The notes under the pieces: generated by a model
Seen by the model: only the letters and a program-made list of their open reading frames with translations
Told to the model about the DNA's origin: nothing
Database searches by the model: none
In this document: piece by piece, positions 1-64,000 of the stretch
Layout: each line of letters begins with the position of its first letter
Numbering within the stretch: position 1 is the stretch's first letter
Translations under genes and position numbers: made by a program
Origin: a virus
Lineage: Duplodnaviria > Heunggongvirae > Uroviricota > Caudoviricetes
Virus record (IMG/VR): IMGVR_UViG_3300037384_000074
Span: 20,112-84,111 of that record
Strand: one strand, 5' to 3'
DNA length: 64,000 nucleotides

Positions 1-103
1 ATGAAACACTTGTAGCTATTCGTTCACTAGGACGTGATGCTAATCTTACAAATGGCGCAGACGACGCGGAATTCCCTAACTCCTGACCAAGAAGGTGACT
101 GAT

Positions 104-373
104 ATGGTTACCCAGCCAGAAAAAGGTTTTCTAGTAACAGGTAAAACGCTGACAGTATTAGTCAGCGTTATTACTATCGTTGGTGCCCTTTTCGCTGGTG
201 TAACCAAAGTAAATAGCTGGGACAATCGATTGTCAAATCTTGAGATAAACTACTCAGCTCAAGACGAAAATGTGGTAAATTTAAGTAAAAACGTTCAGTC
301 ACTTGAACGTGTTATTATCGATTTGAAGTTGGTTCTAACACATAAGCAGCTTCTGTCGCCACCGGCACAGTGA
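104..373 (+). CDS. small membrane protein, hypothetical
   Basis: ORF with one hydrophobic helix (LTVLVSVITIVGALFAGV). ATG at 104 has a GAAGG RBS; the track's GTG at 95 is an alternative. Confidence 0.4.
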   Translation: MVTQPEKGFLVTGKTLTVLVSVITIVGALFAGVTKVNSWDNRLSNLEINYSAQDENVVNLSKNVQSLERVIIDLKLVLTHKQLLSPPAQ

Positions 374-399
374 TATACAAGTATGAATTTTGAGGGCCA

Positions 400-777
400 A
401 TGAAACAAGAGTTGAACGAAGATAACTTCGTGTTAACTGCAGCCAAGCACTATGACTGCGTATTTCTGAATACAGATGAGTTCCAAGAAGATATCAAACG
501 AATAGCTTACATCAAGCGTTTATTCAATTCATATCGAAAGACTGGTGACCTTAAGGAACGATTGATCCTTAATCATCTGATTGTCATTTATAATGTATTT
601 GGTCTTTTCGCGACGAAGATGTTATTCTTCAAGCTAGATGATTATGACCAATATTTGAAGACTTTCTTGACATTCCTCAGTTATATGCCAGACCATGTTA
701 GTGGAATTGGTCGAGAAATCAGTAGTAAAGAAATACCGCTACACGACGATATTTGGCGTAAGCTTCATAACCTTTAG
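400..777 (+). CDS. hypothetical protein
   Basis: 125-aa ORF, tight spacing, no recognisable motif. Confidence 0.45.
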   Translation: MKQELNEDNFVLTAAKHYDCVFLNTDEFQEDIKRIAYIKRLFNSYRKTGDLKERLILNHLIVIYNVFGLFATKMLFFKLDDYDQYLKTFLTFLSYMPDHVSGIGREISSKEIPLHDDIWRKLHNL

Positions 778-804
778 TAGTGCATAAATAGCTGATGGTA
801 ATAT

Positions 805-1287
805 TTGGGGGTATTGATGGCTTCACTCGTTGACACATATCTATTGTATAGGTTCGTTCGCGGCCTCTCTACACCATTCACTGAATTGAAAACCTATAAA
901 TTAGGCTTGACTGACGACGAGGGCGAATGGGTCGTTCCAAAAGGAGATCGAACTCCTGAACAGAATAATGGTTACACTTACTGGGATATTTTGATCCTCA
1001 ATATCAAGAAGATGCTTGCTAAGATTCCAGGTGGCAACACTAGATTAGGTACGTTTGCTGCAGCTTTATATCTGATCAAGGAGGGCGACGAAGAAGAAGC
1101 TGACCTCCTTAATGTTGACCTTCTTAAAGAAAAATACGATTATTACCTCACTGAGGCCGAGCTGTTCCTTGAAGATGAAGGTGGAGCTCCTACAAACAAT
1201 ATGGGTAGTGGCAATATCGCCGACCCCAAAGCCCCACTGAAGAGAAAGGTGTTGAAGAGATTCAAGGATTTAGTAGATCCTTCTTGA
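805..1287 (+). CDS. hypothetical protein
   Basis: 160-aa ORF, acidic C-terminus, no recognisable motif. Confidence 0.45.
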   Translation: MGVLMASLVDTYLLYRFVRGLSTPFTELKTYKLGLTDDEGEWVVPKGDRTPEQNNGYTYWDILILNIKKMLAKIPGGNTRLGTFAAALYLIKEGDEEEADLLNVDLLKEKYDYYLTEAELFLEDEGGAPTNNMGSGNIADPKAPLKRKVLKRFKDLVDPS

Positions 1288-1318
1288 CTCCAACTTAAGG
1301 ATTCAGTAGTGTCGAAAT

Positions 1319-2353
1319 ATGAATTTCGACAAGATCATCTACCTCAAGCAAGCAGCTCAGCAGCTTTCCTTCAGGTTATCCCTTTATAAACAGCAATCAA
1401 TTGCCCCGTTCAGGGGCAATTTTCGTTGCGATATATGTGGGGACTCCCAGAAGAATCGTTTCAAGCGGCGAGGCTTTATTCTTGAAGAAAACGGCAATCT
1501 CTTCAAATATTGTCATAACTGCGGTTACTCTGCGCCTCTTGAAATTTACCTCCGAGATCATCAGCCTGATATCTACCAACATTTCAAGTTTCAGATGATA
1601 TCGGAGCCGGTTCAAGAATCAGAACCGGAACAAGAAACAATTGGCGAGTATTCGATATTATCGCAATACCAGGCACTTGATGGGCTAACTGATATTATCA
1701 AGTTGAGTAGAAACCATCCTGCTGTTCAATATGTGTTGGGACGTAAACTGCCAGTAGAAGTGGGGCGCTTCTTTTATACTGACAAGTTCTATTCGTATGT
1801 GAACGATATACTCCCAAACAAATTCAAGGAAAATTCTCTAAAAAGAGACCATCCTCGACTAATTCTGCCGTTAAAACGTGAGGATGGTACAGTATTTGGC
1901 GTTGTAGGACGTGACATTAAACCGGATAGTGAACTTCGTTATTTGACGATTAAGTTTGATGATTCTGCCGCTAAGATTTACGGTCTAGAGAGGCTCAATA
2001 GAGCTGAGCACGCTAAGATTGTAGAGGGTCCTTTCGACAGTCTGTTCCTAACGAACTGTATAGCGTTAGCAGGTACTGACGGCAAGCCAGATGATGTATT
2101 TGACAGTCACAGTCAGTACACTTTAATTCTGGATAACCAGCCTAGAAATGTCGAAGTGACGAATAAATATGCTAGATACATATCAGCCGGTTGCCAGATC
2201 GTCATCTGGCCCGATTTCTTGAAAGAAAAAGACATCAATGACCTCATCTTAGCAGGTAAAACCTCTGCCGAGATTGAATCTATTGTTGCAGAAAATACTT
2301 TTCAAGGGATCCAAGCTGAACTTAGATTCAAACGTTGGAAGAAGTGTAAATGA
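1319..2353 (+). CDS. DNA primase (T4 gp61-like, zinc ribbon + Toprim)
   Basis: CxxC-x17-CxxC zinc ribbon (CDICGD...CHNCGY) near the N-terminus; Toprim-like EGPFDSLFL and DNQ motifs; about 340 aa, as for gp61. Confidence 0.7.
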   Translation: MNFDKIIYLKQAAQQLSFRLSLYKQQSIAPFRGNFRCDICGDSQKNRFKRRGFILEENGNLFKYCHNCGYSAPLEIYLRDHQPDIYQHFKFQMISEPVQESEPEQETIGEYSILSQYQALDGLTDIIKLSRNHPAVQYVLGRKLPVEVGRFFYTDKFYSYVNDILPNKFKENSLKRDHPRLILPLKREDGTVFGVVGRDIKPDSELRYLTIKFDDSAAKIYGLERLNRAEHAKIVEGPFDSLFLTNCIALAGTDGKPDDVFDSHSQYTLILDNQPRNVEVTNKYARYISAGCQIVIWPDFLKEKDINDLILAGKTSAEIESIVAENTFQGIQAELRFKRWKKCK

Positions 2354-2538
2354 AGAAGAAATTCACGGTACGAGTTAATGACTACTCCTATGAAGGCGGA
2401 ACCGCAATCGGGTTCGAGATTCCTGAAGACTTCCTAGAAGCAATGGATCTCAAACTACATGAGATTCTAGAATGGGAAGTTGACACAGAAACAAAGACTA
2501 CAACCATTACTAAGACAAATACAGTAGTAAGCCAGTAA
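2350..2538 (+). CDS. hypothetical small acidic protein
   Basis: 62-aa ORF, ATGA overlap with the primase stop. Confidence 0.4.
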   Translation: MKKKFTVRVNDYSYEGGTAIGFEIPEDFLEAMDLKLHEILEWEVDTETKTTTITKTNTVVSQ

Positions 2539-2539
2539 T

Positions 2540-3514
2540 ATGAAACTATTCGACACTCAGATCTCACGTAAGCCCAATCGTTATCCGTGGACTCAAGAAT
2601 TCATCAATGCAATGTGGCAAGGATTTTGGACTCCAAATGAGTTCGATTTCAAGGGCGACAAACACAATTTCAAGCGGGATCTTACTGAAGAAGAGCGTCG
2701 CATTATCGTAAAGACTCTAACTGCAATTGGTCAGATCGAGATCGCAGTTAAGAAGTTTTGGGCTCAGCTTGGCGATCATCTTCCACATCCCTCCATGAGT
2801 GATCTTGGCTATGTTCTAGCCAATACTGAAGTGATCCATAATCAGGCGTATGAGAAACTACTTGACACACTTGGACTACAGAAGGCTTTTGAAGAGAATC
2901 TTCAGGAACCAGTTGTCAAGGGTCGCGTAGAATATCTTCGGAAGCACCTTGAAAATTCCTTCACAGACAATCGCAAGCAGTACATCTACTCAATTATTCT
3001 CTTCACCCTATTTGTAGAGAATGTAAGTCTGTTCAGCCAGTTTTACACGATTCTTTGGTTCAATCGATATAAAAACGTGCTACGTGACACTGCCCAGCAG
3101 GTTAAATATACTCGTAATGAAGAGATGATCCACGCTCAGGTTGGGATCAAGATTATCAATACACTTCGTCAGGAATATCCTGAATTGTTTGATCAGGAAT
3201 TAGAGGATAAGATCCTCAAGGAATGTGCTAGTGCGTTCGAACATGAGAGTGCACTGATCGATTGGATGATTGGCACATATAGTGATGACAAGATTTCTGC
3301 GCCAATCTTAAAGGAATTCATCAAAAGTCGTTTCAACAGCTCGCTCTCGTCGATTGGATTCGGTAAACTGTTCAATATTGATTCTGAATTGATTGATGAT
3401 ACAATGTGGATGGATGAAGAGACTCTTGGTAATAATATGGTCGATTTTTTCCATTCCCGCCCAGTAGAATATACAAAGAAAAATAGGGCCTATACTGAAG
3501 ATGACATTTTCTGA
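2540..3514 (+). CDS. nrdB: ribonucleotide reductase class Ia small subunit
   Basis: Two E..H di-iron ligand motifs (EVIHNQAY, EEMIHAQ), tyrosyl-radical region, about 320 aa, directly upstream of nrdA. Confidence 0.85.
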   Translation: MKLFDTQISRKPNRYPWTQEFINAMWQGFWTPNEFDFKGDKHNFKRDLTEEERRIIVKTLTAIGQIEIAVKKFWAQLGDHLPHPSMSDLGYVLANTEVIHNQAYEKLLDTLGLQKAFEENLQEPVVKGRVEYLRKHLENSFTDNRKQYIYSIILFTLFVENVSLFSQFYTILWFNRYKNVLRDTAQQVKYTRNEEMIHAQVGIKIINTLRQEYPELFDQELEDKILKECASAFEHESALIDWMIGTYSDDKISAPILKEFIKSRFNSSLSSIGFGKLFNIDSELIDDTMWMDEETLGNNMVDFFHSRPVEYTKKNRAYTEDDIF

Positions 3515-3581
3515 TGCCAAATGGCATTATGAATTGATCGATTTAGCACGTTCGAAAGCAAAACAAAGAAGGTATTAATTA

Positions 3582-5225
3582 ATGACTGCACGTTGGCTAA
3601 ACAAGGAATCGCGACAGTTTCTCAGTCGTGGTTACTTGCAAGGAGAGCAGACCGCCGAAGAAAGAATTCGTGAAATAGCAGAAGGCGCTGAGCGATATCT
3701 TTCTAAGCCAGGATTTGCCGATAAATTTGAACAGTATGTGTTGAATGGCTGGGTATCTATGGCCTCCCCTGTATGGGCCAACTTTGCCACTGATAGAGGC
3801 CTTCCAATTAGCTGTAACGGCGTCTACGTAGACGACACTATGGACAGCATTCTCCACAAGGTCGCTGAAGTAGGGATGCAGACTAAGGAAGGTGCCGGCA
3901 CTTCCGGGTATCTGGGAGCTCTAAGACATCGTGGCGCAGCAATTCGTACTGGCGGTGAATCATACGGTCCAGTACACTTCCTTGAGATGTTCGAAACAAT
4001 CACGAATGTAGTCAGTCAGAGTAACGTTCGTAGAGGCTCATTTGCCGCATATCTCGACATTGAACACCCTGATATCAAGGAATTCCTCACTATTCGTGAA
4101 GAAAACTCACCAATGCAGAAGATGTCTTTCGGCGTTTGTGTGACGGATAAGTGGATGGAAGAGATGGTCAATGGCGATAAGGACAAGCGCAAGACCTGGG
4201 CCTCTGTCATTCGCCGGCGCTTCGAGACTGGTTATCCCTATATTTTCTATACTGATAACGTTAACAATGCTCGACCTCAAGTCTACAAGGATAAGGGTGT
4301 AAAGGTACACGCTTCTAATCTCTGCACTGAGATCATGCTACCTTCTTCCGAAGACGAATCATTCGTATGCTGCTTATCGTCACTTAACCTTTTATATTAC
4401 CTCGAATGGAAGGATACTGATGTTGTAGAGACGCTAACTTACTTCCTTGATGCAGTGTTGACAGAGTATATCAACAAGACTCTTGGCAAGAAGTTCATGG
4501 AGCCCTCTCGCAATTTCTCGATTAATCATCGCGCTATTGGTGTAGGTATTCTCGGATGGCACTCATTCCTACAGTCTCAGAATATTGCTTTTGAATCGAG
4601 TGAAGCGCGCGACTATAACGTTGAAATCTTCAAGACTATCGATGAACGTACGCTTGAAGCTTCGAAAGAAATGGCAATTCTATATGGTGAGCCGCCTATG
4701 CTAAAGGGCTATGGCTTAAGAAACACAACTAGAATGGCCGTTGCACCGACAACGTCGTCTTCATTTATTCTAGGACAGGTTTCACCTTCTTCTGAGCCTG
4801 AAAATAGTAATTACTACACTAAGGATCTTGCAAAGGGCAAGCACACCTACAAGAATCCTTGGCTTAAGGATGTATTGAAGAGCCATAAGCAGGATAATCC
4901 AGAGGTTTGGAGATCTATTCTTGTAAATGGTGGTAGTGTTCAGCATCTATCCTTCTTGTCTGAACATGAAAAGAATGTATTCAAGACGTTCGGCGAGATC
5001 GCTCAGATCGAAATTATCACACAGGCTGCTGCTCGTCAGTTGTTTATCGATCAGGGACAGAGCATTAACCTGATGGTTCATCCTGAGGCAGACCTAAAGG
5101 ATGTCAACAACCTGATGATTGAAGCGTGGAAGCTCGGAATCAAGAGCCTTTATTATCAGCGCTCAACCAATCCTGCTCAGCAGCTTGCTAGATCTCTACT
5201 GTCATGCGAATCATGTGAGGCGTAA
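3582..5225 (+). CDS. nrdA: ribonucleotide reductase class I large subunit, no ATP cone
   Basis: Active-site motifs LPISCNG, ASNLCTEI and a C-terminal CESCEA cysteine pair; 547 aa, so it is a short form without the N-terminal ATP cone. Confidence 0.85.
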   Translation: MTARWLNKESRQFLSRGYLQGEQTAEERIREIAEGAERYLSKPGFADKFEQYVLNGWVSMASPVWANFATDRGLPISCNGVYVDDTMDSILHKVAEVGMQTKEGAGTSGYLGALRHRGAAIRTGGESYGPVHFLEMFETITNVVSQSNVRRGSFAAYLDIEHPDIKEFLTIREENSPMQKMSFGVCVTDKWMEEMVNGDKDKRKTWASVIRRRFETGYPYIFYTDNVNNARPQVYKDKGVKVHASNLCTEIMLPSSEDESFVCCLSSLNLLYYLEWKDTDVVETLTYFLDAVLTEYINKTLGKKFMEPSRNFSINHRAIGVGILGWHSFLQSQNIAFESSEARDYNVEIFKTIDERTLEASKEMAILYGEPPMLKGYGLRNTTRMAVAPTTSSSFILGQVSPSSEPENSNYYTKDLAKGKHTYKNPWLKDVLKSHKQDNPEVWRSILVNGGSVQHLSFLSEHEKNVFKTFGEIAQIEIITQAAARQLFIDQGQSINLMVHPEADLKDVNNLMIEAWKLGIKSLYYQRSTNPAQQLARSLLSCESCEA

Positions 5226-5470
5226 TGGAAGAATTAGAAAACGTTAGTGATGTCTACTACGATGACTCGTACATTAAGCTTACTGAGACCTACAGACTTG
5301 ATGAGACCTACATCAAGTCTGTAGCACTTGATCCTTTCGAATTTAAGAATCGTCGTCAGGATCTTCGACTATCGGTTGGGATGGGAACACTATATTTGTC
5401 TGTTTTTCCTGACCCGTTCATAGAGGGAACCCGTATGTGCCAGACAATTGAATGGACACGTGATGAGTGA
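5225..5470 (+). CDS. hypothetical protein
   Basis: 81-aa ORF, TAATG overlap with the nrdA stop. Confidence 0.35.
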   Translation: MEELENVSDVYYDDSYIKLTETYRLDETYIKSVALDPFEFKNRRQDLRLSVGMGTLYLSVFPDPFIEGTRMCQTIEWTRDE

Positions 5471-6125
5471 TGAAGCAGTATTTTACGATGATCGTGAAGT
5501 AGACGGCATCTATGGCTGGTGGTGGAACCCAGTTGACACTGGTGCATGGGAAGGACCAAAGATCGATTGGGAGACCTCTCATAAACATCTTATTGACAGG
5601 CACTGTACACGTAAGCGAACTGTAATACAGGCTGGTGGCAACTTGGGGATGTATCCTAAGCTATTATCACGTCAGTTTGAGAAGGTAATAACATTCGAGC
5701 CAGATCTTTTGAATTACGATATTTTGCAGCGTAATTGTGTCGAAACCAATATTACCGCATTCCCACTTGCACTTGGATATGATCACGGCGTTGGGGTAAT
5801 GAGAAGGCCTTCACGTATTAACGTCGGCATGAATTATGTTGAAAACGTTGGTGAGCTTGATAACTTGTCACCAATTCAAGACAAGGTCGACATAATTCCA
5901 CTCGACCGTATTATGAAGCCAGATTTAAACGTCGATCTACTAATGTTGGATGTAGAGGGAAGTGAACTTAGTGTCCTTCTAGGTAGCAAAGAGATAATCA
6001 CGATGTTTCGACCGGTGATTTTCTGTGAGCGTCCTACAATAAACGTGCATTCTTTTCTCGAAGCATATGGATATAGAAAAGCTGATACATCGGCGATGGA
6101 TACAGTCTTTATTCCGTGGGATTGA
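5463..6125 (+). CDS. FkbM-family SAM-dependent methyltransferase
   Basis: VIQAGGNLG...ITFEP...ALG matches the Methyltransf_21/FkbM signature (G.N.G, FEP). ATG at 5463; TTG at 5448 is an alternative. Confidence 0.55.
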   Translation: MSDEAVFYDDREVDGIYGWWWNPVDTGAWEGPKIDWETSHKHLIDRHCTRKRTVIQAGGNLGMYPKLLSRQFEKVITFEPDLLNYDILQRNCVETNITAFPLALGYDHGVGVMRRPSRINVGMNYVENVGELDNLSPIQDKVDIIPLDRIMKPDLNVDLLMLDVEGSELSVLLGSKEIITMFRPVIFCERPTINVHSFLEAYGYRKADTSAMDTVFIPWD

Positions 6126-6141
6126 CGCCTAAATAGGCGTC

Positions 6142-6573
6142 ATGACTCATGAAACAAATCAGTGGATCTACAAAAATAAGCCCTTTTTAGAATCAGATGT
6201 TGGCGATTTCGTAGGATTCGTCTATCTTATTACTGAGATATCAACAGGCCGAAAGTATATTGGCAAAAAGATATTCTATAATAAGGTTGTAAAACCACCT
6301 CTGAAAGGCAAGAGCCGTCGGAGGATATCTCGGAAGTTCTCCGATTGGCAAACCTATTACTCATCAAGCGATGAAATCAAAGATATTGTTGCTGGGCAGG
6401 GTGACGCCGACTATAAACGAGAGATATTACGGCTTTGTATGAGCAAGGCTGAAATGTCATATTTCGAAACGAAAGAAATATTCTCTCGCGATGCACTTCT
6501 CAAGGATGAGTACATTAATAAATGGGTCAGTTCACGAATTCAGAAAAACCAGCTAAAAAGCGTTATCGTATAA
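6142..6573 (+). CDS. GIY-YIG endonuclease-domain protein (Seg-like, short)
   Basis: GFVYLITEISTGRKYIGKK carries the GIY...YIG motif. At 143 aa it lacks a DNA-binding extension. Confidence 0.5.
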   Translation: MTHETNQWIYKNKPFLESDVGDFVGFVYLITEISTGRKYIGKKIFYNKVVKPPLKGKSRRRISRKFSDWQTYYSSSDEIKDIVAGQGDADYKREILRLCMSKAEMSYFETKEIFSRDALLKDEYINKWVSSRIQKNQLKSVIV

Positions 6574-6997
6574 CGCAATTCCTTGGCGATATTGATGCTA
6601 AGGATCAGCCTGAAGACACTGCAGTGGTGACTCTTGAGGGGGCATGTCCAAACTGTGCTTCTGGTGAAAACTCACTAATCATCCTTAATACTAAAGCAAT
6701 TTCACCTACAGTGAAGAAGTTCTACTTTCGTTGCCTTCAATGCGACAGCGATGAAGGAAGTGTCCTACTTAATATGTGAGAATGTAATGAGAGAACATCT
6801 AGCCCTTACTATTTGTCTACAGTTGATGAGTGACTACGAAGACTTGACCGAGTCAATCGGTGAACCACGTCAGTTGACTTCACGTACTGCTGATGAAATA
6901 CCTCCACTAAATTCCCCGTTTCCATCCTTGAATGTTATGCACGACAATGTGTTGGCTCAGTTCAAGGCTCATTATAGCCATGTTAAGGAGTTCAATT

Positions 6998-7276
6998 ATG
7001 GCAGTTAAGACTCGCTCAAAGGTCGTTTCTAACGGTACTCGACGTTCAGTTCGGAAGATCAACACTCGTAAGGACCCAAGCGTTCGGTTTGCTAACCAGC
7101 TTGATGCCTTTCTTAGCGGTAAGAACGTCGTGATGACGATTCCTAACGGTAATCCGCTAGAGACCAACAAGCGCTTCATTAAGGTCAACGCTTCGCAGAT
7201 CTATGGAGATTGGCGCGCGATGCGGTCAGGCCTCATCGACAAGACTGATCACAGCAAGAAGGGTAAGCGGAAGTGA
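6998..7276 (+). CDS. small basic protein, hypothetical
   Basis: Strong AAGGAG RBS 7 nt upstream of ATG 6998; K/R-rich 92 aa. Confidence 0.45.
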   Translation: MAVKTRSKVVSNGTRRSVRKINTRKDPSVRFANQLDAFLSGKNVVMTIPNGNPLETNKRFIKVNASQIYGDWRAMRSGLIDKTDHSKKGKRK

Positions 7277-7500
7277 CCATCGAGGTATATGGCAAGCGAA
7301 ATTGTTCGTATTGCTCTCTTGCCAAGAGCTTTCTAGATAAACAGAACATCGAATATTCATATTTCGATGTTGAAGCTGAAGGTTTCGACCTCACTACACT
7401 ACTCAAGGTCACTGCTCCTGGTGCTAGAAGCGTACCCATTATAGTAGTTGATGGTAAATGGATTGGCGGTTATACAGAATTGACAAAGGAATTTAAGTGA
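7273..7500 (+). CDS. glutaredoxin/thioredoxin-like redoxin (NrdC/NrdH-type, RNR electron donor)
   Basis: YGKRNCSYCSLAK CxxC active site, 75 aa, located near nrdAB. Confidence 0.75.
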   Translation: MTIEVYGKRNCSYCSLAKSFLDKQNIEYSYFDVEAEGFDLTTLLKVTAPGARSVPIIVVDGKWIGGYTELTKEFK

Positions 7501-7778
7501 ATATCATTGAACTGCTTAGGAACGAGGTTCCAACTCGTATTAAGTTTACTAAGGCTGATGGATCCACTCGTGTAATGTGGGCAACTCTGAACTCTAAGTG
7601 GCTACCTCCTGTTGATCCTGACGCTAAACCTTCTACTAAGGTACGTCCTGAAGGTACGTTTGCCGTATTTGAAATCGACAATGGATGGCGATCCTTCAAG
7701 ATCGAAAATCTCCTCGAAATTGCATCCTATCACACACTCGAACGCGCCAAGGAACATGGTTTGGTGCTAAAGGACTGA
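7497..7778 (+). CDS. hypothetical protein
   Basis: 93-aa ORF, GTG start overlapping the redoxin stop (GTGA). Confidence 0.4.
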   Translation: MNIIELLRNEVPTRIKFTKADGSTRVMWATLNSKWLPPVDPDAKPSTKVRPEGTFAVFEIDNGWRSFKIENLLEIASYHTLERAKEHGLVLKD

Positions 7779-7780
7779 TT

Positions 7781-8092
7781 ATGGCTGACGTGATTGCTAA
7801 GAACTGGGCTATTTTTCAGGTATTCTACGGAGATAATACTTCTATTTTCTGTACTGTTACCAATGTGTTAGGTGTATCTGCCGACGTAACAGTTGCCAGT
7901 GAAGGTGATCAACTATACGTTATGACAGATAATAACACAATTTACTTGGATACCCTTAGAGAACCTCTAAAGTTGGGTCATCTATATGTATGGTCTACAT
8001 GGCTAGATATGCACAAGCGTGACAACAATGTTATTGATGCTTGTGACGTAACTGAGGATTTTATGGGTTTTATGGATTTTACGGATGACTGA
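7781..8092 (+). CDS. hypothetical protein
   Basis: ATG 7781 lies 3 nt after the upstream stop; 104 aa. Confidence 0.4.
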   Translation: MADVIAKNWAIFQVFYGDNTSIFCTVTNVLGVSADVTVASEGDQLYVMTDNNTIYLDTLREPLKLGHLYVWSTWLDMHKRDNNVIDACDVTEDFMGFMDFTDD

Positions 8093-9065
8093 GATTGTTG
8101 AAGGTAAGTTCGTAACAAACGAACTATCTAAGAACGCAATGGGTGGCACAGAGCAGATGGCTCTTAGGATGATTCGGGATATTGATCCTGAACTCCTAAA
8201 GAAATTCCAAATCATCCATTCTCGCCCTCGTGAACTGCGAACTGACCTCAAGAAGATTCTCGTTTGCCATGATCTGGCCGGTGACGATGAGGTAGCCCAA
8301 CTTGCTGATGTAAATTATCGTAAACAGTTTGACAAAATTGTGTTTGTGAGCAATTGGCAAGCTCAAATGTATAATCTTCAGCTCGGAATTCCTTATAGTG
8401 AATTTGTAGTGATTCCTAATGCGATCGAACCTTTCACTGCAGATCGTGAGGCTAGAAAGCCAAAGAGTCCAGATGAGCCTATTCGTTTGATCTATCATAC
8501 TACTCCTCATCGAGGCTTAGTACTACTTTGTCACGCATATGAGGAATTCACTAATAGATTTCCTGATTTTAAGGTTGAATTGGACGTTTATTCGTCGTTT
8601 GATGTATACGGTTGGGGCGAACGAGACACTCCTTATAAGCCTCTGTTTGACCACATTAAATCGCTTCCTGGCGTCACATATCACGGATTTAAGCCGAATT
8701 CAGAGGTTCGCGAAGCTCTGACAAAGAGTGATATCTTTGCATACCCATGTGTTTGGCCTGAAACGTCGTGTATTGCAGCGATTGAAGCGTTGTGCTCAGG
8801 CAATCTAATGCTATATCCTAATTTAGCGGCATTGCCTGAAACAGTGTGGATGTCAGATCCTGTTTTTCAGTATCAGTGGACAGAAAAAGCTCAGGATCAC
8901 GTCAATGTGTTTTTCACAGCATTGACCAATCTTCTATTCAAGATGAGAGAGCATCCTGAGCAAGTCTCTGAAGTAGCATTTCGTCAAATGCTTGTATATA
9001 ATGCTGAATATAATTGGTATTCTAGAGTGAAGAGGTGGGAGTCTCTCCTTAATTCACTCGTCTAA
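8085..9065 (+). CDS. glycosyltransferase, GT-B fold (GT1/GT4-like)
   Basis: C-terminal ETSCIAAIEALCSG is an E-x7-E donor-binding motif typical of GT-B transferases; ATGA overlap with the upstream gene. Confidence 0.5.
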   Translation: MTEIVEGKFVTNELSKNAMGGTEQMALRMIRDIDPELLKKFQIIHSRPRELRTDLKKILVCHDLAGDDEVAQLADVNYRKQFDKIVFVSNWQAQMYNLQLGIPYSEFVVIPNAIEPFTADREARKPKSPDEPIRLIYHTTPHRGLVLLCHAYEEFTNRFPDFKVELDVYSSFDVYGWGERDTPYKPLFDHIKSLPGVTYHGFKPNSEVREALTKSDIFAYPCVWPETSCIAAIEALCSGNLMLYPNLAALPETVWMSDPVFQYQWTEKAQDHVNVFFTALTNLLFKMREHPEQVSEVAFRQMLVYNAEYNWYSRVKRWESLLNSLV

Positions 9066-9076
9066 GGAGAATAGAG

Positions 9077-10351
9077 TTGAAAACTAAGTTTGAGATGGCT
9101 CGAGAAGTCATTAGCACTCATCCCGGAGTATCTCGCAAAGAGATGATTGCAATCTTAGTTGATCGTGTAGGGCTGACTACTGCAGGAGCCTCAACATATC
9201 ATTATAATATCACAAAGAAGGCTGCGAATACTGAAACGCAGCCTTCTCGCGCTGAAGCAGTAAAGACTCAGGTTTCCTTTAACAAGCGCGGTAGCAAGAC
9301 AGCTACCAAGAAGAACTTGATCACATACAAAAATTCTCACGGCGCAGAGCCAACATCGATCAACTCGAAATGTGAACTGACCCGTGCCTTGAATTGGTAC
9401 AACTATATCCATGAGCCTGTTCAGTCGAAAGAATGGCTTATCGAATATGTTACCAAGCATTTCCCTGATAAGACAGCGATTTTTAATCGGTTAGATATTA
9501 ATAATTTCGGATATACGGCTGGTTGGATTGGTCGTATGATACTGAATGGATTGAATATCGATCCGGAAACTGTTAACTGGTTGCACTCGAAGATCAATTC
9601 ATATATTGATGAATCTGCAACAAGTGATGAGACACTGGGTCGTCGTCCTACTGACAAAATCAGCCTTTATTTGCCCGATTTTGAGGATGCGGTTGACAGG
9701 TTTTATGATGGGGAAACAGAGTTCTCTGCATATAATTACTTAACGTCAAACGTCGTACCTCAGATTTATGCATCTCGAATTGCTGAATATTATCGGCCTT
9801 GGCTCGAAGAGCTCGAAGCTGCAATCAAAAATACGGATCCGCAGATCAAAGAAGGGTATGCGCATCTAACAAGTACTCAGAAGCGCGCACGAGCAGCCTT
9901 CATCAAAGCAATTATCGATGATTGCAGTCGATATGTGGGTAACACGCGTAAGGAACGTAAGCCCCGTCAGAAGCGGGCAACATCGAATGCAACAAAGCTC
10001 AAGCACTTCCGATATATGAGTAAACATGACGCTCTTAAGCTCGTTTCAGCTAATCCTGAAACGATCATTGGTGCATCTCAGTTGTTTGCATTGAATACAA
10101 AGAACAATGTACTAACCGTCTTTAACGCAAAGACGGGAGGTCTTGATGTAAGTCGCAGTTCTATCACAAATTATGATGAGACTACCACTAAATGTAAACG
10201 TGTAGGTCGGTCTCTTAGTACCGCAGTGCAGACAGTATTGACTGGCACTAAGTCAATGCGAAATCGAGTTCTTGATGCTGTCAAAACTGATTTTGCAGGT
10301 GTCATTGACCGCCTAAATAATGATACGATCCTATTGAAGGTCGTAAAATAA
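9077..10351 (+). CDS. hypothetical protein (424 aa)
   Basis: Long ORF; AAGGAG RBS 8 nt before TTG 9077 (in-frame ATG at 9095); no recognisable motif. Confidence 0.5.
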   Translation: MKTKFEMAREVISTHPGVSRKEMIAILVDRVGLTTAGASTYHYNITKKAANTETQPSRAEAVKTQVSFNKRGSKTATKKNLITYKNSHGAEPTSINSKCELTRALNWYNYIHEPVQSKEWLIEYVTKHFPDKTAIFNRLDINNFGYTAGWIGRMILNGLNIDPETVNWLHSKINSYIDESATSDETLGRRPTDKISLYLPDFEDAVDRFYDGETEFSAYNYLTSNVVPQIYASRIAEYYRPWLEELEAAIKNTDPQIKEGYAHLTSTQKRARAAFIKAIIDDCSRYVGNTRKERKPRQKRATSNATKLKHFRYMSKHDALKLVSANPETIIGASQLFALNTKNNVLTVFNAKTGGLDVSRSSITNYDETTTKCKRVGRSLSTAVQTVLTGTKSMRNRVLDAVKTDFAGVIDRLNNDTILLKVVK

Positions 10352-10362
10352 GAGGTAGCGTA

Positions 10363-10731
10363 GTGTCAACTGATGACGAAGAAGAAACAAATGTCTACCA
10401 GTTCCCTGATTTGCTAACAGAAGAGCGCAAATTTAACGCAAATTCGGCCAGGAATTTTCTGGAAATGACTAAGAAGGAATTTGTCGAAGAGGCGGCAGAT
10501 TCGATCTACGAGGAAACAATCCATCATCTCAAACAGTTTGGATTTTATAACGGCATCGGCAAGTACGACGGACGTGATCTGCACTTGATCAAAGAGATGT
10601 TAACTAGTATTATGTATCGTCATTATGGCTTCGAGCATTTCTTGCATAACATCGTTGAACAGCTTATGCCATACGAACTTGAAGATTCCGAAAAAACTGA
10701 GCCTGAGCCTGAGCCTGCTCTACAAGATTGA
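10363..10731 (+). CDS. acidic hypothetical protein
   Basis: GTG start with AAGAGG RBS; D/E-rich termini. Confidence 0.45.
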   Translation: MSTDDEEETNVYQFPDLLTEERKFNANSARNFLEMTKKEFVEEAADSIYEETIHHLKQFGFYNGIGKYDGRDLHLIKEMLTSIMYRHYGFEHFLHNIVEQLMPYELEDSEKTEPEPEPALQD

Positions 10732-10740
10732 GAATATCAT

Positions 10741-11595
10741 TTGATTTTAGTCGATTATAGCCAGATCTCGACTGCAGCATTTGCTGCAGCGGCACGAGAA
10801 GCGTCGTACGATATTCAGCTTGAAGTTGAGCTCGAACAGGTACGGCATATGATTCTGAACTCCATTAGGTTGATCAATTCAACATACTCCCATGAATATG
10901 GAGAGGTTGTGATTGCTGCAGATATGCCTAATTCGTGGAGAAAGCAGATCTTCCCTTATTATAAGGCGAATCGAAAGGCTGAGCATGACGCTCAGGATGT
11001 TATCGATTGGCCTAAGCTTCGCGAAGTATGTAAGACTGTACTAAGTGAAATGGAGCAATATCTTCCATACAGGGTTGTTCGAGTAGAAAACTCTGAAGCT
11101 GACGATATCATCGGAGTTCTAGCTCGAAAGGCAAGTGACGAAGGTGAATTGACTCTGATCCTATCAGGAGATAAGGATTTCGTGCAGCTTCAGGCTGATA
11201 CAATCTGGATTAAGCAGTATTGCCCGCGCAGATCAGTATTTCTAGGTCATCAAGAACCCAAGCGACTGCTCTTTGAGCACGTATGTAAGGGTGATAGGGG
11301 TGACGGCATTCCTAACATACTGTCTCCAGCCGATTCGCTAGTAGCAAAGATCCGTCAGAAGCCTGTCAGACAGACAAAGCTAGATCTTTGGTGGGAAGAT
11401 CCTTCAGAGATCAAAGATCTTCCACGATTCAGAGAAAATATCCGCCTGATCGACTTAAAGAAAACGCCTAAAGGACTGCAGGAAGAAATCACAAATAAAT
11501 TTGACACCTTTCAGGTCGCAGATCGCCGTGATCTACTCAATTACTTTGTGAAATTCAAGCTTCCTAAGCTTGCCAAGCAGATCAATGATTTCTAA
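10741..11595 (+). CDS. rnh: RNase H / 5'-3' flap exonuclease (T4 rnh-like, FEN family)
   Basis: N-terminus MILVDYSQIS resembles T4 RNase H ICLIDFSQIA; YYKANRKA matches the FEN YK.NR motif; acidic clusters; TTG start. Confidence 0.8.
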   Translation: MILVDYSQISTAAFAAAAREASYDIQLEVELEQVRHMILNSIRLINSTYSHEYGEVVIAADMPNSWRKQIFPYYKANRKAEHDAQDVIDWPKLREVCKTVLSEMEQYLPYRVVRVENSEADDIIGVLARKASDEGELTLILSGDKDFVQLQADTIWIKQYCPRRSVFLGHQEPKRLLFEHVCKGDRGDGIPNILSPADSLVAKIRQKPVRQTKLDLWWEDPSEIKDLPRFRENIRLIDLKKTPKGLQEEITNKFDTFQVADRRDLLNYFVKFKLPKLAKQINDF

Positions 11596-11621
11596 ATACC
11601 CCATGAGCTTTTGGAGACTTA

Positions 11622-12050
11622 ATGATGTTACGTGAAACTGCCTTTGCCACGCTATCCCGTGTAGCGAAGATTAATGACCGAGATGAACGGGCCGCTGAAC
11701 TTCGGCGGGTATGTCGAGAACGCCCTGCTATCGCAATGTACATTCAGTATGTGTATCACCCGAATGTAGCATTTGACCTTCCCAAGGGAAAGATTGAATA
11801 TCAGCGGTCAGGTGAAGACCAGTACGGGATGTTCTATTCGCAGGTTCGCAAGCTGAAGAATTTCTTCACGACCTCGCCCGTTTCAAAGGAACGGAAGCTA
11901 GAAAATTTCATTGTCCTTCTAGAGACTGTCACGGGATCAGACTCCGATCTATTGATTGCTGCAAAGGATAAGTCGCTGCCTTGGAATAGAATGGGTCGAC
12001 AGTTTTGCGTAGAAGCTCTTCCAGAGTTATTTCCGCAGGAAGCTAGTTGA
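11622..12050 (+). CDS. hypothetical protein
   Basis: 142-aa ORF. Confidence 0.45.
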   Translation: MMLRETAFATLSRVAKINDRDERAAELRRVCRERPAIAMYIQYVYHPNVAFDLPKGKIEYQRSGEDQYGMFYSQVRKLKNFFTTSPVSKERKLENFIVLLETVTGSDSDLLIAAKDKSLPWNRMGRQFCVEALPELFPQEAS

Positions 12051-12277
12051 TGCCAATTTACACATTTGAACATCGTGAAACTGGCGAGCAGAAGACTGAA
12101 TGGATGTCGGATGCAGAACGAGTTGTCTATCTTAAGGACAACCCCCAGTTGATGCAAATTATTGTTAACGCCAATGGATTTATTGGCGGAATCAATCAAA
12201 AGCCCGATGATGGGTTTAGGGATATCTTGCGAGAGATTAAGAGAGTCAATCCAAGAAATACCATTGATACGATGTAA
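12047..12277 (+). CDS. hypothetical protein
   Basis: 76-aa ORF with ATGA overlap. Confidence 0.4.
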   Translation: MMPIYTFEHRETGEQKTEWMSDAERVVYLKDNPQLMQIIVNANGFIGGINQKPDDGFRDILREIKRVNPRNTIDTM

Positions 12278-12291
12278 CCAAGGAGCATAAA

Positions 12292-13095
12292 TTGGATCGT
12301 ACCCGAGTAACAAAGAAGCGTGTAAAGACTAGTGAAGACAAGTCTCAGAAGCCAAATACCTCATTACGATTGAATCAAATAACGCCGCTGACATCTGTTC
12401 AGTCGGCGTTTTTTAATGTCTATAATGAGTACGATGTACTGTCGTTGACAGGATCTCCAGGTACTGGCAAGTCTTTCCTAGCTTTATTCAAGGCTCTCGA
12501 AGATTTTGAAGCTGGCGAACAATACCAGAAAATCGTTATTGTTAGAAGCTCAGTTTCTGGACGAGCTATGGGGTTTTTGCCTGGTAGTAGCAAAGAAAAG
12601 ATGGAAGTTTTCGAAGCTCCGTACATTTCAATTGTTAACGAATTGTATGGTAGAGGTGATGCATACTCGATTCTGAAGAATAAGGGTATAATCGAGTTCA
12701 TTTCATCATCATTCTTGCGTGGAACCACGTGGAACAACATGATCGTCATTGTTGATGAGTGCCAGAATATGTCTTACCAGGAACTTTCCACAATTCTTAC
12801 AAGGTTCGGTAGCAATTGTAAGCTAATACTTTGTGGTGATGTCAATCAAGATGATCTCACAAGCGAGAGATACAACGAAACTTCAGGATATGCTAAAATT
12901 CTTGAGATTCTTCAAGGGGTTAAACGTGCATATTCTCTAACATTCGGTGTTGACGACATTGTACGTAGTGGTTTCGTAAAAGACTTCATTATTGCAGCTA
13001 ATCGGTATGAGAAGAGGGCCAAGAGATCTCTAAATCGTCAGGGCAATGATCAAATAATTGTTACTTCACTTCAATTATTAGATCCAGTCGCTTAA
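12292..13095 (+). CDS. phoH: PhoH-like ATPase
   Basis: Walker A LTGSPGTGKS and Walker B IVIVDECQNM; about 267 aa; a common phage auxiliary gene. Confidence 0.8.
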   Translation: MDRTRVTKKRVKTSEDKSQKPNTSLRLNQITPLTSVQSAFFNVYNEYDVLSLTGSPGTGKSFLALFKALEDFEAGEQYQKIVIVRSSVSGRAMGFLPGSSKEKMEVFEAPYISIVNELYGRGDAYSILKNKGIIEFISSSFLRGTTWNNMIVIVDECQNMSYQELSTILTRFGSNCKLILCGDVNQDDLTSERYNETSGYAKILEILQGVKRAYSLTFGVDDIVRSGFVKDFIIAANRYEKRAKRSLNRQGNDQIIVTSLQLLDPVA

Positions 13096-13157
13096 AAAGA
13101 CTTGCATATCTGTTGAAACGAAGGTATACTCCATGAGTTGAGTAAGTGGAGTGCGTC

Positions 13158-13319
13158 ATGAAGTATAAGCAGATTTCAATTACGAAGGATGATCCCAAGT
13201 CCAAGATTCTTGGAGAAAGCATCTCAGTTTTTCTTGAACCGCGACAAGCGTCGGTTTACATCGGCCTGATTAAGTCAACATGGCCTGAAACAACAATCTC
13301 AACTCGTTTTCCAGCGTGA
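13158..13319 (+). CDS. small hypothetical protein (53 aa)
   Basis: Short ORF between phoH and the terminator; below the 60-aa track cutoff. Confidence 0.25.
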   Translation: MKYKQISITKDDPKSKILGESISVFLEPRQASVYIGLIKSTWPETTISTRFPA

Positions 13320-13337
13320 ATTGAGTATAATACACAA

Positions 13338-13368
13338 ATAACGGGCAAAAGTTGCCCGTTATTTCTAT
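13338..13368 (+). terminator. rho-independent terminator
   Basis: ACGGGCAA-aag-TTGCCCGT hairpin followed by TATTTCTATT. Confidence 0.6.
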
Positions 13369-13371
13369 TAC

Positions 13372-14901
13372 ATGGGTAGCATGGATACATTTTATACGTA
13401 TGTCGGTCAGCATTGGGATGATATCTTAGTGTCTGGGTATGAAAACGGCATCAAATTTAATCGCAAAGTCAAGTATACTCCTTATCTTTTCGTACCAGGC
13501 AATGGCGAATTCAAGACTGTTGACGGTAAGAATCTCTCACGGATTGACTTCGATTCGATCAAAGAAGCTCGTGAATTTGCAAAACAATACGATGAGATCG
13601 CTAATTTTAAGATTTACGGTCTTTCAAACTATCCTTACGTGTATCTCTATGAGAAATACCGTAAACTTAGTGTAGATGCTAAGAAGATTCGAGTTGGTAA
13701 TCTCGATATTGAGACTGATTCACAGGATGGGTATGGCAATATCCAGTTGGCTGATAGAGCCATTGTATCAATTACAATTAAGGTACTCCGCGAAAAGGAA
13801 ATTTTCGTACTCGGGCTCAAGCCATACCAGACGGAAGAGCCTGAATTGCTCGATATGATCACCAAAGGCTACAAGATCAAGTATGTTGAGTGTGTAAATG
13901 AAGCAATGCTGTTGCGTCGTTTCATCAAGATATGGCAGCATTTAGAGCTCGACGCCACGATGGGGTGGAACTCTAAAATGTTCGATATTCCATATATTAT
14001 CAAGCGGATTAAGCAGACCCTTACAGAAAAGGATGCTCTTGAACTGTCGCCTTTCAATCGAATTGACAAGGGCGAAGTCACTATGTATGGAAGAGTGAAC
14101 GATGTGTTCACTATTTGTGGCGTTCCTCACCTTGATTACATTGAGGTATACCAAAAGTTCTCCACGCCTGCGAACGGTAGAGAGGAGTCATATACTCTTA
14201 ACTATATCTCAGGTAAGATTTTGAAAGCAACTAAGCTCGATTATTCTGAGTATAGAACGCTTGCTGCACTATATAATCAGAATTTCAACAAGTTCATCGA
14301 CTACAATATCATCGACGTTCTACGTGTTGAGCAGCTTGAAGAGTACCTAAAATATCTTGAACTAGTGTTCACGATTGCGTATTTTGCAGGCATCAATTAT
14401 GAAGATACGTTTGGAACGATTCGACCTTGGGATATTATGATCCATAATTACCTTATGGATCGCGGGATTGCAATTCCCACAAAGGTTAGAAACACCAAAG
14501 AACGTCAGATCGCAGGTGGACATGTTAAGGATCCACATGTTGGCCGCCATGAACATGTAATTTCATTCGATTTTACAAGCCTCTATCCGATGTTGATTCA
14601 ATCTTTCAATATTTCTCCTGAGACTCTTCTAGGGTCTTTCGACCCAGTTGTTGGTGATTATTCAGTTGATAAGATCCTTTCAGGTATAATGTCACAGTAT
14701 GTTGACGAGATGGTCGAAAATAACGTGGCTATTACGGGTAAGGGAACTGTTTTTTCACGAGATAAACAAGGATTCATGCCGGCTTTGATGCAAGAGTTAT
14801 TTGCCGAACGTAAGCGATATACTGCGATCGAAGAGGCGGCAGATGCTAAGTTAGCTCCGGTGATGACTGAAATTGAGCGTAGAGGAATTAAGACGAAGTG
14901 A
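13372..14901 (+). CDS. DNA polymerase family B, N-terminal portion (exonuclease domain + motif A), gp43-like
   Basis: FDFTSLYPMLIQSFNISPETL equals pol-B motif A and aligns with T4 gp43 FDLTSLYPSIIRQVNISPETI. The ORF ends with ...IKTK immediately before motif B. Confidence 0.85.
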   Translation: MGSMDTFYTYVGQHWDDILVSGYENGIKFNRKVKYTPYLFVPGNGEFKTVDGKNLSRIDFDSIKEAREFAKQYDEIANFKIYGLSNYPYVYLYEKYRKLSVDAKKIRVGNLDIETDSQDGYGNIQLADRAIVSITIKVLREKEIFVLGLKPYQTEEPELLDMITKGYKIKYVECVNEAMLLRRFIKIWQHLELDATMGWNSKMFDIPYIIKRIKQTLTEKDALELSPFNRIDKGEVTMYGRVNDVFTICGVPHLDYIEVYQKFSTPANGREESYTLNYISGKILKATKLDYSEYRTLAALYNQNFNKFIDYNIIDVLRVEQLEEYLKYLELVFTIAYFAGINYEDTFGTIRPWDIMIHNYLMDRGIAIPTKVRNTKERQIAGGHVKDPHVGRHEHVISFDFTSLYPMLIQSFNISPETLLGSFDPVVGDYSVDKILSGIMSQYVDEMVENNVAITGKGTVFSRDKQGFMPALMQELFAERKRYTAIEEAADAKLAPVMTEIERRGIKTK

Positions 14902-14920
14902 CAATTAAGCTAAATAGAGG

Positions 14921-15697
14921 ATGAAACCAAACAGTAAAAAACAGTATATTCAAGAATTGGCCCCAATAATCCAGAACCTCTTAGATTCTGGACTCTCACT
15001 AAGTGAGGGTTGTACTAAACTGGGATTAATATACCACGCGACCTACGCTTTGTTAAAACGTCATACTAATTTAGTAATATCTACTAAGACTAACGGTAAA
15101 AGTGCATCAACATTAAAGGCCTTTCAAAATAAGATCAAAATTCCTGATTCCGAATTAGAAACGATAAAAGATCTATATTTCAATGAAATGATGTGTTTGA
15201 GCGCAATAGGTAAACGTTATAATACAACAGGTGCGACAATTATGTCTTTTATGAAAAGACATAATATCGTTAGACGAACTCATCTCGAAAACAAAATTCG
15301 AATGCTAGATCGACCTGAGTATAGAGCTCAACTAAAAGATTGGGGTGTTCAAGGATATCTAGCTAGACGAACTACACGAACTAAACCTGAACGATTGTTT
15401 GCAGAATTTCTTGAACGTAATAATATAAAATATGAAGAGCAATTTAGACGAGTAGGTAACAAGCACCCTTACGATTTTCGATTGAAAGACTACAATACGT
15501 TAGTTGAAATAGATGGACATTATTGGCACTCCAAACCTGAACAAAAACTGAAGGATGATATTCATACTAATGATGCAATTTCTAAAGGATTTTATGTGGT
15601 CCGTATTTGCACCAGTCAGTTAAAAAATGATAGTTTTAAAGTTATATTAGAGAGATTTTTGAATGAATGTGGATACTCTGTCGAATTTATCGAATGA
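14921..15697 (+). CDS. homing-endonuclease-like protein (Vsr/DUF559-type PD-(D/E)xK nuclease domain) inserted in the polymerase gene
   Basis: The C-terminus VEIDGHYWHSKPEQKLKDDIHTNDAISKGFYVVRI matches the DUF559/Vsr endonuclease pattern (E.DG..H ... D ... G..VvR). AGAGGA RBS. Different codon and amino-acid usage (K/N-rich) from its neighbours. Confidence 0.55.
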   Translation: MKPNSKKQYIQELAPIIQNLLDSGLSLSEGCTKLGLIYHATYALLKRHTNLVISTKTNGKSASTLKAFQNKIKIPDSELETIKDLYFNEMMCLSAIGKRYNTTGATIMSFMKRHNIVRRTHLENKIRMLDRPEYRAQLKDWGVQGYLARRTTRTKPERLFAEFLERNNIKYEEQFRRVGNKHPYDFRLKDYNTLVEIDGHYWHSKPEQKLKDDIHTNDAISKGFYVVRICTSQLKNDSFKVILERFLNECGYSVEFIE

Positions 15698-15813
15698 GGA
15701 ACTGACTAAACACCGTGATTCTCTCGAGCAAGAAGTGTTCCAGAATCATGGGTTTAGCAGCGCGATAAAGGTGTTACTTTAACGGGGGGTACGGCGCACT
15801 TTCGAACGAACAC

Positions 15814-16875
15814 ATGAGGTGGTATGCCGATGATCTAGCAGAGAGTATTACTCTTTCCGGCCAGCTCTCGGTTAAATGGGTAGAGCGTGACGTCAATTTG
15901 TTCCTCAACAACCTATTGAAGACCACTGATGTCGATTATATTGTTGCGATTGACACCGATTCTTGTTATGTGAAGGCTGACGCAGTTGTAAAACGCGCCT
16001 TCAAGGAAGAAACATACGATCAGGAAGAAGTCACTGTATTCCTTGAGAATTTTGCTGCAAAACTTGAACAGGTGATCGCTAACAGCCTTGAAGAACTATA
16101 TATATCAACCAATATCTTCGAGAAGAAGCTTCATATGAAGCTGGAAGCAATTGGTTCTGCTATTTGGACTTCCAAAAAGCACTATGTAATGGCTCTGAAG
16201 TCGTTCAAGGGAGTTCATCACTTCCCTCCAAAGATCAAGATGCAGGGAATCGAGGCAGTTAGATCATCAACGCCTAAGTTCTGCCGTGAGGCAATTAAGG
16301 AAGCTATTCCTAAGATCATTGAGGCAGATCGGGATTGGTTGAAAGCATTCATTGAAACCAAGCGTGAAGAGTTCTCCGAACTACCATTTGATCAAGTAGC
16401 ATCTCCTAGAGGTGTTAGTGATATCGACAAGTGGTTCGACAAGGACTCAATTTACATCAAGCGTACGCCGATCCAAGTGCGTGGAGCATTGCTATATAAT
16501 AACAAGGTAGCAACGACGAAGCTCAATTACGATCTTCCAATGATTCGTAGCGGTGACAAAATTCGATTCTGCTATATGAGACTACCAAATCCGTTAATGG
16601 AGAACGTGTTTGCTGTTCCGGATGAGATGCCAGAAGCGTTCCAATTGGATGACTACATCGATTATAGCAAGCAGTTCGATAAAACGTTCATGGAGCCAAT
16701 CAAGAATCTAATCAAAGCAGCAGGTATCGATATATCTGACAAGATCGACATCACTCAATTCTTCTCGGAGCCGCTTGCAGAGGAAGACCAGGATCCTACT
16801 GCAGGTCTCGATCTAATTGAAGACGATGGGTTCTGGGATAATACTGAAGAGGAAGATACAGTTTGGATAAACTAG
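15814..16875 (+). CDS. DNA polymerase family B, C-terminal portion (motif C + thumb). The motif B sequence is encoded in-frame upstream of this ATG, from 15769.
   Basis: YIVAIDTDSCYV is motif C (DTDS). The in-frame upstream codons 15769-15813 read RCYFNGGYGALSNEH, which matches T4 KILINSLYGALGNIH (motif B). Confidence 0.8.
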   Translation: MRWYADDLAESITLSGQLSVKWVERDVNLFLNNLLKTTDVDYIVAIDTDSCYVKADAVVKRAFKEETYDQEEVTVFLENFAAKLEQVIANSLEELYISTNIFEKKLHMKLEAIGSAIWTSKKHYVMALKSFKGVHHFPPKIKMQGIEAVRSSTPKFCREAIKEAIPKIIEADRDWLKAFIETKREEFSELPFDQVASPRGVSDIDKWFDKDSIYIKRTPIQVRGALLYNNKVATTKLNYDLPMIRSGDKIRFCYMRLPNPLMENVFAVPDEMPEAFQLDDYIDYSKQFDKTFMEPIKNLIKAAGIDISDKIDITQFFSEPLAEEDQDPTAGLDLIEDDGFWDNTEEEDTVWIN

Positions 16876-17183
16876 ACGAGAATGGCCCAACTATTGACTT
16901 TACCAGAAGTGAACTCAAGGATTTCGGGTTTACTTTTGAAGAAGACTTGAGTAATGTATCTGTTACTGAGCTAGAAGAATTGCAAGCTCTAGTCAAGAAG
17001 CAAGAAAAATCGCTTAAGGTTCATGATGCAGTCGCTAGAGAGTTAATCAAGCGAGTCATTTCATTTACCAATAATCTCAAGAGAAGTCCAGAAAAGCCTA
17101 CTATCAATTGGCCAAATAGAGTTGAGTCTATTGACAAGTGGGTAGCTGAGCTGCACGAAATTTACGCTAAGATCAAGGAATAA
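16863..17183 (+). CDS. hypothetical protein
   Basis: 106-aa ORF, TTG start overlapping the polymerase stop. Confidence 0.35.
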   Translation: MDKLDENGPTIDFTRSELKDFGFTFEEDLSNVSVTELEELQALVKKQEKSLKVHDAVARELIKRVISFTNNLKRSPEKPTINWPNRVESIDKWVAELHEIYAKIKE

Positions 17184-17185
17184 TA

Positions 17186-18259
17186 ATGTCTAATGAACTA
17201 ATGAAGCGTTTCAAGAACAATTCTACTCTTGAATACGCTGGAGTAATGTCCGGCTCTGATATCTTTAATACTCGTGATGAAGTAGCAACTCCGATTCTTG
17301 CACTGAATATTGCATATTCATCGAGAATTGATGGTGGTCTCGGCGCAGGTATTACCTTATGGGCAGGTCCATCCAAGCACTTTAAATCGATGTTCTGCCT
17401 AATTTCGGCTGCGTCATACTTGAAGAAGTATCCAGATGCAGTGTGTCTATTCTATGATAATGAGTTTGGTTCGCCGAAGGCCTACTTTGAATCTGTAGGA
17501 ATCGATCCAGACAGAGTCCTACATTCGCCATTCTTCACTTTGGAAGAGCTTCGTACTGATATCGTTAATCAGCTTAAGATGGTTAAGCGTGGCGATAAGG
17601 TAGTAATCGTTATTGATTCGCTTGGGCTTGCAGCTTCTGAGAAAGAAGTCAAGGATGCAGAGGATGGAAGCGAAAAGGCTGACATGACTCGTGCTAAGAT
17701 CAACAAGTCACTATTCCGTATCATCACTCCTCACCTTCGCATCAAGGATATCCCACTTCTAGCTGTAGCTCACGTGTATGATACGATTGAGATGTATTCT
17801 AAGAAGGTAGTTTCAGGTGGTTCTGGTCAGTATCTTGCCGCTGATAACATCTATATTATTGGTCGTCAGCAGGATAAGCAGGGTAAGGAACTTCTTGGTT
17901 ATGACTTTATTATCAATGTAGAAAAGAGTCGATATACGCGCGAGAAGTCGAAGATTCCTGTCAAGGTTTCTGCTGAAAATGGCATCGACAAGTGGACAGG
18001 TCTGTTTGATATGGCAATTCAGGCTGGTATCATCGAGCGTACTGGCAAGCGATATCATGTAATCGATACTCGGAGCGGTGAAGTTCTACGCGAATCCTTC
18101 TATCGAAAGGCAGTTGAGCGTTCCGGTGATTTCTGGCGAATGGTGTTCGAAGGAACAGCCTTCGAAGAATGGATCACTAATGAATACCGTGTAACGCACG
18201 GAGATATCATCTCCGATGTCAACGATGAAGATGAGATCGACCTCAATCTCGAGGATTGA
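17186..18259 (+). CDS. uvsX: UvsX recombinase (RecA-like)
   Basis: Near-colinear with T4 UvsX: GPSKHFKSMFCLISAASYLKKYPDAVCLFYDNEFG vs GPSKSFKSNFGLTMVSSYMRQYPDAVCLFYDSEFG; Walker A GPSKHFKS. Confidence 0.9.
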   Translation: MSNELMKRFKNNSTLEYAGVMSGSDIFNTRDEVATPILALNIAYSSRIDGGLGAGITLWAGPSKHFKSMFCLISAASYLKKYPDAVCLFYDNEFGSPKAYFESVGIDPDRVLHSPFFTLEELRTDIVNQLKMVKRGDKVVIVIDSLGLAASEKEVKDAEDGSEKADMTRAKINKSLFRIITPHLRIKDIPLLAVAHVYDTIEMYSKKVVSGGSGQYLAADNIYIIGRQQDKQGKELLGYDFIINVEKSRYTREKSKIPVKVSAENGIDKWTGLFDMAIQAGIIERTGKRYHVIDTRSGEVLRESFYRKAVERSGDFWRMVFEGTAFEEWITNEYRVTHGDIISDVNDEDEIDLNLED

Positions 18260-18264
18260 TCAGT

Positions 18265-19611
18265 ATGGAGAAGATGATCCTCTCCTCATTGCTGTTCAAT
18301 GAGGATTATACTCGTAAAGTGCTCCCCTATCTGAAGAAGGATTACTTTCATCAGATGGGGGATCAGGTTGTATATAAGCTGATTCGGGATCACTATGTCA
18401 AATACAACAAGTTGCCGAGTGCAGCTACACTCCAGGTTGATCTTGACAATAGTTCGTTAAAGGAAAATGCATATGATCAAGCAGTCACAGCGATTCAAGA
18501 TCTGTCGAACCCTCATGCAGAATTTGATTGGCTAGTTGATAACACAGAACTATTCTGTCAGAAGCAAGCATTCTATAACGCTCTATCGAAGGCCTCAGGC
18601 CTAATTGAGAGTGACACAGTAGATGATTATGGTCAGGCATTAGGTCTAGTTCAGGATGCTCTTGCGGTTACCTTTAATAATCACATTGGTCACGACTATT
18701 TTGAAGATGCTGAAGCTCGATTTCTAGCATACCATGAGAAGAAAGATCATCTTTCTTGTGATCTACAGATCTTTAACAAGGTCACAAAGGGCGGGTTCAG
18801 AGAGAAATCTCTAACTCTGTTCCTTGCGCCAACTGGCGTTGGTAAGTCGCTTGCTCTGTGTCATATGGCGAGCTCATTCTTGTCTATGGGTAAGAATGTT
18901 CTATATATCACGCTTGAAATGTCAGAAAAGCAGGTGGCTGAACGTATTGACGCCAATCTGCTCGACATTCCCTTTGAGCAGCTTGATAAAATTGAGCGTG
19001 GCGGGTTTATCGCACGTGTAAATCGTCTTCGCAAGAAGACTACAGGACAGTTAATTATCCACGAATACCCTGCTCATCAGGCTCATAGTGGACATTTTCG
19101 TCATCTAATCAACGAATTACGGATCAAGAAAGACTTTGTTCCTGACGTAATTGTAATTGACTATCTAGGAATTTGTGGTTCATCTACAACTTCTCGTAAT
19201 GATAATATGTTCGAGAAGGGCAAGCGGATTGCGGAAGAGATTCGCGCACTTGCACAGGAATTTAAGTGTAGAGCATTCTCTGCAGTGCAGGTCAATCGTG
19301 AAGGCACGAAGGCCGGAGATTTCAGTCTGACTGATATCGCTGAAAGTTGGGGCATTGCAAACACGGCCGACTATGCATACGGCATCGTGGCAACGGAAGA
19401 GCTTTTGAAGCTCAAGAAGTGGAAGATTCTACGTCTAAAGGATCGATACAACAACTATACGACCTATTATCCATCATTTATCATTGGAATTGACCACGAC
19501 AAGATGAGAATGTACGATATTGATAGTGATAATGACGATGAAGATAGTGATAACCCAGTGTTTGACAGTACATCGATTGGCGATCAGAGATTTATGGGCC
19601 TGATCTCATAA
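18265..19611 (+). CDS. replicative DNA helicase (T4 gp41 / DnaB-like)
   Basis: N-terminus MEKMILSSLLFNEDY vs T4 gp41 MVEIILSHLIFDQAY; Walker A FLAPTGVGKS; ITLEMSEKQVAERIDANLLD vs T4 ISMEMAEEVCAKRIDANMLD. Confidence 0.85.
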   Translation: MEKMILSSLLFNEDYTRKVLPYLKKDYFHQMGDQVVYKLIRDHYVKYNKLPSAATLQVDLDNSSLKENAYDQAVTAIQDLSNPHAEFDWLVDNTELFCQKQAFYNALSKASGLIESDTVDDYGQALGLVQDALAVTFNNHIGHDYFEDAEARFLAYHEKKDHLSCDLQIFNKVTKGGFREKSLTLFLAPTGVGKSLALCHMASSFLSMGKNVLYITLEMSEKQVAERIDANLLDIPFEQLDKIERGGFIARVNRLRKKTTGQLIIHEYPAHQAHSGHFRHLINELRIKKDFVPDVIVIDYLGICGSSTTSRNDNMFEKGKRIAEEIRALAQEFKCRAFSAVQVNREGTKAGDFSLTDIAESWGIANTADYAYGIVATEELLKLKKWKILRLKDRYNNYTTYYPSFIIGIDHDKMRMYDIDSDNDDEDSDNPVFDSTSIGDQRFMGLIS

Positions 19612-19632
19612 ATATGAGAAAGGAACACTCTG

Positions 19633-20004
19633 ATGCTTACAATTGCACTAGGCGCTTTCACTTGGATCAAGTCAAACATTAAATGGATTGTTATAGGACT
19701 ATGCGTCATTATGGCGTCCATTACGCTAAACAAACTATATAATATGGTTCTAGAGAATGGACAATATAGAATCCATGTTGAAGAACAGCAGAAAACTATC
19801 GCCAATAAGGACAATATTATTCGGAAACTCGAGCAAGATAAGCTAGATGTTCAGATTATATTGATGGATCGTGATGCGAAAGTCAAAGAGCTTGAGCTTC
19901 AGATGGATGGAATAACTGTTGATCTTGGTTCAGATGCAAACGATCAAGCGCCTGAAGCAATTAAAGAATTCTTCAGGCGCTTGAATAAAAGGTATGTAAA
20001 ATGA
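19633..20004 (+). CDS. inner-membrane spanin (i-spanin, Rz-like)
   Basis: N-terminal TM helix followed by a coiled-coil-prone periplasmic domain; directly upstream of a lipoprotein gene. Confidence 0.55.
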   Translation: MLTIALGAFTWIKSNIKWIVIGLCVIMASITLNKLYNMVLENGQYRIHVEEQQKTIANKDNIIRKLEQDKLDVQIILMDRDAKVKELELQMDGITVDLGSDANDQAPEAIKEFFRRLNKRYVK

Positions 20005-20294
20005 ACACGGCGTATAAGATTGCTGTTCTAGTCGCACTCGGTTCCGTTATGGCCGCATGCGCTAAACCTCCAGCGCCAGTAGTAATTGATCAGACGAGGA
20101 CTGTTGTAATTGCGCCTCCGGAAACTCTTTTGAAATGTCCTGAGTTGAAACAACTGCCTAATCCTGATACTCTAACAAATCAGCAGGCTGTGTCAGTTAT
20201 ATCTAAGCTGGTTGAAAATAACCAAACCTGTGCAATCAATATGGCTCAAATTAAAGCCTATGTAACCCGAGCTAAGGTCACTCATGCTGACTAG
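20001..20294 (+). CDS. outer-membrane spanin lipoprotein (o-spanin, Rz1-like)
   Basis: Signal peptide with lipobox VMAAC, proline-rich AKPPAPVVI segment, conserved Cys; ATGA overlap with the i-spanin gene. Confidence 0.6.
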   Translation: MNTAYKIAVLVALGSVMAACAKPPAPVVIDQTRTVVIAPPETLLKCPELKQLPNPDTLTNQQAVSVISKLVENNQTCAINMAQIKAYVTRAKVTHAD

Positions 20295-20466
20295 TTTTAT
20301 TATAATGTATCTAATAGTGAGTGGATCACTTTTGATCCAGACTCTACTATCAGATAACCTCGTTAATATGAGGTTGCGAGAGCGTTTCCGCAATACAAAT
20401 ATGGTGACCACTAGTGTATTTCTACTAGTGTTCTGGCCTCTAATCGTTATTATACACGGCCGATGA
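20284..20466 (+). CDS. small two-TM membrane protein
   Basis: 60 aa with two hydrophobic helices, adjacent to the spanins. Confidence 0.3.
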   Translation: MLTSFIIMYLIVSGSLLIQTLLSDNLVNMRLRERFRNTNMVTTSVFLLVFWPLIVIIHGR

Positions 20467-20888
20467 AATTAATCATTGCTGGCAGTAGAACCATCAATTC
20501 GATGGACGTTTTGTGCCGTGCTTTTGGCAAATTCTCTGACAAATTTGTTGGATTAGACATAATCGTCTCTGGGCATCAACCTAAAGGCGTGGATGCTCTT
20601 GGAGAGAAATTTGCAGAGGATTTTGATCTAGATATCAAGACATTTCCTCCTGACTACGACAATTATCCTCCAAAAGTTGCTCCGCTAATGCGTAATAAGC
20701 AAATGGCTCATTATGCAGATAAGGCGTTGATTGTATGGGACGGAATCTCAACTGGCTCTAAAAATATGGAGTGGAACATGAAACAGTTGAGGAAGCCTGT
20801 CTTCGTCTATAAGGTGGAAATCATCAAGGCGTTTGATGACTCAAATAGGGTATTCTACCAGTTACCGACTGGTGAGATTTTGGAGTAG
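20463..20888 (+). CDS. DUF2493 / YspA-like SLOG-family protein
   Basis: MKLIIAGSRTIN...IIVSGHQPKGVDALGEKFAED...VAPLMRNKQM...VWDGISTGSKNM matches the DUF2493 pattern (GSR ... G..GaD ... RN..M). Confidence 0.55.
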   Translation: MKLIIAGSRTINSMDVLCRAFGKFSDKFVGLDIIVSGHQPKGVDALGEKFAEDFDLDIKTFPPDYDNYPPKVAPLMRNKQMAHYADKALIVWDGISTGSKNMEWNMKQLRKPVFVYKVEIIKAFDDSNRVFYQLPTGEILE

Positions 20889-20891
20889 ACT

Positions 20892-21188
20892 ATGGATTAT
20901 GCTGCTAAAATTCAGATCGGAAAGCATAGCTATAACTGGATGAAACGTGGATATTACGAGCGGATTGTATCTGGTCCTAAAGGAATGGAAATATTCATTG
21001 TAGTCCCGTTTGAAGGCGTCGATCCTGAAAATTGGCGGTTCTCTTATTCTCGTTTTGCGTATACTCCGACCCCGTGGGAATATTCGAAGCTGGTCAACGA
21101 TATTCTGCTGCAGGTGTCGGATAATGCTCAGTCATCGGAAGAAATTCCCGAAATCAAATCTAAGCCTAGCCTTGTTGTGGTGAAGTGA
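20892..21188 (+). CDS. hypothetical protein
   Basis: 98-aa ORF. Confidence 0.4.
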   Translation: MDYAAKIQIGKHSYNWMKRGYYERIVSGPKGMEIFIVVPFEGVDPENWRFSYSRFAYTPTPWEYSKLVNDILLQVSDNAQSSEEIPEIKSKPSLVVVK

Positions 21189-21338
21189 TGATTAACGTAT
21201 ACGACTATGTGTGGCCAACATCCAAATACGATAAGCCGGGTTGGTTCGACAAGATCAAATCCAAGATTAGGGCATACAGACTGAAGCGATCGATCAAAAA
21301 GATCATCGTTGAAGTTGATCAAGTGATGAAGGATCATA

Positions 21339-21752
21339 ATGGAAATCGATAATCACGAAGTAAGATTGTACGTCATTGTCCGAACTGATATGGATTCGAT
21401 GAATCCAGGTCGTGTTGCAGCTCAGGTCAGTCATGCCGCTTCACAGGTAGCGTGGGCAGCGTTCATTGTTCCTCGCGACTCCGAAATCCAGGCTCTATAT
21501 GCGGAGTGGGTCGGCACGAGGGCTGCTGACCAAATTCGAGGTTTTGGAACCACTATTGTTCTCGACGGCGGTGACAATTTCAATGAACTCTGTGAACTCG
21601 GAACACATCATGGCGTCGTAATCGACCCAACCTATCCGATTTTGGACGGTAAAATCGTTCATTTGGTCAACATTCCTACTTGCTCTTGGATCCTAGCACG
21701 TGTTAAGGATGTGCCTGAACAGATCCGAAATCTCCCTCTATACAAAGGATAA
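21339..21752 (+). CDS. peptidyl-tRNA hydrolase, PTH2 family
   Basis: RLYVIVRTDMDSMNPGRVAAQVSHAAS matches the PTH2 signature (vvRtDL.M..GK.aAQ..HAa). Confidence 0.5.
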   Translation: MEIDNHEVRLYVIVRTDMDSMNPGRVAAQVSHAASQVAWAAFIVPRDSEIQALYAEWVGTRAADQIRGFGTTIVLDGGDNFNELCELGTHHGVVIDPTYPILDGKIVHLVNIPTCSWILARVKDVPEQIRNLPLYKG

Positions 21753-21757
21753 TAACG

Positions 21758-22093
21758 ATGATTTACCGTGATAACTGCTTTTCGCCCGCAGATTGGAACA
21801 AGCTGAAGCTTGAGCTTGAGGTTGAATACTCTGAAATTCGACTCGATGTCTTTGATCTCTGCGCAGTTGACACTCTTACTCTCGATTATGAGACGTACAG
21901 CCTCTGGGTACATACCTGGAAGAGTGTTTACAGTGCCCTATCGGATATGATCCGTGAACTCAAGGAAGAGCAGGAATTCCACTACGTCAACAAGTATGCA
22001 AAGCTAGTGAACACTCTGCTGAATGCTCGAGCTTTTGCCAAACAGGAGCATCGGAAGCGTGTCAAGCCACTTATTGAAGACGATCAGTCGTAA
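21758..22093 (+). CDS. hypothetical protein
   Basis: 111-aa ORF. Confidence 0.4.
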   Translation: MIYRDNCFSPADWNKLKLELEVEYSEIRLDVFDLCAVDTLTLDYETYSLWVHTWKSVYSALSDMIRELKEEQEFHYVNKYAKLVNTLLNARAFAKQEHRKRVKPLIEDDQS

Positions 22094-22961
22094 AGAACTG
22101 GCTGTAACTAAGGGTCAGAAGTGGATCGCTGATAGCCTTCAATATGAAGTAATCATGGGTTCAACTGCCTATGGCGTATCAACGGACACTTCTGACCTCG
22201 ATATCTATGGTTGGTGTATCCCACCTAAATCGTTTGTCTTCCCTCATACAGAGGGTTATATTGACGGTTTAGGCCCTTCACCTCCTAGATTTGAACAGTT
22301 TTCACAGCACCATGTGAAAACTGCACGTCACGAGTACGATTTCACAATCTATAACCTCGTCAAATACGTTCAGTTAGTCGCTGAAAACAATCCAAACATG
22401 ATTGATTCACTGTTTGTACCTCCAAACTGTGTCACACATATTACCGAAGTTGGCAATATGTTGCGTGATCGACGTAAAGATCTCCTACACAAGGGATCGT
22501 GGCACAAGTTCAAAGGATATGCTTACTCTCAGATTCACAAGATCAAGAACAAGGAATTCAACCCTAATTGGACAACGAAGCGTAAAGACCGAATCCAAGA
22601 AATTGGCTTCGACAGCAAGCAGTCATACCACGCTGTCCGTTTGATCGACGAAGCCGAGCAGATCCTGCTTCACGGTGACATTGACCTACAGAGAAATCGT
22701 GAGCACTACAAGGCTATTCGTCGCGGTGATCTGACTTTCGACCAGGTTGCTGAATACTTCTTCAACAAAGAACGCGACCTCGAGAAAGTGTATCTCGAGT
22801 GTAAACTGCCTCATGGTCCCAATTGGCCCATGATTAATGGACTAGTTTATGATATTTTGGAACAGTTTTACGGGTCTATTTCTGAAGTACCGAGGCATAA
22901 TGATGTCTCATTACTTCTAAATGATCTAGAGAAACTATTCCATAGGTATAAACAAGCATGA
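22023..22961 (+). CDS. nucleotidyltransferase, pol-beta superfamily
   Basis: GSTAYGVSTDTSDLDIYGW is the GS-x(n)-DxD signature. Start uncertain (ATG 22023 overlaps the upstream ORF). Confidence 0.5.
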   Translation: MLELLPNRSIGSVSSHLLKTISRKELAVTKGQKWIADSLQYEVIMGSTAYGVSTDTSDLDIYGWCIPPKSFVFPHTEGYIDGLGPSPPRFEQFSQHHVKTARHEYDFTIYNLVKYVQLVAENNPNMIDSLFVPPNCVTHITEVGNMLRDRRKDLLHKGSWHKFKGYAYSQIHKIKNKEFNPNWTTKRKDRIQEIGFDSKQSYHAVRLIDEAEQILLHGDIDLQRNREHYKAIRRGDLTFDQVAEYFFNKERDLEKVYLECKLPHGPNWPMINGLVYDILEQFYGSISEVPRHNDVSLLLNDLEKLFHRYKQA

Positions 22962-23740
22962 AATATCTAGACGCTGTTGTATTAATTCTTCTGTCAGTAT
23001 TCGTCTATGCGGCAATGACAGACAGTAATTGGTACGAGTTTCGACACAATATTCTTGGTGAAAACCCGAGAAGTATTGCAGAAAATGTTGAATCTACTAC
23101 TGAGATATTGGTAATCAACTCTGAAAACCCTAAAGAGATGGGATCTGGTACGGGAGTGCTAATTAACTCACGTCAGATCCTGTCTGCTGCCCACATATTT
23201 GACCCCAAGTGGAATAATCCTACTATCAAAGTCAAGGTATTAGGTGAAGATATTGTAGCTAAAGTTGACAACGTTTTCATTGAAAACGGAGAGGATCTAG
23301 CGGTACTAACGCTTGAAAAGGCAGTACCGCTAGATCCTATATCTATTGATTGCACTCCATTGCAATATTCTGCTGAAGATGTATACACTATTGGTTCGCC
23401 ATATGGTACTGAAAAGTTAATCCGGTTCGGCAATATTGCGAGATTGAGCCCAACTTTATACAAACGAGCTTGGCAACAGGATAAAACTGAAGAAGAAAAA
23501 CTTGAGTGGAAGAAGAATCATAAATCACTCAACACGATTGATATGACAGCTTTTCCTGGTAATTCCGGCGGTCCTGTCTTCAATAAGCGCAATAATATGA
23601 TTGGGATAGTCAGTAGTATCATGACTGTTATAAATTTAAATGGGCGTGGATACGAAAATAACCATTATACATTCACTATTAAGCCGGAATTAGTGTGTCA
23701 AGTTCTCACTGATGGCAAATATAAATTCATGAAAGCATAA
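22958..23740 (+). CDS. trypsin-like serine protease (S1 family) with N-terminal signal/TM
   Basis: Catalytic triad contexts ILSAAHI (His), GEDLAVLTL (Asp), FPGNSGGPVF (Ser, GDSGGP-like); hydrophobic N-terminus. Confidence 0.7.
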   Translation: MKYLDAVVLILLSVFVYAAMTDSNWYEFRHNILGENPRSIAENVESTTEILVINSENPKEMGSGTGVLINSRQILSAAHIFDPKWNNPTIKVKVLGEDIVAKVDNVFIENGEDLAVLTLEKAVPLDPISIDCTPLQYSAEDVYTIGSPYGTEKLIRFGNIARLSPTLYKRAWQQDKTEEEKLEWKKNHKSLNTIDMTAFPGNSGGPVFNKRNNMIGIVSSIMTVINLNGRGYENNHYTFTIKPELVCQVLTDGKYKFMKA

Positions 23741-23741
23741 T

Positions 23742-24638
23742 ATGACAACAATTAGTGCCAAATCGGTACAGTCGTCTCGCGGTCTATCAACGGGCGAAAC
23801 TGTCCATTCAATTGAGGCTAGATATCCTCGATTTATCCACGCAGAAGTAATGACTCATCGCGATTTCTCGCGAAATGCAGCTAGCTCTCGAGCTATTCCG
23901 ATCCTTAAAATGATCAAGGATATCATCAAGGATCCGGCAGTCCCACTGCACCTTGGAGCCGCCCAGAAGGGAATGCAGGCAGATGTTGAGCTGACAGGAT
24001 GGCGCCGTTGGCTTGTTCGGACTGCTTGGCTTACTGCAATGTGGTTCGTAATTGTACTAGCTTTGATTGCATACGCAGCCGGTGCTCATAAGCAAGTTGT
24101 AAATCGAATGCTGGAGCCTTGGTCGCATATCACAGTAATCATTACCTCTTCGAGTTGGAATAACTTCTTCCATCTAAGGCGTCATCGAGATGCTGAGCCG
24201 CATATTCATATGCTCGCCGATAGGATTTACGAAGCAATCCAGAACGCTGATGTGTATACTATTGGTGATGGTGAATGGCACGTGCCATACGTAGATCGCG
24301 CTGTTGACATGTATAGTAAAACCGTGTATTCAGTGCGAGATGAGACTGGCAATGTTATCGTCTTGAGTCTAGACGAAGCTCTGATTGTATCAGCAGCACG
24401 TTGTGCATCAACATCTTATCGAACTGTTGACGGTAAGATCATGAGCTATGAACGCGCCAAGATTGTAGCTGACAAACTCGTTAAGGCAGACGTTCTACAC
24501 GCTTCACCTTTCGAACATCAGTGCACTCCTGATCGTAAGGGTCCAGGTGATCAGTGGGATAATCCTAGACTGCACGGCAATCTACGTGGTTTCAAGCAGG
24601 CTCGTAAGCTATATCCAAACGAATCTGTACCGGGATAA
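23742..24638 (+). CDS. thyX: flavin-dependent thymidylate synthase ThyX (motif variant THR for RHR)
   Basis: FIHAEVMTHRDFSRNAASSRA aligns with the ThyX signature F.H..vRHR..S....S.R. No ThyA-type motifs. Confidence 0.65.
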   Translation: MTTISAKSVQSSRGLSTGETVHSIEARYPRFIHAEVMTHRDFSRNAASSRAIPILKMIKDIIKDPAVPLHLGAAQKGMQADVELTGWRRWLVRTAWLTAMWFVIVLALIAYAAGAHKQVVNRMLEPWSHITVIITSSSWNNFFHLRRHRDAEPHIHMLADRIYEAIQNADVYTIGDGEWHVPYVDRAVDMYSKTVYSVRDETGNVIVLSLDEALIVSAARCASTSYRTVDGKIMSYERAKIVADKLVKADVLHASPFEHQCTPDRKGPGDQWDNPRLHGNLRGFKQARKLYPNESVPG

Positions 24639-24693
24639 TGTGTTGACTTGTAACATAAACATCGTATAATTTCGATAATAATGGAGATGTGAT

Positions 24694-25977
24694 ATGCGTG
24701 TTTATGAAGTTGGCGGCAAAGTTAGAGACTCTATATTGGGGATGGCATCAAATGACATTGATTATGTCATTGTTGGAGGCACCCATGAAGAGATGATTGC
24801 TGCCGGTTATAAGCAGGTTGGGGTCGATTTTCCAGTCTACATTGATGAAAAGGGTATCGAGCATGCTTTCGCTCGCACTGAGCGAAAGACTGGTGATGGA
24901 TACACGAGTTTCACTGTATCGACTCTGAATGTCACACTCGAAGAAGATCTTGCCCGCCGCGACCTCACTATCAACGCCATGGCGCAGCGAGCGAGATCTC
25001 ACCCACTCGATGATGGGTCCGACGATGGATATGACCATCATTGGATGGATACTGCCGCGGTAATCGATCCTTATAAGGGTCGTCGTGATCTCGACACTTG
25101 TGTGATTCGGCACGTGACAGACGCCGGGTTTGTTGAAGATCCTGTCCGAATCTTGCGAGTTGCGCGATTTTTGGCACGATTCCCCACGTTTGATGTCCAT
25201 CCTGACACCTTCAAGTTGATCAAGAAAATGGTCGACGACGGGATGGTTCATCATCTTGTACCTGATCGAGTCGCGCTAGAGCTCAAGAAGGCTCTATCAT
25301 CATCGGTTCCTTCTAGGTTCTTCTACTTCCTTCAAATGGTAGGGGCACTGGAAATACTGTTTCCTGAACTCCACGCTTTGATCGGAAAAACTCAGCCTTC
25401 TCGTCATCATCCTGAAGGGGATGCGTTCGTTCATACGATGCTCGTCCTCGAAGAGAGTGCAAATCGATCCGACATCATGTATCGTTGGGCAGCTCTCGTG
25501 CATGATCTTGGGAAGGGGACTTCTGATATAGCGAATCTCCCTCATCATTATGGGCATGAAGATCGTGGGCCTGCTCTTGTAGAGAAGATGGTTAAGCGTC
25601 TCAACCTGTCGAATGACTTCTTGAAGGTCGGGCAGTTTGTGGCGAAGTATCATACTCATGTTCATCGTGTCTTTGTGATGAAGGCTAGCACTATTGCCAA
25701 TATCGCAGAGCTCTCGGTCGTTCGAGATCGAAAGATGATAGAGTATCTGTGCATCACATCTAGCAACGATGCACGTGGGCGTGGGCCATACTATGCGCGC
25801 GTATCGTATCCAAATTGCGCTGCAATGTCCTCTGCTTTGCACGCTGCAGTAGATATCAACCTACGAGATGTAATGACTGAGGAAGAGATTGAAAAGGCTT
25901 CGATCGATAAGCGGAAACAAGTTCTGTTTCGAGCTCGAACCAACGCTGTCAGTAATGCACTCGCAAGATTCAAGTAG
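24694..25977 (+). CDS. cca: CCA-adding tRNA nucleotidyltransferase with HD phosphohydrolase domain
   Basis: Head MRVYEVGGKVRDSILG...DIDYVIVGG (GGxVRD, DxD) and HD domain HHPEGDAFVHTMLVLE...HDLGK; 427 aa, as in class II bacterial CCA enzymes. Confidence 0.8.
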   Translation: MRVYEVGGKVRDSILGMASNDIDYVIVGGTHEEMIAAGYKQVGVDFPVYIDEKGIEHAFARTERKTGDGYTSFTVSTLNVTLEEDLARRDLTINAMAQRARSHPLDDGSDDGYDHHWMDTAAVIDPYKGRRDLDTCVIRHVTDAGFVEDPVRILRVARFLARFPTFDVHPDTFKLIKKMVDDGMVHHLVPDRVALELKKALSSSVPSRFFYFLQMVGALEILFPELHALIGKTQPSRHHPEGDAFVHTMLVLEESANRSDIMYRWAALVHDLGKGTSDIANLPHHYGHEDRGPALVEKMVKRLNLSNDFLKVGQFVAKYHTHVHRVFVMKASTIANIAELSVVRDRKMIEYLCITSSNDARGRGPYYARVSYPNCAAMSSALHAAVDINLRDVMTEEEIEKASIDKRKQVLFRARTNAVSNALARFK

Positions 25978-25985
25978 GATTTACA

Positions 25986-26666
25986 TTGGACTATAATTTC
26001 CCAATCATTGCCAATTATGATGCTATCAAGTTTGCTCTAGAAGGCCCAGGTAGTGATGACTTTGTAGAGGTCGTAAAAGGCTCCTACAAAGTCATCAACT
26101 ACATTAAGATCTCTTCGGACACATTTCGACCAATTAATGTCGAAGGTATTGGTCACGAAGAACGTCAGAGACGTATCATTCGCCGCGAATTCCGTGGCTT
26201 GATCTTTGATGATAAGTCCGGTGATCTAATTCGTCGACCATATTCCAAGTTTTTCAACTTGAATGAACGTGAAGAAACGTTGAAGGAAACGATTGACTTC
26301 AATCAGCCTCATGATATTCTTCAAAAACTCGACGGGAGTATGGTGGCACCCTTCATCACAAGTGATGGAGTACTCCGCTTTGGAACAAAGATGGGAGAGA
26401 CTGATATCTCTCAACAGGCTCTCGACTACTGTAAAAAAAACGATAAAGATCTCGATTTCATTCGTTGGGTAATTGAAGAGCTCGGAAGCACACCCATTTT
26501 TGAGTGGTGTTCTAGGGCAAATCGTGTAGTAATCGACTACCCTCAGCCGCGATTCGTGTTGACCGCTTGTCGTGATATAGTATCAGGGACTTACTGGAGT
26601 TTCGATGAAATGCATGCTACCTTTGGCATGCAAAATTTCGAAATCGTGGGACATTTTAAGGTATAA
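25986..26666 (+). CDS. rnlA: RNA ligase 1 (T4 RnlA-like), N-terminal part with adenylylation motif I
   Basis: LQKLDGSMV is the KxDGS motif I, at the position expected for Rnl1. Ends at an in-frame TAA (26664-26666). Confidence 0.7.
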   Translation: MDYNFPIIANYDAIKFALEGPGSDDFVEVVKGSYKVINYIKISSDTFRPINVEGIGHEERQRRIIRREFRGLIFDDKSGDLIRRPYSKFFNLNEREETLKETIDFNQPHDILQKLDGSMVAPFITSDGVLRFGTKMGETDISQQALDYCKKNDKDLDFIRWVIEELGSTPIFEWCSRANRVVIDYPQPRFVLTACRDIVSGTYWSFDEMHATFGMQNFEIVGHFKV

Positions 26667-26669
26667 TTA

Positions 26670-27215
26670 GTGAAAACTGATATTGATTCCTTGCTTCAGG
26701 TCATTGTGGACCTTGAAGGGCAAGAAGGTGTAGTCGTTCGCTTTAGTGACGGCCACATGACAAAAATCAAGAGCTCCATTTACGTCAATATCCATCGTGC
26801 TAAGGATAATCTCCTGTACGAACGTCACGTCATTGAGATGATTCTTAATGAAACAGTGGATGATGTGAAGGCATTCTTGCCTGATATTGACAAGCAGAAC
26901 CTAGATCAGTACCAAGATAATATCTCAAAGTGGATCGACTCCACAGTTGAGCGCCTGTATTTACTTTGCTATAAGCCAATGATTGAAGAGAAATACTCTC
27001 GTAAACAGTTTGCAATCAATGTATCTGCTCAGGCTAAACCATTCGATTCATTTCTGTTTAAGAATTATGAGCAGATTCAGGAAGCTGACCCCAGTATATA
27101 CCATGAGTTTCTTGTTGAAGGTGTGGAACAAGCTCTACTGAAAGCCTGTAGTTCTAACTCTAGCTTGACAACGTTCAAGTCTATCGCAAATATCCATTTC
27201 AATTGGAGTCTATAA
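26670..27215 (+). CDS. rnlA: RNA ligase 1, C-terminal part (motifs IV and V), same frame as the upstream part
   Basis: EGQEGVVVRF is motif IV and HMTKIKS is motif V. The spacing from motif I (~132 aa) equals that in T4 Rnl1. It is separated from the N-terminal part by a single TAA plus one codon. Confidence 0.65.
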   Translation: MKTDIDSLLQVIVDLEGQEGVVVRFSDGHMTKIKSSIYVNIHRAKDNLLYERHVIEMILNETVDDVKAFLPDIDKQNLDQYQDNISKWIDSTVERLYLLCYKPMIEEKYSRKQFAINVSAQAKPFDSFLFKNYEQIQEADPSIYHEFLVEGVEQALLKACSSNSSLTTFKSIANIHFNWSL

Positions 27216-27688
27216 TGCCTAATTGTGTGCTTTTGGTAGGTCTGCCATGTTCTGGCAAGACCACTTTTGTTCGGAATCACCCCGAATATTGTGACAATCG
27301 TCGTTATGAAATCCTGAGCAGCGACGATATTCTTGAAGAGATGGCTGAGATCCTTGGTAAGACATACAATGAAGCTTGGCCTGATTATTATGCGTGGGCC
27401 GATTTCCTTTTCTGGGAAAGGCTTGATAAGGCAATCGCTGATAAGCGTAATTTTATTGTCGATCGCACGAGTCTGACGGTCAATACACGTCGTAAGATCC
27501 TCAGTAGAGTTCCTAAATCCTACAAGAAAATCGCTATCGATTTTAAGCCAAACCCGACTGTGACTAACAAGCGGAACGTTCGGCCTGGAAAGATTATCCC
27601 TAATGGGACTCTTTGGTCCATGCTTTGCGCTTATGAAATGCCCTCCTTCTTTGAAGGCTTTGATGATATTGAGCAGCGCCATGTTTGA
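27215..27688 (+). CDS. polynucleotide 5'-kinase, P-loop kinase domain only (T4 Pnk-like, no phosphatase domain)
   Basis: CVLLVGLPCSGKTTFVRNHP vs T4 Pnk IILTIGCPGSGKSTWAREF. 157 aa equals the T4 Pnk kinase domain. TAATG overlap with rnlA. Confidence 0.65.
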   Translation: MPNCVLLVGLPCSGKTTFVRNHPEYCDNRRYEILSSDDILEEMAEILGKTYNEAWPDYYAWADFLFWERLDKAIADKRNFIVDRTSLTVNTRRKILSRVPKSYKKIAIDFKPNPTVTNKRNVRPGKIIPNGTLWSMLCAYEMPSFFEGFDDIEQRHV

Positions 27689-27790
27689 AGCTCACGTAAT
27701 TAATGGAATTAAATTCGTATATCGTGTTACTATTAATGGCAATACCAACCGTAGGATTGAGTTGGTTGCTACATACCCAGATTGGAATGA

Positions 27791-28831
27791 TTGATGAGTG
27801 GTTTACAGAAGAAACAGATCAGCAAGCTAGTTGCTGACCGAGTAAAGTATTGGGCATTCTCTTTCAAGGATGCCAAGAACTTCAAGGACGGAAAGATTCT
27901 TGAACTAGAGAACTTTGAAGAGCCGACCGACGACGATAAGTCCAAGATTCGAGATTTCCAGCAGAGTATTATCCATAACACTGTAGTTACTGGCGGTGCG
28001 ATCGCCTCAATGCTTCTAGGAGAAGAAGTTAACGATCTCGACATCTATTTTAAGGATCGTGAAATCGCCAAGAAGGTTGCTCATTATTACATCAACACTA
28101 TGAAGGAAAAGCTTGGTACAACCAATCAGGTTTCACGTGTCGAAGTTATGGACAACACAACTGGAGGCGTTGATATCGTCATCAAGTCCATGGGTGTCGT
28201 ATCCGACGATAGCGGTGGTACTGGCGACTATGATTACTTCGAGGGTCGTACGGAAAACGATGTCAACGAATTCTTTAACAAATATAAGAAGGTTGCTGGT
28301 AAGAATGACGAGGGTCCGAAGCATGCGGTCTCATTCATCTCGTCTAACGCAATCACACTGAAGAACGATATCCAGATTATTCTACGATTCTGTGGCGATC
28401 CAAGTGAGATCCATAAGAACTTCGACTTCGCACATTGTACGAATTATTGGACTAGCCACACTGGCACAGTATATAATGAGGAAGCTCTGTCAGCACTGTT
28501 GGAAAGGCGGCTATATTACATTGGCTCACGTTACCCTGTAGCATCTCTGTTCCGAATTCGTAAGTTTGTTGAGCGTGGATATAGAATTTCTGGTGGAGAG
28601 ATCCTCAAGATTGCATATGACGTATCCAAGTTGGACTTAGATGAGGCGCATACACTCAAAGATCAGCTTTGTGGTATGGATCTAGCATTTTTCTCACAGG
28701 TCATTTCAATGCTCAATAACCGCGAACCTGGAACAACAATAGATAGGACATATCTTTTTAACGTCGTGGATCGGATATTCAAACTCGGAGAGACTGATGC
28801 TGATAATGGCATGGAACTTCATAACGACTGA
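27791..28831 (+). CDS. nucleotidyltransferase, CCA/poly(A)-polymerase head-like (pol-beta superfamily)
   Basis: VVTGGAIASMLLGEEVNDLDIYF resembles the class II CCA/PAP head (GGxxxxxLLGxxxxDxDI). Confidence 0.45.
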   Translation: MMSGLQKKQISKLVADRVKYWAFSFKDAKNFKDGKILELENFEEPTDDDKSKIRDFQQSIIHNTVVTGGAIASMLLGEEVNDLDIYFKDREIAKKVAHYYINTMKEKLGTTNQVSRVEVMDNTTGGVDIVIKSMGVVSDDSGGTGDYDYFEGRTENDVNEFFNKYKKVAGKNDEGPKHAVSFISSNAITLKNDIQIILRFCGDPSEIHKNFDFAHCTNYWTSHTGTVYNEEALSALLERRLYYIGSRYPVASLFRIRKFVERGYRISGGEILKIAYDVSKLDLDEAHTLKDQLCGMDLAFFSQVISMLNNREPGTTIDRTYLFNVVDRIFKLGETDADNGMELHND

Positions 28832-28878
28832 CCATTCCACACTATTGTGCTATATGGAGCAGTAAAGAATCGGAAACG

Positions 28879-29508
28879 TTGATGTGTAATGTAATGTGTA
28901 ACGATTGCGTCCTAAATCAAAACGCAAAGATCGTGTATGAGATTCATGTTACAGTTGATAGTTCTAGTCTATGTGACCTAGATATTCAGTGGTTTCAAAG
29001 GATGTGTTCAGCATGGGGAATCAAAGGTATCGTAATCGAAAACCTTAGTCCATCTGGAGAAGTCTCCGTCGATGTGATGACATCAAGCGTCGTTAAGACA
29101 ACATACCTTGATGCCTTTAATGAAATGAATGAGATTGCATCTGAGCTAACAGCGTTAGATTTTGATGTTATCAGGCGTAAAATTGAGACTGTTTCCTGGA
29201 ATTTCCCCGATAATCCGGACCAAAAGGGATATTTCGAAACACACATCGAATTCGACGTTGCTGACATCGATCATTTCAGTGTACTAGTGCGGCAGTTGGG
29301 TGGATATGTCAGTAGAAATGCGAATAAGCCTGGAAAGGCTATCGCTACTCTACGTAGAAATGCCCGCTCGTGGTTCCTATATGGCTACGATCTAGGTCCA
29401 TTTGTGGATGGGATTGAGTCGGCAGGATACGTAGCAAACAAAACACTTAATGAGTATTGTCCGTACGATGACAATCCAACTCATGATGATTCGTGGATTA
29501 AAGGGTAA
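28879..29508 (+). CDS. hypothetical protein
   Basis: 209-aa ORF inside the tRNA-repair cluster. Confidence 0.45.
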   Translation: MMCNVMCNDCVLNQNAKIVYEIHVTVDSSSLCDLDIQWFQRMCSAWGIKGIVIENLSPSGEVSVDVMTSSVVKTTYLDAFNEMNEIASELTALDFDVIRRKIETVSWNFPDNPDQKGYFETHIEFDVADIDHFSVLVRQLGGYVSRNANKPGKAIATLRRNARSWFLYGYDLGPFVDGIESAGYVANKTLNEYCPYDDNPTHDDSWIKG

Positions 29509-29512
29509 TATT

Positions 29513-29965
29513 ATGTCTCTATTCGAGAAGATTAAGAAAGATTATTACCGAACTCGCCTCGCTAAGGAAACAATCAGAATCAACCTATTGTCAACTCTGA
29601 TTGGCGATCTCGAGAGCTCTGCTAAGTTCGTTGATGGCAAGAAAGTTGTTGACGATCAGGCTGTAATCGGTATGATCAAAAAGTACCTCAAGAATAATGA
29701 AATCATTCTCGAGGCAGTTAAGCGAGTACCAGGTCGTTCTCCTGAAGAGGTGACCGCGCAGAGTGAATCAATCTATCGCACAACGAAGGAAATCGAAGTG
29801 TTGAACAGTTTTCTTCCTCAGCAGTTGTCTGAACAAGAGCTCAAAGATATCCTGAAGACTCTTTCGCAGCGGCCTGATTTCCCAAACTGGATGAAGTTCT
29901 TGAAGGCGAACTTCGCTGGACTGTATGATGGCAAGGTTGCTGCAGAAATCTTCAAGAATGCCTGA
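29513..29965 (+). CDS. GatB/YqeY-domain protein
   Basis: MSLFEKIKKDYYRTRLAKETIRINLLSTLIGDLES resembles the YqeY N-terminus (MSL...LRLSTLR). ATG 29513 follows the upstream stop. Confidence 0.5.
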   Translation: MSLFEKIKKDYYRTRLAKETIRINLLSTLIGDLESSAKFVDGKKVVDDQAVIGMIKKYLKNNEIILEAVKRVPGRSPEEVTAQSESIYRTTKEIEVLNSFLPQQLSEQELKDILKTLSQRPDFPNWMKFLKANFAGLYDGKVAAEIFKNA

Positions 29966-30041
29966 ATGGTCAGCCATAGACACAAATCTAGGCACATCTC
30001 CTATGATGCCAACTGATCCAACATTTAATTGGAGAGAATTT

Positions 30042-31133
30042 ATGCTTGAAACTATTGACGTTATCGAACACGTTGCAATGGATGTTGATATGACTGGCGG
30101 ACGAGCGCTAGCCACCGTCCGTCGCATTTCTGCACTAGATCCGATTCCAAACGCAGATCGGATCGAGCTTGCTACCGTCGATGGTTGGCAGGTTGTTGTC
30201 GCCAAGAATGTTGGTCATAAGGTAGGCGATCTTATCATTTATTTTGAAATCGACTCATTTTTGCCAATTGAGCCACAGTATGAGTTTCTTCGCAAGGGAT
30301 GTTACACCAAGAATACTGTTTACGGTGAAGGGTTCCGCCTCAAGACGATCCGCCTTCGCGGTGCCCTAAGTCAAGGGCTCATTATGCCTATGAGTGATAT
30401 GTATAGCTCTCTGCTTGGGTCTAATGATTTTTACGAAGGACAGGACGTTACCGAAATCCTCGGCGTCAAGAAGTATGAGAAGCCTCTTCCTGCATCTCTT
30501 GGGGGCATTGCTCGCGGCAATTTCCCGAGTTTCATCCCGAAGACTGATGAGGATCGTATCCAGAACTGCTTCGGTCGTCTGAAGCATAAGGTTCCAGACC
30601 AGCTCTACGAGGCTACAATCAAGCTTGATGGTACATCATTCACGGCGTATTATCATCGTGAGACTGATCGTTTCGGTGTCTGTTCGCGTAACCTCGATCT
30701 AGAGGAAACGGAAGGTAACCTATATTGGCAGATCGCTCGCCAGTTCAATATCGAAGATATTCTTTGCAATGCTGTCAGTGGATCTTTCGCCATTCAGGGT
30801 GAAATTATCGGCTCGGGTGTCAACGGCAACTGGGAAGGAATTGGTCACAACGAGCTTTATATTTTCAATGTATGGGACATTGAAAATCAGAAGTATCTTG
30901 ATTCCGAAGAGCGAATCGCTTTTGTCCAGGATATGGCTGGTCTCAAGAACGCGCCTGTAGTTGGCTATTATCGGTTCAGTGAATTTGATAGTGTCAATGA
31001 CTTCCTCCAGTTTGCTGATGGTCCTTCTATCTATAATGATCAGCGTGAAGGTGTTGTTTTCAAGGGTGTTGACGATCCTTCGATCAGTTTTAAAGTTATT
31101 AGCAACGCCTGGTTGATTTCATCTGGAGAATAA
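30042..31133 (+). CDS. ATP-dependent RNA ligase with N-terminal tRNA-binding OB domain (Myf/Trbp111-like)
   Basis: N-terminal IPNADRIELATVDGWQVVVAKN resembles the tRNA_bind domain (hPnADkL...VD.G...iV.ga.N); IKLDGTSFTAYY is the KxDG nucleotidyltransferase motif I; GGAGAG RBS. Confidence 0.6.
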   Translation: MLETIDVIEHVAMDVDMTGGRALATVRRISALDPIPNADRIELATVDGWQVVVAKNVGHKVGDLIIYFEIDSFLPIEPQYEFLRKGCYTKNTVYGEGFRLKTIRLRGALSQGLIMPMSDMYSSLLGSNDFYEGQDVTEILGVKKYEKPLPASLGGIARGNFPSFIPKTDEDRIQNCFGRLKHKVPDQLYEATIKLDGTSFTAYYHRETDRFGVCSRNLDLEETEGNLYWQIARQFNIEDILCNAVSGSFAIQGEIIGSGVNGNWEGIGHNELYIFNVWDIENQKYLDSEERIAFVQDMAGLKNAPVVGYYRFSEFDSVNDFLQFADGPSIYNDQREGVVFKGVDDPSISFKVISNAWLISSGE

Positions 31134-31134
31134 T

Positions 31135-31245
31135 ATGAACGGAACTGCACTAGTATTCGTAGCGATTGCTATAGGATGTCTTACTATCGCTTGGTGGCTA
31201 GACTATAGATTTGCCAAGGATTACTACGAGATTATCGATGAATGA
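31135..31245 (+). CDS. small TM peptide (36 aa)
   Basis: GGAGAA RBS; single hydrophobic helix. Confidence 0.25.
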   Translation: MNGTALVFVAIAIGCLTIAWWLDYRFAKDYYEIIDE

Positions 31246-31459
31246 CATGTCCAATTTCGTCCGTGTAGACGTTTCAGTTGTCAAGGAACGATACGAGGAG
31301 CTTAAACATCAAGAGACTCAGCGTAATTGGGCACATACTGTGTTGAAGTGGCATGAAGAATTCAATAGTATGGGGCTTCAACCAATAATTATGCACAACC
31401 CATTTGGAGGAGAGTGGGTTGTGACTTCCGACGAATCAATTAGGAATTGGTATCACTGA
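31238..31459 (+). CDS. hypothetical protein
   Basis: ORF 31211-31459 in the track; ATG 31238 preferred. Confidence 0.35.
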   Translation: MNDMSNFVRVDVSVVKERYEELKHQETQRNWAHTVLKWHEEFNSMGLQPIIMHNPFGGEWVVTSDESIRNWYH

Positions 31460-31580
31460 TGGCTGCAATTTTCACAATGATCGGAGCACTTGTAGTGTTG
31501 ATGATCATCCTAGCAGGTGTTTATTGGGTTTCCAAGAACATCTATTTTTCTTCCTACACCCCTAATGGAGATTCAAAATG
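31458..31580 (+). CDS. small TM peptide (40 aa)
   Basis: Hydrophobic helix; ATGA overlap with the SPFH gene start. Confidence 0.3.
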
Positions 31581-32438
31581 ACTTTCGGTCGCGGCGTTAC
31601 GCTTGCAGTAACGCTTCTAATCGCCCTCGTGGGACTCTCGTTTGTATTTGGTACCTGGTATACAGTTAATCAGGGCGAACGTGGCGTCATCGTACGAAAT
31701 GGTGCTGTTGTAGGTACCGCTGAACCTGGTCTAGGGTTCAAGATTCCGTGGATTGACAATGTTGTTGATGTGAACGTTCAGACTAACGTTCGTGAATACG
31801 ACAAGATGTCAGTGTATTCTCGTGATCAGCAGCCTGCAGTGATTCGAGTATCGATCAACTATCGTATTCCCGCTGATCGAGCTGCAGAGGTATACGGTGA
31901 GTATGGCGGTCAGGAAGGTATCGTGACTCGACTACTCGACCGCCAGGCATTTGAGAAGATCAAGAACGTTTTTGGTCGTTACAATGCTATCAATGCGATT
32001 CAGGAACGTACTCGACTGAATGCTGATATTACTGAGATCGTACGATCTGGCATCGGTGATGCGCCTATTGTGATCGAAACAGTTCAGCTTGAGAACATTG
32101 ACTTCTCTGATGCATATGAGTCTGCGATTGAAGCTCGTATGACGGCAGAAGTTGGTGTCGAGAAGGAAAAGCAGGGACTAGCTCGAGAGAAGGTATCTGC
32201 TGAGATTGCAGTGACTCAGGCTCAGGCTCAGGCTGATTCGAAGCTTGCAGTTGCTCGATCTAACGCAGAGGCAACTCGACTACAGGGTCTTGCTGAAGCT
32301 GATGCGATCAAGGCTCGAGGTGATGCTCTACGTGAGAATCCAGGCATTCCTGCACTGATTCAGGCGGAAAAGTGGAATGGTCAGCTACCTCAGACGATGG
32401 TGCCAGGATCAGCCGTACCGTTTATCAGCGTCAAGTGA
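31578..32438 (+). CDS. SPFH/band-7 (prohibitin/HflC-like) membrane protein
   Basis: N-terminal TM then YTVNQGERGVIVRNGAV...GLGFKIPWID, typical of the SPFH domain; coiled-coil A/Q-rich C-terminus. Confidence 0.7.
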   Translation: MTFGRGVTLAVTLLIALVGLSFVFGTWYTVNQGERGVIVRNGAVVGTAEPGLGFKIPWIDNVVDVNVQTNVREYDKMSVYSRDQQPAVIRVSINYRIPADRAAEVYGEYGGQEGIVTRLLDRQAFEKIKNVFGRYNAINAIQERTRLNADITEIVRSGIGDAPIVIETVQLENIDFSDAYESAIEARMTAEVGVEKEKQGLAREKVSAEIAVTQAQAQADSKLAVARSNAEATRLQGLAEADAIKARGDALRENPGIPALIQAEKWNGQLPQTMVPGSAVPFISVK

Positions 32439-32443
32439 CTAAG

Positions 32444-32468
32444 AAATCGCCCTTCGGGGCGATTTTTC
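32444..32468 (+). terminator. rho-independent terminator
   Basis: ATCGCCC-ttcg-GGGCGAT followed by TTTTTCG. Confidence 0.65.
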
Positions 32469-32527
32469 GTTGCCTCAGTATGTGATTTCGAGGAGTATCT
32501 CATTACCACAACCGATGGAGTAATCAA

Positions 32528-32893
32528 ATGACGACCTTCAATCGCACCATTCTCCGTGAAATTTCGGCTGATATTGATGTGGCACTCGCTGAAGTTGCTC
32601 GCAAGCATGGAATCAACCTTGAAAAGGGTACGATCCGTTTCAGTGCCGATTCCTTCAAGGTTTCCGTTTCTGGTTCGCAGAAGACTTCTGGTTCCTTGAT
32701 TGATGTGATCAAGGAAAACGATACTGGCACTGATTTGTTTCCGATCAACACTCGAATCCTTGTGAAGCGTACTGTGTATACGATCACTGGCTATAACAAG
32801 AATGCTCCCAAGTACCAGTACAATGTCGTCACCGATAAGGGCGCCAAGTGGCGTGCCTCGCACTCGATGCTCGCTAAGGGCGTTCGTATCTGA
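32528..32893 (+). CDS. hypothetical protein
   Basis: 121-aa ORF. Confidence 0.45.
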   Translation: MTTFNRTILREISADIDVALAEVARKHGINLEKGTIRFSADSFKVSVSGSQKTSGSLIDVIKENDTGTDLFPINTRILVKRTVYTITGYNKNAPKYQYNVVTDKGAKWRASHSMLAKGVRI

Positions 32894-32906
32894 ATAGGAA
32901 AATATA

Positions 32907-34793
32907 ATGTCTGTAAAGACTGTTGAAGATATTGTTGACCAGCTTAATCAGGCAGCTCTCGCATATGCCGAGGGCTTCCCGATTATGACTGATGAAGAGT
33001 TTGACGCACTTGAAATTCTTCTCAAGCTACGTGATCCTAAGAATGACTACTTCAAGGAAGTAGGCGCACCCGTTCGTGGTGCGAAGACTGCACTACCTGT
33101 AGCTATGGGTAGTCTCGATCAGGTGTATGGCAATGATCTGCTCTCTACTGTTCGTCAGTATTGGCTTACAGATGATGTAGCTATCCTCACGGCAAAGCTC
33201 GATGGCGCTTCACTACTACTTGAGTATGTGGATGGCGTTTTCAAGCGTGCGCTGACACGTGGTGATGGATATGAAGGCCAGGACGTAACGCAGATTTTCA
33301 CTCATTGTGAGTGTGTTCCGAAGAAGGTTCCGGGCATTTTTATGCCGAATCCTCTCTACATTCGGGCAGAAGCTATCTTTACTGAGAGTGATTTCAAGTC
33401 ACTCAATGAGGCTGGAAAGCTCGGCCGAACGTACAAGAACGCTCGAAACTACGTCGCTGGACAGCTAAATCGGCAGTATGCTGATGCTGAAAGCGTGTTT
33501 GTCAAGAACATTCACGTTATTGCATACCAGATCTTCGGCGATTTCAGCAAGTCACATCAGCTTGACATGCTCCGATTATTCGGGTTTGAGATCGCTGAAA
33601 ACCTGACTTCGACGTTCGAATCGCTGGATGAATCGAAGCTTGAGCGTGTCCTACGTCAGTTCAAGTCGAGTGAAATCTCATCAAAGTATGCTATTGATGG
33701 CGTCGTAGTCGATGTGGACGCCAATGATACTCGCGTTCGCCTCGCTGAATCCGACAATCGTGGTAGCATCAACCCGAACTTTCAGTGGAAGTTCAAGATC
33801 AATGACAACCGCACGATCACAACAGTTGTCGATGTCGAGTGGAACATCTCCAAGAATGGATATCTGAAGCCTCGAGTGCAGGTTGAACCTGTTGAGCTCG
33901 CTGGTGTCACTATTTCATTCGCAACAGGCTTCAATGCGAAGTTCATTGAGCTCAATGGTATTGGCAAGGGTGCCAAGATCCAGATTACTCGCTCCGGAGA
34001 CGTTATTCCACTCATCGAGAAGGTTGTGGAACGAGTAGAACCGTCTCTTCCAACTGAGGAAGAATATGGCGAACTTGAGTGGACGCCTAACCGCGTTGAC
34101 CTCAAACTTGTACATGATCACGACGACGCTAAGATTGGTCGGATGATTGATCTGTTTTCGTCACTCGACGTTCCTCAGCTTCGTGAAGGAACTGTGATTA
34201 AGCTGTTTGACGCTGGCTTCCAGGACCCTGCTTCAGTGATTAACGCTAGCCTTGATGCACTGATTCATGCGGTAGGTGATGCTGCTGGTCGCAAGGTGTT
34301 CAACGGTATTCAATCGAAACTGAACCCTGTCACGATCTCTGATCTCGCTGGTTCTTCGCAGGTATTCGGTCGAGGACTCGGGAAGAGGAAGTTCAAGAAG
34401 CTGTTTGAGCAGTATCAGGACATCCTCGGACTGACTCGTGAGCAGATCATCGCTGCCGAAGGGTTCGATGTTAAGAGTGCTGACAAGATTATCGGTGGGA
34501 TGGGAGCGTTTAAGCAGTTCTTGGCCGACATCGAAGGGAAGTATACTCTCAAGATCGAAGGTAAGATCGAGGGTCCCTTGACTGGTATTGGCGTCTGTTT
34601 CACTGGAGTTCGCAGCAAGGAACTAGAGGAAGCTATCACTTCAAAGGGTGGTCGAATCGATAGTTCCGTCAGCAAGAAGACGACTCACCTCGTCTGCAAG
34701 GATCCGAATAGCGGGTCTGCGAAGCTCAAGAAGGCTTCTGATAGTGGCGTAAACGTTCTCTCGATCGAGAATGCATGGAAGCTGTGGGGTTGA
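32907..34793 (+). CDS. ligA: NAD-dependent DNA ligase LigA with C-terminal BRCT
   Basis: Adenylation motif LTAKLDGASL (KxDG); 628 aa; C-terminal GVCFTGVRSKELEEAITSKGGRIDSSVSKKTTHLVC is a BRCT domain. Confidence 0.85.
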   Translation: MSVKTVEDIVDQLNQAALAYAEGFPIMTDEEFDALEILLKLRDPKNDYFKEVGAPVRGAKTALPVAMGSLDQVYGNDLLSTVRQYWLTDDVAILTAKLDGASLLLEYVDGVFKRALTRGDGYEGQDVTQIFTHCECVPKKVPGIFMPNPLYIRAEAIFTESDFKSLNEAGKLGRTYKNARNYVAGQLNRQYADAESVFVKNIHVIAYQIFGDFSKSHQLDMLRLFGFEIAENLTSTFESLDESKLERVLRQFKSSEISSKYAIDGVVVDVDANDTRVRLAESDNRGSINPNFQWKFKINDNRTITTVVDVEWNISKNGYLKPRVQVEPVELAGVTISFATGFNAKFIELNGIGKGAKIQITRSGDVIPLIEKVVERVEPSLPTEEEYGELEWTPNRVDLKLVHDHDDAKIGRMIDLFSSLDVPQLREGTVIKLFDAGFQDPASVINASLDALIHAVGDAAGRKVFNGIQSKLNPVTISDLAGSSQVFGRGLGKRKFKKLFEQYQDILGLTREQIIAAEGFDVKSADKIIGGMGAFKQFLADIEGKYTLKIEGKIEGPLTGIGVCFTGVRSKELEEAITSKGGRIDSSVSKKTTHLVCKDPNSGSAKLKKASDSGVNVLSIENAWKLWG

Positions 34794-34794
34794 T

Positions 34795-35088
34795 ATGGAA
34801 ATTGAGACCTCTGAGCTCTCATTCAACGCTACTATCGTTAACCGCTTGAAAGAACTAGGGTATTCCAAGTTCTTCACAACTGATGTCCGCCTTGGAAACT
34901 ATGAAGGACGCAACTTCATCGTACGAGGTTGGGCTGTTGACGATGATTTCGAGTATCAGTTCACCAATCGTTTTCCTAAGGATACCACAATCATCGTCTA
35001 TGAAGGATATGTTAAGGATCCTTCTGCCCCAATTTTCTCATTTGCTCCAATTCTATCAGAAAGTGATATCAATGAAGTTCAACGCTAA
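34795..35088 (+). CDS. hypothetical protein
   Basis: ATG 34795 lies 1 nt after the ligA stop. Confidence 0.4.
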   Translation: MEIETSELSFNATIVNRLKELGYSKFFTTDVRLGNYEGRNFIVRGWAVDDDFEYQFTNRFPKDTTIIVYEGYVKDPSAPIFSFAPILSESDINEVQR

Positions 35089-35296
35089 CTATCAGTCTAT
35101 CGATTCCCTGATCGGCACCACTGTTATTCTCAACAGTGGCGGCCCTCGTATGACAATCAAGAAGGCTCGTGTCACAACCACCCGCCCCACTCTCGATAAG
35201 GAAATCACCAATGTGTATGTCACATGCACTTGGTTGAACGATGAATATGGGATCGGTGAAGCTGAATACCCAATCGAATGTGTAAAGGTTAACTGA
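35072..35296 (+). CDS. hypothetical protein
   Basis: 74 aa from ATG 35072. Confidence 0.35.
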   Translation: MKFNANYQSIDSLIGTTVILNSGGPRMTIKKARVTTTRPTLDKEITNVYVTCTWLNDEYGIGEAEYPIECVKVN

Positions 35297-35297
35297 G

Positions 35298-35429
35298 ATG
35301 AAGAAGTATATCAAAGTAATCGCAATCTCTCTCGCAGCTCTCTCACTCGCTGGCTGTCTAACATCTGAAGAGAAGTACTGGAAGCAGGCGACTCCTGTTA
35401 TCTCTGACATCCTCAATAGCCCAAAATGA
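35298..35429 (+). CDS. small lipoprotein (43 aa)
   Basis: Signal with lipobox LAGC. Confidence 0.3.
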   Translation: MKKYIKVIAISLAALSLAGCLTSEEKYWKQATPVISDILNSPK

Positions 35430-35517
35430 AGATAGAGCTCATCAAGCACGAGCCAAAAAGGTTCCCAGATATCAACAATCCAGACGAATTCGCACTCAAG
35501 ATCACGAACGACTTCAA

Positions 35518-35925
35518 ATGAAACTGACAATCATTCCATCTAGCAATCCCGATCGTCCCTGGGTCCTAGTGCCAACTCACACAATCAGTAAGTCAATCCC
35601 TCTCGCTGAGCTTACTGACGAAGGCGCTAAGATCGTATCAGAAGCTATCTATAACGGAGAAAAGATAGGCTTCCTCAATGGTCCGCCAGACTGGAACCGT
35701 ATCGATAAGGTCCGGCGTTACAATAAGCTCAATATCAAAGACGTTTTCCCGAAGTATGTGATTGTTCAGGGAGACCCCAACAAATATAGTAAGCCTGTTT
35801 GGTATGTTGAACAGATTACAGGTAAAGGTCCTAAGTATCGCTTAATCAATTGTGATTCCGAAGCAAGGTGTAGGCAGTATCTGGATAATTTGGGAAAGGC
35901 TTGCTGGACCGTTAGATATTTTTGA
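35518..35925 (+). CDS. hypothetical protein
   Basis: 135-aa ORF. Confidence 0.45.
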   Translation: MKLTIIPSSNPDRPWVLVPTHTISKSIPLAELTDEGAKIVSEAIYNGEKIGFLNGPPDWNRIDKVRRYNKLNIKDVFPKYVIVQGDPNKYSKPVWYVEQITGKGPKYRLINCDSEARCRQYLDNLGKACWTVRYF

Positions 35926-35944
35926 CAAAGATTCGAACGTAGAC

Positions 35945-35981
35945 GGGTAATAATATTACCCTTTTATACCATGGTATAAAA
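35945..35981. promoter_or_regulatory. two adjacent palindromes: a terminator-like hairpin plus a 20-bp perfect palindrome
   Basis: GGGTAAT-aat-ATTACCC, then TTTTATACCATGGTATAAAA. Intergenic between 35925 and 36014. Confidence 0.4.
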
Positions 35982-36013
35982 ACGGTCCAAATTAAATGAT
36001 TGGAGAGATATAA

Positions 36014-36241
36014 ATGTTGGTAATCGCGGTACTTTTTATTTGGTTTTTGAGCGGATTTCTGCCCGCGATTTACATGTGGTATAGGGATCCATCGTATACC
36101 GAATTGACCGTGCGCGAGCTCGCACAGATGTGTACCGTTGGCGCATTTGGCCCCGTTGCACTCGTTTGTTGGATCTATCACAATGTTGATACCGACAAGT
36201 TCTGGAATTTCACGCTGATTACGAAGAAAGAAAAGTCATGA
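36014..36241 (+). CDS. small membrane protein
   Basis: Two hydrophobic helices. Confidence 0.4.
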   Translation: MLVIAVLFIWFLSGFLPAIYMWYRDPSYTELTVRELAQMCTVGAFGPVALVCWIYHNVDTDKFWNFTLITKKEKS

Positions 36242-36326
36242 TTACATGCTCGTTCCAAATGATGATTACAACGAGTTAATGAGTGAAAAAGTTAACCTCG
36301 CTCAGTGTTAGTAGGTAACAAATGAT
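36238..36326 (+). repeat. direct repeat R1, copy a (89 bp, ~81% identical to 37518-37606; last 35 nt nearly identical)
   Basis: ATGATTACATGCT...AACCTCGCYCAGTGTTAGTAGGTAACAAATGAT present twice; it ends with the start codon of the downstream ORF. Confidence 0.75.
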
Positions 36327-36346
36327 GAAGGAAATGAGCTCCTAAA

Positions 36347-36661
36347 ATGCTGAATCGCATTGTATATTACGGTAATGACGGGGCAGTTGTAAGTGAAGTC
36401 GAGAATCAGTCGCTCGATATCTCAATTGACTTCCGTTTTGCAAGTCTCTACACTGACTGTAAGTCTCTCACTTTGACCAAGAAAGAGATCGACCAGTTGT
36501 GGCCTGTTACTAGCAATGGTAGGTGGGAGAAAGAGAGATCCTCTGGAACTCCGAAAAGGATCGCCGCCTCGCAGTTCATGTCCTACCTGTTCGGCAAATA
36601 TTACGAAAATAAGGTGCGAAAACGCATTGAGGACCGTAAATTGCTCGACTATCTTCGGTGA
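36347..36661 (+). CDS. hypothetical protein
   Basis: 104-aa ORF downstream of R1 copy a. Confidence 0.4.
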   Translation: MLNRIVYYGNDGAVVSEVENQSLDISIDFRFASLYTDCKSLTLTKKEIDQLWPVTSNGRWEKERSSGTPKRIAASQFMSYLFGKYYENKVRKRIEDRKLLDYLR

Positions 36662-36984
36662 TAACCACGAATTATTGCCCGAAACCTGCGGTAGAATACA
36701 TTCCCCGTCTAGGCCGGGCGGCTCGCGTGGACGTGCGCGTCCACGGCCAGCACGGCCGGCTGCTGATGATCGAGATCAAGGCAGAGGCGGGCAAGGCCAG
36801 CGAGGAGCAGCAGGACCGGCACGCGCTGCTTATCGGGCTCGGATACATGGTGGTGACGATCCACGCCAGCACCGAAGACGAATGCGCCGACTTGGTGGAG
36901 TCGATCGTTGAAGAGTGGCTGGCGGTGGGCGCGGCGGCGAATGACAATGAGTTACCGGCCAAGAAAACGCGAATTAGGGCTTGA
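36658..36984 (+). CDS. chimeric ORF: phage N-terminus fused to a GC-rich VRR-NUC-like nuclease fragment
   Basis: The first 18 aa (NYCPKPAVEYI) are encoded by repeat R2, which is also inside ORF 37602. The rest is ~68% GC. VDVRVHGQHGRLLMIEIKAEAGKASEEQQ matches the VRR-NUC D...E.K...Q core. Confidence 0.45.
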   Translation: MITTNYCPKPAVEYIPRLGRAARVDVRVHGQHGRLLMIEIKAEAGKASEEQQDRHALLIGLGYMVVTIHASTEDECADLVESIVEEWLAVGAAANDNELPAKKTRIRA

Positions 36985-37042
36985 CGCCCTAGGGCATTTA
37001 GCCTATATTCACATCCATGGACAGCGGCGGTGCCGCAACGAG

Positions 37043-37246
37043 ATGGAGACGGAAATGACCAAGGCACAGGCAATCAGCCAGATGATCCTCGATCAGGCTC
37101 AAGCAAAAGCGAACTTCCGATTTTCATCGATGGCCACCGACGTAACCGCCATGAAAGAAGCCATCGACTTCGTGCTTGGCGCTGGCACCTACGACCGTCT
37201 CGTCTCCGACTTGTATGACGAGCTCCGCGCTAAGGCGAGCAAATAG
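37043..37246 (+). CDS. small GC-rich ORF (67 aa), hypothetical
   Basis: High-GC codon usage; followed by a strong terminator. Confidence 0.35.
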   Translation: METEMTKAQAISQMILDQAQAKANFRFSSMATDVTAMKEAIDFVLGAGTYDRLVSDLYDELRAKASK

Positions 37247-37266
37247 CCCACCACACCACTAACCAC

Positions 37267-37293
37267 AGCCCGGCCACGTGCCGGGCTTTTTCG
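37267..37293 (+). terminator. rho-independent terminator inside the GC-rich island
   Basis: AGCCCGGC-cacgt-GCCGGGCT followed by TTTTTCG. Confidence 0.65.
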
Positions 37294-37517
37294 TTCGGAC
37301 TTAGGACAACTCTGCCGCACCGATCTAATCCAGCCCGCCACGCCTCCAGAGCGCCTATATCGTGGCAGTTCACCGTGGGGAGGCATCTGGTGCAGCCAGA
37401 CAACGACAACACAAAATGGACGGCCGAGCAGCGCGAGGAGCGCAGCTAGGCCCCCAGGGGGTGGTCCGCGTGATCCCGGCCTCAATATGTGGCTGGTTTT
37501 CAAGAATAACGGCACGG

Positions 37518-37606
37518 ATGATTACATGCTTGTGCCGCATGATGTCTATAACGAGTATATTTGTAAACTGGTGAACCTCGCCCAGTGTTAGTAGGTAACA
37601 AATGAT
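37518..37606 (+). repeat. direct repeat R1, copy b
   Basis: See 36238-36326. It ends with ATG 37602 of the downstream ORF. Confidence 0.75.
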
Positions 37607-37811
37607 CTGCAGAACGATCGAAGAAGCCTTATTTCACGCTCAGCAGACTGCGAATCACTTGATTTCTCTCGGCTGCAATGACGTTTGGATCGAATATAAT
37701 CGCGAAATATGCGCTGTAAACGTGTATTATTGCCCGAAACCTGTGGTAGAATGCATCGAATTGAGCTGCATCAGAGATGTTGAAGGGAATTATGTTCATG
37801 TTGAACTTTGA
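37602..37811 (+). CDS. hypothetical protein; contains repeat R2 (37726-37756) internally
   Basis: 69-aa ORF; residues VYYCPKPVVECI are shared with the chimeric ORF 36658. Confidence 0.35.
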   Translation: MICRTIEEALFHAQQTANHLISLGCNDVWIEYNREICAVNVYYCPKPVVECIELSCIRDVEGNYVHVEL

Positions 37812-38265
37812 AGAAGTGAAGGCAAACCGCAGGAAGTGGATCGATTTTCTTCGTGAAGATGGCCGTAAGAAAGCGGTCGATGCTCTCGATGTAGGTAATG
37901 AAGAACGTTGCTGCTTAGGTCACGCTTGTTTCGTCCTCGGCGTCGAACAGCATGTCAGTGTTAGCCAGGAAAATTCTAATGGAATCTTTTACGGAAAGGG
38001 ATGGAATTGTGGAGCAGCTCCTGCAGAGCTGATAGAGCTCGTTGGACTAAGAAGCAGTGGCGGTTCATTCGCACCATTCACATTTGCAGTAGAAATGAAC
38101 CTGCAGTCGTTGATGATAACTTCTCTCGCTGAACTCAACGACAAGACCAATTATACGCCAAAAGAAATTGGCGACTTCATTGAGAGCCACTATGACTACG
38201 TGTTCCTCAACGAGGAAGAATATATGGAAAAGTATGAGGTGGTTTCACCGTGGACCCTTCGTTAG
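37777..38265 (+). CDS. hypothetical protein
   Basis: 162-aa ORF; alternative ATGs at 37792 and 37798. Confidence 0.4.
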   Translation: MLKGIMFMLNFEEVKANRRKWIDFLREDGRKKAVDALDVGNEERCCLGHACFVLGVEQHVSVSQENSNGIFYGKGWNCGAAPAELIELVGLRSSGGSFAPFTFAVEMNLQSLMITSLAELNDKTNYTPKEIGDFIESHYDYVFLNEEEYMEKYEVVSPWTLR

Positions 38266-38306
38266 AAATAGCGGAGGGTCCTTTATCAACTGAGGGAGAT
38301 CTTGTC
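38252..38306 (+). promoter_or_regulatory. intergenic cassette copy 1: hairpin + TTTATCAACTGAGGGAGA 5' leader
   Basis: GGACCCT...AGGGTCC stem, then CTTTATCAACTGAGGGAGATCTTGTC ATG. Confidence 0.55.
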
Positions 38307-38464
38307 ATGAAAGACTTCAACGTTAAGCAGGCTCAGCGATGATGATGCGTTCGGACAAGGATTTCGAGCAGTATGTTAAGGAAAATCTACCGAATTCCTA
38401 TGCTGCGAAGAACAAGCTGATGGAAATGCTCCACGAAAAGTTCAAGATCTGAAGGGGTTACACA

Positions 38465-38719
38465 ATGATCGAAGATATCACGAAGACCAGGACTATCGAG
38501 CTGACCGAATGTGAGCTCACCCATCTGTACCACTTGATGCAGATGGTTGGCGGCCATCCTGACAATACTGGCCGGGGAGTAACTGATAGTGTTGGCCGCA
38601 AGATCCACGCTATGATCGATGAGGGTGATGAAGACGAGGGGTTTGAATGGCGCGAAGCTAATATCAGGGGATCGATATATTTCAACGACATCTCACCGAT
38701 CTTCAGGTTTAATGACTAG
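38465..38719 (+). CDS. hypothetical acidic protein
   Basis: 84-aa ORF. Confidence 0.45.
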   Translation: MIEDITKTRTIELTECELTHLYHLMQMVGGHPDNTGRGVTDSVGRKIHAMIDEGDEDEGFEWREANIRGSIYFNDISPIFRFND

Positions 38720-38720
38720 T

Positions 38721-38777
38721 TGTTGACCTTCTCGGAGAAATCTGGGAAGGTCTTTCATCAACTGAGGGAGAGCTCAA
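38721..38777 (+). promoter_or_regulatory. intergenic cassette copy 2
   Basis: TTGACCTTCtcggagaaatctggGAAGGTCTTT then CATCAACTGAGGGAGAGCTCAA ATG. Confidence 0.6.
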
Positions 38778-38951
38778 ATGGCGAAGACGCCCCGTATGTC
38801 GATCGTTTGGGAAGTGCTTGAAGGCGCGAAGGATGCTCAGGACGACGTTGTTATCGCAGCGTGCCGTCGTCTGATTTGGGCGAATACTCTCGGCTGGAAG
38901 CGGCACGCTACTGCCGAAGATAAGGCGCTCGTTTTCGCGTTTGCTAGTTGA
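38778..38951 (+). CDS. small hypothetical protein (57 aa)
   Basis: ATG immediately after the cassette. Confidence 0.35.
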   Translation: MAKTPRMSIVWEVLEGAKDAQDDVVIAACRRLIWANTLGWKRHATAEDKALVFAFAS

Positions 38952-39003
38952 CCTTTAGTCCAAGTTGGAGTAAGGTCAATCTATCAACTGAGGGAGAGAT
39001 CAA
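38950..39003 (+). promoter_or_regulatory. intergenic cassette copy 3
   Basis: GACCTT...AAGGTC hairpin + AATCTATCAACTGAGGGAGAGATCAA ATG. Confidence 0.55.
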
Positions 39004-39117
39004 ATGTATCCGGCTGGGAGTTTCTTGCATGACCCAGTGTTGCTGATCACTCAAGTCGAGGATGATCTCACGATCACTATCCTTAAGGACCGCAGCGGAA
39101 GACTGCGTGATACGTGA
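39004..39117 (+). CDS. small hypothetical protein (37 aa)
   Basis: Follows cassette 3. Confidence 0.25.
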   Translation: MYPAGSFLHDPVLLITQVEDDLTITILKDRSGRLRDT

Positions 39118-39234
39118 CGATATACGTTTATTGAGTGCTGCATAGACGCCAAAAGACCGTAAATAGCGAAATTTGCCCTTGTAAACCACTGTGTTTGCAG
39201 GGGTATTTTTGCGTTTATTCGTGTAATTGACTGT

Positions 39235-39783
39235 TCAGACGTGTTTAAATTTCGGGAATGTATACATTCCACTTGTCGCAAATGTACCTTTGAACCTTGG
39301 ATCTGCACGAAGATATCCGACATCCTTTGTATCTTTACCGCGGAATTCGCGGATCCAAATACCGGTTAGAGCTGCCCCTACGCTGATCTTCTTCGCAAAT
39401 ATCATCTCTTCAAACTCGTGGAAGTGATCTGGAAGGTCATACTTGTCGAAAACGGCACTGTTGCGGATCGGTTCAAGTTTGTATCTGTTGGCGATTCTGT
39501 CACGTGAAAATTCGAGAATCACTGGGAAGTCTGCAGCACGTTGATAGCTTCGTGTGAATGAGATTGTACGCGCTTTCCAAGCACCATCCTCATGATAAGC
39601 CACCTCGACTGCATGTGCTGGGAACTCAATTTGAGGCGGAATAACGGTCCAAGTATTTTGGTTTGAAGAGGAGTGCAGTTCACCGGATTTGATGATGCTT
39701 ACAGCAGCCTTGATATTTGTACCGTGAAAAAGCATATTACGGGCCGATGCGGCTTCGGATATGAATTGAGAGAAGGTTTTCAT
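39235..39783 (-). CDS. ADP-ribosyltransferase-fold protein (diphtheria-toxin/Tpt1-like H-Y-E class), paralogue A
   Basis: N-terminal LFHGTN (the Y/F-H-G-T NAD-binding motif of DT/KptA) with downstream Y and E-F-E-E. One of only two sizeable minus-strand genes in the window. Confidence 0.5.
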   Translation of the reverse strand: MKTFSQFISEAASARNMLFHGTNIKAAVSIIKSGELHSSSNQNTWTVIPPQIEFPAHAVEVAYHEDGAWKARTISFTRSYQRAADFPVILEFSRDRIANRYKLEPIRNSAVFDKYDLPDHFHEFEEMIFAKKISVGAALTGIWIREFRGKDTKDVGYLRADPRFKGTFATSGMYTFPKFKHV

Positions 39784-39808
39784 GACCTATTTATCAACTG
39801 ACATATCA

Positions 39809-40303
39809 TCATTTCAATAGGTCAGACTTGACCGGAAATCCGAAGTGTTCGATTCGCTCGAATGCAGTAGGCGATGCTACGTGGAAGGCTGTTATATAGC
39901 TTCGGATATTAGTCAAGTTTTTGTTAACAATCCGCTCTTCATATTCGTTCATACCGTACACAGGATCGTCCTTTAGATACCGACTCTTCGCCATATGGAA
40001 CGGTACCTGTGTATGATAGAAATTGTAAGTCTGTAACTTGTATCGCTGACGGATTTTTCTTTGGTCGAGCTCTATAACAACAGCATTGATCTTGCTGCGT
40101 GAAAGAGTAGTCGCCCAATCTAAGGCGTATTTGAGACTGCGGGTTAATGATACTACCTTCGTCTTATTGTCATCTTCACCCTCAGATATCCTACCTTCTA
40201 AGGTATTCTGATGCATTATAGACTCGAGTCTATCAACCGTAGTGCCGTGATATAGTGGTGCTGAGTGGCTTTCCGCCAGGAATTCGAGGAAGGTTTTCAT
40301 CAC
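39809..40303 (-). CDS. ADP-ribosyltransferase-fold protein (diphtheria-toxin/Tpt1-like), paralogue B
   Basis: PLYHGTTVDRLESIMHQ..LEG and KVVSLTRS resemble KptA [21 protein letters not shown]...HYVHLS; NEYEE acidic catalytic candidate; shares the MKTF.EF..E N-terminus with paralogue A. Confidence 0.5.
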   Translation of the reverse strand: MMKTFLEFLAESHSAPLYHGTTVDRLESIMHQNTLEGRISEGEDDNKTKVVSLTRSLKYALDWATTLSRSKINAVVIELDQRKIRQRYKLQTYNFYHTQVPFHMAKSRYLKDDPVYGMNEYEERIVNKNLTNIRSYITAFHVASPTAFERIEHFGFPVKSDLLK

Positions 40304-40366
40304 CTATTTATATCCGTTGCCTCAATCTCATTTAGGAGCGATATTATCTTCACGTTCAAATGAGGA

Positions 40367-40591
40367 GTGATTCAAATGACCGATATTATACACGTCGTTC
40401 ATGGTAAAAACATGAGTGCTCGAGTAGTTAATGCTCGTAGTCTCCCTGGGAAGCTCGGTCATTTCGAAGTGCAGAGTGAATACTCCCGCAAGACCAATAT
40501 GTGGAAGTATCATACTGATCGTAGCGGCCACATGAAGACGTTTACAACGAAAGCGCTTGCCGTAGCGGCGGCGAAGCGTATTGTTTGGTGA
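40367..40591 (+). CDS. hypothetical protein
   Basis: AGGAGTGATTCAA ATG leader variant. Confidence 0.4.
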   Translation: MIQMTDIIHVVHGKNMSARVVNARSLPGKLGHFEVQSEYSRKTNMWKYHTDRSGHMKTFTTKALAVAAAKRIVW

Positions 40592-40608
40592 AACGAGGAG
40601 ATACACAA

Positions 40609-40821
40609 ATGTCTGGTCATGCTGTTAACTGGCGCAAGTTCAAGGCTTACGAAAAGCTCCATATGTCTGCGGTCGAGAAGGCTTATCATGAGGGTGGGAA
40701 TGCCGTATATTCCCGCAAGCCCCGGATCAACCCGTATCCTGCCGGCCGTCGTCATGACGAGTGGAATCGAGGATACAATCTTTCGGATCCGCTCGGTGAT
40801 TACTACGGCAGAAATTACTGA
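40609..40821 (+). CDS. hypothetical protein
   Basis: GAGGAG RBS, ATG 40609. Confidence 0.4.
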   Translation: MSGHAVNWRKFKAYEKLHMSAVEKAYHEGGNAVYSRKPRINPYPAGRRHDEWNRGYNLSDPLGDYYGRNY

Positions 40822-40840
40822 TCGTCCGTCAAATAAATGT

Positions 40841-40895
40841 GGACCTTCCTATAGAAATCTGGGAAGGTCTTTTTATCAACTGAGGAGTGATTCAA
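40841..40895 (+). promoter_or_regulatory. intergenic cassette copy 4
   Basis: GGACCTTCC...GGAAGGTC hairpin + TTTTTATCAACTGAGGAGTGATTCAA ATG. Confidence 0.6.
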
Positions 40896-41078
40896 ATGCG
40901 CCCTTATGGTGGAGATCGTACTTATTACGACTGCCGGACTTCCAAGAAGGTTGGTAAGCCGATCAAGGTCGAGCAGGATCACCACGCGAAAAAGTCTCGC
41001 GCTCGTCGTGAGGGCAAGGTTGACCTTCTCGGGGAAATCAGTGAAGGTCCTTTATCAAATGAGGAGAGCACGTCATGA
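40896..41078 (+). CDS. hypothetical protein; its 3' end encodes cassette copy 5
   Basis: 60 aa; the C-terminus KVDLLGEISEGPLSNEESTS is translated from the cassette sequence. Confidence 0.35.
   Translation: MRPYGGDRTYYDCRTSKKVGKPIKVEQDHHAKKSRARREGKVDLLGEISEGPLSNEESTS
41021..41074 (+). promoter_or_regulatory. intergenic cassette copy 5 (embedded in the upstream CDS 3' end)
   Basis: TTGACCTTCtcggggaaatcagtGAAGGTCCTTTATCAAATGAGGAGAGCACGTC ATG. Confidence 0.55.
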
Positions 41079-41263
41079 AGGCCTTCAACATTGAATTCGA
41101 ATTTACTTCGTCGAAGGCCTATGGCGACAATTACAAGCTGTATGCGACTGTGGAAGCGAAGAATGCTGAGCAGGCCCTTAACATCGCGCATATAGTTGGC
41201 TTCAAACAATTCGGTGCGCGGTTTAACGACAACTGCATCGATTGGCGGATCAAGAACGATTGA
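41075..41263 (+). CDS. hypothetical protein
   Basis: 62-aa ORF. Confidence 0.4.
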   Translation: MKAFNIEFEFTSSKAYGDNYKLYATVEAKNAEQALNIAHIVGFKQFGARFNDNCIDWRIKND

Positions 41264-41290
41264 TTGGCCCTACCAAGAGGAGATCGCATC

Positions 41291-41599
41291 ATGAAAACGG
41301 TTCTGGTTCACTACCGCACGAATCCCGACTATTATGATGATGACGTCGAGCTTTACCACGCCGATTATGTTCTCGATGTCGCGAAGCTTCGCGCTGTTGT
41401 TGACACTGATGACTGCTACTATGCTCAGAATGAGATCAAGAAGATCCTGTGGCTCGTTGACAATCCCACGAAGCTCTGCGATCTCCACGAGCACGACAAA
41501 TATACGCTCTATGATACGTCGTGGGAGCTTGAGCTCGTTCTCGCTGATGATCAGGAGAGCAAGGCCGATCTCGAGATCACTGTCCTTCTCAACGCGTGA
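41291..41599 (+). CDS. hypothetical protein
   Basis: AGGAGA RBS, ATG 41291. Confidence 0.45.
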   Translation: MKTVLVHYRTNPDYYDDDVELYHADYVLDVAKLRAVVDTDDCYYAQNEIKKILWLVDNPTKLCDLHEHDKYTLYDTSWELELVLADDQESKADLEITVLLNA

Positions 41600-41617
41600 A
41601 AAGAGGAGTTTCGAATA

Positions 41618-41908
41618 ATGTTTATGGTCTGCGTTTACCATACTGAGTATGGATCTGACAGCATTCATGGTCACATCGACGAATCTACGATGAAACTCGA
41701 AGAAACTGCCGAACGATGTTTCGATCAGATCATCGAGTGGCAGATCGGTGGTGGAGGAAATTCCTTCGAAGGATATACGTTCTCTCACTACCGGATCTTC
41801 GAGATCAAACACTCCAAATTCGTTCCGTTCCGCACGTATCATGACCTCGATGATTTCCTGGCCGATATGCGGCAGCGGAAAATCAAAGTCAAATTATACA
41901 CGATTTAA
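41618..41908 (+). CDS. hypothetical protein
   Basis: 96-aa ORF. Confidence 0.45.
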   Translation: MFMVCVYHTEYGSDSIHGHIDESTMKLEETAERCFDQIIEWQIGGGGNSFEGYTFSHYRIFEIKHSKFVPFRTYHDLDDFLADMRQRKIKVKLYTI

Positions 41909-41926
41909 TGAACAGGAGTTACTACA

Positions 41927-42430
41927 ATGCGTAGTATCAAAATTTCCAATGGCATGAAGATCTGTATTGAGAACTCGATCGTTCCTCGAGGCCAGTCAAT
42001 CTTCATTGAGACTGCCGAAGGTCCAGCCTACAGGAGCTCTAGTGTCGCTGAGTTTCTTATCAGGCTCGAAGCTGGGCGATACCTCGAGCGTACCGACTAC
42101 GTTGATATCATCTCTCTCTGGTTTGGCCAGGAGAACAACACGAAGATCGATGCCTATATTCGGAACACCGTGACAGGCGGATTCTATCGTTTCAATTGCG
42201 ATTATCCGGATCAGCCCAATTGTCTCAAGCTGTTTGATGCTACTGGAGGCCGTGGAGATTACATCTTCGAGAAAGATTCGATGCCTTATGAGCGAGACAA
42301 TCTCGAGGTCACTGAATATAAGATCTACGCGTTTCCGACCGGCCGAAAAGTCTATGAAAACGGTACTCTTGTCGGTTATGACAGGCACGGCGATAAGATC
42401 AAGGAAGAAGTTGAAGAGGATTTCGACTAA
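41927..42430 (+). CDS. hypothetical protein
   Basis: 167-aa ORF. Confidence 0.5.
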   Translation: MRSIKISNGMKICIENSIVPRGQSIFIETAEGPAYRSSSVAEFLIRLEAGRYLERTDYVDIISLWFGQENNTKIDAYIRNTVTGGFYRFNCDYPDQPNCLKLFDATGGRGDYIFEKDSMPYERDNLEVTEYKIYAFPTGRKVYENGTLVGYDRHGDKIKEEVEEDFD

Positions 42431-42621
42431 TGGCACAACATTGCGCAGCGTGTGGAAGAGCACTTATTCGCGGCGATACGAGGTGGGAATCGGCTATATA
42501 CGGCTCGCATCACATCCTATGCGAACCATGTGGTCACGATGAAGAGCAGTTGATTGACAATGTCGGAACGAATGACCTTCCGAACATTCTCGAGCTCTAT
42601 GGCCCGCCAAATGATCGATAA
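42430..42621 (+). CDS. small zinc-ribbon protein
   Basis: CAACGR...CEPCGH, two Cys pairs. Confidence 0.4.
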   Translation: MAQHCAACGRALIRGDTRWESAIYGSHHILCEPCGHDEEQLIDNVGTNDLPNILELYGPPNDR

Positions 42622-42679
42622 CAGTGGACCTTCTCGGAGAAATCTGGGAAGGTCTTTTATCAACTGAGGGAGAGACCAA
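42621..42679 (+). promoter_or_regulatory. intergenic cassette copy 6
   Basis: ACAGTGGACCTTCtcggagaaatctggGAAGGTCTTTTATCAACTGAGGGAGAGACCAA ATG. Confidence 0.6.
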
Positions 42680-42886
42680 ATGTCGACCGAAACCAAGTTC
42701 GTTCTGTTCAACATGCATCGCAAGCAGTATGTCACGAAGGTTTTCACGCACTCTCATGACCTCCAAAATGCTATGCAGTGGGACAGTTTTGCTGAGGCGT
42801 GCATTGCGCTTGATATCTTCTCTGAAGCGCAGGCTGAAATGATCGAGATTCGTGAGCTTCGGATCTCGTATAGCATCGTTGGTTAA
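42680..42886 (+). CDS. hypothetical protein
   Basis: 68-aa ORF. Confidence 0.4.
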   Translation: MSTETKFVLFNMHRKQYVTKVFTHSHDLQNAMQWDSFAEACIALDIFSEAQAEMIEIRELRISYSIVG

Positions 42887-42900
42887 TCAGGAGAGATCCA

Positions 42901-43176
42901 ATGTTCGCAATTCGTCGCAAGTCTGATCGAGCGTTTGCTGGCTTCACAACTTACGCAACGCGCGATGGATATGTTGAAGTGTCAATCACTTTCGCCGACT
43001 GGAAGGAAACGATCGCTGTCTTCCGGGAGAGGGTAGAAGCGATAAGCGCAGTCGATCCTAGTATACGGTCCGGGGAATTTCTAAAGTCGTTGGAATATCC
43101 TTCTCGTGAGCGCGATTTTCGTGACGCAATCGATGCAGATGACGTCGAAATCGTTGATCTGACTCCCGCAACGTAA
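42901..43176 (+). CDS. hypothetical protein
   Basis: 91-aa ORF. Confidence 0.4.
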   Translation: MFAIRRKSDRAFAGFTTYATRDGYVEVSITFADWKETIAVFRERVEAISAVDPSIRSGEFLKSLEYPSRERDFRDAIDADDVEIVDLTPAT

Positions 43177-43213
43177 TATGCAGTAGTTAACAATAGTTTG
43201 ACAGGAGAGCAAT

Positions 43214-43564
43214 ATGCTCACTAAGCAAGAAATTTTTACCAAGGCGTATGAGGGTCTTAAGGCCCAAGGCTTTGAAAAATCTGCTGGATATGACCTCAGC
43301 GGCAATTTTACATGCATGTATCGCTTTGACAATTTGAAGTGCGCTATCGGCCATTGTATCCCTGACGAGAGGTACAATACTGACCTCGAAAATATCAGAG
43401 CACGTGATCCGATGATTCGTCGGGCTGCAGGGATCCACCCTGACGTGCCAGATGAGTGGCTGGTTGATCTTCAGCATTGCCATGACGCGTCGTTGGATCC
43501 TGAAGATATGAAGCTGCGCCTCTCCGATTTCGCCAGATTTTACGATCTCAAGATCGAGGAATGA
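43214..43564 (+). CDS. hypothetical protein, tandem paralogue 1 of 3 (MLTKQEIF family)
   Basis: MLTKQEIFTKAYEGLKAQGF...CAIGHCIPDE conserved in three consecutive genes. Confidence 0.5.
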   Translation: MLTKQEIFTKAYEGLKAQGFEKSAGYDLSGNFTCMYRFDNLKCAIGHCIPDERYNTDLENIRARDPMIRRAAGIHPDVPDEWLVDLQHCHDASLDPEDMKLRLSDFARFYDLKIEE

Positions 43565-43567
43565 CGA

Positions 43568-43918
43568 ATGCTAACTAAGCAGGAAATCTTCAATAAGGCG
43601 TATGCCGGCCTTAAGGCGCAGGGCTTTCAGCGAGCTGTTCGTGATGCTGGTCCGTTAGCAATTTGTCAGTATCGTGGAAGAAATGGTCTCAAGTGTGCTA
43701 TCGGTCACTTGATTCCTGATGAGAATTACTGCCCAACACTCGAAGGTAAAGGCGCTGAACTATTAGTTGTTCGTGAGGCTGCGAATATTCCACTTGACGT
43801 GCCAATTAGCTTCCTTGTTGATCTTCAGACGTGCCATGACGCTGGCAGTTCTCCGGAAGCGATGAAGCGGTCACTGACCGTGTTTTCTCATCAGTATAAT
43901 CTCAAGATTGAGGATTGA
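43568..43918 (+). CDS. hypothetical protein, tandem paralogue 2
   Basis: MLTKQEIFNKAYAGLKAQGF...CAIGHLIPDE. Confidence 0.5.
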   Translation: MLTKQEIFNKAYAGLKAQGFQRAVRDAGPLAICQYRGRNGLKCAIGHLIPDENYCPTLEGKGAELLVVREAANIPLDVPISFLVDLQTCHDAGSSPEAMKRSLTVFSHQYNLKIED

Positions 43919-44277
43919 AAATGCTTACCCAACAGGAAATCTTTAATAGGGTGTATACCGGTCTTAAGGCTCAAGGCTTTAAGAGGTCGCTTTCAGGGCC
44001 CGATGATGCCGTTTCACGGTGTCGATATCGTGGCGAGGATGGTCTCAAGTGTGCTATTGGGCACCTGATTCCTGATGAAAAATATGAAGAGGGTTTGGAA
44101 GGTCTATGTGCTTCTGTTGTTGAAGTTCGTAACGCTTCAGGCACTAGCGGGATCGATTGGAACTTTCTCGATGATCTCCAGGTTTGCCATGACGAGGGTA
44201 ACACTCCTGCAGATATGGAGAGACTCCTTAAGCGTTTTGCTGCAGATTACGAGCTCGTCATCGAGGAATCGATTTGA
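43915..44277 (+). CDS. hypothetical protein, tandem paralogue 3
   Basis: LTQQEIFNRVYTGLKAQGF...CAIGHLIPDE. Confidence 0.5.
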   Translation: MKMLTQQEIFNRVYTGLKAQGFKRSLSGPDDAVSRCRYRGEDGLKCAIGHLIPDEKYEEGLEGLCASVVEVRNASGTSGIDWNFLDDLQVCHDEGNTPADMERLLKRFAADYELVIEESI

Positions 44278-44531
44278 TGGAGCTGATCCTTATACTATCA
44301 TGGTGGCTTGTTGGTATCATCTCAAGCATCATCTTTTGGTGGTGCGCCGCATCTAAGGGTGAGCCATTTACTACAGCAACTTTCTGCCGCTGTTTGCTAT
44401 TTGGTCTCGCTGGTTGGATTGTAACATATGTACTTGTTACATTTTTTCTTGTATATATCTGTGTAAAGATATATGATAGATACGACAAGTTTATGAAGGA
44501 TCGTGAGTGGAATGTTTGGTTCAGGCGATGA
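44274..44531 (+). CDS. small membrane protein (family with 44912 and 49697)
   Basis: Two TM helices, W-rich (FWWCAASKGEPF). Confidence 0.45.
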   Translation: MMELILILSWWLVGIISSIIFWWCAASKGEPFTTATFCRCLLFGLAGWIVTYVLVTFFLVYICVKIYDRYDKFMKDREWNVWFRR

Positions 44532-44728
44532 GTGACGACCTTATTCGAAAGATACGAGCTACGACTCCGGATCAACTCGCGAGAGAATTACTACTTGTTC
44601 AGCCAATGCCTAACAATACGTTTGAGGTGTTGTATAACGAATCCAAGAGTCAAGCAGAATTGAAGGCGGAGGGATATAAGCCCGTATCCAGCCTTGGTCT
44701 AATGTGGATTAAAGACAATGACAGTTGA
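44507..44728 (+). CDS. hypothetical protein (paralogue of 45686)
   Basis: Shared C-terminal LGLMWIKDND / GLLWIKKEDP. Confidence 0.4.
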   Translation: MECLVQAMSDDLIRKIRATTPDQLARELLLVQPMPNNTFEVLYNESKSQAELKAEGYKPVSSLGLMWIKDNDS

Positions 44729-44915
44729 TCAAGCTCAACGCAAGATTACAGATCTTCTACTCGAACTCAAAGAAGCTAGACTGCTGACAATTGAGAAGGT
44801 AACTGATGAAGGAACTGGCCATCAACTGCTGATGTTCTCTGCAGATCTACCGGATCTTTGTCTCGTTGTGTCTGCTGATATTCAAGTGACGCCAGAAGTA
44901 TTCGAGTTGCTGTGA
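44718..44915 (+). CDS. hypothetical protein
   Basis: 65-aa ORF. Confidence 0.35.
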   Translation: MTVDQAQRKITDLLLELKEARLLTIEKVTDEGTGHQLLMFSADLPDLCLVVSADIQVTPEVFELL

Positions 44916-45178
44916 TGGAATATTTGGTCGTTCACATGATTTGGGCCGTATTTGGCGTCGCATCCGCATTCGGATTTTGGTGGATGTTCTCTCAAAAGGG
45001 TGACGAATTCCGTGGGTATCATGCCGTTACATGTGCTATTGTCGGCGGCATTGGCGGGGGACTTCTCGCCTTTGTCCTAGGGCTGTTCTTGATCTTTGTA
45101 GCGGCGATATGGGCGTATCAGAAATATGCCTCGACGCGCGTCGAGGTATTCATGAACAAAAGGATGTTCAAGAAATGA
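44912..45178 (+). CDS. small membrane protein (paralogue of 44274)
   Basis: FGFWWMFSQKGDEF, two TM helices. Confidence 0.45.
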   Translation: MMEYLVVHMIWAVFGVASAFGFWWMFSQKGDEFRGYHAVTCAIVGGIGGGLLAFVLGLFLIFVAAIWAYQKYASTRVEVFMNKRMFKK

Positions 45179-45414
45179 ATGAAAATGTCAATGTTGTTTT
45201 GGAGTCGCTAACACTGGGTGAGGTTCATTTCTCGAAGATTGTTCCGCTCCATGTTCTTTATGGTCGTCAGATCATTAGTCGGAATCACCGCTATTATGTG
45301 TTCCATCATAGTAAGTTGGAGGATGGTGTCCAACGGATTGTCTATACTGAGACGCAGCAACCACTCTTGATCGAATTCGTGGACCTAGAGGAAACTAATG
45401 TTGACTCATTTTGA
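45175..45414 (+). CDS. hypothetical protein
   Basis: ATGA overlap; 79 aa. Confidence 0.4.
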   Translation: MNENVNVVLESLTLGEVHFSKIVPLHVLYGRQIISRNHRYYVFHHSKLEDGVQRIVYTETQQPLLIEFVDLEETNVDSF

Positions 45415-45610
45415 AGCTCATCAGCAGATATGGGATCTACTTCAGTCATATAAAAATTTTCTGAAGTATGAGTCGCATTTTGAAAAGGGATCTGGCAAGA
45501 AGTTTGGGCCCGGAGAATTTGTCGAGGCGTGTGAACTAATGGGACAATACCACAAACTTCGTGATCAGATGATCTTGACTCTCTCGAGGTGCTCTGATGA
45601 ACAGACTTGA
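45398..45610 (+). CDS. hypothetical protein
   Basis: 70-aa ORF. Confidence 0.35.
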   Translation: MLTHFEAHQQIWDLLQSYKNFLKYESHFEKGSGKKFGPGEFVEACELMGQYHKLRDQMILTLSRCSDEQT

Positions 45611-45685
45611 CAGGATCCATGTGGTGAATGTCAGATCTCGGAAGGACCGCTTCTATGTGGTCCTTTCAGACTCTTCCGAAGTTCA

Positions 45686-45964
45686 GTGGGACATCTGGAT
45701 AAAGATGTCCGAGGAAGAAAGGTTCTCGCAATGAGTGAAGATCAGACCGAGAATTTTCTGAAAGACGTCAGGAAGAATACTCCTATGTGCTTGGCTGTAG
45801 ACATCTTGAGTGTACAGCCATTCAAAGGCGACGAGTTTTCGATCTTCTCAACAGGTTTGATGTCTGAGAAGGAACTGACAGAGAAGGGCTACTCTCCAGT
45901 ATCTCGGATGGGACTCCTGTGGATCAAGAAGGAGGATCCTGATGGAAACGCCACTCGAACTTGA
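45686..45964 (+). CDS. hypothetical protein (paralogue of 44507)
   Basis: 92-aa ORF. Confidence 0.4.
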   Translation: MGHLDKDVRGRKVLAMSEDQTENFLKDVRKNTPMCLAVDILSVQPFKGDEFSIFSTGLMSEKELTEKGYSPVSRMGLLWIKKEDPDGNATRT

Positions 45965-46140
45965 GAAGATCGAAGAGTTCGCGAAGGAGAAAGGTTTGGA
46001 TCCTATTCTCCTCCGGCTTTTTCTAAGAGGTCTTCGAGCGAAGGCGCCTTCGAACACTCTGGTCCAGGCTGCAAGAATGCACGGCGAAGATCAAGGATCC
46101 CAGTCCAATGTTTCTGATATACTCTGTGGAAGGAAACCAG

Positions 46141-46428
46141 ATGAGCGGTGAACTCGAACCTGATGCCTGGGATCTACTCGGAAGAGATTCTGAGAGTGAC
46201 CTGCTGGTCCTGAAGAAGAGGGAAGGAGCTTGTCTCTATAGCATCGCTCTGTCCCTGAAGCGTATCGCTGATGCTCTCACCGATGAAGAAGGCATCGGCA
46301 AGAAACTCGGGGCCGACTTCATCGAGTCGATAATCCACACTTCTGCAAACTGCTACGGCGAGAACATAGTCGAAGGAATGCAGAATAGCATCGAACGCGG
46401 CCTCCGTGGCATCAACACCAACCGATAA
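46141..46428 (+). CDS. hypothetical protein
   Basis: ORF 46108-46428 in the track; ATG 46141 avoids a long overlap. Confidence 0.35.
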   Translation: MSGELEPDAWDLLGRDSESDLLVLKKREGACLYSIALSLKRIADALTDEEGIGKKLGADFIESIIHTSANCYGENIVEGMQNSIERGLRGINTNR

Positions 46429-46522
46429 GAATGTGAACTTCGTTAGTCACATCTGACAAATATGGTTTACGAAGTTCCCAAATGTGATATGATGAAATTG
46501 TCTCAAACAGAAGGCTACTAAA

Positions 46523-46672
46523 ATGGCTAACATCGTCTACCGCGACAATGCTTTCGAACCGATCGACTGGAAGTATCTCGACATCGACACCGAGATCCAG
46601 TACAAGGAGAACGAGTTCGGCACCATCATCATGGCTTCCTCTGTCGAAGAGGCTGGTCTCGAAGATGCATGA
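46523..46672 (+). CDS. small hypothetical protein (49 aa)
   Basis: GAAGG RBS; start of a chain of three ATGA-coupled mini-ORFs. Confidence 0.3.
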   Translation: MANIVYRDNAFEPIDWKYLDIDTEIQYKENEFGTIIMASSVEEAGLEDA

Positions 46673-46784
46673 GAATTATACACTTCGAGAACGCCTGCCG
46701 CTAATTGAGTATGAGTCTGTAGAATGGATGAAGGTTCATCGTCAGCCGTTCATTGACGCGCTAATAGCGGCTAATTCGCTATGA
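46669..46784 (+). CDS. small hypothetical protein (38 aa)
   Basis: ATGCATGA overlap. Confidence 0.25.
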
Positions 46785-46945
46785 CTGTCAATGTCAAAGA
46801 GTTGATCAAATTGCTCGAAAAGTATCCAGAAGATACTGAAGTGATTATTGATATCGGTCTTGAAAATGTGCCGATTAGTATCAAATACCGCGAAATCAAG
46901 AGTCTCAGATACAACATCGCTGACAAGAAATTGATTATTGGGTGA
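46781..46945 (+). CDS. small hypothetical protein (54 aa)
   Basis: ATGA overlap. Confidence 0.3.
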   Translation: MTVNVKELIKLLEKYPEDTEVIIDIGLENVPISIKYREIKSLRYNIADKKLIIG

Positions 46946-47007
46946 TCGGCACTATTGACCTTCGTCATAAAGGTCGTATAATACTCTCTTAAACAGGGAG
47001 ATAACTT

Positions 47008-47238
47008 ATGGCCAATCTCAAGGGAACTCTGGAAGTTGAAGCGGTAATTGATAGCCGAAAGGGTCTTTCGGAAGATTTCGTACCGGCAGGCTCCATTGGA
47101 TATGTTCTCGGAGTTCATCCCAATGGAGCCGATTGGCTCGTGCACTGGCCTAACGCCGAACGAGCCTACAAGTCTGATTGCCGCACATCTTCGCATGCGA
47201 AGATTACTCTTCGCCCTACAGGCAATCGTCATCCTTGA
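47008..47238 (+). CDS. hypothetical protein
   Basis: GGAGATAACTT ATG. Confidence 0.4.
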   Translation: MANLKGTLEVEAVIDSRKGLSEDFVPAGSIGYVLGVHPNGADWLVHWPNAERAYKSDCRTSSHAKITLRPTGNRHP

Positions 47239-47256
47239 CGATAGACTAAATAGACG

Positions 47257-47706
47257 ATGATCACTTTCAACCAATACATCACCGAGCTCTTCGATAAGGC
47301 CGCACCATACCAGATAGTAAATGAGAAGCTCACTCATTTTGGAGGGTACGTAAGATATCATTTCGAAATTGACTCGCTACAATACGACGCTTATGTTACA
47401 TACTCGTCCAAAGACAAGAGTATCAGCGTGGATTTTAAGCTAAAAAGATCCGATGGAACCTCAACTGTAGAAACTACAGGTGAAGCTGGTCACGACGCAT
47501 CTCTAAAGGTGTTCGGAACGTTAGCTGAGATATTGAGACACGCTCTCGGTAAATGGCCAAAAGCCAGAATCTTGTTCAATGGCGATGGCGATTCTAGAGT
47601 CAAACTGTACCGATCTCTCGGCATGAAGATAGCAAAGATCCTTGGATATAATTACGAGGCTGATGGCGGCGGCAACCATATTTCGATAACACTGACGCCA
47701 AAATAA
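47257..47706 (+). CDS. hypothetical protein, 149-aa family copy A (paralogue of 51979-52428)
   Basis: MITFNQYITELFDK...TTGEAGH...VKLYRSLGMK...TLTPK; about 55% identical to copy B. Confidence 0.5.
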   Translation: MITFNQYITELFDKAAPYQIVNEKLTHFGGYVRYHFEIDSLQYDAYVTYSSKDKSISVDFKLKRSDGTSTVETTGEAGHDASLKVFGTLAEILRHALGKWPKARILFNGDGDSRVKLYRSLGMKIAKILGYNYEADGGGNHISITLTPK

Positions 47707-47765
47707 CAGTGGTCTTCTAATTCAAAATATGATAATCTCCATTAGTTGATAATGGAGATTATCAA
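47707..47765 (+). promoter_or_regulatory. intergenic cassette copy 7 (first 36 nt identical to 52427-52462)
   Basis: ACAGTGGTCTTCTAATTCAAAATATGATAATCTCC then hairpin TCTCCATTA..TAATGGAGA and ATCAA ATG. Confidence 0.55.
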
Positions 47766-48026
47766 ATGTCGATTTTTGACAAAATCCAGAACCGAGAGTA
47801 TGTTAACAAGATGACATATTCATTTGATACTCGAGACGATTATGATGACGAAGGTAATCGCCTGTTTTGGCTGTTTAAGTGCGATCTTGAATCTTACTTT
47901 AGTCAAACTGGAGAGCCGAAGGCGGACATGCTTTTCGAAATAGCCTGTGAATTGGCTCGCAGCAGACATCCGCGCCCTTGCCGACAAGTCGGAGGAGGCG
48001 GAGAGTTGGACGATTCTGTGCTTTGA
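47766..48026 (+). CDS. hypothetical protein
   Basis: 86-aa ORF. Confidence 0.35.
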   Translation: MSIFDKIQNREYVNKMTYSFDTRDDYDDEGNRLFWLFKCDLESYFSQTGEPKADMLFEIACELARSRHPRPCRQVGGGGELDDSVL

Positions 48027-48284
48027 CGACCCTCCGCCTACCCCGGAAGGATACACCCTTGAAGTTCAATGTCAGATGACTGAAGAACGTAATTTCCGAC
48101 AAAAGGTCTTTATCCGAGTCTGTAGAGATAGCGGTTTCAAACTAGAACCGAGTAGAGCCGCACAGTTTGCGGCTCAACTTATTGGTATACATCCGTTTGA
48201 AATCCTAAACGCAATCGGCTGTCTCAACACAATGAACCAGATCGCAGATGGCACTCATCCTGTACTACAAATGGAAGAATATAA

Positions 48285-48650
48285 ATGATCAAGCCTGGAA
48301 CATACACCCAAAATCCATACCAGTCCCATTATGGCCAGGGATCTCTATTAATTGCAGATGAGTTGATTGGCAGAATTCTCGACGACGACTGTATGGCTGT
48401 TCTCTGGAGCTACGATCCACACTGCATCCGAGTATCAACAGGATCGTTGACGTGTGACGGCCACTCTAATCGGATTACAGTGATCGTTAGCCAGCTTGGA
48501 CGTGTCGAAGGCGTTTGGTGGGAGCATAATATATACCTGCCAGATGATGTTAAGGGTGGATCTGGTTCACTAAGACATCGTATGAAGAGCAATCCACAGC
48601 TACTCGATCAGATCGATCTTGACAGGGCTGACCGTTATAGGAGAGTTTGA
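48285..48650 (+). CDS. hypothetical protein
   Basis: 121-aa ORF. Confidence 0.4.
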   Translation: MIKPGTYTQNPYQSHYGQGSLLIADELIGRILDDDCMAVLWSYDPHCIRVSTGSLTCDGHSNRITVIVSQLGRVEGVWWEHNIYLPDDVKGGSGSLRHRMKSNPQLLDQIDLDRADRYRRV

Positions 48651-48651
48651 C

Positions 48652-48801
48652 GTGAATCTGCAAGAAATTTTCGATAAGGTATATCTCGGTCTCAAACAAC
48701 AGAACTTCGATAAGTCGATCAATGTTATACATGGGACTCGAACCTGTCAGTACCGTGAAGTCCATGTAAATAATTTTGTAGCTCAGGAAACGGCCGCATG
48801 A
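48652..48801 (+). CDS. truncated fourth member of the MLTKQEIF family (GTG start)
   Basis: NLQEIFDKVYLGLKQQNFDKS; AGGAGAG RBS before GTG 48652. Confidence 0.3.
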   Translation: MNLQEIFDKVYLGLKQQNFDKSINVIHGTRTCQYREVHVNNFVAQETAA

Positions 48802-48974
48802 TTAACTGGTTTAAAGATCGATATTGGCCAATGGAATATGTCGAATTTGATTTCATTGACATCGTATCCGGAAACAGTGTCAATCGATATCGCACCGCCG
48901 GCACCGGCCAGATTGTGATGGCTGAAAGTCGTTGGTCATTTTTCCGAGTTCCTTCGTCAAAAGGTGTGAAATGA
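48798..48974 (+). CDS. small hypothetical protein (58 aa)
   Basis: ATGA overlaps at both ends. Confidence 0.3.
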   Translation: MINWFKDRYWPMEYVEFDFIDIVSGNSVNRYRTAGTGQIVMAESRWSFFRVPSSKGVK

Positions 48975-49453
48975 ATATCGAACGGTTGATCGAAATCGCT
49001 GAAATCCTCGAGACGCGATCCTACACTGAGCAATTTGATGTAGGATTCAACATGGCGTATGTTATTACGCCAGCCGCCGAACCAACCCACCTAGGCCCTT
49101 TGACAAATAAGGAGGAGCATGAGTGTGGGACGACCTGCTGTATTGCAGGTATCGCTGCGCTTAGATACCGGCCGGAAATGTTCCACAAAGATTACGTCAT
49201 TTATGATTCAGTATTCATCAGCCCGTTGTATGGCGTAGTTGATATTGCCGAGGAGGTTCTTGGGCTAGATTCCGAAACGGCAGAAAGTCTGTTCTTTCCG
49301 TTGGATGGAATAGTCGCAGGCAGCAACATTAATTGGCGTGACATCAAACCTGAGACTGCTGCCAAAGTGATTCGTAATTTGGTCGCAACTGGTAAGGTTG
49401 ATTGGACAACTCCCGTACTCGAGCAGATAGCTGAGACAGCACCACATCTATAG
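48971..49453 (+). CDS. hypothetical protein, Cys-motif family copy A (paralogue of 53312-53743)
   Basis: MNIERLIEIAEILETRSY...CGTTCCIAG shared with 53312. Confidence 0.5.
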   Translation: MNIERLIEIAEILETRSYTEQFDVGFNMAYVITPAAEPTHLGPLTNKEEHECGTTCCIAGIAALRYRPEMFHKDYVIYDSVFISPLYGVVDIAEEVLGLDSETAESLFFPLDGIVAGSNINWRDIKPETAAKVIRNLVATGKVDWTTPVLEQIAETAPHL

Positions 49454-49596
49454 GAGCATTAACAATGTATATCGTTTATTCGTTCGGCGACTACTATTTG
49501 ACATCTATTCCGGAAACGTGGACATGTCCTGGCCCTTCGGACAGTGTTACGCTGATTCCAGGAACCCTGGACCCCAACGAAGATTGAAACAAATTC

Positions 49597-49680
49597 ACTA
49601 GGTATGCAGAATGGGGCTGCCGGCTGCTCATAACGGTCTCCCGCAAGGGCGAGTAGGTTCGATTCCTACACCTAGTACCA
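49597..49680 (+). tRNA. tRNA-like gene, anticodon CAU (Met or Ile-lysidine), encoded CCA, atypical long variable arm
   Basis: 7-bp acceptor stem ACTAGGT/ACCTAGT; D arm GCAG-aatgggg-CTGC; anticodon loop CUCAUAA; T arm GTAGG-TTCGATT-CCTAC; discriminator A then CCA. A 14-nt variable arm and A at position 8 are atypical. Confidence 0.5.
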
Positions 49681-49696
49681 ATTTCCAGAGGTTGTT

Positions 49697-49969
49697 ATGA
49701 TTATAGTTGTCTGGTTTGTTGTGGGGTTTGCGTCCTCAGTATATCTGTGGCGGATAATGTCTTATGATCACTCTGACTTCAAAGTGTCATCCTTAATTGG
49801 ATGTTTACTGGCCGCAATTCCTGCTCCTATCACTTTTGGTGTGGCAGTTGTAAGTGCTATTGTCGAGCTGGCGATGTGGCTATATGACTTGGCCGTCAAC
49901 TGCGACCTCAACAAAGTGATTATTCGAAGAAAGCCAAAATATGGAAACTACGACAATGTCAGATTCTGA
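49697..49969 (+). CDS. small membrane protein (family with 44274 and 44912)
   Basis: Two TM helices. Confidence 0.45.
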   Translation: MIIVVWFVVGFASSVYLWRIMSYDHSDFKVSSLIGCLLAAIPAPITFGVAVVSAIVELAMWLYDLAVNCDLNKVIIRRKPKYGNYDNVRF

Positions 49970-50321
49970 ACCTGAAGATCCGCTACTGAACAGACTCCGA
50001 GCACTGGCGCTTGATGCCAGTCTTTCCGATGGATGGGAAGACACTGAAGCTGATATTCTATTAGCAGTGGAGATTATCAAGAATCTCACGGCTTTCAATC
50101 TGGCCTCTCTCGAGAAAGACAAGACTCATCGTGAAGAGTTGGAACGTTATATCAAGATGATCAAGGATCTTGAAGAGCAGATCAACAAAAAGGACGAAGC
50201 TCTCGATTGGTATGATGAGCACGGTGCTGGTTGTCGTAAACTAGGTAGTGTCGGCGATCCGTTTCGCCACGCACTTGATGCAGATGGCGGAAAGCGAGCT
50301 CGTGAAGCTAGAATGTGTTGA
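49956..50321 (+). CDS. hypothetical protein
   Basis: ORF 49941-50321; acidic N-terminus, coiled-coil. Confidence 0.4.
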   Translation: MSDSEPEDPLLNRLRALALDASLSDGWEDTEADILLAVEIIKNLTAFNLASLEKDKTHREELERYIKMIKDLEEQINKKDEALDWYDEHGAGCRKLGSVGDPFRHALDADGGKRAREARMC

Positions 50322-50371
50322 CCTTAAACTGATGAAGTGATATGATCCTTTATCAACCAAGGGAGACTCCA
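50318..50371 (+). promoter_or_regulatory. cassette copy 8 carrying a sigma70-like promoter
   Basis: TTGACC-N17-TATGAT, then CCTTTATCAACCAAGGGAGACTCCA ATG. Confidence 0.5.
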
Positions 50372-50581
50372 ATGACGATGATTGTGCACTATCCGTCCAA
50401 GAAAGTCCTGAAGGAAAATATCGGCGAGAAGCTCAACTATACCGAGACGTCGATGTTCGGTGAAGAATACAAGAGCAACGGAACTTTTGCTGTCGCGAAT
50501 CGGCCGCATATTACCAAGATTGGTCGAGAATTTTTCGCTGAAGTGACGATGGAAAATGATCTGATCAAGAAGGTCGTTTGA
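50372..50581 (+). CDS. hypothetical protein
   Basis: 69 aa from ATG 50372. Confidence 0.4.
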   Translation: MTMIVHYPSKKVLKENIGEKLNYTETSMFGEEYKSNGTFAVANRPHITKIGREFFAEVTMENDLIKKVV

Positions 50582-50592
50582 GTCGTCAGTTA

Positions 50593-50620
50593 ATACCCTG
50601 GAGAATTCTCCAGGGTATTT
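50593..50620 (+). terminator. palindromic hairpin, possible terminator
   Basis: ATACCCTGGAGAATTCTCCAGGGTAT perfect palindrome followed by TTG. Confidence 0.4.
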
Positions 50621-50651
50621 GCGGGTGTCTTGCCCTGTTTGGAGAAGTCAA

Positions 50652-50807
50652 ATGAACCTTCGTCAGATGAAGACCAATGAACTTGCCCTACTTTTGCACG
50701 GCCTTCGTGCTGTTATGGTTGCTGATGAGGAAGAAACTCGTCAGCGATTGATTTCGAAGCTGGAAAGCGAGCTTGCGGCGCGTGGAGTAGCACTCGCCGA
50801 AGTGTGA
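50652..50807 (+). CDS. hypothetical protein
   Basis: GGAGAAGTCAA ATG. Confidence 0.35.
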   Translation: MNLRQMKTNELALLLHGLRAVMVADEEETRQRLISKLESELAARGVALAEV

Positions 50808-50812
50808 AACTA

Positions 50813-50873
50813 ACAGTGGGCCCTCTTCCGGAAATGGTAGAGGGTCTTTCTGCGTTCAGAACAGGAGATCAAT
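50813..50873 (+). promoter_or_regulatory. intergenic cassette copy 9
   Basis: ACAGTGGGCCCTCT...AGAGGGTCTTT hairpin + CAGAACAGGAGATCAAT ATG. Confidence 0.5.
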
Positions 50874-51233
50874 ATGTCACGGAACTTCAACGTCACCGCA
50901 ATTTATGTGATCACCGAGCAGGTTCCAGTTCCGGATCATTCAGGAAATCCATACACACCTGAAGTATATAAAGCTGGTACAATTTGCGCTCTCGGAGAGG
51001 ATCGTGAATGGTATCTCTATACCCATAGATTCACTGATGAAGGCGATCTACATTCCAGCTCATGGCCTCGAATCAATAAAGGACTTATCAGTCTGTTTCG
51101 TGATTATTGGCGCGTCATAGTGCACGATGATCATCTATATCTACCTTCTGATCGGATTTCTCCTATTAATAAGTCATTTAAGGCTGCTAAAAAGCGCCTT
51201 ATCAAGGGCACTCATGTTAAGGGAGTTGTGTGA
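50874..51233 (+). CDS. hypothetical protein
   Basis: 119-aa ORF. Confidence 0.45.
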   Translation: MSRNFNVTAIYVITEQVPVPDHSGNPYTPEVYKAGTICALGEDREWYLYTHRFTDEGDLHSSSWPRINKGLISLFRDYWRVIVHDDHLYLPSDRISPINKSFKAAKKRLIKGTHVKGVV

Positions 51234-51433
51234 TGACACATTATGCTTTAGCAATATGTGAGAACCGCAGGTGGTCGGTAGTTGCATCACACTCATTATA
51301 TGGAGTCCTTTTAGGTACACGGGATTCCTTATATGATCAAATTCCAATTAAAATGACCAAAATCCTTGTTTTGGAGACGGCCGACCAAGAGGAGATTGAT
51401 CGACGAATCGCAGAATTGAACCGAAAGAAATAA
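51230..51433 (+). CDS. hypothetical protein
   Basis: ATGA overlap. Confidence 0.4.
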   Translation: MMTHYALAICENRRWSVVASHSLYGVLLGTRDSLYDQIPIKMTKILVLETADQEEIDRRIAELNRKK

Positions 51434-51494
51434 TAGTGGACCCTCTTCCAGAAATGGTGGAGGGTCTTAATATGTTCGGTTGAGGAGACATCAA
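51434..51494 (+). promoter_or_regulatory. intergenic cassette copy 10
   Basis: TAGTGGACCCTC...GAGGGTCTT hairpin + GAGGAGACATCAA ATG. Confidence 0.5.
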
Positions 51495-51683
51495 ATGTTG
51501 AAGCTCTGGGAAGTTCGGCAGGATGGTAAGCGAGTCGCTACTTATTACGCGAAGAATGAAAAGCATGCAGTGCAGCGTCATAAGGATGACCAGATGCAAT
51601 ATGCAGCTTCCTTTCGACGTTCCCATGGAATCGGCACACTCGAAAATCTGACCGCTGTTCAGATTGAACCTCATAAGGATTGA
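51495..51683 (+). CDS. hypothetical protein
   Basis: 62-aa ORF. Confidence 0.4.
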   Translation: MLKLWEVRQDGKRVATYYAKNEKHAVQRHKDDQMQYAASFRRSHGIGTLENLTAVQIEPHKD

Positions 51684-51955
51684 ATATGAATGCTCCTTTA
51701 ATTTCTAAGGTTGATCGTCCACTCAAAGGAGTGGATCTATCGCCGTACCTCCCTGATCTAATCAAATTCGACCAGCCTCCATTCGTGCTCGAAATTGGTC
51801 CTTTGGATGAACTTCGGGCTCGAATTTGGCCTCAGTTGGCTGAGCGAACGGTACTAACGCTTGTCTGCATCACTCGTGAAATATACCGAGAGTTGGCGCT
51901 CAGAGCGTTGATGGGTGAATATGTGCCAGAGTATAATGGGGTTGACACCAAGTGA
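51680..51955 (+). CDS. hypothetical protein
   Basis: ATGA overlap. Confidence 0.4.
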   Translation: MNMNAPLISKVDRPLKGVDLSPYLPDLIKFDQPPFVLEIGPLDELRARIWPQLAERTVLTLVCITREIYRELALRALMGEYVPEYNGVDTK

Positions 51956-51978
51956 TTTAATTATCTCATAAATAATCG

Positions 51979-52428
51979 ATGATCACTTTCAACCAATATC
52001 TCACTGAACTCTTTGACAAAGCTGTGCCGTACCAGTCGGTAAAGACTACAATAAACAGCTATGGAAGCTTCACTAAATTTAAATTTACAGTTGGTTCGCA
52101 CTATTTCGAAGTCAATATAGCTTATACGACAGGTGATAATAACATCGAAGTAGACTTTTACCTACTAAACCCTGATGGCAGCACGACAGTAAAAACTACA
52201 GGGGAGGCTGGTCATCAGGTTTCCGTAAAAGTATTTGCCACTGTGGCTGACATTCTCAAGCATGCTCTCAAGAATTGGCCAAATGCTAGAATCACGTTTA
52301 TTGGAGATGGTTTATCTAAAGTAAAACTGTACCGATCTCTTGGGATGAAATTAGCGAAAGTCCTCAATTACAAATATGATGAGCGCGGTGCAGGTGATTG
52401 GATCGGAGTCGTCCTAACACCAAAATAA
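51979..52428 (+). CDS. hypothetical protein, 149-aa family copy B
   Basis: Same length as copy A, with a shared N-terminus (MITFNQY.TELFDKA.PYQ) and C-terminus (KLYRSLGMK). Confidence 0.5.
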   Translation: MITFNQYLTELFDKAVPYQSVKTTINSYGSFTKFKFTVGSHYFEVNIAYTTGDNNIEVDFYLLNPDGSTTVKTTGEAGHQVSVKVFATVADILKHALKNWPNARITFIGDGLSKVKLYRSLGMKLAKVLNYKYDERGAGDWIGVVLTPK

Positions 52429-52486
52429 CAGTGGTCTTCTAATTCAAAATATGATAATCTCCTTTATCAACTGAGGGAGAGTTCAA
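52429..52486 (+). promoter_or_regulatory. intergenic cassette copy 11
   Basis: ACAGTGGTCTTCTAATTCAAAATATGATAATCTCC + TTTATCAACTGAGGGAGAGTTCAA ATG. Confidence 0.55.
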
Positions 52487-52885
52487 ATGTCCATGTCATT
52501 CATCGGCGCAAAGCGTTCCTCGAACAATAACCTTGTTCCTGTCTATGACCTTGTGAAGATCCTCAACGAACGGATCTATGGAGATCCTCTTGATGTCGAG
52601 GACATGGGTGAACCCAATCCTTACTACGAGCCTGATGCTGATTTCAATGTAGCTAGCGGAAATGCTAAGTGGATCATCGAAGATCTCCTCGGTTACAAGA
52701 TCGAGGATGGCTACGTTGAGATGGAGATCGAAGATCTCGAGAGGAGAATCGTTGAAGCTTCTTCGAAGCTATCGAGCAGAAAATATTATTCGGAACGTAA
52801 TTATGCTATGAGCTTCTTCGTCCGGACGAAGAAGCTCATCGACTTCTCCCAGGCACGTGGTGCCACACATATCTATGGAGCCTAA
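52487..52885 (+). CDS. hypothetical protein
   Basis: 132-aa ORF. Confidence 0.45.
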   Translation: MSMSFIGAKRSSNNNLVPVYDLVKILNERIYGDPLDVEDMGEPNPYYEPDADFNVASGNAKWIIEDLLGYKIEDGYVEMEIEDLERRIVEASSKLSSRKYYSERNYAMSFFVRTKKLIDFSQARGATHIYGA

Positions 52886-52887
52886 CA

Positions 52888-53322
52888 GTGATTCATATTG
52901 ATTCTATCCGGCATATTGCCAAGCTGATTCGACCCTCTAACGGTGTTCGGGCAAATGTGATGTACCGCGACCCGGAACCTATTCGAATCGCTGCAGATTT
53001 TATCGACCAGGAAGTTGCTCGACGTGACCTTGCACTTAAAACTCCGTGGTCTGAACAGCCACTCGAAGTGTTGTACGAAGCCGTCAATCAGCTTCAAGAC
53101 CCTTATGATCCTAACAGTAAGGATGGCCAACTTAATTACAAGATTGCAGAATCTCTCATGACGATTGAATCCGCTCTGAAACAGCTTGAGGATCTGATCA
53201 GTATGAATGAGACTTATACTGACGATCGTGGAACAGTTTGGACTCGACCAACCGCAGAAGCGTATGCCCGTGCTTGTCGCACGATTGAAAATCTGAGGAA
53301 GGAACACTCTGATGAACGTTGA
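52888..53322 (+). CDS. hypothetical protein
   Basis: 144 aa, GTG start. Confidence 0.45.
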   Translation: MIHIDSIRHIAKLIRPSNGVRANVMYRDPEPIRIAADFIDQEVARRDLALKTPWSEQPLEVLYEAVNQLQDPYDPNSKDGQLNYKIAESLMTIESALKQLEDLISMNETYTDDRGTVWTRPTAEAYARACRTIENLRKEHSDER

Positions 53323-53743
53323 GCGATTGACTGAAATTGCAGCGATTCTCGAGACTGAATCTTACTCCAAAGAGTTGGGCGTTGGGTTCAGCATGGATCG
53401 AATCTTCGGCCACGTGGAAACTATGGAAGGCGTTGAACTCCAATTTTCACATGGTTGCGGAACGGTATGTTGCATTGCAGGACTTGCGGCGGTCAAATAT
53501 ACACCTAATTCATTTTTGGTCGTCGATGGGAAATGTCGTCAAATTTCTGGTTTCAAGAACGGCATCGAGTTTCTCGCAATAACGGCACTTGACCTCAGTT
53601 TTGACGAGGCTGAAGAGCTCTTTTACCCCACTATTGAAGGTGCAGATATAATTGATTATCAAGGAATCTCGCCAAGTGAGGCCGCGAAAGTAATTCGAAA
53701 TTTTATTGAGAATAAGAGGATTGATTGGAGCATCATTCTATGA
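53312..53743 (+). CDS. hypothetical protein, Cys-motif family copy B
   Basis: MNVERLTEIAAILETESY...CGTVCCIAG. Confidence 0.5.
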   Translation: MNVERLTEIAAILETESYSKELGVGFSMDRIFGHVETMEGVELQFSHGCGTVCCIAGLAAVKYTPNSFLVVDGKCRQISGFKNGIEFLAITALDLSFDEAEELFYPTIEGADIIDYQGISPSEAAKVIRNFIENKRIDWSIIL

Positions 53744-53904
53744 GCCACACTATCAGATATCCCGTGTTCGTTACACCGGACGGAGATCGTTTTGTCTTTC
53801 CGAGCATCGTTGAAGACCTCTCGAGGGACAAAACGATTGACTTTTTCCAATGTTTGGAGCTGACCATGACGCTCGGTCTCGAAAAAGGAAGAGTCGCCAA
53901 TTGA
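53740..53904 (+). CDS. small hypothetical protein (54 aa)
   Basis: ATGA overlap. Confidence 0.3.
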   Translation: MSHTIRYPVFVTPDGDRFVFPSIVEDLSRDKTIDFFQCLELTMTLGLEKGRVAN

Positions 53905-54042
53905 AGCGATCGTCGAAGGCGATTATGTCATGCTTCCTCATATCGACACTGAAATGGGACATAGTTCATTCCTTCATGGCCGTGCGACTGTCTGGCTAAT
54001 TGGCGGCCCGACGTTTGAATCAGTTAAAAATGGAACATCAAC

Positions 54043-54756
54043 ATGAGTTTTATCTCAGCAATTATTGACTTCTTTCGTGGACTATTTGGTGGAAAGAAGT
54101 CCAAGGCTCCGACTGAATTTCCAATTGTTCAGCGACCCGTACCACCTGATGAACTAACGGCAGATGTGGTTGTTACTCTTGATGGTAACAGCATGTCATA
54201 TGCGTATGCTCCGATTCTGAAAGAGAAGCTGAAGGCTGCATACGGTGACAATGTCCAGTTCTTTGACTTCTCGATTCCTGGACAGACGACTCGGCAGATG
54301 TCTGCTTCTGCGAAGGAAGTTGACGCGATCCCTGCGAAGGATCAGTCCAAACGACATATTCTTGTTGTATGGGAAATCCGCAACGAGATGAACCTAGGAA
54401 TTGCCAGTTCGGCCAGAGAAGCCGTTGACAATATGAAGAGGTATTGTCACGAACGTTTCCTTGCCGGGTTTGACACGATCATTCTTCTTGGTCCTCTTCC
54501 ATCCGGAGGCAGTTTTGGCGGATCGTGGAATGCCATATCTCACATTGAGGTTACGAGTATTCTGGCAAAAGAGACGCCGGCTTTCTGTGATTATTTTGTC
54601 AACCTATATCAGCTTTGTCCGCAGCTTCGTACGCCGAGTGATCGAAAGTACTTCAAGGAAGACATGTTGCATTTAACTGATGCTGGCAGTGAAATCGTTG
54701 CGAGTGAAGTAATCGACTCAATTGACGAATTACTTCAACTGGATGGGAATGTGTAA
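54043..54756 (+). CDS. SGNH/GDSL-family hydrolase
   Basis: Block I VVVTLDGNSMSY (GDS-like), block II IPGQTT, block V MLHLTDAG (DxxH). Confidence 0.55.
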   Translation: MSFISAIIDFFRGLFGGKKSKAPTEFPIVQRPVPPDELTADVVVTLDGNSMSYAYAPILKEKLKAAYGDNVQFFDFSIPGQTTRQMSASAKEVDAIPAKDQSKRHILVVWEIRNEMNLGIASSAREAVDNMKRYCHERFLAGFDTIILLGPLPSGGSFGGSWNAISHIEVTSILAKETPAFCDYFVNLYQLCPQLRTPSDRKYFKEDMLHLTDAGSEIVASEVIDSIDELLQLDGNV

Positions 54757-55000
54757 TGGAAGCAAAGAAACTGGCTACACTCCCATGAATCCTTACTGTG
54801 TCCTTCACAAGAACCTTACTCCAGGCTTCTGGTATCTGAGAGTGGATTATGAGCCATTCTACGATATTGTCAGCATCGTAAAAATGATGGTTGGGCCGGA
54901 TGAAGGTGAACTTGTCGTTTTCTCGATTGACCACGAAGGTTATCACTATATTGCAGACTTTGCGAACGATCAGTTTATCTGTAGGGTTCCAGGTCCATGA
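54722..55000 (+). CDS. hypothetical protein
   Basis: Start ambiguous (ATGs at 54722, 54743, 54749, 54787). Confidence 0.35.
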   Translation: MTNYFNWMGMCNGSKETGYTPMNPYCVLHKNLTPGFWYLRVDYEPFYDIVSIVKMMVGPDEGELVVFSIDHEGYHYIADFANDQFICRVPGP

Positions 55001-55308
55001 CCCCTTTATACGATCCTGAACTAGCAGCCAAAGTCACTAAATCTGGACAAGAAGCGATTAAGTCGATGACAGCCTCAATCAAAGTATGGGTGATTCGTGG
55101 CCAGATGATGGTCAACACGAGTGCACTTGAGTGGCATGACCCTGATCATCCGTACAACCAGATTAAGTCGCAAGGCCTAATACCTGAGTACTACGGATAC
55201 TCCCATCCGCTACATGAGCGATTCAAGGACAACTCTAGAGGTGACTTGATCGACATGATTGTAGATCTTGAAACACAGTTAGTTGGTTATATGAGGGAAT
55301 TTGGATGA
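54997..55308 (+). CDS. hypothetical protein
   Basis: ATGA overlap. Confidence 0.4.
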   Translation: MTPLYDPELAAKVTKSGQEAIKSMTASIKVWVIRGQMMVNTSALEWHDPDHPYNQIKSQGLIPEYYGYSHPLHERFKDNSRGDLIDMIVDLETQLVGYMREFG

Positions 55309-55652
55309 GCAAGATTACCAAGGAACAGATCACTCAGTGGATTGAGGATCTCAGGTCAGGAAATTACCGAAAGTGTACAGGTGTCCTAAAGATGATTGGT
55401 GTCGACAATGATTGTTCATATTGTGCGCTCGGCGTTCTTGCACTACAGCTTCAGGATCAGTATATGATCGAAGTGAATAAATCGAGTATTTCAGCTGAAT
55501 TGGTTGAACGCAATGGTACCCCTGTTGGGTATCGCCCTTTCGATGAATTGCTGGGCGGTTTTGAGGAAACCCAATCAATCTATCGACTTTCCGATGGAAG
55601 CGCTACATTTGACGCCGTGATTCAGTATTTGGAGAATAAGCTCAATGGCTAA
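55305..55652 (+). CDS. hypothetical protein
   Basis: ATGA overlap; CxxC pair (CSYCALG). Confidence 0.45.
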   Translation: MSKITKEQITQWIEDLRSGNYRKCTGVLKMIGVDNDCSYCALGVLALQLQDQYMIEVNKSSISAELVERNGTPVGYRPFDELLGGFEETQSIYRLSDGSATFDAVIQYLENKLNG

Positions 55653-56055
55653 GGTCACCATCACTAAACGTATCGAATACGATGTTAAGTATCTATACGT
55701 AGTTGCCAACGTTCGATACTGGGAAGACGCTGATATCAATGGCGTATCTGACGTAAATGGAACTCTGACGCCGTGCAAAGAAGGCCCACTCTGGTGTCCA
55801 ATTATTGACGTTGATAGTGGACAGATCACTAATTGGAAGCAGGGAACGACTGCTTCCATCCATTTCAAGGTATGTGACGAAGGCGAATATACGCTCAAGG
55901 ATGTCAATCGTACCACTATCACTTCGTATGCTGGCTACGTTCCTAACATGATGAGTCCTGCTGAACCCGGATATGGTGACTACATCATTATGAATATCGA
56001 TGAGAACGGATATATCGACAGTTGGAAATTTACGCCGTGGGTATTTGAAGATTGA
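55645..56055 (+). CDS. hypothetical protein
   Basis: 136-aa ORF. Confidence 0.45.
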   Translation: MAKVTITKRIEYDVKYLYVVANVRYWEDADINGVSDVNGTLTPCKEGPLWCPIIDVDSGQITNWKQGTTASIHFKVCDEGEYTLKDVNRTTITSYAGYVPNMMSPAEPGYGDYIIMNIDENGYIDSWKFTPWVFED

Positions 56056-56070
56056 ACCGGGAGAATAGAA

Positions 56071-56319
56071 ATGTCGGCAGCAACTCGTCAAGAAATTTCT
56101 GAATGGTTCGATCGTGGTCGTGACCAGAAGTCTCGATATATGGTTGTAGTGTGCGACACATATGACCATGATGACTATCCGAGCTACTTCGCCACTCGTG
56201 AAGGTGTGGTCGATAAGATCGCAAATCCCGGGAATATGCAGCGAGTTATGGAAGTGTACGATCTCAACAAGAACAAGGAAGAACAGCTCGATCTTCCTCG
56301 GGCGTGGTCAATAAGGTGA
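56071..56319 (+). CDS. hypothetical protein
   Basis: 82-aa ORF. Confidence 0.45.
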   Translation: MSAATRQEISEWFDRGRDQKSRYMVVVCDTYDHDDYPSYFATREGVVDKIANPGNMQRVMEVYDLNKNKEEQLDLPRAWSIR

Positions 56320-56322
56320 TTC

Positions 56323-56568
56323 ATGAACTATTTTGTCCTTCTCGATTATATTAATTGGAGTGCACTTGCCTCCTGGTGTTGGCCAGGACTGCTTGTGGCA
56401 ATTGTATTGGCGTATATCCAATGGTATAGTGGCAATCCAATTACAGTGAGAACGCTGTTTGCGGCTTGCCTGCTGACGTTGGTGGGCCCTATTTCGGTGA
56501 TTCTTGCACTAGGTCTGTTCATTGTTGTATGTGCCGATACTGCTGTCATTCCTGGTCGTAAGGGTTAG
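56323..56568 (+). CDS. small membrane protein
   Basis: Three hydrophobic segments. Confidence 0.4.
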   Translation: MNYFVLLDYINWSALASWCWPGLLVAIVLAYIQWYSGNPITVRTLFAACLLTLVGPISVILALGLFIVVCADTAVIPGRKG

Positions 56569-56636
56569 TCGATTTGGCAGTTGACCTATTCCGGATATGA
56601 CATATAGTCCTTATATCGTCAATTGGGAGAAATCAA

Positions 56637-56828
56637 ATGTTCCTCGGCATCCTTCTGGCAATCCTCAGCGGTCCCTTTTGGTTTTTCGGTATTGTATTTT
56701 GGATTGCCGCAGTCTTCAACGTACTGACCATAACGGGGCGACACTCAGTTTTGGGTAGGGATTTCTCGGTAAACGCAAGGCTACGTCCAAAGAGCGCTTT
56801 TGGTTCATGTTGGGTAGTTCCTGTGTGA
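56637..56828 (+). CDS. small membrane protein
   Basis: Hydrophobic N-terminus. Confidence 0.35.
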   Translation: MFLGILLAILSGPFWFFGIVFWIAAVFNVLTITGRHSVLGRDFSVNARLRPKSAFGSCWVVPV

Positions 56829-56868
56829 TCCTGTTCGCGTATTTCCTTGCTACGATCGGTTTCTGATT

Positions 56869-57060
56869 ATGAGTGAGATCAAGTATATCAAGGTTCCTAA
56901 GAAGGTTGGGGATATCTGGGTACTCTCTGTCGTCAAGACGAAATTCGGTGGCGAAGCCAGAAATTTCATAGCCTCAGTTTCGAACGACGCAGAAGCTGAT
57001 CAGGTGATCACACACGTCAAATCGGCTCTTGCACATCAAAAACGTATTAGTGGCCGATAA
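56869..57060 (+). CDS. hypothetical protein
   Basis: 63-aa ORF followed by a terminator. Confidence 0.4.
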   Translation: MSEIKYIKVPKKVGDIWVLSVVKTKFGGEARNFIASVSNDAEADQVITHVKSALAHQKRISGR

Positions 57061-57077
57061 ATACTGACACACAGTCC

Positions 57078-57106
57078 AAACGGGGCAAGCTTGCCCCGTT
57101 TTTGGC
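57078..57106 (+). terminator. rho-independent terminator
   Basis: AAACGGGGCAAGCTTGCCCCGTTT palindrome followed by TTGG; it resembles the 13338 terminator. Confidence 0.65.
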
Positions 57107-57260
57107 GTTTGAGGTTGAAAAGTGACCACACTTTTGTCTGCTGCCCTATCGATACTTTTTATTTTTGTGGTAATGGGTGGCACTATTGTTTTTCTGTTGC
57201 CTGTCTTGGCAATCTTCAGTATATTGATGCTAATTGCTGCACTTTGCCTGGAGAAGACAA

Positions 57261-57458
57261 ATGGTCGTGGAAAAGCCTAAGTTCCGATTCCGTACTGGCT
57301 TTCGTGGAAAGTTGATTCTGCAGGTTCAAGAGAGGCTCGAATATACCGACCCTCAGTGCTTCGACACGACATATTACAATCAGTGGCGTGATGCGACCGT
57401 GTCAGATATGACTGTCGATTGTCTGCTGATGTTGGATAACCTTTCGAAGGATCATTGA
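57261..57458 (+). CDS. hypothetical protein
   Basis: ORF 57234-57458; ATG 57261. Confidence 0.35.
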   Translation: MVVEKPKFRFRTGFRGKLILQVQERLEYTDPQCFDTTYYNQWRDATVSDMTVDCLLMLDNLSKDH

Positions 57459-57562
57459 AATGACTCAGCTTCTTCGCACTCGCCATGGCCGGATGTCCTG
57501 CGCGTTCGTGGCAATGTATTTCGCAACGTTTTTGTTTGTCGTATTCCACTAAGGATGCTATC

Positions 57563-57832
57563 ATGACTAAAGACAAGGGCCGATTCGAAGCATGGTACGA
57601 TCGTAAATCCGCATCAGAGAAATATTCTGATAGGGTAGTGGCACAGTTTGCCTTTTACTCGATCATTGCGCTTTTTATTGCGGCTCTCGCAGGGGCAACA
57701 TTCGCGGGCGGAATAGGGCTTAGCATTGCGCTAGAAGCGATCCATGGCTGGTTTAGCTTGCCTGGCCTGTTTCTGACTATTGTGATCATTGGCGTCAGTG
57801 TAATGGCACTTATTACTGCCAGAAAGAAGTGA
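57563..57832 (+). CDS. membrane protein
   Basis: AAGGA RBS; two TM helices. Confidence 0.4.
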   Translation: MTKDKGRFEAWYDRKSASEKYSDRVVAQFAFYSIIALFIAALAGATFAGGIGLSIALEAIHGWFSLPGLFLTIVIIGVSVMALITARKK

Positions 57833-57835
57833 AAA

Positions 57836-58042
57836 TTGGCCGGATTTAACAAGAACTTTAGTGTTGACGAACGTGTTAAAATCGTCAACACTAATGAATT
57901 ACTTGATGGAACGACTGGAACCATTCTGGGCCAGTCGACAACCGGCGTTATAAACAACGCATACATTGTGTTGTTGGACGTCCCTCTTACAACTCATAAG
58001 GCAATTACAATGCCTGAAAGCCTACTGGAAAGAATTCCATGA
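57836..58042 (+). CDS. hypothetical protein
   Basis: 68-aa ORF. Confidence 0.35.
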   Translation: MAGFNKNFSVDERVKIVNTNELLDGTTGTILGQSTTGVINNAYIVLLDVPLTTHKAITMPESLLERIP

Positions 58043-58680
58043 AAACATTTCGCCTGACTGCCGCAATTCGTGACGAAATCATCGAGGATATGATCAGTCA
58101 TCGATACCTTGAAGAATGTCATGAGCACATCATGCATATGAAGTGCTTTGCTGAAGCCGTGTATGAGGATATTTATTCCGAGAAGACTCGTGCTGAATTT
58201 GAAGCTCTTCCGAAGGGCTGGCTGCCTGAGTCAACGATGATCAAGGTTATTTTCGGCAATAGTCACGCTGAACTCAATTTCAATGGTCTATTCGAAACCC
58301 GTTATTCGAATCAGGAATTTAGCTTCCTGAAAGATTTCGACACTAAGGTTTACCAGCCAATTTCGAAGAGACTTCCTGATAAGGATAAGGGGAGTTGGAT
58401 CAAGCGGTATGAAGCCAACTCGTCAATGGCGATCGAGTATGACCAGTTGATCAATGACCGTAAGACAATCATTGCCGAGATGAAGGATTCGAAAACAAAG
58501 CTCGGAGGAGTCCTAAATAGCTTCTCTTCTTCTGGACCTCTGGTCGAATCCTGGCCTGAAATTGCTCCTTTCCTGAAGAAGTTCATTAAGGAGCCGGCTC
58601 CTCTTCCTGCAATCCCAGTCGAGTCGTTTAACGCCACATTCAAGCTTCCTATCACGACCGAAAATAAAATCGCAGCCTGA
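58039..58680 (+). CDS. hypothetical protein
   Basis: 213-aa ORF, ATGA overlap. Confidence 0.5.
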   Translation: MKTFRLTAAIRDEIIEDMISHRYLEECHEHIMHMKCFAEAVYEDIYSEKTRAEFEALPKGWLPESTMIKVIFGNSHAELNFNGLFETRYSNQEFSFLKDFDTKVYQPISKRLPDKDKGSWIKRYEANSSMAIEYDQLINDRKTIIAEMKDSKTKLGGVLNSFSSSGPLVESWPEIAPFLKKFIKEPAPLPAIPVESFNATFKLPITTENKIAA

Positions 58681-59114
58681 ATAAAAATCTCAAATAACAG
58701 TTGTCTGCGAGAAGCGAATATCGGATAAAGATCTTGTTGAGATTGGTTGCCACGAGCAACCGCACTTGAGAGCGAAAGCAATCAAACAGCAGGAGGTTAT
58801 CATGTAGCAATCTGGATTTTTATCTTTTGGAAACAGTTGAAAAAGTTTAGATTAGATGTGATAAAGATATAGACGATGCTAACAAGCTTAGTCTACCGTC
58901 CAGGTGCTAGCGGGTGGATAATACCCCTGGGTAATACGTCCTAGTCTTAGTGGCGTGACAGTCCGGAGAGTGGTTCAAGTGAACGGACAAGGAATGCAGA
59001 ATTCCTGAACATTAAACGCTTGATATTCTATCTGCATTGGGGTATCAAGACGGAAGCCTGATTGCGACGAACGGGTTTAATTAAAAGATTGAGGTGTTGC
59101 AATCGCACCTCTTT

Positions 59115-59353
59115 CTCTCTAATTAGATGGGTAGAGATAGGAAGAATGAATGATTGCAATCATTCATATCTTCTGACAAGATCAGTAAAATGCAGTGAAA
59201 GTCTAGGGATCCCGCTTGACCGTTGTGTGGGACAAGGCAAGTATCTGATAGTGTTTGGTTCAGCGATATCGAGATGACTCAGTAAAATGGTCCTGTTTGG
59301 TCATCACGCTTAAGACCAGCCGAAAGATCTTCTCTACCTTTCTAATTAGAGAG
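59115..59353. repeat. 239-bp element bounded by 23-bp terminal inverted repeats (21/23 match) inside the ORF-poor region
   Basis: CTCTCTAATTAGATGGGTAGAGA at 59115 and its reverse complement TCTCTACCTTTCTAATTAGAGAG at 59331; an internal 10-bp-stem hairpin ATGAATGATTgcAATCATTCAT; an 11-nt direct repeat CAGTAAAATG. Confidence 0.4.
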
Positions 59354-60552
59354 GCGAGTATTTAGTGAAGCAGAGGGCTATTAGGTATAGATCTCCCACG
59401 CATGCAGGAGGTCGAGAAGGGTACAACGACACCGTCCCTTACCTGAGTTGCTATTGCGGGGACAAACGGCACTCGATGATTCTAGATCAATTCGATGCCT
59501 CTGTTTCACTAAGTATTTGTTGACTTTATACGCCTGTAGATTGAATATCTACGTGCACAGTAGTAAACGGATGTGTGGTGGACCACAGGGCCCTCTGAAA
59601 AGGGCCCGTTCTGGGTTCGATTCCTGGCTCTGGTTTGATCTACAGGCGTATAAAGTCAAGCTGTTTGAAATGTGAATTAGAACTTCTGAACTGAGCTTTG
59701 ATGGTATATCACCTTATGGGAGAATGGCCCATGGGTAGATATTCGGGAACAATCGTATGGAATGCTGCAACATTCCTATATAAACCCCGACCATTTGCAG
59801 ATGGCTCGCTTGAACTAGCGACGAGTCAAGGCTCTGTTCAGAAGTTCTTTAGTGTCATATTCGCAAATTATAGAATACAACGTTGAGTGTTGAATCAAGC
59901 GAAAGAACGGGTCGACCGATCAGGCAACTTCGTGGAAATAAATACACTAGCGGCGAGTTAGGCTACCTGAAAGCAATCCTCGTGTAACAGAGTTAGGGTG
60001 ATGTAAACTGTGGCAAGTAGTGAATTGGTCGAAATTCACGAAAGGATCATAGGCTAAGTTGGATAGTAGTCGAAGAGGTTCGGCCGAACTTTTAGGTGAA
60101 ATTTGGCGATGCAGCATGACAGGTCCAAAAATAAATCCTGCTGTGTAGGTGGAATCCCTACCCCTTACAGATTTGAATTGACTGAGTGACGGTTTCCAAG
60201 GTATGCGAAAGTAGGAGCGTCGTTTCACTCTGAGGATAGCAGAAAAAGGCGGGTAGAGCTTAATAGGCTCCTGTGGGGTTTGCCGCCAGGTATTAGTACG
60301 GAACGTGAGTTTGGCAGAAATGCCGGAAACGGAACTCTCTCCTGAAAGTTATCTGTCCACCGACAATACGAATTGGCTCTCTGGCGAAATGGTAGACGCA
60401 CCTCGCGAAGAGTTGATGGAAGTAGTAAGCGAAGGATATCATGTATTAGCTAGTGCATGATTTGAGAATGCGCTGCGAAACGGGATGCGAAGATTCTAGC
60501 TGGATAGAGGCGCCGCGATACCAGTGAGGAATAATAGCAGAACACCATTGTT

Positions 60553-60580
60553 CCAGGTTCGAGTCCTGGGAGGGCCACCA
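60553..60580 (+). other. tRNA-like 3' portion (T arm + acceptor 3' strand + CCA)
   Basis: CCAGG-TTCGAGT-CCTGG, then GAGGGCC-A-CCA. A possible 5' partner GGCTCTC sits 170 nt upstream at 60375. Confidence 0.35.
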
Positions 60581-60586
60581 AATTAG

Positions 60587-60614
60587 AACCCCGTTCCTTG
60601 ATTGGAACGGGGTT
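60587..60614 (+). terminator. hairpin, possible terminator before the tail fibre genes
   Basis: AACCCCGTTCC-ttgatt-GGAACGGGGTT, 11-bp stem. Confidence 0.4.
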
Positions 60615-60635
60615 CATTCGTTGATAAATAGGTTC

Positions 60636-62006
60636 ATGCAACCAACTCTCTCACTATATCTAAACACAAATGCCCCTGCTAAAAGAATTCAATTCTTAGG
60701 AGTTGACTTTACAGGATCTGTCGTTGAACTTGTTCTAACGAACCTAGTGACATCAGAGGAGATCACTCTTTCGACAGCAGATGATGAGATCTCAATTGAT
60801 CAAGACATTGTTGTTTGGGATTACGATCAAACAATTTTGGAACAGCTTCCGGTAGGAAATTGGACATCCTTTTCTGTGTATCGCAGTATTGGTGAAACGC
60901 GCGAATTCATTGGGTCCGGTCGCGTCTCCATAATTGCAAATGGTGGATACCAGGTCGACAACGGTACAATGGTTATCAACGTACCAGGTGTTAGAGGACC
61001 TGCTGGTACGCTTGAGGTTGATAGTGTTGTCACTCTCGATCCCGATGAAGATGCATATATTGAAGAGCTCGGTACCAACACTGAGTCCGCGTGGAGAGTA
61101 GGCATCCCTCGTGGATACACTGGGTTAACTCCAGATATAGAGATTTTATCAACCACAACTCTAGCTGCAGGACAGCCCGCCACGGTGACGCTCGATCCGA
61201 GCAGCACGCCGGAAGAGCCGAAGCTGGTGTTCGGGGTGCCGAAGGGCGACACGGGCGCGACGCCGGACATCTCGGTGCTCTCGACCGCCACGCTGGCGCC
61301 CAGCCAGCCCGCCACGGTGACGCTTGACCCGAGCAGCACGCCGGAAGAGCCGAAGCTGGTATTCGGCGTCCCGCGCGGTGACACGGGCGCGACGGGTCTG
61401 ACGCCTGCAATCTCGGTGCTCTCGACTTCTACCCTTGCGCCGGGATCGCAGGCAACCGTCGCGCTCGATCCCTCCAGCACCCCGGAAGCGCCTAAGCTCA
61501 ACTTCGGCGTCCCGCGCGGCGACACGGGAGACACGGGCGCCGCTGCGACGATCGTGATTGCTGGCACGGACACGCTTGCCCCCGGCGCGCCGGCAACCGT
61601 CGTTAATGAGGGCACGTCCGCAGCGGCAAGCCTGCGTGTTGGCATCCCTGCCGGCGTGCAGGGCCTGCCCGGCGCCCCCGGCGAGCCGCTGGCGCTGGTG
61701 GTGAGCGACACGACAGATATCGGCCTCGGTGGATGGTGGGTGGCGCGAGATTATCACGGTGCCGCCACCTGCGATTATCTCCGCGCGGAAATGCTGGTTG
61801 GTGAGGCCGACGCTGTGACGCTTGCCGTGCGGAAGAATGGCGCGACCGTCCGCAGTGGTATCGCACTCGGTGCCGGTGTGACTGTGATCACAGATCTTGG
61901 CCTTGTGCTCGCAGAAGGCGACCAAGTATCCGTACATCGCGTTGGCGGCGGTACGCTCACAGGACCATGGATGATGCTAGTTCAAATCGACGGAAGGACG
62001 CCCTGA
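60636..62006 (+). CDS. tail fibre-like structural protein with tandem 40-aa repeats and a short collagen-like stretch
   Basis: Three tandem copies of (L/P)xxISVLSTxTLAxxQPATVTLDPSSTPEEPKLVFGVPRGDTGxTG; GIPAGVQGLPGAPGEP; GC rises to about 68% within the gene. Confidence 0.6.
   Translation: MQPTLSLYLNTNAPAKRIQFLGVDFTGSVVELVLTNLVTSEEITLSTADDEISIDQDIVVWDYDQTILEQLPVGNWTSFSVYRSIGETREFIGSGRVSIIANGGYQVDNGTMVINVPGVRGPAGTLEVDSVVTLDPDEDAYIEELGTNTESAWRVGIPRGYTGLTPDIEILSTTTLAAGQPATVTLDPSSTPEEPKLVFGVPKGDTGATPDISVLSTATLAPSQPATVTLDPSSTPEEPKLVFGVPRGDTGATGLTPAISVLSTSTLAPGSQATVALDPSSTPEAPKLNFGVPRGDTGDTGAAATIVIAGTDTLAPGAPATVVNEGTSAAASLRVGIPAGVQGLPGAPGEPLALVVSDTTDIGLGGWWVARDYHGAATCDYLRAEMLVGEADAVTLAVRKNGATVRSGIALGAGVTVITDLGLVLAEGDQVSVHRVGGGTLTGPWMMLVQIDGRTP
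61131..61531 (+). repeat. tandem repeat, about 3 x 120-132 bp, inside the tail fibre gene
   Basis: ...GCCACGGTGACGCT(C/T)GA(T/C)CCGAGCAGCACGCCGGAAGAGCCGAAGCTGGT(G/A)TTCGG... is repeated. Confidence 0.7.
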
Positions 62007-63361
62007 TGCCTACGCTTACCTATGCCAATATCGGCAAGCTCCCGATCAAGCCGACGCTGCAAGATTTTTTCAGCAATGGTGAGGCTGGCGCCGCTTCAGC
62101 TTTTCCCGATTTGTCGTCGCTCTATCAGGACGCGGCAGGCACGGTGCCGGTGACGGCGATTGGTCAACAGGTCTACCGGGTCAACGACCTCAGCGGCCGC
62201 AACAATCACCTCTTGCAGGCGACGGCGCTTGCTCGCCCTCGGCTTGGGCGAACGCCGGCGGGTGGCGTACGGAATTTGCTTCAACAGACTGAAGCATTTG
62301 ACAATACCTTTTGGACAAAGACAAACGTGTCTGTAGCACCGAGCGCTACAGCTGCGCCTGATGGTGTATCCGCAGTATATGAAATAACGCCATCTGCTGT
62401 GCTTGGCTATGCTCATGGCGTCTCTGTAATCGTGGCACTTACCAGTGTAGCGTATACTGTTTCATGCTATGCAAAGGCAAATGAATACAATGTCCTCGTG
62501 TTTGTGCTTAACAATAGCTCAAGCACGAGTATAAGCTTCGACTTGAGCACTGGTGTTTTGGGGGCCAATCCACAAGGATATGGTTTTAGCATAGAAAATT
62601 CGGGCAACGGATGGTTTCGGTGTTCGTTCACATTTACGCCGGGCGCGGGAAACAATACCATCAGAATAATAGCCAGGAACGACAGCGTTGTCGCAAACTG
62701 GACGCCAGACGGTACATCCGGCATCTGCATCTGTGGCGCTCAACTCGAACTTGGCTCCACTGTCACCCCTTACCAGCGCGTCACAACACAATGGGACGTC
62801 ACCGAGGCCGGCAAGCGCGACTGCTATTGCCTCTATGGCGACGGCATCGACGACACGATGGCGACCGCTGGTGCCGTCCTGCCCGTGCGAAATGGCTTGT
62901 CGCTGATTGGCGCCTTTAACGCTGTCACACCGGGGGCGTCCTCCTCCTTCGCTACAACCTTTGGCCTCGTCTCGGGAGCGGTCGGGTTCACCCTCTTAAC
63001 CCGCAGACAGGCTGATTTCCGTCAGGTGGGCGCTTATGTGCGTGGTGCTGGTGGCGCAACTATCACGCCGATCACAAATCTTGGAAACGCAGGGTTTGAC
63101 TACGGGCGCCCATTCATAACGTCGGCGACGCAGAATGCTGATAATTTACAGGTGTTGTCGATTAACCCGGAAGGCAACGCTTCTGCGCCATCCGCGCTTG
63201 GCTTGACAACCACAGCGTTTCTTCCTCTGGGCGCTTTCATTGTGGCGGGCAATTCCCCGATTTTCTGGTATGGCGGGCTGGCAATTGATCGCCCGCTCAC
63301 TTCGCTGGAACGTGAAATTGCAATGGAGTACTACGCCTATATCTCAGGAGCAATCGAATGA
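62006..63361 (+). CDS. tail fibre-like structural protein
   Basis: TGATG overlap with the upstream gene. The N-terminal module LSSLYQDAAGTVPVTAIGQQV...HLLQATALARPRLGR is shared with the next gene. Confidence 0.55.
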   Translation: MPTLTYANIGKLPIKPTLQDFFSNGEAGAASAFPDLSSLYQDAAGTVPVTAIGQQVYRVNDLSGRNNHLLQATALARPRLGRTPAGGVRNLLQQTEAFDNTFWTKTNVSVAPSATAAPDGVSAVYEITPSAVLGYAHGVSVIVALTSVAYTVSCYAKANEYNVLVFVLNNSSSTSISFDLSTGVLGANPQGYGFSIENSGNGWFRCSFTFTPGAGNNTIRIIARNDSVVANWTPDGTSGICICGAQLELGSTVTPYQRVTTQWDVTEAGKRDCYCLYGDGIDDTMATAGAVLPVRNGLSLIGAFNAVTPGASSSFATTFGLVSGAVGFTLLTRRQADFRQVGAYVRGAGGATITPITNLGNAGFDYGRPFITSATQNADNLQVLSINPEGNASAPSALGLTTTAFLPLGAFIVAGNSPIFWYGGLAIDRPLTSLEREIAMEYYAYISGAIE

Positions 63362-64000
63362 CACAAATGACTTATACTGAAATCGGAAAACCTGTCATTG
63401 ATCCTGCGATGTTAGACCTGTTTGTTTATAATGAACAGGGCCTCTGGCTCGACCCCTCCGACCTCTCGACGCTCTTTCAGGACACGGCCGGGACCACCCC
63501 TGTAACGGCTCCGGGGCAGACCGTGGCGCTTGCGTTGGATAAGCGCTTGGGGCTTCGACGCGGGCCGGAATTGGTATCGAACGGCGACTTCTCGAATGGG
63601 CCAGCGGGGTATGTTGAAGCTCTGAACGGCACAATCAGCTACGCAAACGCAACCATGTTGGCGACGGGGACGACTGGCAATACTGGCGTGTATCGGGATG
63701 TTGCAGTTGTTGCCGGCCGCCCATATCAGGTATCGTGGCGGCAGGTTTCGGGCTCCAATAATCGCATCAACATCTATAACGGCGCGTCCTTCGCGTCTTC
63801 ACTTTACAACAATGGGGTGGGTGACACTATAACGGGCACGAGGTCTGTAATAGTTCTGCCTACCGCAACAGTGCTCCGAATTTATATCCACACTGCTCCG
63901 GGCTTCACGGCAGAGTTCGACAACGTTTCTGTGCGCGATCTTGAGGGTAATCACCTAATCCAGCCTGTAGCCCTCTCGCGCCCGACGCTGGGGCGACATC
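63358..64000 (+). CDS. tail fibre-like protein, 5' partial (runs past the window end)
   Basis: ATGA overlap. N-terminal LSTLFQDTAGTTPVTAPGQTV...RLGLRRG repeats the module of the upstream gene, and recurs as HLIQPVALSRPTLGR at the window end. Confidence 0.5.
   Translation, partial: MTQMTYTEIGKPVIDPAMLDLFVYNEQGLWLDPSDLSTLFQDTAGTTPVTAPGQTVALALDKRLGLRRGPELVSNGDFSNGPAGYVEALNGTISYANATMLATGTTGNTGVYRDVAVVAGRPYQVSWRQVSGSNNRINIYNGASFASSLYNNGVGDTITGTRSVIVLPTATVLRIYIHTAPGFTAEFDNVSVRDLEGNHLIQPVALSRPTLGRH

Follow-up and report, generated by a model that had tools for sequence, protein, structure and literature searches.

Probable homology-independent capture of temperate-phage DNA in a spacer of a large lytic phage genome

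A foreign DNA segment of 759 bp (36712-37470) interrupts a spacer in the genome of a large, lytic phage that has its own replication and recombination genes. We found it in a 64,000-nt stretch of that genome (the window; positions 20,112 to 84,111 of IMG/VR record IMGVR_UViG_3300037384_000074). Judged from nucleotide similarity, the insert is made of pieces from temperate alphaproteobacterial siphophages or prophages of high GC content. The best explanation, to which we assign a probability of about 0.75, is that degraded temperate-phage DNA was captured, independently of homology, at a break in the spacer. The acquisition is of the ordinary 'moron' type and not a new kind of system. All features described below are on the + strand of the window.

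The GC content in 200-nt windows changed from 0.37-0.48 to 0.55-0.67 between ~36700 and ~37500, so the rise from ~45% to ~65% reported by the first-pass annotation is real. The exact insert had a GC content of 0.614, as compared with a mean of 0.441 (sd 0.027, maximum 0.503; z = 6.3) for 759-nt windows over positions 1-60900. Its limits were given by two metagenomic contigs from separate sources (ENA and JGI), L012 and L013, which were reached through P0021, the 90%-cluster mate of the right-hand neighbour P0012. Both contigs are 97% identical to the window, continuous over the site and free of the island. Window 34071-36711 corresponds to L012 7042-9679, and 37471-38298 corresponds to L012 9680-10507; L013 aligned alike. 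The empty site reads CCCCGTCTA joined directly to TGATCCCGGCC, with no phage base lost and no target duplication. The foreign segment, previously placed at 36702-37517, was therefore redrawn to 36712-37470. Since two 97%-identical relatives lack the island, the insertion is recent, and the earlier description of the locus as a snapshot of accessory-gene acquisition was upheld. Four more distant loci (L006-L009, 55-60% amino acid identity) share the ORF155 family only; their neighbouring genes differ, and they are therefore uninformative on the insertion site. IMG/VR contained no relatives of ORF155/162, ORF104, geneB or the chimeric ORF, and INPHARED phages gave no matches (megablast and blastn of the 3-kb locus, blastn of the island). 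In plasmids, blastn of the island returned only a 32-nt chance match. No record turned up in exact look-ups with the ORFs of the window or with P0001 and P0012.

The genes around the site are native. On the left, an ORF for a predicted membrane protein of 75 aa (36014-36241) and ORF104 (36347-36661) are both present in L012 and L013; ORF104 has no family match and is unrelated to geneB. On the right, a native spacer (37471-37517, identical to L012 9680-9726) carries the ATG (37487) of a 34-aa ORF that extends into the repeat R1b. It is followed by geneB (37602-37811, 69 aa), which is found in L012 and L013, and by P0012 (37798-38265, 155 aa), whose family occurs in tandem arrays in more distant relatives. 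In L012 and L013, ORF104 is directly followed by the 34-aa ORF and geneB, without the 759 bp. The region consists of small ORFs in series, and phages that are 97% identical differ here by many indels; a repeated intergenic motif, TTTATCAACTGAGGGAGA, lies at the edges of several of them. The phage also encodes a UvsX-like recombinase, an NAD-dependent ligase and homing-endonuclease-like genes; the last of these are a source of breaks and are mobile within this phage lineage.

Sequence searches confirmed that the GC-rich DNA is foreign: it showed 80-95% nucleotide identity to temperate-phage and prophage contigs, with 87-95% to the best match, L001, and 80-82% to L002-L005. The donor loci have a GC content of 0.58-0.63 and carry Prim-Pol, terminase, portal and HK97-type capsid genes. 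IMG/VR lists one donor contig, and a VRR-NUC profile searched there re-found L003 and, apart from it, just two distant loci. In species genomes, the family was confined to a Ferrovibrio MAG and to Ancylobacter, where a fragment occurs. The insert keeps the donor gene order (primase, VRR-NUC, small-ORF cassette, next gene). It is internally deleted, both of its ends are cut within donor genes, and L001 has other small-ORF cassettes than the insert.

Homology to a primase gene begins at the first base of the island. This fragment (36712-36745, 34 nt; Prim-Pol/DUF3987) is identical at 32/34 positions to L004 9415-9448, from a Ferrovibrio MAG prophage, and holds a palindrome, CGTGGACG..CGTCCACG. 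It is joined at GTGGACGTGCGCGTCCACGGCCAGCACGGCCGG to the 3' half of a divergent VRR-NUC gene (36746-36984; 87% nucleotide identity to L001 and 80-82% to L002-L005), and the pattern of this junction had no match in metagenome and viral contigs. The conserved leader of the small-ORF cassette comes next (36975-37054); it shares 95% identity with the copy at L001 1237-1318, and L001 also has a second copy. Within the leader lie a Shine-Dalgarno sequence, GGAG, and a putative promoter, the sigma-70-like TTGACG-17-TATATT at 36981-37009 (10/12 consensus positions), whose -35 box is spanned by a palindrome, TAGGGC..GCCCTA. Both L001 copies keep this palindrome together with the two promoter boxes (-35 and -10).

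The intact gene downstream of this leader (37055-37246) encodes 63 aa (MTKAQAISQM..DFVLGAGTYD.LVSDLYDELRAKA) and codes for a member of a family of small temperate-phage proteins. The first-pass annotation had reported a 67-aa ORF (37043-37246); the ORF exists, but homologs place its start at ATG 37055. The protein model had three helices with a pLDDT of 92. No match was found in Pfam, PHROG or PADLOC, and Foldseek gave nothing significant (top PDB hits were histone folds, E >= 0.57); larger proteins that contain the 63-aa domain had no Pfam domain. An intrinsic terminator follows (37267-37295), and here the earlier call was correct: a hairpin at 37267-37287 with eight pairs, seven of them G-C, runs into the T-run TTTTTCGTT. 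In L001 its stem is conserved and its loop is different. Further on, 94%-conserved DNA (37296-37389) leads to the start of the next donor gene, of which 19 codons are present (37390-37449; VQPDNDNTKWTAEQREERS and a stop). A homolog of this gene, of 62 aa or more, starts at L001 1830, and in L004 the gene has its syntenic counterpart downstream of VRR-NUC. The right end consists of 31 GC-rich nt of filler (37440-37470; GCGCAGCTAGGCCCCCAGGGGGTGGTCCGCG) that match no donor locus, and for that reason the right joint could not be compared with the donor. A 25-mer conserved with L001 had no match in viral contigs, and Rfam returned only a sub-threshold miRNA chance match and no intron.

At its left end, the insert is part of a chimeric 108-aa ORF (36658-36984), whose GTG overlaps the ORF104 stop (GTGA). 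Residues 1-18 come from the phage (repeat R2a and spacer), residues 19 to ~23-29 from the primase fragment read out of frame, and the remaining residues are the C-terminal half of the VRR-NUC protein. The first-pass annotation had described foreign DNA holding the 3' part of a VRR-NUC-like gene, fused in frame to a duplicated phage gene. The ORF is indeed in frame and starts in R2a, and only the 3' half of the nuclease gene is present; but the 5' half was replaced inside the GC-rich DNA, by the 34-nt primase piece. The family assignment was also weaker than described: the ORF alone matched no Pfam family at E <= 0.01, and it gave only weak PHROG matches and tblastn identities of 37-40% to VRR-NUC genes of Rhizobium and Sinorhizobium phages.

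Full-length relatives of the VRR-NUC protein are 162-188 aa long, and the best of them reached 18.5 bits, as compared with the PF08774 gathering cut-off of 23.8. In alignment A1, composed of nine relatives (P0002-P0010) and the window ORF, 7/10 rows matched PF08774 below threshold; one member of the P0002-P0010 family carries the NCBI name VRR-NUC. A profile of P0002-P0010 matched only 4qbl_A in the PDB (E 0.02), aligned over the PD..ExK..Q region. The top Foldseek hits of the P0002 model were 4qbn, 4qbo and 4qbl, with a probability of 0.84-0.92, but with E values of 0.14-0.3. The elements of this model are H30-43, E58-60, E88-93, E98-104, H112-123, E127-132 and H136-153. The window copy begins at the equivalent of P0002 residue 88, and its VRR-NUC fold is thus incomplete. 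It keeps the D, ExK and Q but has no N-terminal hairpin, helix 1 or strand 1, and the nearly invariant Glu of helix 1 (E31 of P0002) is missing because the N-terminal 87 residues are absent.

Stand-alone viral and bacterial VRR-Nuc proteins are Holliday-junction resolvases of PF08774, with structures 4QBL, 4QBN and 4QBO (Pennell et al., 2014; PMC4103454). The best fold matches of the P0002 model are these structures, and the window copy shares their D, ExK and Q. It differs from them as a C-terminal half whose N-terminus consists of 18 phage residues and ~5-11 primase-derived residues, and the complete E-PD-ExK(+Q) active site (PMC4103454) is absent from the 108-aa ORF. Its product is most likely inactive as a nuclease, as suggested by the sequence and the model, and the ORF is probably a by-product, a chance frame that runs on from R2a into the remaining half of the nuclease gene. 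We also considered that the 108-aa frame could be a selected neo-gene, in which half a VRR-NUC would act as a dominant-negative poison of the resolvase of its source, a resident or competing temperate phage, with end-joining capture as the mechanism of moron acquisition. The kept strands 2-4 and helix 2 would include dimer-interface elements of stand-alone VRR-Nuc resolvases, the GTGA overlap would couple translation to ORF104, and a sequence patch in R2a would have removed a stop. The phage would then use a piece of a rival's gene as a weapon against that rival in phage-phage competition, and the locus would be a natural, base-resolved case of end-joining capture, the long-unknown route of moron acquisition. 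We regard this combined reading as improbable.

Two pairs of repeats lie around the island. R1 (36238-36326 and 37518-37606) is 89 nt long and 81% identical, with the final 24 nt identical; R2 (36662-36701 and 37717-37756) is 40 nt long at 85%, with a core of 31 nt (29/31). Both pairs were thus found where they had been reported, and each core occurs in exactly two copies in the window, with none expected from shuffles. A scan of metagenome contigs with the R1 core pattern gave no matches. R1a is a remnant of C-terminal coding sequence (ending in DYMLVPNDDYNELMSEKVNLAQC and two stops) followed by a Shine-Dalgarno-like sequence and an ATG, and it corresponds to L012 9206-9294. A mini-ORF of seven codons (36322-36345) begins at this ATG; a single nucleotide separates its stop from the start of ORF104. 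R1b contains the C-terminal part of the 34-aa ORF (ending in DDYMLVPHDVYNEYICKLVNLAQC and two stops), a Shine-Dalgarno-like sequence and the geneB ATG. R2a is a remnant of geneB-like coding sequence (..NYCPKPAVEY..). As described earlier, it encodes residues ~5-15 of the 108-aa ORF, and R2b lies within the ORF at 37602, which is geneB.

In L012, 73/89 positions match between R1a and R1b and 30/40 between R2a and R2b, in the same order as in the window. Because this order is identical in the island-free relatives, R1 and R2 are older than the insertion. ORF104 and geneB could not be aligned, and the stretches that separate R1 from R2 were unrelated between the copies; R1..R2 is thus not a duplicated gene pair whose content has been preserved. 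The joints also lie outside the repeats, in unique spacer, 10 nt to the right of R2a and 47 nt to the left of R1b. The idea that the repeats bracket the insert as its products or substrates therefore found no support.

One feature connects the insertion with the repeats. In the R2a frame of L012 and L013, a TAG stop occurs after 10 codons; the window differs from them by six substitutions in 10 nt (36688-36697), a conversion-like patch 14-24 nt from the joint. With the patch, window 36671-36702 is identical (32/32) to R2b of L012 and the in-frame TAG is gone, which opened the 108-aa chimeric frame. Outside the island, only one further difference from L012 and L013 was found over 36290-37621. 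Substitution clusters are frequent between the window and L012 (~5 in 1.7 kb), and the chance that one falls within 25 nt of the joint is, by a rough estimate, ~0.15. The patch, the sole link of the insertion to the repeats, is suggestive but could be a coincidence.

These data bear on how the foreign DNA entered. The first-pass annotation had proposed capture by recombination between duplicated R1..R2 cassettes. Both repeat pairs are real and flank the island, and the R2a patch near the joint is identical to R2b. However, the island-free L012 and L013 already have the arrangement R1a-ORF104-R2a-spacer-R1b-geneB(R2b), the spacer is intact on either side of joints that avoid the repeats, the donor DNA is dissimilar to R1 and R2, and the two cassettes share no content between the repeats. 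The left joint has 0 nt of homology: the phage sequence ..GTCTA and the donor sequence ..GATTG are each followed by GGCCGGG. We consider this model very unlikely. The same joint argues against replicative template switching (copy-choice or microhomology-mediated break-induced replication onto the donor and back), since microhomology is zero there, where the donor sequence is known. Several observations nevertheless fit template switching. The insert segments are non-contiguous in the donor, the R2a patch appears templated, and the phage has a UvsX-type system for recombination-dependent replication. In addition, the internal joint falls in 18 nt (36728-36745), where the primase homology overlaps the coding sequence of DVRVHGQH, which matches DVRVYGQH of the VRR-NUC homolog P0008. 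Template switching is a less probable route, and one that we would still keep in mind.

Other explanations concern the nature of the island. Two states alone do not give the polarity of an indel, and the island could be ancestral and lost from L012 and L013 by precise deletion. Its composition, 6 sd above the phage background, its identity of 80-95% to GC-rich temperate phages and the truncation of genes at both ends all speak against this; moreover, a deletion would have had to restore the uninterrupted spacer exactly, with no end repeats to drive precise excision. Loss from both relatives is hardly credible. Nor does the island itself look like a mobile element (IS, MITE, homing cassette or site-specific integrating module). 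The insertion is discrete, and homing-endonuclease-like genes do move in this lineage; yet the island has no transposase, integrase or endonuclease gene, its donor genes are cut at both ends, and searches of the window and of the phage, plasmid, IMG/VR and metagenome collections turned up no second copy. An IS or MITE was rejected because terminal inverted and direct repeats were absent (end-repeat scores fell within those of shuffles), no duplication occurred at the joints and no ORF was transposase-like. A homing endonuclease cassette or intron was rejected because the island ORFs contained no HNH, GIY-YIG, LAGLIDADG or Vsr domain and Rfam gave no intron. A self-mobile island is thus extremely improbable. 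Finally, the window is a metagenomic contig, assessed from its assembled sequence, and temperate-phage reads might have been misjoined into it. Such a chimera would require two misjoins at one exact nucleotide position without the loss of a phage base. The longest k-mer common to the insert and the remaining window is 13 nt, and nothing longer is there to mislead an assembler. Two contigs are also on record for each of the island proteins P0001 and P0022 and for the neighbour P0012. We consider an assembly artefact very improbable.

Homology-independent capture accounts for filler-type joints: no bases are shared at the left joint, and the insert consists of a primase piece, a VRR-NUC block and 31 unmatched nt. 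The setting would be a cell that carried such a (pro)phage, or a co-infection by one. A double-strand break in the phage spacer would have been sealed by homology-independent joining, which would have trapped degraded donor DNA as filler, either as one fragment or as several ligated ones. The six-base patch in R2a may have been left by an attempt to repair the break by recombination with the nearby paralogous copy.

In T4-type phages, cassettes are shuffled at repeated intergenic elements (promoter-early stem-loops) in hyperplastic regions. The region studied here resembles these in its run of small ORFs with indels and TTTATCAACTGAGGGAGA at their boundaries, and R1 ends in a conserved junction of stop, Shine-Dalgarno-like sequence and ATG. 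Unlike them, the GC-rich island has no such repeat at its bounds, and T4-type shuffling therefore does not explain it. By analogy, such shuffling may explain the neighbouring indels and perhaps the older R1/R2 structure.

A parallel to the joining step is known from Sinorhizobium meliloti, where heterologous DNA becomes inserted at double-strand breaks through NHEJ (Dupuy et al., 2019; PMC6379672). Both cases involve a homology-free foreign insertion at a single break in an alphaproteobacterial setting. In the S. meliloti experiment, tandem or multi-fragment insertions were observed, and the ends usually had small deletions (PMC6379672). Here, in contrast, the recipient is a phage genome, no recipient base was lost, and the mechanism is inferred from sequence.

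Morons are units of 'more DNA', a concept of Hendrix and Juhala (summarised in PMC4378225). The insert behaves as one: it lies between genes that are adjacent in the 97%-identical L012 and L013, and its composition is unlike that of its neighbours (GC 0.614 versus 0.441). Its sole intact payload is the 63-aa temperate-phage early gene, with its putative sigma-70-type promoter and factor-independent terminator; the other pieces are truncated. It differs from a typical moron in that it also carries dead pieces of three donor genes (primase, VRR-NUC and the next gene) and the 31-nt filler, and is thus a raw capture that has not been trimmed. The genome that received it belongs to a large lytic phage and not to a lambdoid temperate phage, and both the donor lineage and the exact empty site are visible. 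Phage genomes gain novelty mainly through morons and other accessory indels, and the mechanism of moron acquisition has been called 'mysterious' (PMC4378225); the route is usually invisible because the joints have eroded. At this locus, the filled site, two empty sites and donor relatives are all available at base resolution. They support illegitimate capture at a break over recombination at repeats as the entry route, and they show DNA exchange between lytic and temperate phages that share a host range. The locus corrects a repeat-based reading and provides a clean textbook illustration.

GC content in 200-nt windows rose from 0.37-0.48 to 0.55-0.67 across about 36700-37500, in agreement with the jump that the first-pass annotation had placed at about 36702-37517. 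Through P0021, the second member of the right-neighbour protein's 90%-identity cluster, we reached two related contigs, L012 (ENA, 14.4 kb) and L013 (JGI, 1.9 kb). The comparison of related phages proposed in the annotation found both of them without the island. They were 96-97% identical to the window in every shared segment and had the same gene order (135, 75, 104, 69 and 157 aa). The alignment with L012 was colinear save at one point (34071-36711 corresponded to 7042-9679, and 37471-38298 to 9680-10507), and L013 showed the same break. At the base level, the empty site read ..CATTCCCCGTCTA|TGATCCCGGCCTCAATATG.., with 759 bp present in the window at the bar and not one phage base lost or duplicated. 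Because this site is uninterrupted in L012 and L013, the insert was assigned to 36712-37470; a discrete island is therefore real, but its limits differ from those first annotated. Its GC content of 0.614 lay well above the background (0.441, sd 0.027; z = 6.3).

Protein matches of 85-100% to the nuclease-like ORF of the island were confined to its last ~85 residues. The homologs are 162-188 aa long and lie on contigs of 0.58-0.63 GC in temperate-type siphophage or prophage regions; a Ferrovibrio MAG is among these contigs, and IMG/VR lists a further one as a viral genome. In this donor setting, the VRR-NUC gene has a Prim-Pol/DUF3987 primase on one side and a terminase/portal/HK97-capsid block on the other. 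A primase-gene fragment at 36712-36745 matched donor-type locus L004 (9415-9448, 32/34) from the first inserted base onward. The 3' half of the VRR-NUC gene with the leader behind it (36752-37058) matched locus L001 at 553-861 (87%); the leader (36975-37055) also matched its second copy in L001 at 1237-1318 (95%), and a segment with the terminator, upstream DNA and the start of the next gene (37266-37439) matched L001 1706-1879 (94%). The right-end 31 nt (37440-37470) had no match in any donor locus. A frame at 37390 reproduced the first 17 residues of the following L001 gene and then stopped. Thus, the gene order of the donor (primase, VRR-NUC, then the small-ORF cassette and the next gene) is preserved in the insert, which carries an internal deletion and breaks off inside a gene at either end. 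The annotated view that the GC-rich DNA is foreign and recently captured is borne out by its absence from L012 and L013 and its match to GC-rich temperate-type loci.

The promoter-like leader occurs twice in L001 (785-861 and 1237-1318), before different small ORFs (58 and 56 aa), so the stretch downstream of VRR-NUC in donor-type temperate phages is itself an array of exchangeable mini-cassettes. The Ancylobacter oerskovii chromosome (L011, 3001-3090) holds just the last ~30 residues of the island's VRR-NUC family (78% nucleotide identity with window 36861-36950) and is another truncated remnant of this gene, in a bacterial genome.

Sequence and structure predictions suggest that the donor nuclease family is a divergent VRR-Nuc. 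When the window ORF was aligned with nine full-length homologs, 7 of these 10 sequences gave sub-threshold PF08774 matches, 4QBL was the sole match in a PDB sequence search, and the top fold matches of the model of one homolog (P0002) were VRR_NUC structures. The window copy starts at the PD-motif Asp and retains ExK and Q; it is without the N-terminal hairpin, helix 1 with its nearly invariant Glu, and strand 1. The annotated ORFs of 108 aa (36658-36984), 67 aa (37043-37246) and 37602-37811 were all present, and foreign DNA is indeed fused to phage sequence in the 108-aa ORF. The nuclease gene itself was cut short within the donor DNA, not by fusion to R2. Candidate starts of the nuclease frame are GTG 36658, overlapping the stop of the native phage gene ORF104 (GTGA), and GTG 36727, where the 85-aa version recorded in JGI data (P0001) begins. 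No Shine-Dalgarno sequence precedes either, and the 108-aa frame is probably a by-product.

The sole intact gene of the insert encodes 63 aa (37055-37246), its start being set at 37055 because homologs begin at MTK. Its upstream leader contains a promoter-like TTGACG-17-TATATT with a palindrome covering the -35 box, and downstream lies the island's own terminator, found as annotated (hairpin 37267-37287, 8 pairs, 7/8 G-C, then a T-run). The family comprises 270 representative clusters, nearly all of 50-70 aa; at locus L014 the homolog opens an early operon next to a CI/Cro-type region. The structure model has three helices and is confident (pLDDT 92). Searches of Pfam, PHROG, PADLOC and Foldseek gave no significant family or fold match. 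Among the PDB fold matches, 17 of the first 18 were histone-fold proteins (H2B, NF-YB/C, CENP-W; TM ~0.6). We place no weight on these matches, which were not significant (E at least 0.57); the helix lengths of 19, 12 and 18 are unlike the short-long-short histone pattern.

Both annotated repeat pairs were recovered: R1 at 36238-36326 and 37518-37606 (89 nt, 81%, last 24 nt identical) and R2 at 36662-36701 and 37717-37756 (40 nt at 85%, core 29/31). R2a is part of the 108-aa reading frame, and R2b lies inside ORF 37602-37811. Their cores occurred in exactly two copies each in the 64-kb window, versus 0 expected from shuffles. R1 consists of a C-terminal coding remnant and, after it, a stop, a Shine-Dalgarno-like sequence and an ATG junction; R2 is a piece of geneB, a native ORF beside the island. 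ORF104 and the 5' part of geneB, which the repeats enclose, are unrelated to each other. Neither island joint falls within a repeat: the left one is 10 nt beyond R2a and the right one 47 nt short of R1b. R1a, R1b, R2a and R2b stand in the same order in L012 and L013 (73/89 and 30/40 identity within the L012 pairs); the repeats thus predate the insertion, and are left over from an earlier rearrangement that involved a small gene pair.

With the island removed, 36290-37621 showed just 7 differences from L012 and L013, and six of these fell in 36688-36697. This patch makes 36671-36702 identical (32/32) to R2b of L012 and abolishes the TAG that ends the frame after 10 codons in the relatives. The patch is 14-24 nt away from the joint and resembles a short gene-conversion tract derived from R2b; its nearness to the joint is possibly a coincidence (rough estimate, p about 0.15) because substitution clusters are frequent in the window/L012 alignment. 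A second cluster relative to L012 and L013 (36228-36237, 5 substitutions in 10 nt), directly upstream of R1a, alters the C-terminus of a 75-aa ORF.

The recipient encodes a ribonucleotide reductase, a split family-B DNA polymerase, a DnaB-like helicase, a primase, a UvsX-like recombinase, a tRNA nucleotidyltransferase with two tRNAs, an RNA ligase and an NAD-dependent DNA ligase. The closest matches to this DNA ligase come from jumbo phages that infect Alphaproteobacteria and Xanthomonadaceae (42% identity to Sinorhizobium phage Phosso, 36% to Atu_ph07). INPHARED gave no nucleotide match to the locus. This gene content, ligase affinity and lack of an INPHARED match indicate an uncultivated large lytic phage, for which database rows give a 136-kb contig. 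The polymerase is divided into ORFs of 509 and 353 aa (13372-16875), separated by a 258-aa ORF (14921-15697) that weakly matches a Vsr-like endonuclease (E 2.7e-5, below cut-off), probably a homing-endonuclease insertion. L012 has two homing-endonuclease-like genes without window counterparts, one HNH/NUMOD3 and one DUF723 (L012 77-919 and 6120-6878; window 28797-28872 and 33946-34071); the DUF723 gene divides the L012 NAD-dependent ligase into 383-aa and 264-aa ORFs, whereas the window ligase is one 628-aa ORF.

Other segments of the window also vary. L012 lacks 39794-40267 (~0.47 kb, a 164-aa minus-strand ORF) and 40898-42618 (~1.7 kb, ORFs of 190 and 167 aa); none of the three ORFs matched Pfam. 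An intergenic motif, TTTATCAACTGAGGGAGA, is repeated at 38283, 38757, 38982, 40872, 41046, 42651, 50346 and 52460, 5-8 nt upstream of ATG starts, and is preceded at 38252-38281 by a hairpin (GGACCCT..AGGGTCC). Several copies lie at window/L012 indel boundaries (38298/38436, 38780/39122, 40898/42618), and the motif may be a promoter/RBS element mediating cassette exchange. Distant relatives (55-60% aa identity; L006 2-1284, L008 2142-3627) have 3-5 tandem ORF155/162-family paralogs versus one in the window. A second GC-rich block (61100-64000, 0.55-0.74) may be a foreign tail-fibre module: ORF 60621-62006, which has a minor-tail-protein PHROG match and 3-4 tandem ~43-aa repeats (..TLA..QPATVTLDPSSTPEEPKLVFGVP.GDTG..), starts with phage-typical GC and turns GC-rich partway through, near 61100, and ORF 61967-63361 resembles, at 28-32%, the RcapMu, Rhizobium phage P106B and XacN1 tail proteins.

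The base-level joints showed no target duplication, terminal inverted or direct repeats of the insert did not exceed shuffles, and no k-mer >13 nt was common to the insert and the rest of the window. Phage and donor have no base in common at the left joint, the one with a known donor sequence. We propose that a double-strand break in the phage spacer would have been sealed by homology-independent joining, which trapped DNA scraps from a temperate (pro)phage in the same cell. Such breaks are plausible in this lineage because of the homing-endonuclease-like genes of L012 and the Vsr-like gene splitting the window polymerase. Replicative template switching could also have produced the insertion, and the internal primase/VRR-NUC joint falls within an 18-nt stretch where both homologies overlap; we consider this route unlikely.

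The annotated capture by recombination between the repeats is contradicted by the empty-site contigs, where the repeats predate the event and so were not its substrate; we regard it as highly improbable. An assembly chimera is equally hard to credit, since it needs two errors at one nucleotide with no shared k-mer, and the island proteins are on record from two contigs. Loss of the island by deletion in the relatives has a negligible chance, being at odds with the island's composition and donor homology, and no repeats could drive a precise excision. The chance of a mobile element is just as slight, every hallmark of one being absent. Capture at a break is our preferred reading, and a likely one. 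In Sinorhizobium meliloti, NHEJ capture of heterologous DNA at breaks has been demonstrated (PMC6379672). The insert fits the definition of a moron (PMC4378225), and the locus shows a familiar kind of event at high resolution.

Follow-up and report, generated by a model that had tools for sequence, protein, structure and literature searches.

A large T4-related soil phage carries a block of small accessory genes punctuated by a repeated intergenic signal of ~60 bases. What is this signal, and does it serve gene expression, gene exchange or both? Within the 64,000-nucleotide stretch of DNA analyzed here (the window), the original prediction was of at least 11 copies of one mobile-looking unit, a hairpin followed by a leader, resembling PeSL cassettes described for T4-type phages. 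Replication genes of this phage are T4-superfamily-like, and Phosso and Atu_ph07 are nearest to it (the ligase matches that of Sinorhizobium phage Phosso at 42%); it is a distant jumbo relative outside the classical T4-like group.

A two-slot repeat family in the accessory-gene block

The intergenic repeat is real, but instead of one unit in 11 copies it forms a two-slot mosaic. In slot 1 (~30 nt) there is either a hairpin or a sigma70-like promoter; slot 2 is the leader TTTATCAACTGAGGGAGAG-N3-AAATG, which eight to nine copies possess. The hairpin form was found eight times (five intact, one with a single mismatch, one variant and one decayed inside an ORF) and the promoter form five times. 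Every copy is on the + strand between 38.2 and 56.6 kb:

c1, 38250..38310, + strand: hairpin-type, 13-bp stem with GAAA loop, -23 kcal/mol, 69.7 bits; the 5′ arm contains the stop codon of ORF 37777-38265, and the canonical leader TTTATCAACTGAGGGAGAT is followed only by an 11-codon ORF.
c2, 38722..38780, + strand: hairpin-type, 77.8 bits; 5′ arm GTTGACC (-35-like TTGACC), leader TTTCATCAACTGAGGGAGAG, then the ATG of a 57-aa ORF. A Logan contig ends at this copy.
c3, 38947..39006, + strand: variant hairpin with canonical leader, 63.6 bits; stem TTGACCTT...AAGGTCAA with a different inner stem, readable as TTGACC-N17-TAAGGT.
Half copy, 40354..40378, + strand: leader only, TTCAAATGAGGAGTGATTCAAATG, read directly, a weak 11.6 bits; it shares 21 of 23 positions with the c4 leader.
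c4, 40839..40898, + strand: hairpin-type with one inner mismatch, 73.6 bits.
c5, 41019..41077, + strand: decayed cassette, z = -0.34, -10.6 kcal/mol, 63.6 bits; translated, as predicted, as the C-terminus of the upstream ORF (40896-41078), whose stop codon overlaps the following ATG (ATGA).
c6, 42620..42682, + strand: consensus copy, 83.5 bits; TAA-CAGTGG, 13-bp hairpin with GAAA loop, leader TTTTATCAACTGAGGGAGAGACCAAATG. Logan contigs end at this copy.
46954 copy, 46954..47010, + strand: promoter-type relative, TTGACC-N16-TATAAT (11/12 match); CTCTCT 3′ of the -10 pairs with the SD AGGGAG, and the leader is non-canonical.
c7, 47705..47768, + strand: 5′ part TAACAGTGGTCTTCTAATTCAAAATATGATAATCTCC equal to that of c11, with a putative extended -10 (TGaTAATCT), then a perfect 15-bp hairpin that buries the SD; z = -4.8. 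The hairpin loop is flipped in the relative L131.
c8, 50317..50374, + strand: promoter-type, TG-extended TTGACC-N17-TATGAT, leader CCTTTATCAACCAAGGGAGAC, 21.5 bits; identical in L131.
c9, 50812..50876, + strand: GAAA-loop hairpin belonging to the CCCTC/GAGGG subfamily, 56.6 bits; the leader differs (TTCTGCGTTCAGAACAGGAGAT).
c10, 51432..51497, + strand: hairpin of the same CCCTC/GAGGG subfamily as c9, 68 bits.
c11, 52427..52489, + strand: promoter-type 5′ part in common with c7, plus canonical leader, 35.5 bits.
56580 copy, 56580..56639, + strand: promoter-type, GTTGACC-N16-TATAGT-CCTTATATCGTCAATTGGGAGAAATCAAATG, 18.2 bits.

Searching for TTTATCAACTGAGGGAGAG at ≤3 mismatches returned six sites against an expectation of 0.03; these span 38.2-52.5 kb and are without exception on the + strand. 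A looser leader search added two more at 40872 and 41051. The covariance model that had been proposed as a check was trained on the eight hairpin copies and then scanned on the window. The model rescored its own training copies at 57-84 bits and also picked up c11, c8 and a new copy at 56576-56639 (E = 0.03), which is outside the range first reported, 38252-52492. The scan produced no credible match on the minus strand and none in 1-36 kb.

Hairpin and canonical leader occur together in only six copies (c1-c6). In c9 and c10 the hairpin is accompanied by a different leader; c8, c11 and the 56580 copy combine the leader with a promoter instead, that of c8 agreeing with the predicted hexamers and possessing an upstream TG in addition; and c7 is like c11 in its 5′ part alone. 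The (A)CAGTGG motif thought to start the unit is confined to five copies, where it follows a TAA stop codon. The stop codon of the upstream ORF is located from 14 nt inside the stem to 19 nt before it. Genes next to the cassettes are mutually unrelated, copies flanked by unrelated ORFs reach 92% identity over 63 nt, and the 30-170-aa ORFs around the cassettes yielded no family assignment among those scanned. As predicted, the genes beside c7 and c11 have diverged: each copy is downstream of one of two 149-aa paralogues, whose identity is only 63% (nt) and 55% (aa). The two cassettes share 47 identical nt rather than the 36 claimed.

Cassettes in related phages and at recombination breakpoints

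The presence of the motif in related phages was part of the test to which the original prediction had been tied, and cassettes were found in three related metagenomic phages (L130, L131 and L132), all short metagenomic contigs, among which gene content varies. L132 matches L130 (760-975) at ~98% up to CTCTTTATCAACTGA, and matches L130 from 2140 onward at 100% from TATCAACTGATGGAGAG; it is a clean recombinant of two L130 cassettes with the crossover inside TATCAACTGA. The window and L131 differ by a 1.29-kb three-gene indel which has a leader copy on either side and c11 as its left edge. Furthermore, L131 lacks c9 and both genes flanking it, and sequence replacement in L131 begins directly 3′ of the c10 hairpin. 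Two independent comparisons localized crossovers to within ~10 nt in the core of the leader. The 57-aa ORF is associated with three different slot-1 modules in three phages, as is a 132-aa ORF. The c2 hairpin is upstream of the 57-aa ORF in the window and downstream of it, with identical sequence, in L130 and L132, which hints indirectly at excised mini-circles arising from recombination between flanking elements. L130 has TGGACC-N17-TAAGCT at the position of c2. Divergent alleles (70-77% aa) adjoin cassettes between genes that are 97-98% identical. Two of the four window/L131 junctions (J1 and J2) are not at cassettes and instead display 3-5-nt microhomology or stop codons, and other differences, among them the paralogue array and 45.2-46.7 kb, are likewise not bordered by cassettes.

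The cassette evidence, as read from these alignments, fits recombination at shared homology but does not demonstrate an autonomous mobile element, and the "mobile-looking" description needs qualifying accordingly. The repeats probably are intercistronic expression cassettes that double as joints for recombination among the accessory genes of this T4-related jumbo phage. The phage recombination system would cross over at the cassettes because 10-60 nt of near-identical sequence recurs there, in one orientation, between unrelated ORFs. Such exchange, driven by homology and not targeted by an enzyme, would delete, insert and re-partner ORFs while the expression signals stay unbroken.

Alternatively, the cassettes may be expression signals only, with their likeness due to selection for one optimal terminator/RBS design or to recent local duplication, and the rearrangements incidental. 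TCAAATG start contexts and GGAG SDs are seen at genes without cassettes too, a gene duplication gave rise to c7 and c11, and the J1 and J2 junctions make no use of cassettes. Nevertheless, this explanation is unlikely given the independent crossovers inside the leader core, the three slot-1 modules of a single gene, the near-identity of copies between unrelated ORFs, and an inner stem that is unconstrained by pairing alone but is identical across phages (c2, L130 and L132).

Hairpin and promoter as alternative occupants of slot 1

The GC-rich hairpin that had been reported is real but longer than described, its 12-13 bp being capped by a GAAA tetraloop. The intact copies (c1, c2, c6, c9 and c10) form stable hairpins at -17 to -23 kcal/mol. 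In the hairpin alignment, 89.5% of cells are paired, ~16 of them as G.U, and compensatory changes affect six of 13 pairs; an A-U to U-A change separates c10 from its L131 orthologue. The covariation score was reached by none of 500 shuffles. The + strand RNA is stabler than the - strand in all eight hairpin copies by a median of ~6 kcal/mol (4-10 kcal/mol in six copies, 3.1 in c3 and 1.2 in c5), whereas six ordinary hairpins of the window used as a control gave strand differences of -3.5 to +2.8 with mixed sign. The GNRA tetraloop is kept in 11 of 12 copies. Thus, the covariation, G.U pairs and strand advantage indicate that the hairpin works in the mRNA sense.

The 8 nt located 3′ of the stem contain three to five T residues in an interrupted tract, which is nearly absent in the L131 orthologue of c10 and not conserved in the c9/c10 subfamily. 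As the U-tracts are short and c4 (TTTTT tail) is the only copy that passed a terminator scan, efficient intrinsic termination by the hairpins is doubtful. The slot-1 hairpin may attenuate read-through transcription and/or protect the 3′ end of the upstream message and, by taking up the bases beside the leader, would leave the downstream SD open.

In a MAFFT alignment, the hairpin copies have GT(T/G)GACC where the promoter copies have the -35, and GAAGGT where these have the -10. The distance to the ATG is 24-27 nt from the end of the stem and, in four promoter copies, 25-28 nt from the end of the -10 (~27 nt in c7 by identity with c11). Hairpin and promoter are alternative occupants of one slot. 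Predicted promoter matches are 10-11/12 for c8 and the 46954 copy. With transcription starts predicted from the -10 position, the computed probability that the SD is unpaired in four of the five promoter copies was 0.00-0.07 in read-through RNA compared to 0.22-0.98 in RNA from the predicted start; for c8 there was no SD masking in the computed read-through RNA. The probability was 0.25-0.77 in seven of the eight hairpin copies, and the c1 SD was closed. Transcription from a slot-1 promoter would begin within the first bases of the leader, and the shared leader in slot 2 would be unstructured and supply a strong SD. For the four promoter copies that show masking, a C/T-rich stretch just 3′ of the -10 is predicted to pair with the SD, which would render read-through RNA untranslatable and restrict translation to promoter-initiated RNA.

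The exact alignment of the arms with both hexamers (-35 and -10) in bona fide promoter copies could also mean that the hairpin copies act as DNA, whether as weak promoters (T[T/G]GACC-N17-[G/T]AAGGT), as promoters that a phage-modified polymerase recognizes, or as inverted-repeat operators to which a dimeric regulator binds. Five of six -35 positions are retained in c2, c3, c5 and L130, the hexamer at the -10 position retains A2 and T6, and the L130 sequence noted above stands where the window has c2. However, only two to three of six -10 positions match, the 13-bp stem is continuous through the spacer with compensatory changes, and many G.U pairs become A.C mismatches on the other strand; the consistent + strand stability and the retained tetraloop also weigh against this explanation, which is distinctly improbable.

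A tentative and less likely possibility is that the 30-nt slot is a switchable, perhaps simultaneously bifunctional, terminator/promoter. The arms sit at the -35 (T[T/G]GACC) and -10 ([G/T]AAGGT) positions with 17-nt spacing, and so one to three point mutations would turn a terminator into a promoter and back. If so, phages of the lineage would change whether a given accessory ORF is expressed by read-through or from its own promoter, swapping slot-1 modules by crossing over in the invariant leader, perhaps by way of excised ORF circles that are exchanged in co-infection.

It is very unlikely that the hairpins are endonuclease sites (for RNase III/RNase E, or a RegB-like cut at the leader GGAG) which make early polycistronic mRNA monocistronic or inactive. 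For RNase III, 13 bp is a short stem; no nuclease gene was recognized in the window; and processing leaves the register in common with promoters unexplained. The intercistronic position would suit such a role, as would the GGAG and A-rich stretch that resembles strong T4 RegB sites (PMC3014915). Although an array of small promoter-less ORFs with hairpin-forming repeats between them, and the cassette-ORF-cassette module of the 57-aa ORF in three contexts, recall sites of dedicated site-specific recombination with their own recombinase (integron attC-like, or a MITE-like selfish element), this is scarcely credible for repeats without target-site duplications or terminal inverted repeats whose orientation is always that of transcription, whose hairpin is good solely as sense RNA, whose crossovers are in the leader and not the hairpin, and for which a partial scan of ORFs revealed no recombinase. 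Integron attC identity was rejected on the crossover position and the markedly weaker other-strand hairpin.

Comparison with known systems

Like Rho-independent terminators, the cassettes have a GC-rich stem, a tetraloop and then T residues right after a stop codon, but the T-tract is short and interrupted. The ordinary terminators of the window (32440, 37267, 57078 and 60586) have unique sequences and about equal folds on both strands. Hairpins with C(UUCG)G reportedly occur in T4 intercistronic regions. Those, too, are highly stable tetraloop hairpins that separate cistrons in early/middle mRNAs, and a role in termination and mRNA stability was proposed for them; the loop here is GNRA (GAAA) and not UUCG, and the repeat family comprises the whole hairpin, not the loop alone, in association with a fixed leader.

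The T4 genes e, soc, 49 and I-TevI have SD-sequestering hairpins with an internal promoter (PMC3014915). Similarly, the c7, c11, 46954 and 56580 copies hold the SD in the 3′ arm in silico, with the 5′ arm overlapping the -10 and start region and the start in or after that arm, and only transcripts begun inside the structure should be translated; c8 does not fit. Unlike in T4, the internal promoters are sigma70-like and early-type rather than late TATAAATA, and the SD-masking design recurs within a repeated cassette.

PeSL/PmSL cassettes are known from the T4-type phages RB49/phi1, T4/PST and KVP40/nt-1 (PMC2839356, PMC4122927). In PeSL, a stem-loop precedes a complete sigma70 promoter, after which come SD and ATG (PMC4122927). 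Fusions to lacZ showed termination at the stem-loop and a strong promoter, and crossovers occur between the -10 and SD/ATG (PMC2839356). The architecture does not correspond: stem-loop and promoter are in tandem in PeSL but exclude each other here in one 30-nt slot, and as the stem ends so close to the ATG, no promoter fits between hairpin and SD. The only site that resembles a stem-loop and promoter composite (46430-46522) is outside this repeat family. Nor is there an AT-rich (UP-like) tract upstream of the -35 as in PeSL; coding sequence precedes the stop codon. PeSL stems are G4...C4 or A3G3...C3T3, compared to GGACC(Y)TC... with a GAAA tetraloop here, and the most conserved, crossover-used part of the present cassettes is the leader. 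In contrast, the resemblance in behavior stands. The parts are again stem-loop, sigma70-like promoter, SD and ATG; the repeated intergenic motif is concentrated in a hyperplastic ORFan-rich region of a T4-related genome; and close relatives differ by indels and replacements linked to the cassettes, crossovers again falling between the -10 and SD/ATG. By recurring in relatives and coinciding with breakpoints and an indel, the cassettes behave like PeSL, and the original interpretation is thereby partly supported: they are a behavioral analogue of PeSL with a different architecture.

The phage region and the cassette repeat

The window derives from a large phage with genes for ribonucleotide reductase, a split family-B DNA polymerase, a DnaB-like helicase, RNA ligases and an NAD-dependent DNA ligase. 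The latter enzyme is closest to that of the Sinorhizobium jumbo phage Phosso (42% amino acid identity), with Agrobacterium phage Atu_ph07 next. The 35-57 kb segment is packed with ORFs of 30-170 aa, almost all on the + strand, which were called manually and cross-checked against Logan gene calls. No Pfam or PHROG function was assigned to these ORFs, and 38-53 kb had no DNA match by megablast among 50,697 phage records. The ORFs beside cassettes are mutually unrelated, known paralogues excepted.

Each cassette consists of a first slot of ~30 nt, occupied by a hairpin or a sigma70-like promoter, and a second slot formed by a leader with a Shine-Dalgarno (SD) sequence before the ATG. The repeat proposed in the original prediction exists, although corrections were needed. 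The leader TTTATCAACTGAGGGAGAG with ≤3 mismatches occurs six times, exclusively on the + strand at 38.2-52.5 kb, compared to 0.03 occurrences expected, and looser searches added two copies. A repeat finder grouped six 63-nt copies, among which c2 and c6 are 92% identical. A covariance model was built from the eight hairpin copies (c1-c6, c9 and c10) and the whole window was scanned with filters off. The eight copies were recovered at 57-84 bits, c11 and c8 scored 35.5 and 21.5 bits, respectively, and a new copy emerged at 56576-56639 (18.2 bits); neither the minus strand nor the replication-gene half gave a credible match. The cassette repeat is real. Furthermore, short-read contigs of the same phage (L104, L105 and L141; Logan SRR36367014) end exactly in c2 and c6 (window 38722; 42628-42656), which independently shows that these two copies are long near-identical repeats. 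Cassette repeats account for broken de Bruijn assemblies in this phage lineage.

Other repeats also were noted. A tandem array at 43214-44277 comprises three paralogues of 116-120 aa and a truncated fourth (related coordinates: window 48652-48801; 89-1139 and 2753-3097 in the related contig L131). The array is composed differently in L131, which has an additional copy elsewhere, a pattern that indicates rapid paralogue turnover without cassettes. Upstream of the cassette region, gene-end and junction segments containing a conserved TAGTAGGTAACAAATG junction are duplicated with 81-85% identity (36238-36326/37518-37606 and 36662-36701/37717-37756). Three 141-nt tandem repeats (74% identity; 61112-61525) lie within the ORF at 60621-62006 in a segment of 55% GC that is unlike the remainder of the window. 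ARAGORN called an 84-nt tRNA-Met (CAT) with a long extra arm at 49597-49680 (+); the sequence has no match to the Rfam tRNA model even at E≤10 and is 97% conserved in L131. The call is either false or marks a tRNA-like gene of an unusual kind.

Hairpin and promoter as alternatives in the first slot

The GC-rich hairpin of the original prediction exists, but is longer than was described, with a 12-13-bp stem and a GAAA tetraloop. This structure is intact in c1, c2, c6, c9 and c10; c4 has one mismatch and c3 a different inner stem. As had been proposed, c5 is translated within the upstream ORF (40896-41078) into which it has been absorbed, and its hairpin has decayed. When the eight window copies were aligned with four from relatives, 89.5% of stem cells paired and 6 of the 13 stem pairs showed compensatory changes, one of them a change from A-U in c10 to U-A in the L131 orthologue. 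The covariation score was reached by none of 500 shuffles, and pairing collapsed when partner columns were slid out of register. The alignment contains ~16 G.U cells and the hairpin therefore folds better as + strand RNA: the + strand was more stable in every hairpin copy, the margin being 1.2 kcal/mol for the decayed c5, 3.1 for the variant c3 and 4-10 for the other six, compared to differences of mixed sign (-3.5 to +2.8 kcal/mol) for six ordinary hairpins or terminators of the window. This advantage argues that the hairpin is an mRNA structure and not a DNA site. The hairpins are followed by only 3-5 T per 8 nt and c4 alone among them passed a terminator scan, for which reasons they are regarded as probable attenuators and/or 3'-end protectors, not efficient terminators. 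An outer helix between CAGT/AGTTG and CAACT/ACTG of the leader arose in some folds, but was inconsistent among copies and was rejected. Rfam holds no family for the cassette.

Two unique intergenic hairpins lie outside the cassette family (46430-46522 and 50583-50650). The 3' arm of one holds a -35 element (TTTACG) with TG-TATGAT after it; this is the sole composite of stem-loop and promoter in the window that resembles a promoter-early stem-loop (PeSL) of T4-type phages. The second hairpin forms a perfect palindrome of 12 bp, AATACCCTGGAG/CTCCAGGGTATT.

Promoter-type copies of the cassette (+ strand)
c8: TTGACC-N17-TATGAT
46955: TTGACC-N16-TATAAT
56581: TTGACC-N16-TATAGT
c7 and c11: extended -10 element TGaTAATCT (probable)

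As the original prediction had it, c8 carries a promoter in place of the hairpin. In a MAFFT alignment of all copies, promoter and hairpin copies share a register: the -35 element is matched by GT(T/G)GACC of the 5' arm and the -10 by GAAGGT of the 3' arm. Between the end of the stem and the ATG there are 24-27 nt, too few for a promoter to fit in before the SD, and the -10 ends 25-28 nt from the ATG in four promoter copies (~27 nt in c7 by identity with c11). Hairpin and promoter are alternatives, with the same leader after both. The arms of the hairpin copies retain five of six -35 positions and A2/T6 of the -10 with 17-nt spacing, because of which a bifunctional hairpin that acts also as a DNA-level promoter or operator is kept as a secondary possibility. 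That the hairpins are nuclease processing sites is a minor possibility. The reading as a DNA-level promoter or operator instead of an RNA structure is weakened by the continuous, G.U-rich stem and the conserved tetraloop.

A transcript initiated at the promoter would start at approximately the A of TTTATC and the leader would be its 5' UTR. In c7, c11, 46955 and 56581, a C/T-rich stretch right after the -10 is predicted to pair with the SD, such that the predicted probability of an unpaired SD is 0.00-0.07 in read-through RNA versus 0.22-0.98 in RNA from the predicted start. For hairpin copies other than c1, the predicted probability of an unpaired SD in read-through RNA is moderate (0.25-0.77). 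The T4 genes e, soc, 49 and I-TevI have the same SD-pairing design (PMC3014915), which the predicted folds of these four promoter copies resemble. We infer an expression logic in which promoter copies may mask the SD in read-through RNA.

A 15-bp perfect palindrome in c7 (47727-47767) has the loop GTTGA, which is TCAAC in L131 (4538-4586), the palindrome being flipped; the L131 version is only three bases off the canonical leader, from which c7 therefore derives. Certain long ORFs (149, 149, 456, 163 and 182 aa) that have no SD carry an (A)TAAATA box 3-5 nt before the ATG (window 51968, 47247 and 60624, +; 40311 and 39794, -; also 449 in the related contig L130). TTGATAAATAGGT is common to 39794(-) and 60624(+), and ATAAATA-N2-6-ATG has 5 matches versus 1.3 expected. 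The box looks like a T4-late-type promoter, so near the ATG that its transcripts would have almost no leader.

Relatives and recombination at cassettes

Exact and degenerate leader and hairpin patterns gave only singleton chance matches without hairpin context in IMG/VR, JGI metagenomes and GTDB genomes, pattern scans including INPHARED did not find the cassette, and blastn with c6 yielded chance matches only. IMG/VR searches with the 149-aa ORF or the ligase produced no relative closer than 30%. The cassette is absent from 42 kb around the Phosso ligase, a region with promoters and hairpins of its own, the SD being buried by some of them. Three relatives were recovered when ORFs of the cassette region served as protein queries.

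Relatives of the window phage
L130 (Logan SRR27946986): ~56-89% amino acid identity
L131 (ENA ERZ27315062): 92-97% nucleotide identity in blocks collinear with window 43.1-54.1 kb
L132-L134 (Logan SRR25435835 and others): ~70% nucleotide identity

Absence of the motif from related phages had been named as grounds for rejecting the original prediction; this ground fails, as all three relatives possess cassettes. Across a 149-aa-family gene and promoter-type module, until CTCTTTATCAACTGA, L132 follows L130 (760-975) at ~98% identity; from TATCAACTGATGGAGAG into the 57-aa ORF, it follows L130 from 2140 onward at 100%. These alignments make L132 a clean recombinant whose crossover lies within the leader core. 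Compared to the window, L131 has 1.29 kb extra, located after the 5' part of c11 and before the 132-aa ORF. This extra DNA comprises three ORFs and a c6-like hairpin cassette and has a leader copy at each flank, both with TTATCAACT. The L131 sequence 3' of the c10 hairpin also is replaced, and the following two ORFs are absent. In the window the 57-aa ORF follows the c2 hairpin, in L130 GTGGACC...TAAGCTCC and in L132 TTGTCC...GAAACTCT; L130 and L132 have the c2 hairpin downstream of the ORF. Upstream of the 132-aa ORF the three phages have c11, a c6-like hairpin or a c9-like hairpin. Divergent alleles (70-77% amino acid identity) adjoin cassettes, with genes of 97-98% identity on either side. 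Junctions J1 and J2 carry 3-5-nt microhomology or stop codons, not cassettes, and on this comparison not all differences between relatives are cassette-linked.

Distant homologues of the 57-aa ORF (66-79% identity) occur without cassettes in tightly overlapping operons on soil contigs of 59-61% GC (L135-L140); the one in L139 has an Acb2/Tad1-hairpin-domain gene nearby. The ORF seems to have been acquired horizontally.

Overall, it is fairly probable that the units are expression cassettes that act also as recombination joints. The recombination component, demonstrated by comparison of relatives, is held with more confidence than this explanation, and termination and SD masking, which are predictions, with less. 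The crossovers mapped in cassettes weaken a purely regulatory role. A dedicated site-specific recombination system is unlikely because crossovers are in the leader, not the hairpin.

Comparison with promoter-early stem-loops

The cassettes mark exchange points of accessory, possibly host-interaction, ORFs, and natural populations yield the recombinant junctions at nucleotide resolution. Hairpin, promoter and leader form a small natural parts set whose interchange is directly testable. To our knowledge, PeSLs have been described to date in classical T4-like phages only. In these elements, a stem-loop is located just upstream of a sigma70 promoter, with an AT-rich tract before the -35, followed by SD and ATG (PMC4122927). 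Hyperplastic regions are rich in PeSLs, whose crossovers fall between the -10 and SD/ATG (PMC4122927; PMC2839356). The mobile PeSL-like character envisaged in the original prediction holds in spirit, as location, building blocks and recombinational behavior are the same, but not in architecture, since the cassettes have neither the composite arrangement nor the AT-rich tract. As they resemble PeSLs in behavior and fail in architecture, the cassettes are filed as working like PeSLs but as a separate variant of more compact build. With this finding, gene shuffling by way of cassettes reaches a distant lineage of soil jumbo phages.

Follow-up and report, generated by a model that had tools for sequence, protein, structure and literature searches.

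An uncultured T4-superfamily phage encodes two ADP-ribosyltransferase-fold proteins whose N-termini closely match the T4 capsid targeting sequence

A 64,000-nucleotide stretch of phage DNA (IMG/VR record IMGVR_UViG_3300037384_000074, positions 20,112 to 84,111; hereafter the window) carries two neighbouring minus-strand genes for proteins with an ADP-ribosyltransferase (ART) fold. This raises the question of what the phage uses such a pair for, and whether the two proteins act from within the infected cell or arrive with the virion. The ORFs, here termed genes A and B (Table 1), lie where an earlier note on this DNA had put them, B then being read as 39809..40303 (164 aa). The mechanical start of B is a GTG at 40303 and an ATG follows one codon downstream; from this ATG the product is the one found in public gene calls (P0003) and begins MKTF, as does A. 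Paralogy of the two, as the note had claimed, is borne out by BLASTP (E 5e-8, 27% identity). Moreover, a codon-usage test agrees with its view that they are the only substantial minus-strand genes of the window, since A and B score positively only in their own frame (+0.151 and +0.116, with the other five frames negative) while the other minus-strand ORFs tested score lower in their own frame (≤0.07), most of them scoring higher in a plus-strand frame.

The N-termini of A and B are near-identical to the capsid targeting sequence (CTS) of the T4 internal proteins. In T4 IPII and IPIII this sequence is MKTYQEFIAE (PMC8442874), as we also read directly from T4, and the T4 prohead protease cuts it off after L/I-x-E (MKTYQEFIAE/A). 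Among 1,531 ATG-started open decapeptides in the six frames of the window, the start of B is the best match to the T4 CTS and that of A the second best; a 7/10 match was reached in 0/100 shuffles. Both proteins have an aromatic residue at positions 4 and 7, Leu or Ile at position 8 and Glu at position 10, followed by a small residue, and in A positions 4, 7, 8 and 10 fit the T4 determinants of targeting and processing. The predicted protease cut after Glu10 would fall at LAE/S in B and at ISE/A in A. B contains a second such site, I-S-E-G, at residues 38-41, where cutting would destroy the domain. The common start MKTF.(E/Q)F(L/I).E, which the earlier note recorded without interpreting it, is real. 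Across the family to which A and B belong, conservation tracks the residues mapped in T4, namely positions 4, 7, 8 and 10 and the small P1′ residue. The same kind of decapeptide also starts unrelated proteins in the same genomes; in the window these include a 149-aa ORF, a further candidate internal protein, and its paralogue. CTS function has been tested in T4 only, where an E10D change abolishes processing and leaves targeting intact, and the phage of A and B is a distant T4 relative.

Directly upstream of both tags lie late-promoter-like elements. The element before B, TATAAATA, matches the T4 late-promoter consensus, whose position is -13..-6 (PMC1524935), and occurs once in the 64 kb, both strands considered; by this match it would serve as a promoter for B. 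A similar element, GATAAATA, precedes A. The arrangement TAAATA-N4-ATG was observed 7 times against 0.68 expected. Its gap is unusually short: at N4, transcription would have to begin within the start codon if T4 spacing applied strictly. The T4 ip genes differ in having an ordinary Shine-Dalgarno leader, whereas in A and B the late-promoter-like element abuts the ATG. As a family-wide arrangement TAAATA-N4-ATG was ruled out, because array genes abut in other phages and the element stands at most before the first. Element and tag codons together form a 41-nt direct repeat whose two copies are 78% identical, against 27% identity for the A and B proteins overall. In a related phage (L007) the body of A is joined to the upstream region and CTS codons of B, and B is absent; recombination has occurred at the tag segment.

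Table 1. Features of the A/B region and of two further ORFs with a similar start (window coordinates)
Feature	Position	Strand	Basis or remark
Gene A, ART-fold protein with CTS-like N-terminus	39235..39783	-	182 aa
Gene B, ART-fold protein with CTS-like N-terminus	39809..40300	-	163 aa from ATG
Candidate CTS of B, MKTFLEFLAE, first ten codons	40271..40300	-	7/10 identity to T4 IPII/IPIII MKTYQEFIAE
Candidate CTS of A, MKTFSQFISE, first ten codons	39754..39783	-	6/10 identity to T4 CTS
TATAAATA, T4 late-promoter consensus, 4 nt upstream of B ATG	40305..40312	-	Consensus match; candidate promoter
GATAAATA, late-promoter-like element 4 nt upstream of A ATG	39788..39795	-	Sequence
41-nt direct repeat, copy 1: promoter-like element and B CTS codons	40271..40311	-	Repeat family D8
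41-nt direct repeat, copy 2: promoter-like element and A CTS codons	39754..39794	-	Recombination joint in related phage
B LYHGT, strand 1, predicted NAD+-binding His	40241..40255	-	His 141/142; strand 17-22 in model
B SLTR, strand 2 end, invariant Arg	40139..40150	-	Ser 138/142, Thr/Ser 142/142, Arg 142/142
B NEYEE, strand 5, [E/Q]-x-E-E motif, predicted catalytic Glu	39935..39949	-	E122 and E123 142/142
A LFHGT	39718..39732	-	Motif comparison
A SFTR	39550..39561	-	Motif comparison
A HEFEE	39406..39420	-	Motif comparison
13-bp hairpin between gene A 3′ end and converging plus-strand genes	39174..39205	.	Sequence
Unrelated 149-aa ORF, MITFNQYITE start and TAAATA-N4-ATG, further candidate internal protein	47257..47706	+	DUF6934-like, below cut-off
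Paralogue of ORF 47257..47706, MITFNQYLTE start and ATAAATA-N4-ATG	51979..52428	+	Sequence

The phage itself belongs to the T4 superfamily. Its polymerase is 47% identical to that of the nearest cultured relative, Rhizobium phage RHph_I1_18, and ~38% identical to those of cyanomyoviruses. RHph_I1_18 has an annotated gp21-type prohead protease and also a member of the A/B family. Besides this member (EVB91_016) and EVB91_015, it encodes three other MI[ST]FK.H[LI].ES proteins. No prohead protease was found in the window or in a 9.4-kb extension of it, and a scan of the metagenome with the RHph_I1_18 protease returned 45 loci, among which the contig of A and B did not figure and none of which had a family member within 3 kb.

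A and B have an ART fold, including the split beta-sheet. The conserved residues of the family, counted in 142 stand-alone relatives, are the His of LYHGT, S-x-[ST]-R and [E/Q]-x-E-E. The motifs singled out in the earlier note are thus present and conserved in homologues, the His of (Y/F)HGT in 141/142 and both Glu of EE in 142/142; the equally invariant Arg of S-x-T-R was absent from it. Position 120, the first of [E/Q]-x-E-E, is E in 94/142 and Q in 44/142. The model puts the His on strand 17-22 and E122/E123 on strand 119-126, and motif and secondary-structure position place the His and the acidic residue of strand 5 in the predicted active site. Counted from the ATG of B, the His is residue 18, the Arg residue 54 and the two Glu residues 121 and 122. 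The nicotinamide-stacking Tyr of the H-Y-E (diphtheria toxin/PARP) class is not conserved on strand 2 or 3. At the sequence level, alignment of B with DarT, Tpt1 or PARP is limited to LYHGT.

The family is large (~3,000 representative clusters at 50% identity), phage-specific and without description in curated libraries; no model of Pfam, PHROGs, NCBIfam or PADLOC was significant or above its curated cut-off for it. Tandem arrays are common and reach 9 genes. Other members are polyproteins with 2-8 family domains each, and family domains co-occur in proteins with NUDIX, nucleotidyltransferase, GNAT and even ART-PolyVal domains. Stop-codon read-through was ruled out as the source of the polyproteins by long in-frame linkers between repeats and by exact translation in two loci (L019 and L020). 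ART-PolyVal (PF18760) resembles the family in that its members are predicted virion-delivered phage ARTs and stand once or repeatedly in a protein (as many as 12 copies, vs 2-8 here). It differs in its H-Y-D active site and in being a Pfam family of its own, and it occurs in polyvalent proteins of phages and plasmids. PF18760 matched neither A, B nor any of 48 relatives, and where both domains occur in one protein (P0026) they occupy separate segments, PF18760 at residues 313-437 and the family domain at 797-940.

A DNA-level search with the 2.5-kb region against 50,697 GenBank phages gave no match, nor did tblastn with B; tblastn with the family consensus gave a marginal match only, in Bacillus phage SP-15. 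The homologue in RHph_I1_18, gene EVB91_016, was found by the family HMM only and missed by tblastn, so that a negative tblastn result does not show that a phage lacks the family. In 185,579 GTDB species genomes, a degenerate DNA pattern encoding E-x-R-x-A-P-L-Y-H-[GA]-T identified one true locus, a 186-kb contig in a MAG that is probably phage and has at least 3 family copies.

Because their start almost equals the T4 head-loading tag, A and B are probably injected with the DNA. We favour, with moderate confidence, the reading that they are ARTs packaged in the head, processed by the protease and injected, with a function like that of T4 Alt but from a different ART clade. We infer packaging, cleavage, injection, catalysis, late timing and target as follows. 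A and B are diverged members of a phage-specific family of small, basic, single-domain ARTs, and the first ten residues of each precursor would act as a T4-type CTS, directing it late in infection to the prohead core. There a gp21-type prohead protease would remove the tag after L/I-x-E, such that the mature enzyme starts ~8 residues before the NAD+-binding His. It would be stored with the DNA, injected into the next host cell and, using host NAD+, mono-ADP-ribosylate a host macromolecule before phage gene expression, either to take the cell over or to neutralise a defence. The choice of target may lie with the variable loop that precedes strand 5; in our estimate the target is about evenly balanced between nucleic acid and everything else, with protein given a little over a third and other targets the small remainder. 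Arrays of variants would arise as genes duplicate in tandem and recombine at the conserved segment that spans promoter and tag.

T4 Alt is the closest functional analogue of this proposed role: this ART of a T4-type phage enters the prohead, is trimmed by gp21 and is injected together with the DNA into the host, whose proteins it modifies. Its clade, R-S-E (Alt/VIP2), has an Arg on strand 1 and an S-T-S strand 2, a pattern that A and B lack, their strand 1 residue being His; A and B have no detectable sequence similarity to Alt, and no Alt- or Mod-like family was among those returned by the library scans. Alt is also much larger. Its propeptide has 7 residues and its C-terminus is cut as well, whereas A and B carry an internal-protein type of tag before ~150 mature residues. 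In this respect they resemble T4 IPI, IPII and IPIII, which are likewise small and basic and have a near-identical decapeptide in common on otherwise unrelated proteins; the T-even internal proteins are highly diverse and have the CTS alone in common. No known T4 internal protein is an ART (IPI* inhibits a restriction enzyme), whereas A and B have the ART fold.

Injected phage proteins act before phage gene expression and are thus a first line of attack on host defences; to our knowledge very few of them are understood (T4 Alt, IPI*, P1 Dar and N4 vRNAP). If A and B are indeed injected, their family would add many diversifying enzymes with DarT/Tpt1-like chemistry to the proteins that phages inject, and the T4 CTS would be a portable address label far outside the T-even phages, giving a simple sequence rule by which virion-delivered effectors might be predicted in metagenomes. 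Where protease sites separate the ART copies of a polyprotein, this would represent a new way to pack several effectors per precursor. EVB91_016 of RHph_I1_18 offers a cultured entry point. As a bolder and distinctly tentative extension, uncultured T4-superfamily phages might possess an unrecognised arsenal of head-packaged, injected DarT/Tpt1-related ARTs that ADP-ribosylate host DNA bases or RNA within seconds of infection. These would come as hyperplastic cassette arrays shuffled via the promoter-plus-capsid-tag segment or as polyproteins cut in the capsid by the prohead protease into up to 8 different enzymes, and the phage would shield its nucleic acid and NAD+ supply by means of its NADAR and NAD+ salvage genes.

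The same fold and the same conserved catalytic residues would also suit active ARTs that work unpackaged in the infected cell, as do T4 ModA and ModB, with the CTS likeness either inherited or serving another role, for example in translation initiation or as a helix at the start of the domain. The polyproteins fit this account in having no CTS-like N-terminus of their own, and would need another route into the head. Moreover, the conserved 41-nt segment includes not only the tag codons but the promoter-like element too, and some of its constraint could thus lie at the nucleic-acid level. We nevertheless consider it unlikely, given that the decapeptide recurs on unrelated proteins of the same genomes and on T4 internal proteins and that its conservation follows the T4 determinants. 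Also, the first seven residues are dispensable in the polyprotein repeats and hence are not part of the fold.

Packaging might also be accepted and catalysis denied: A and B would then be internal proteins whose ART fold binds NAD+, ADP-ribose or a nucleotide signal, as a sponge or decoy, or condenses the head DNA. We hold this to be improbable. His, Arg and Glu-Glu are invariant in >140 sequences at 25-50% identity and in every array copy, a pattern that marks an active site and not a scaffold for binding.

The likeness to DarT lies in the [E/Q]-x-E of the family, which compares with Q158-x-E160 in DarT2 and Q150-x-E152 in DarT1. Pfam DarT (PF14487) matched 2/48 members, the best at E 0.0036 and below cut-off, and matched neither A nor B; no PADLOC model reached E 0.001 or better for the A and B proteins, and hhalign against a DarT2 alignment covered 27 columns (probability 55%); with any characterised ART, sequence similarity does not extend beyond the His motif. 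Ahead of strand 5 the A/B family has a loop of ~22 residues vs 44 in DarT2 (the ARTT loop), and the Arg51 helix, His119 and ARTT loop of DarT2 have no alignable counterpart. We dropped the idea that the invariant Arg of S-x-T-R is DarT2 Arg51, as the latter sits in a helix before strand 2 (sequence from PDB alignments). In contrast to DarT, A and B are ~50 residues shorter, phage-encoded and fitted with a CTS-like tag. DarT has a DarG or NADAR antitoxin as operon partner, whereas A and B have none adjacent. A NADAR gene (L026, 8859-9281) does lie ~30 kb away in the same genome; Pfam identified no Macro or NADAR gene in the larger ORFs of the window (plus-strand ORFs of 60 aa or more, bar a few), and no NADAR or macrodomain neighbour of homologues was seen in four loci (L007, L009, L019 and L020). 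It is thus very improbable that A and B are DarT-like toxins for superinfection exclusion or toxin-antitoxin function, with DNA-base ADP-ribosylation countered by a phage NADAR or macrodomain. Here the missing DarT2 elements and the scores below cut-off weigh together with arrays of nine toxins without antitoxins, which misfit toxin-antitoxin logic.

For Tpt1/KptA, the best PTS_2-RNA (PF01885) score was 22.5 vs a cut-off of 26 bits, on one polyprotein and with no match for A or B, and the NCBIfam Tpt1/KptA score was 14.7 vs 231 bits. Tpt1/KptA combines an N-terminal RNA-binding and catalytic domain with an NAD+-binding half, and the former carries most of the Arg-His-Arg-Arg catalytic tetrad. 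A and B start 17-19 residues before the HGT His, leaving no room for that domain, just as the earlier note had remarked; they carry [E/Q]-x-E-E, a motif not known from Tpt1. The earlier interpretation stands as far as ART-fold proteins are concerned, and its suggestion of a role linked to RNA repair found no support. That A and B are Tpt1/KptA-like RNA 2′-phosphotransferases serving the upstream RNA-repair genes is hardly credible, as only the NAD+-binding half was matched, and below cut-off, the genes lie on the opposite strand at least 4.4 kb from the RNA-repair cluster, family arrays run to 9 paralogues and a capsid-targeting tag is out of place in a repair enzyme.

Lastly, the hairpin beyond the 3′ end of A appears terminator-like on the plus strand, the T-run on the minus strand being weaker.

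Both ORFs were found where the earlier note had placed them, and they are paralogues (27% identity, E 5e-8, BLASTP). The start of B is more likely the ATG at 40300 than the GTG, because the ATG yields the 163-aa product of public gene calls (P0003) and a MKTF start like that of A. Log-odds scores of codon usage, with 19 long plus-strand genes as the training set, were positive for A and B in their own frame only. The remaining minus-strand ORFs tested had own-frame scores of at most 0.07, lower than A and B, and for most of them a plus-strand frame gave the higher score, which supports the view that A and B are the only substantial minus-strand genes. The two proteins are basic (pI 9.4 and 9.0; the family median is 9.4). 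On the plus strand, a possible ORF of 38 codons (39004-39120) would converge on A and ends just before the hairpin that follows A; upstream of it lies a partial copy of an intergenic repeat, including the ribosome-binding site.

Features of the window and of related loci (coordinates refer to the window unless a locus or protein is named)
Feature	Position	Strand	Remarks
Gene A	39235..39783	-	182-aa ORF
Gene B	39809..40303	-	164-aa ORF from GTG
Repeat of A and B	39754-39794 and 40271-40311		41 nt, 78% identical; covers promoter-like element and tag codons
Hairpin	39174-39205		13 bp; between 3' end of A and converging plus-strand genes
Tagged ORF unrelated to ART	47257-47706	+	149 aa, MITFNQYITE; DUF6934-like below cut-off
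Tagged ORF, paralogue of 47257-47706	51979-52428	+	149 aa, MITFNQYLTE; DUF6934-like below cut-off
TAAATA-N4-ATG sites	785, 11593, 14911, 39781(-), 40298(-), 47247, 51969
Intergenic module copies	38250-38312, 38722-38784, 40839-40901, 41019-41081, 42624-42686		partial copy 38972-39006
RlaP	22023-22961
CCA-adding or poly(A) polymerase	24694-25977
Rnl1-like ligase	25986-26666
Second RNA ligase	29925-31133
NAD+-dependent DNA ligase	32907-34793
Array, IMG/VR locus L002	2363-7606		9 tandem copies
Array L003			6 tandem copies
Array L001			3 tandem copies
Array L009			2 tandem copies
Array L016			3 tandem copies
Polyprotein P0014			2,290 aa, 8 copies
Polyprotein P0015			1,200 aa, 6 copies
Polyprotein P0016			735 aa, 4 copies

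The shared MKTF.EF..E start, left uninterpreted in the earlier note, matches the capsid targeting sequence (CTS) of T4. This decapeptide loads proteins into the T4 prohead core and is later removed (PMC8442874); the prohead protease gp21 cuts after L/I-x-E, and mutagenesis assigns targeting to residues 4 and 7 and processing to residues 8 and 10 (PMC9026906). Translation of the T4 genome sequence shows that internal proteins IPII and IPIII begin MKTYQEFIAE/ARVG and MKTYQEFIAE/ASVV (slash, cut site). The start of B (MKTFLEFLAE/S) is identical to the CTS at 7/10 positions and that of A (MKTFSQFISE/A) at 6/10, and of the 1,531 ATG-started decapeptides in the six frames of the window they rank first and second as matches; a match of 7/10 arose in 0/100 shuffles. 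The logo of 129 alignable stand-alone family members reads M-[IK]-[TS]-F(123)-K-[QE]-[FY](124)-[LI](126)-x-E(127)-[GAS](120)-R(109), with counts in parentheses. Therefore, tag conservation falls on the positions that are important in T4. In the family the tag forms the extreme N-terminus, at a fixed distance from the His in 117/138. Packaging of A and B via this tag is proposed with fair confidence.

By comparison across the family, the tag lies outside the ART domain, for three reasons. Firstly, it heads unrelated proteins, namely two 149-aa ORFs of the window and a 369-aa ORF inside array L003. Secondly, the repeats of family polyproteins are without its first seven residues. Thirdly, a subclade (P0016, P0017 and P0022) lacks the Glu there and keeps the domain. 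By manual reading, ~31/41 polyprotein repeats contain [LIVF]-x-E-[GAS] at a distance of 7-9 residues ahead of the His, and a scripted count in one register gave 15, including 8/8 in P0014. A cut site that is kept where the address is lost is expected if polyproteins are cut to single domains in the prohead, and we infer that they may be.

The tag codons are also a place of exchange. In L007, a 95%-identical relative, a single gene consists of the B upstream region and approximately the first nine codons (about 27 nt) of B joined to the body of A, with the body of B precisely absent. Therefore, the tag-coding segment is a recombination joint, as would be expected of shuffling cassettes. At 5643-8409 of this relative (95–98% identical) the NAD+-dependent DNA ligase, intact in the window, is split into separate ORFs, one part with the adenylation and OB domains and the other with the BRCT domain, and an opposite-strand DUF723 gene between.

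Word-index searching recovered just 2 and 11 relatives. HMMER, run exhaustively with a 13-sequence profile over 1.84 billion cluster representatives, gave 3,038 hits at E 1e-3 or better (894 of them at 1e-10 and 103 at 1e-30), mostly stand-alone and 150-195 aa long. Among 142 stand-alone members (B numbering from the GTG), the His of the HGT motif, which the earlier note had singled out, is conserved in 141 (His19), Thr21 in 134, Ser52 in 138 and Arg55 in all 142; position 54 is Thr or Ser throughout, position 120 is E in 94 and Q in 44, and Glu122 and Glu123 are each present in 142/142. The predicted model places the His on strand 1, S-x-T-R at the end of strand 2 and [E/Q]-x-E-E at the beginning of the strand that follows a poorly predicted loop of ~22 residues. 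The proposed H-Y-E class does not hold, as the triad differs: read from these residues, the active site has three elements, namely a His as on the DarT/Tpt1/PARP side, a strand 2 rich in Ser/Thr, and [E/Q]-x-E. The last motif occurs in DarT2 (Q158-x-E160), DarT1 (Q150-x-E152) and R-S-E toxins (PMC11281641). Profile-profile comparison with DarT2 (sequences from a cyanobacterial plasmid and PDB alignments) aligned only the His motif and next helix (27 columns, probability 55%), and whereas Arg51 of DarT2 lies in a helix, the family has no counterpart of that helix. Therefore, the family is a separate branch of the ART superfamily, outside DarT and Tpt1. No family match was obtained in Pfam, PHROGs, NCBIfam or PADLOC at their thresholds. 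The viral proteins that resemble it in structure come from large phages (SP-15, phage G, Dickeya JA11 and Atu_ph07 among others) and are uncharacterised. Our confidence in the ART fold of A and B is high, and in their predicted catalytic competence good.

The tandem pair is a small case of a family habit. Array copies, counted with an HMM built from 48 members, share 24–51% identity within an array; His, S-x-[ST]-R and E-E are present in every copy, and variation is greatest in the loop that precedes strand 5. Some family polyproteins also carry NUDIX, nucleotidyltransferase, GNAT or ART-PolyVal domains, and the contigs that encode polyproteins look phage-like (RNR, Thy1, SegE and peptidoglycan-binding genes). 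Multi-copy ART polyproteins are already known for ART-PolyVal, a different family (PMC5512222). When 185,579 species genomes were scanned with a degenerate His-motif pattern, a single true locus emerged, on a MAG contig of 186 kb and probable phage origin; therefore, the family looks confined to phages. In two other phages a DUF7207 gene (L009 2513-2911; L019 254-664) adjoins the ART gene or polyprotein; that of the window (400-777) lies ~39 kb from A and B.

The window contains a T4-type replication module (class I RNR, SegE, glutaredoxin, RNase H, PhoH, a family-B polymerase split by an endonuclease ORF, DnaB-like helicase and PTH2). Its polymerase matches 2,649 T4-like records, best the cultured Rhizobium phage RHph_I1_18 (47% identity); cyanomyoviruses and Sinorhizobium phiM12-like phages come next (~38%). 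The polymerase ORFs (13372-14901 and 15814-16875) are parted by a 258-aa ORF (14921-15697) with Vsr/DUF559-like endonuclease similarity, probably a homing endonuclease insertion. RHph_I1_18 has the same gene kinds in similar order across the module, and encodes portal, a 'prohead core scaffolding and protease protein' (gp21), scaffold, major capsid protein and the late sigma factor gp55. For the phage of the window, a prohead protease gene was not found in the window, a 9.4-kb extension or a metagenome scan. The one family member of RHph_I1_18, EVB91_016 (159 aa, E 6e-15 with the family HMM), reads MISFKQHLNE/STEFLYHGT...SLTR...DEEEE. In RHph_I1_18 the start MI[ST]FK.H[LI].ES also heads four further, unrelated ORFs, of which EVB91_015 adjoins EVB91_016 and resembles the 149-aa tagged ORFs of the window. 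This is exactly the pattern of the T4 internal proteins, several unrelated proteins with a common N-terminal decapeptide (PMC3012670).

The T4 late-promoter consensus TATAAATA, found at -13 to -6 from the start site (PMC1524935), occurs once in the 64 kb, at 40305-40312 on the minus strand, 4 nt before the ATG of B; A has GATAAATA at the same spacing. TAAATA-N4-ATG was observed 7 times against 0.68 expected, a count reached by 0/100 shuffles. Five of these sites open A, B, both other tagged ORFs and the polymerase-inserted endonuclease ORF; at the remaining two no real ORF begins. At the start of EVB91_016 stands TATAAATA-N5-ATG, with a hairpin upstream. A GAGGGAGA-type ribosome-binding site, as in the intergenic repeat of the window, is absent from the TAAATA-N4-ATG genes and EVB91_016. 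This suggests that the transcripts of these genes in this phage lineage may be late and leaderless or nearly so. With strict T4 spacing and the N4 gap, +1 would fall inside the start codon. Array genes of other phages simply abut one another. Between small plus-strand genes of the window, a ~60-nt intergenic module recurs in at least five copies (GGACCTTC...GAAGGTCC hairpin, T-run, Shine-Dalgarno-like CAACTGAGGGAGAG, ATG); it resembles a cassette of terminator plus ribosome-binding site, and mosaic joints with L007 also fall at this module.

The RNA-repair cluster that had been noted upstream of A and B is indeed present. Locus L026, 100% identical to 61610-64000, reaches 9.4 kb further and carries NADAR (8859-9281) followed by NMN adenylyltransferase/NUDIX (NMNAT/NUDIX), a PnuC transporter and AAA_28. 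The NADAR and NAD+ salvage genes thus lie in the same genome, about 6.5–9.4 kb past the 3′ end of the window, and with the NAD+-dependent DNA ligase constitute an NAD+/ADP-ribose toolkit. RHph_I1_18 encodes a YbiA-type NADAR, two macrodomain proteins, NAMPT and NAD synthetase. NADAR enzymes strip ADP-ribose off guanine and cytosine bases (PMC12945103).

In the account best supported by these genomic data, A and B would be made late as precursors that the decapeptide directs to the prohead; after cleavage behind Glu10 they would stay in the head alongside the DNA, be injected, and then ADP-ribosylate a host target with host NAD+. The target leans towards nucleic acid, since the closest folds and only sequence-level PDB matches are DarT and Tpt1, [E/Q]-x-E is as in DarT, and NADAR and NAD+ salvage genes (NMNAT/NUDIX, PnuC) share the genome. 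This basis is not decisive: the basic charge of A and B is equally expected of a DNA-associated head protein, the phage NADAR could instead be a counter-defence against host DarT, and substrate switching is common among ARTs. Confidence in any particular target is low. The likeness to T4 Alt/Mod drawn in the earlier note stands in part. The function proposed for A and B is that of Alt, a packaged, protease-trimmed and injected ART; however, they belong to another ART clade and bear an internal-protein type tag, and by the defining features tested lie outside the Alt/Mod, DarT, Tpt1, diphtheria-toxin/PARP and ART-PolyVal families.

A full-text literature search joined capsid targeting sequences with ADP-ribosyltransferases for T4 and Alt only. 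Phage ARTs, internal proteins and multi-ART polyvalent proteins are known kinds (PMC9503650, PMC5512222). What appears new is this very large specific family, the combination in it of a T4-type CTS and a DarT/Tpt1-like domain, the arrays and putatively protease-processed polyproteins, and evidence suggesting that a CTS may operate far from T-even phages.

Lastly, two pairs of direct repeats (36238-36326/37518-37606, 89 nt, 81% identity; 36662-36701/37717-37756, 40 nt, 85% identity), ~1.1–1.3 kb apart, point to duplication of a gene block immediately upstream of the region; the same cross-matches are present in L007. Three tandem paralogues (43214-43564, 43568-43918 and 43915-44277; 116-120 aa, MLTKQEIF.KAY.GLKAQGF...CAIGHLIPDE...) have no Pfam match. 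The same is true of a diverged paralogue pair, 48932-49453 (MNIERLIEIAEILETRSYTEQFDVGFNM...) and 53312-53743 (MNVERLTEIAAILETESYSKELGVGFSM...), with a common GTxCCIAG motif, and the products of 37777-38265 and 55305-55652 contain a similar Cys-containing motif. At 60-64 kb the GC content rises up to 55%, and ORFs 60621-62006 and 62006-63361 (the public gene call of the latter starts at 62006, not 61967), together with L026 1749-3539, are probably tail-fibre genes given their collagen-like and repeated 'TLAPxxPATVxLDPSSTPEEPKL' segments.
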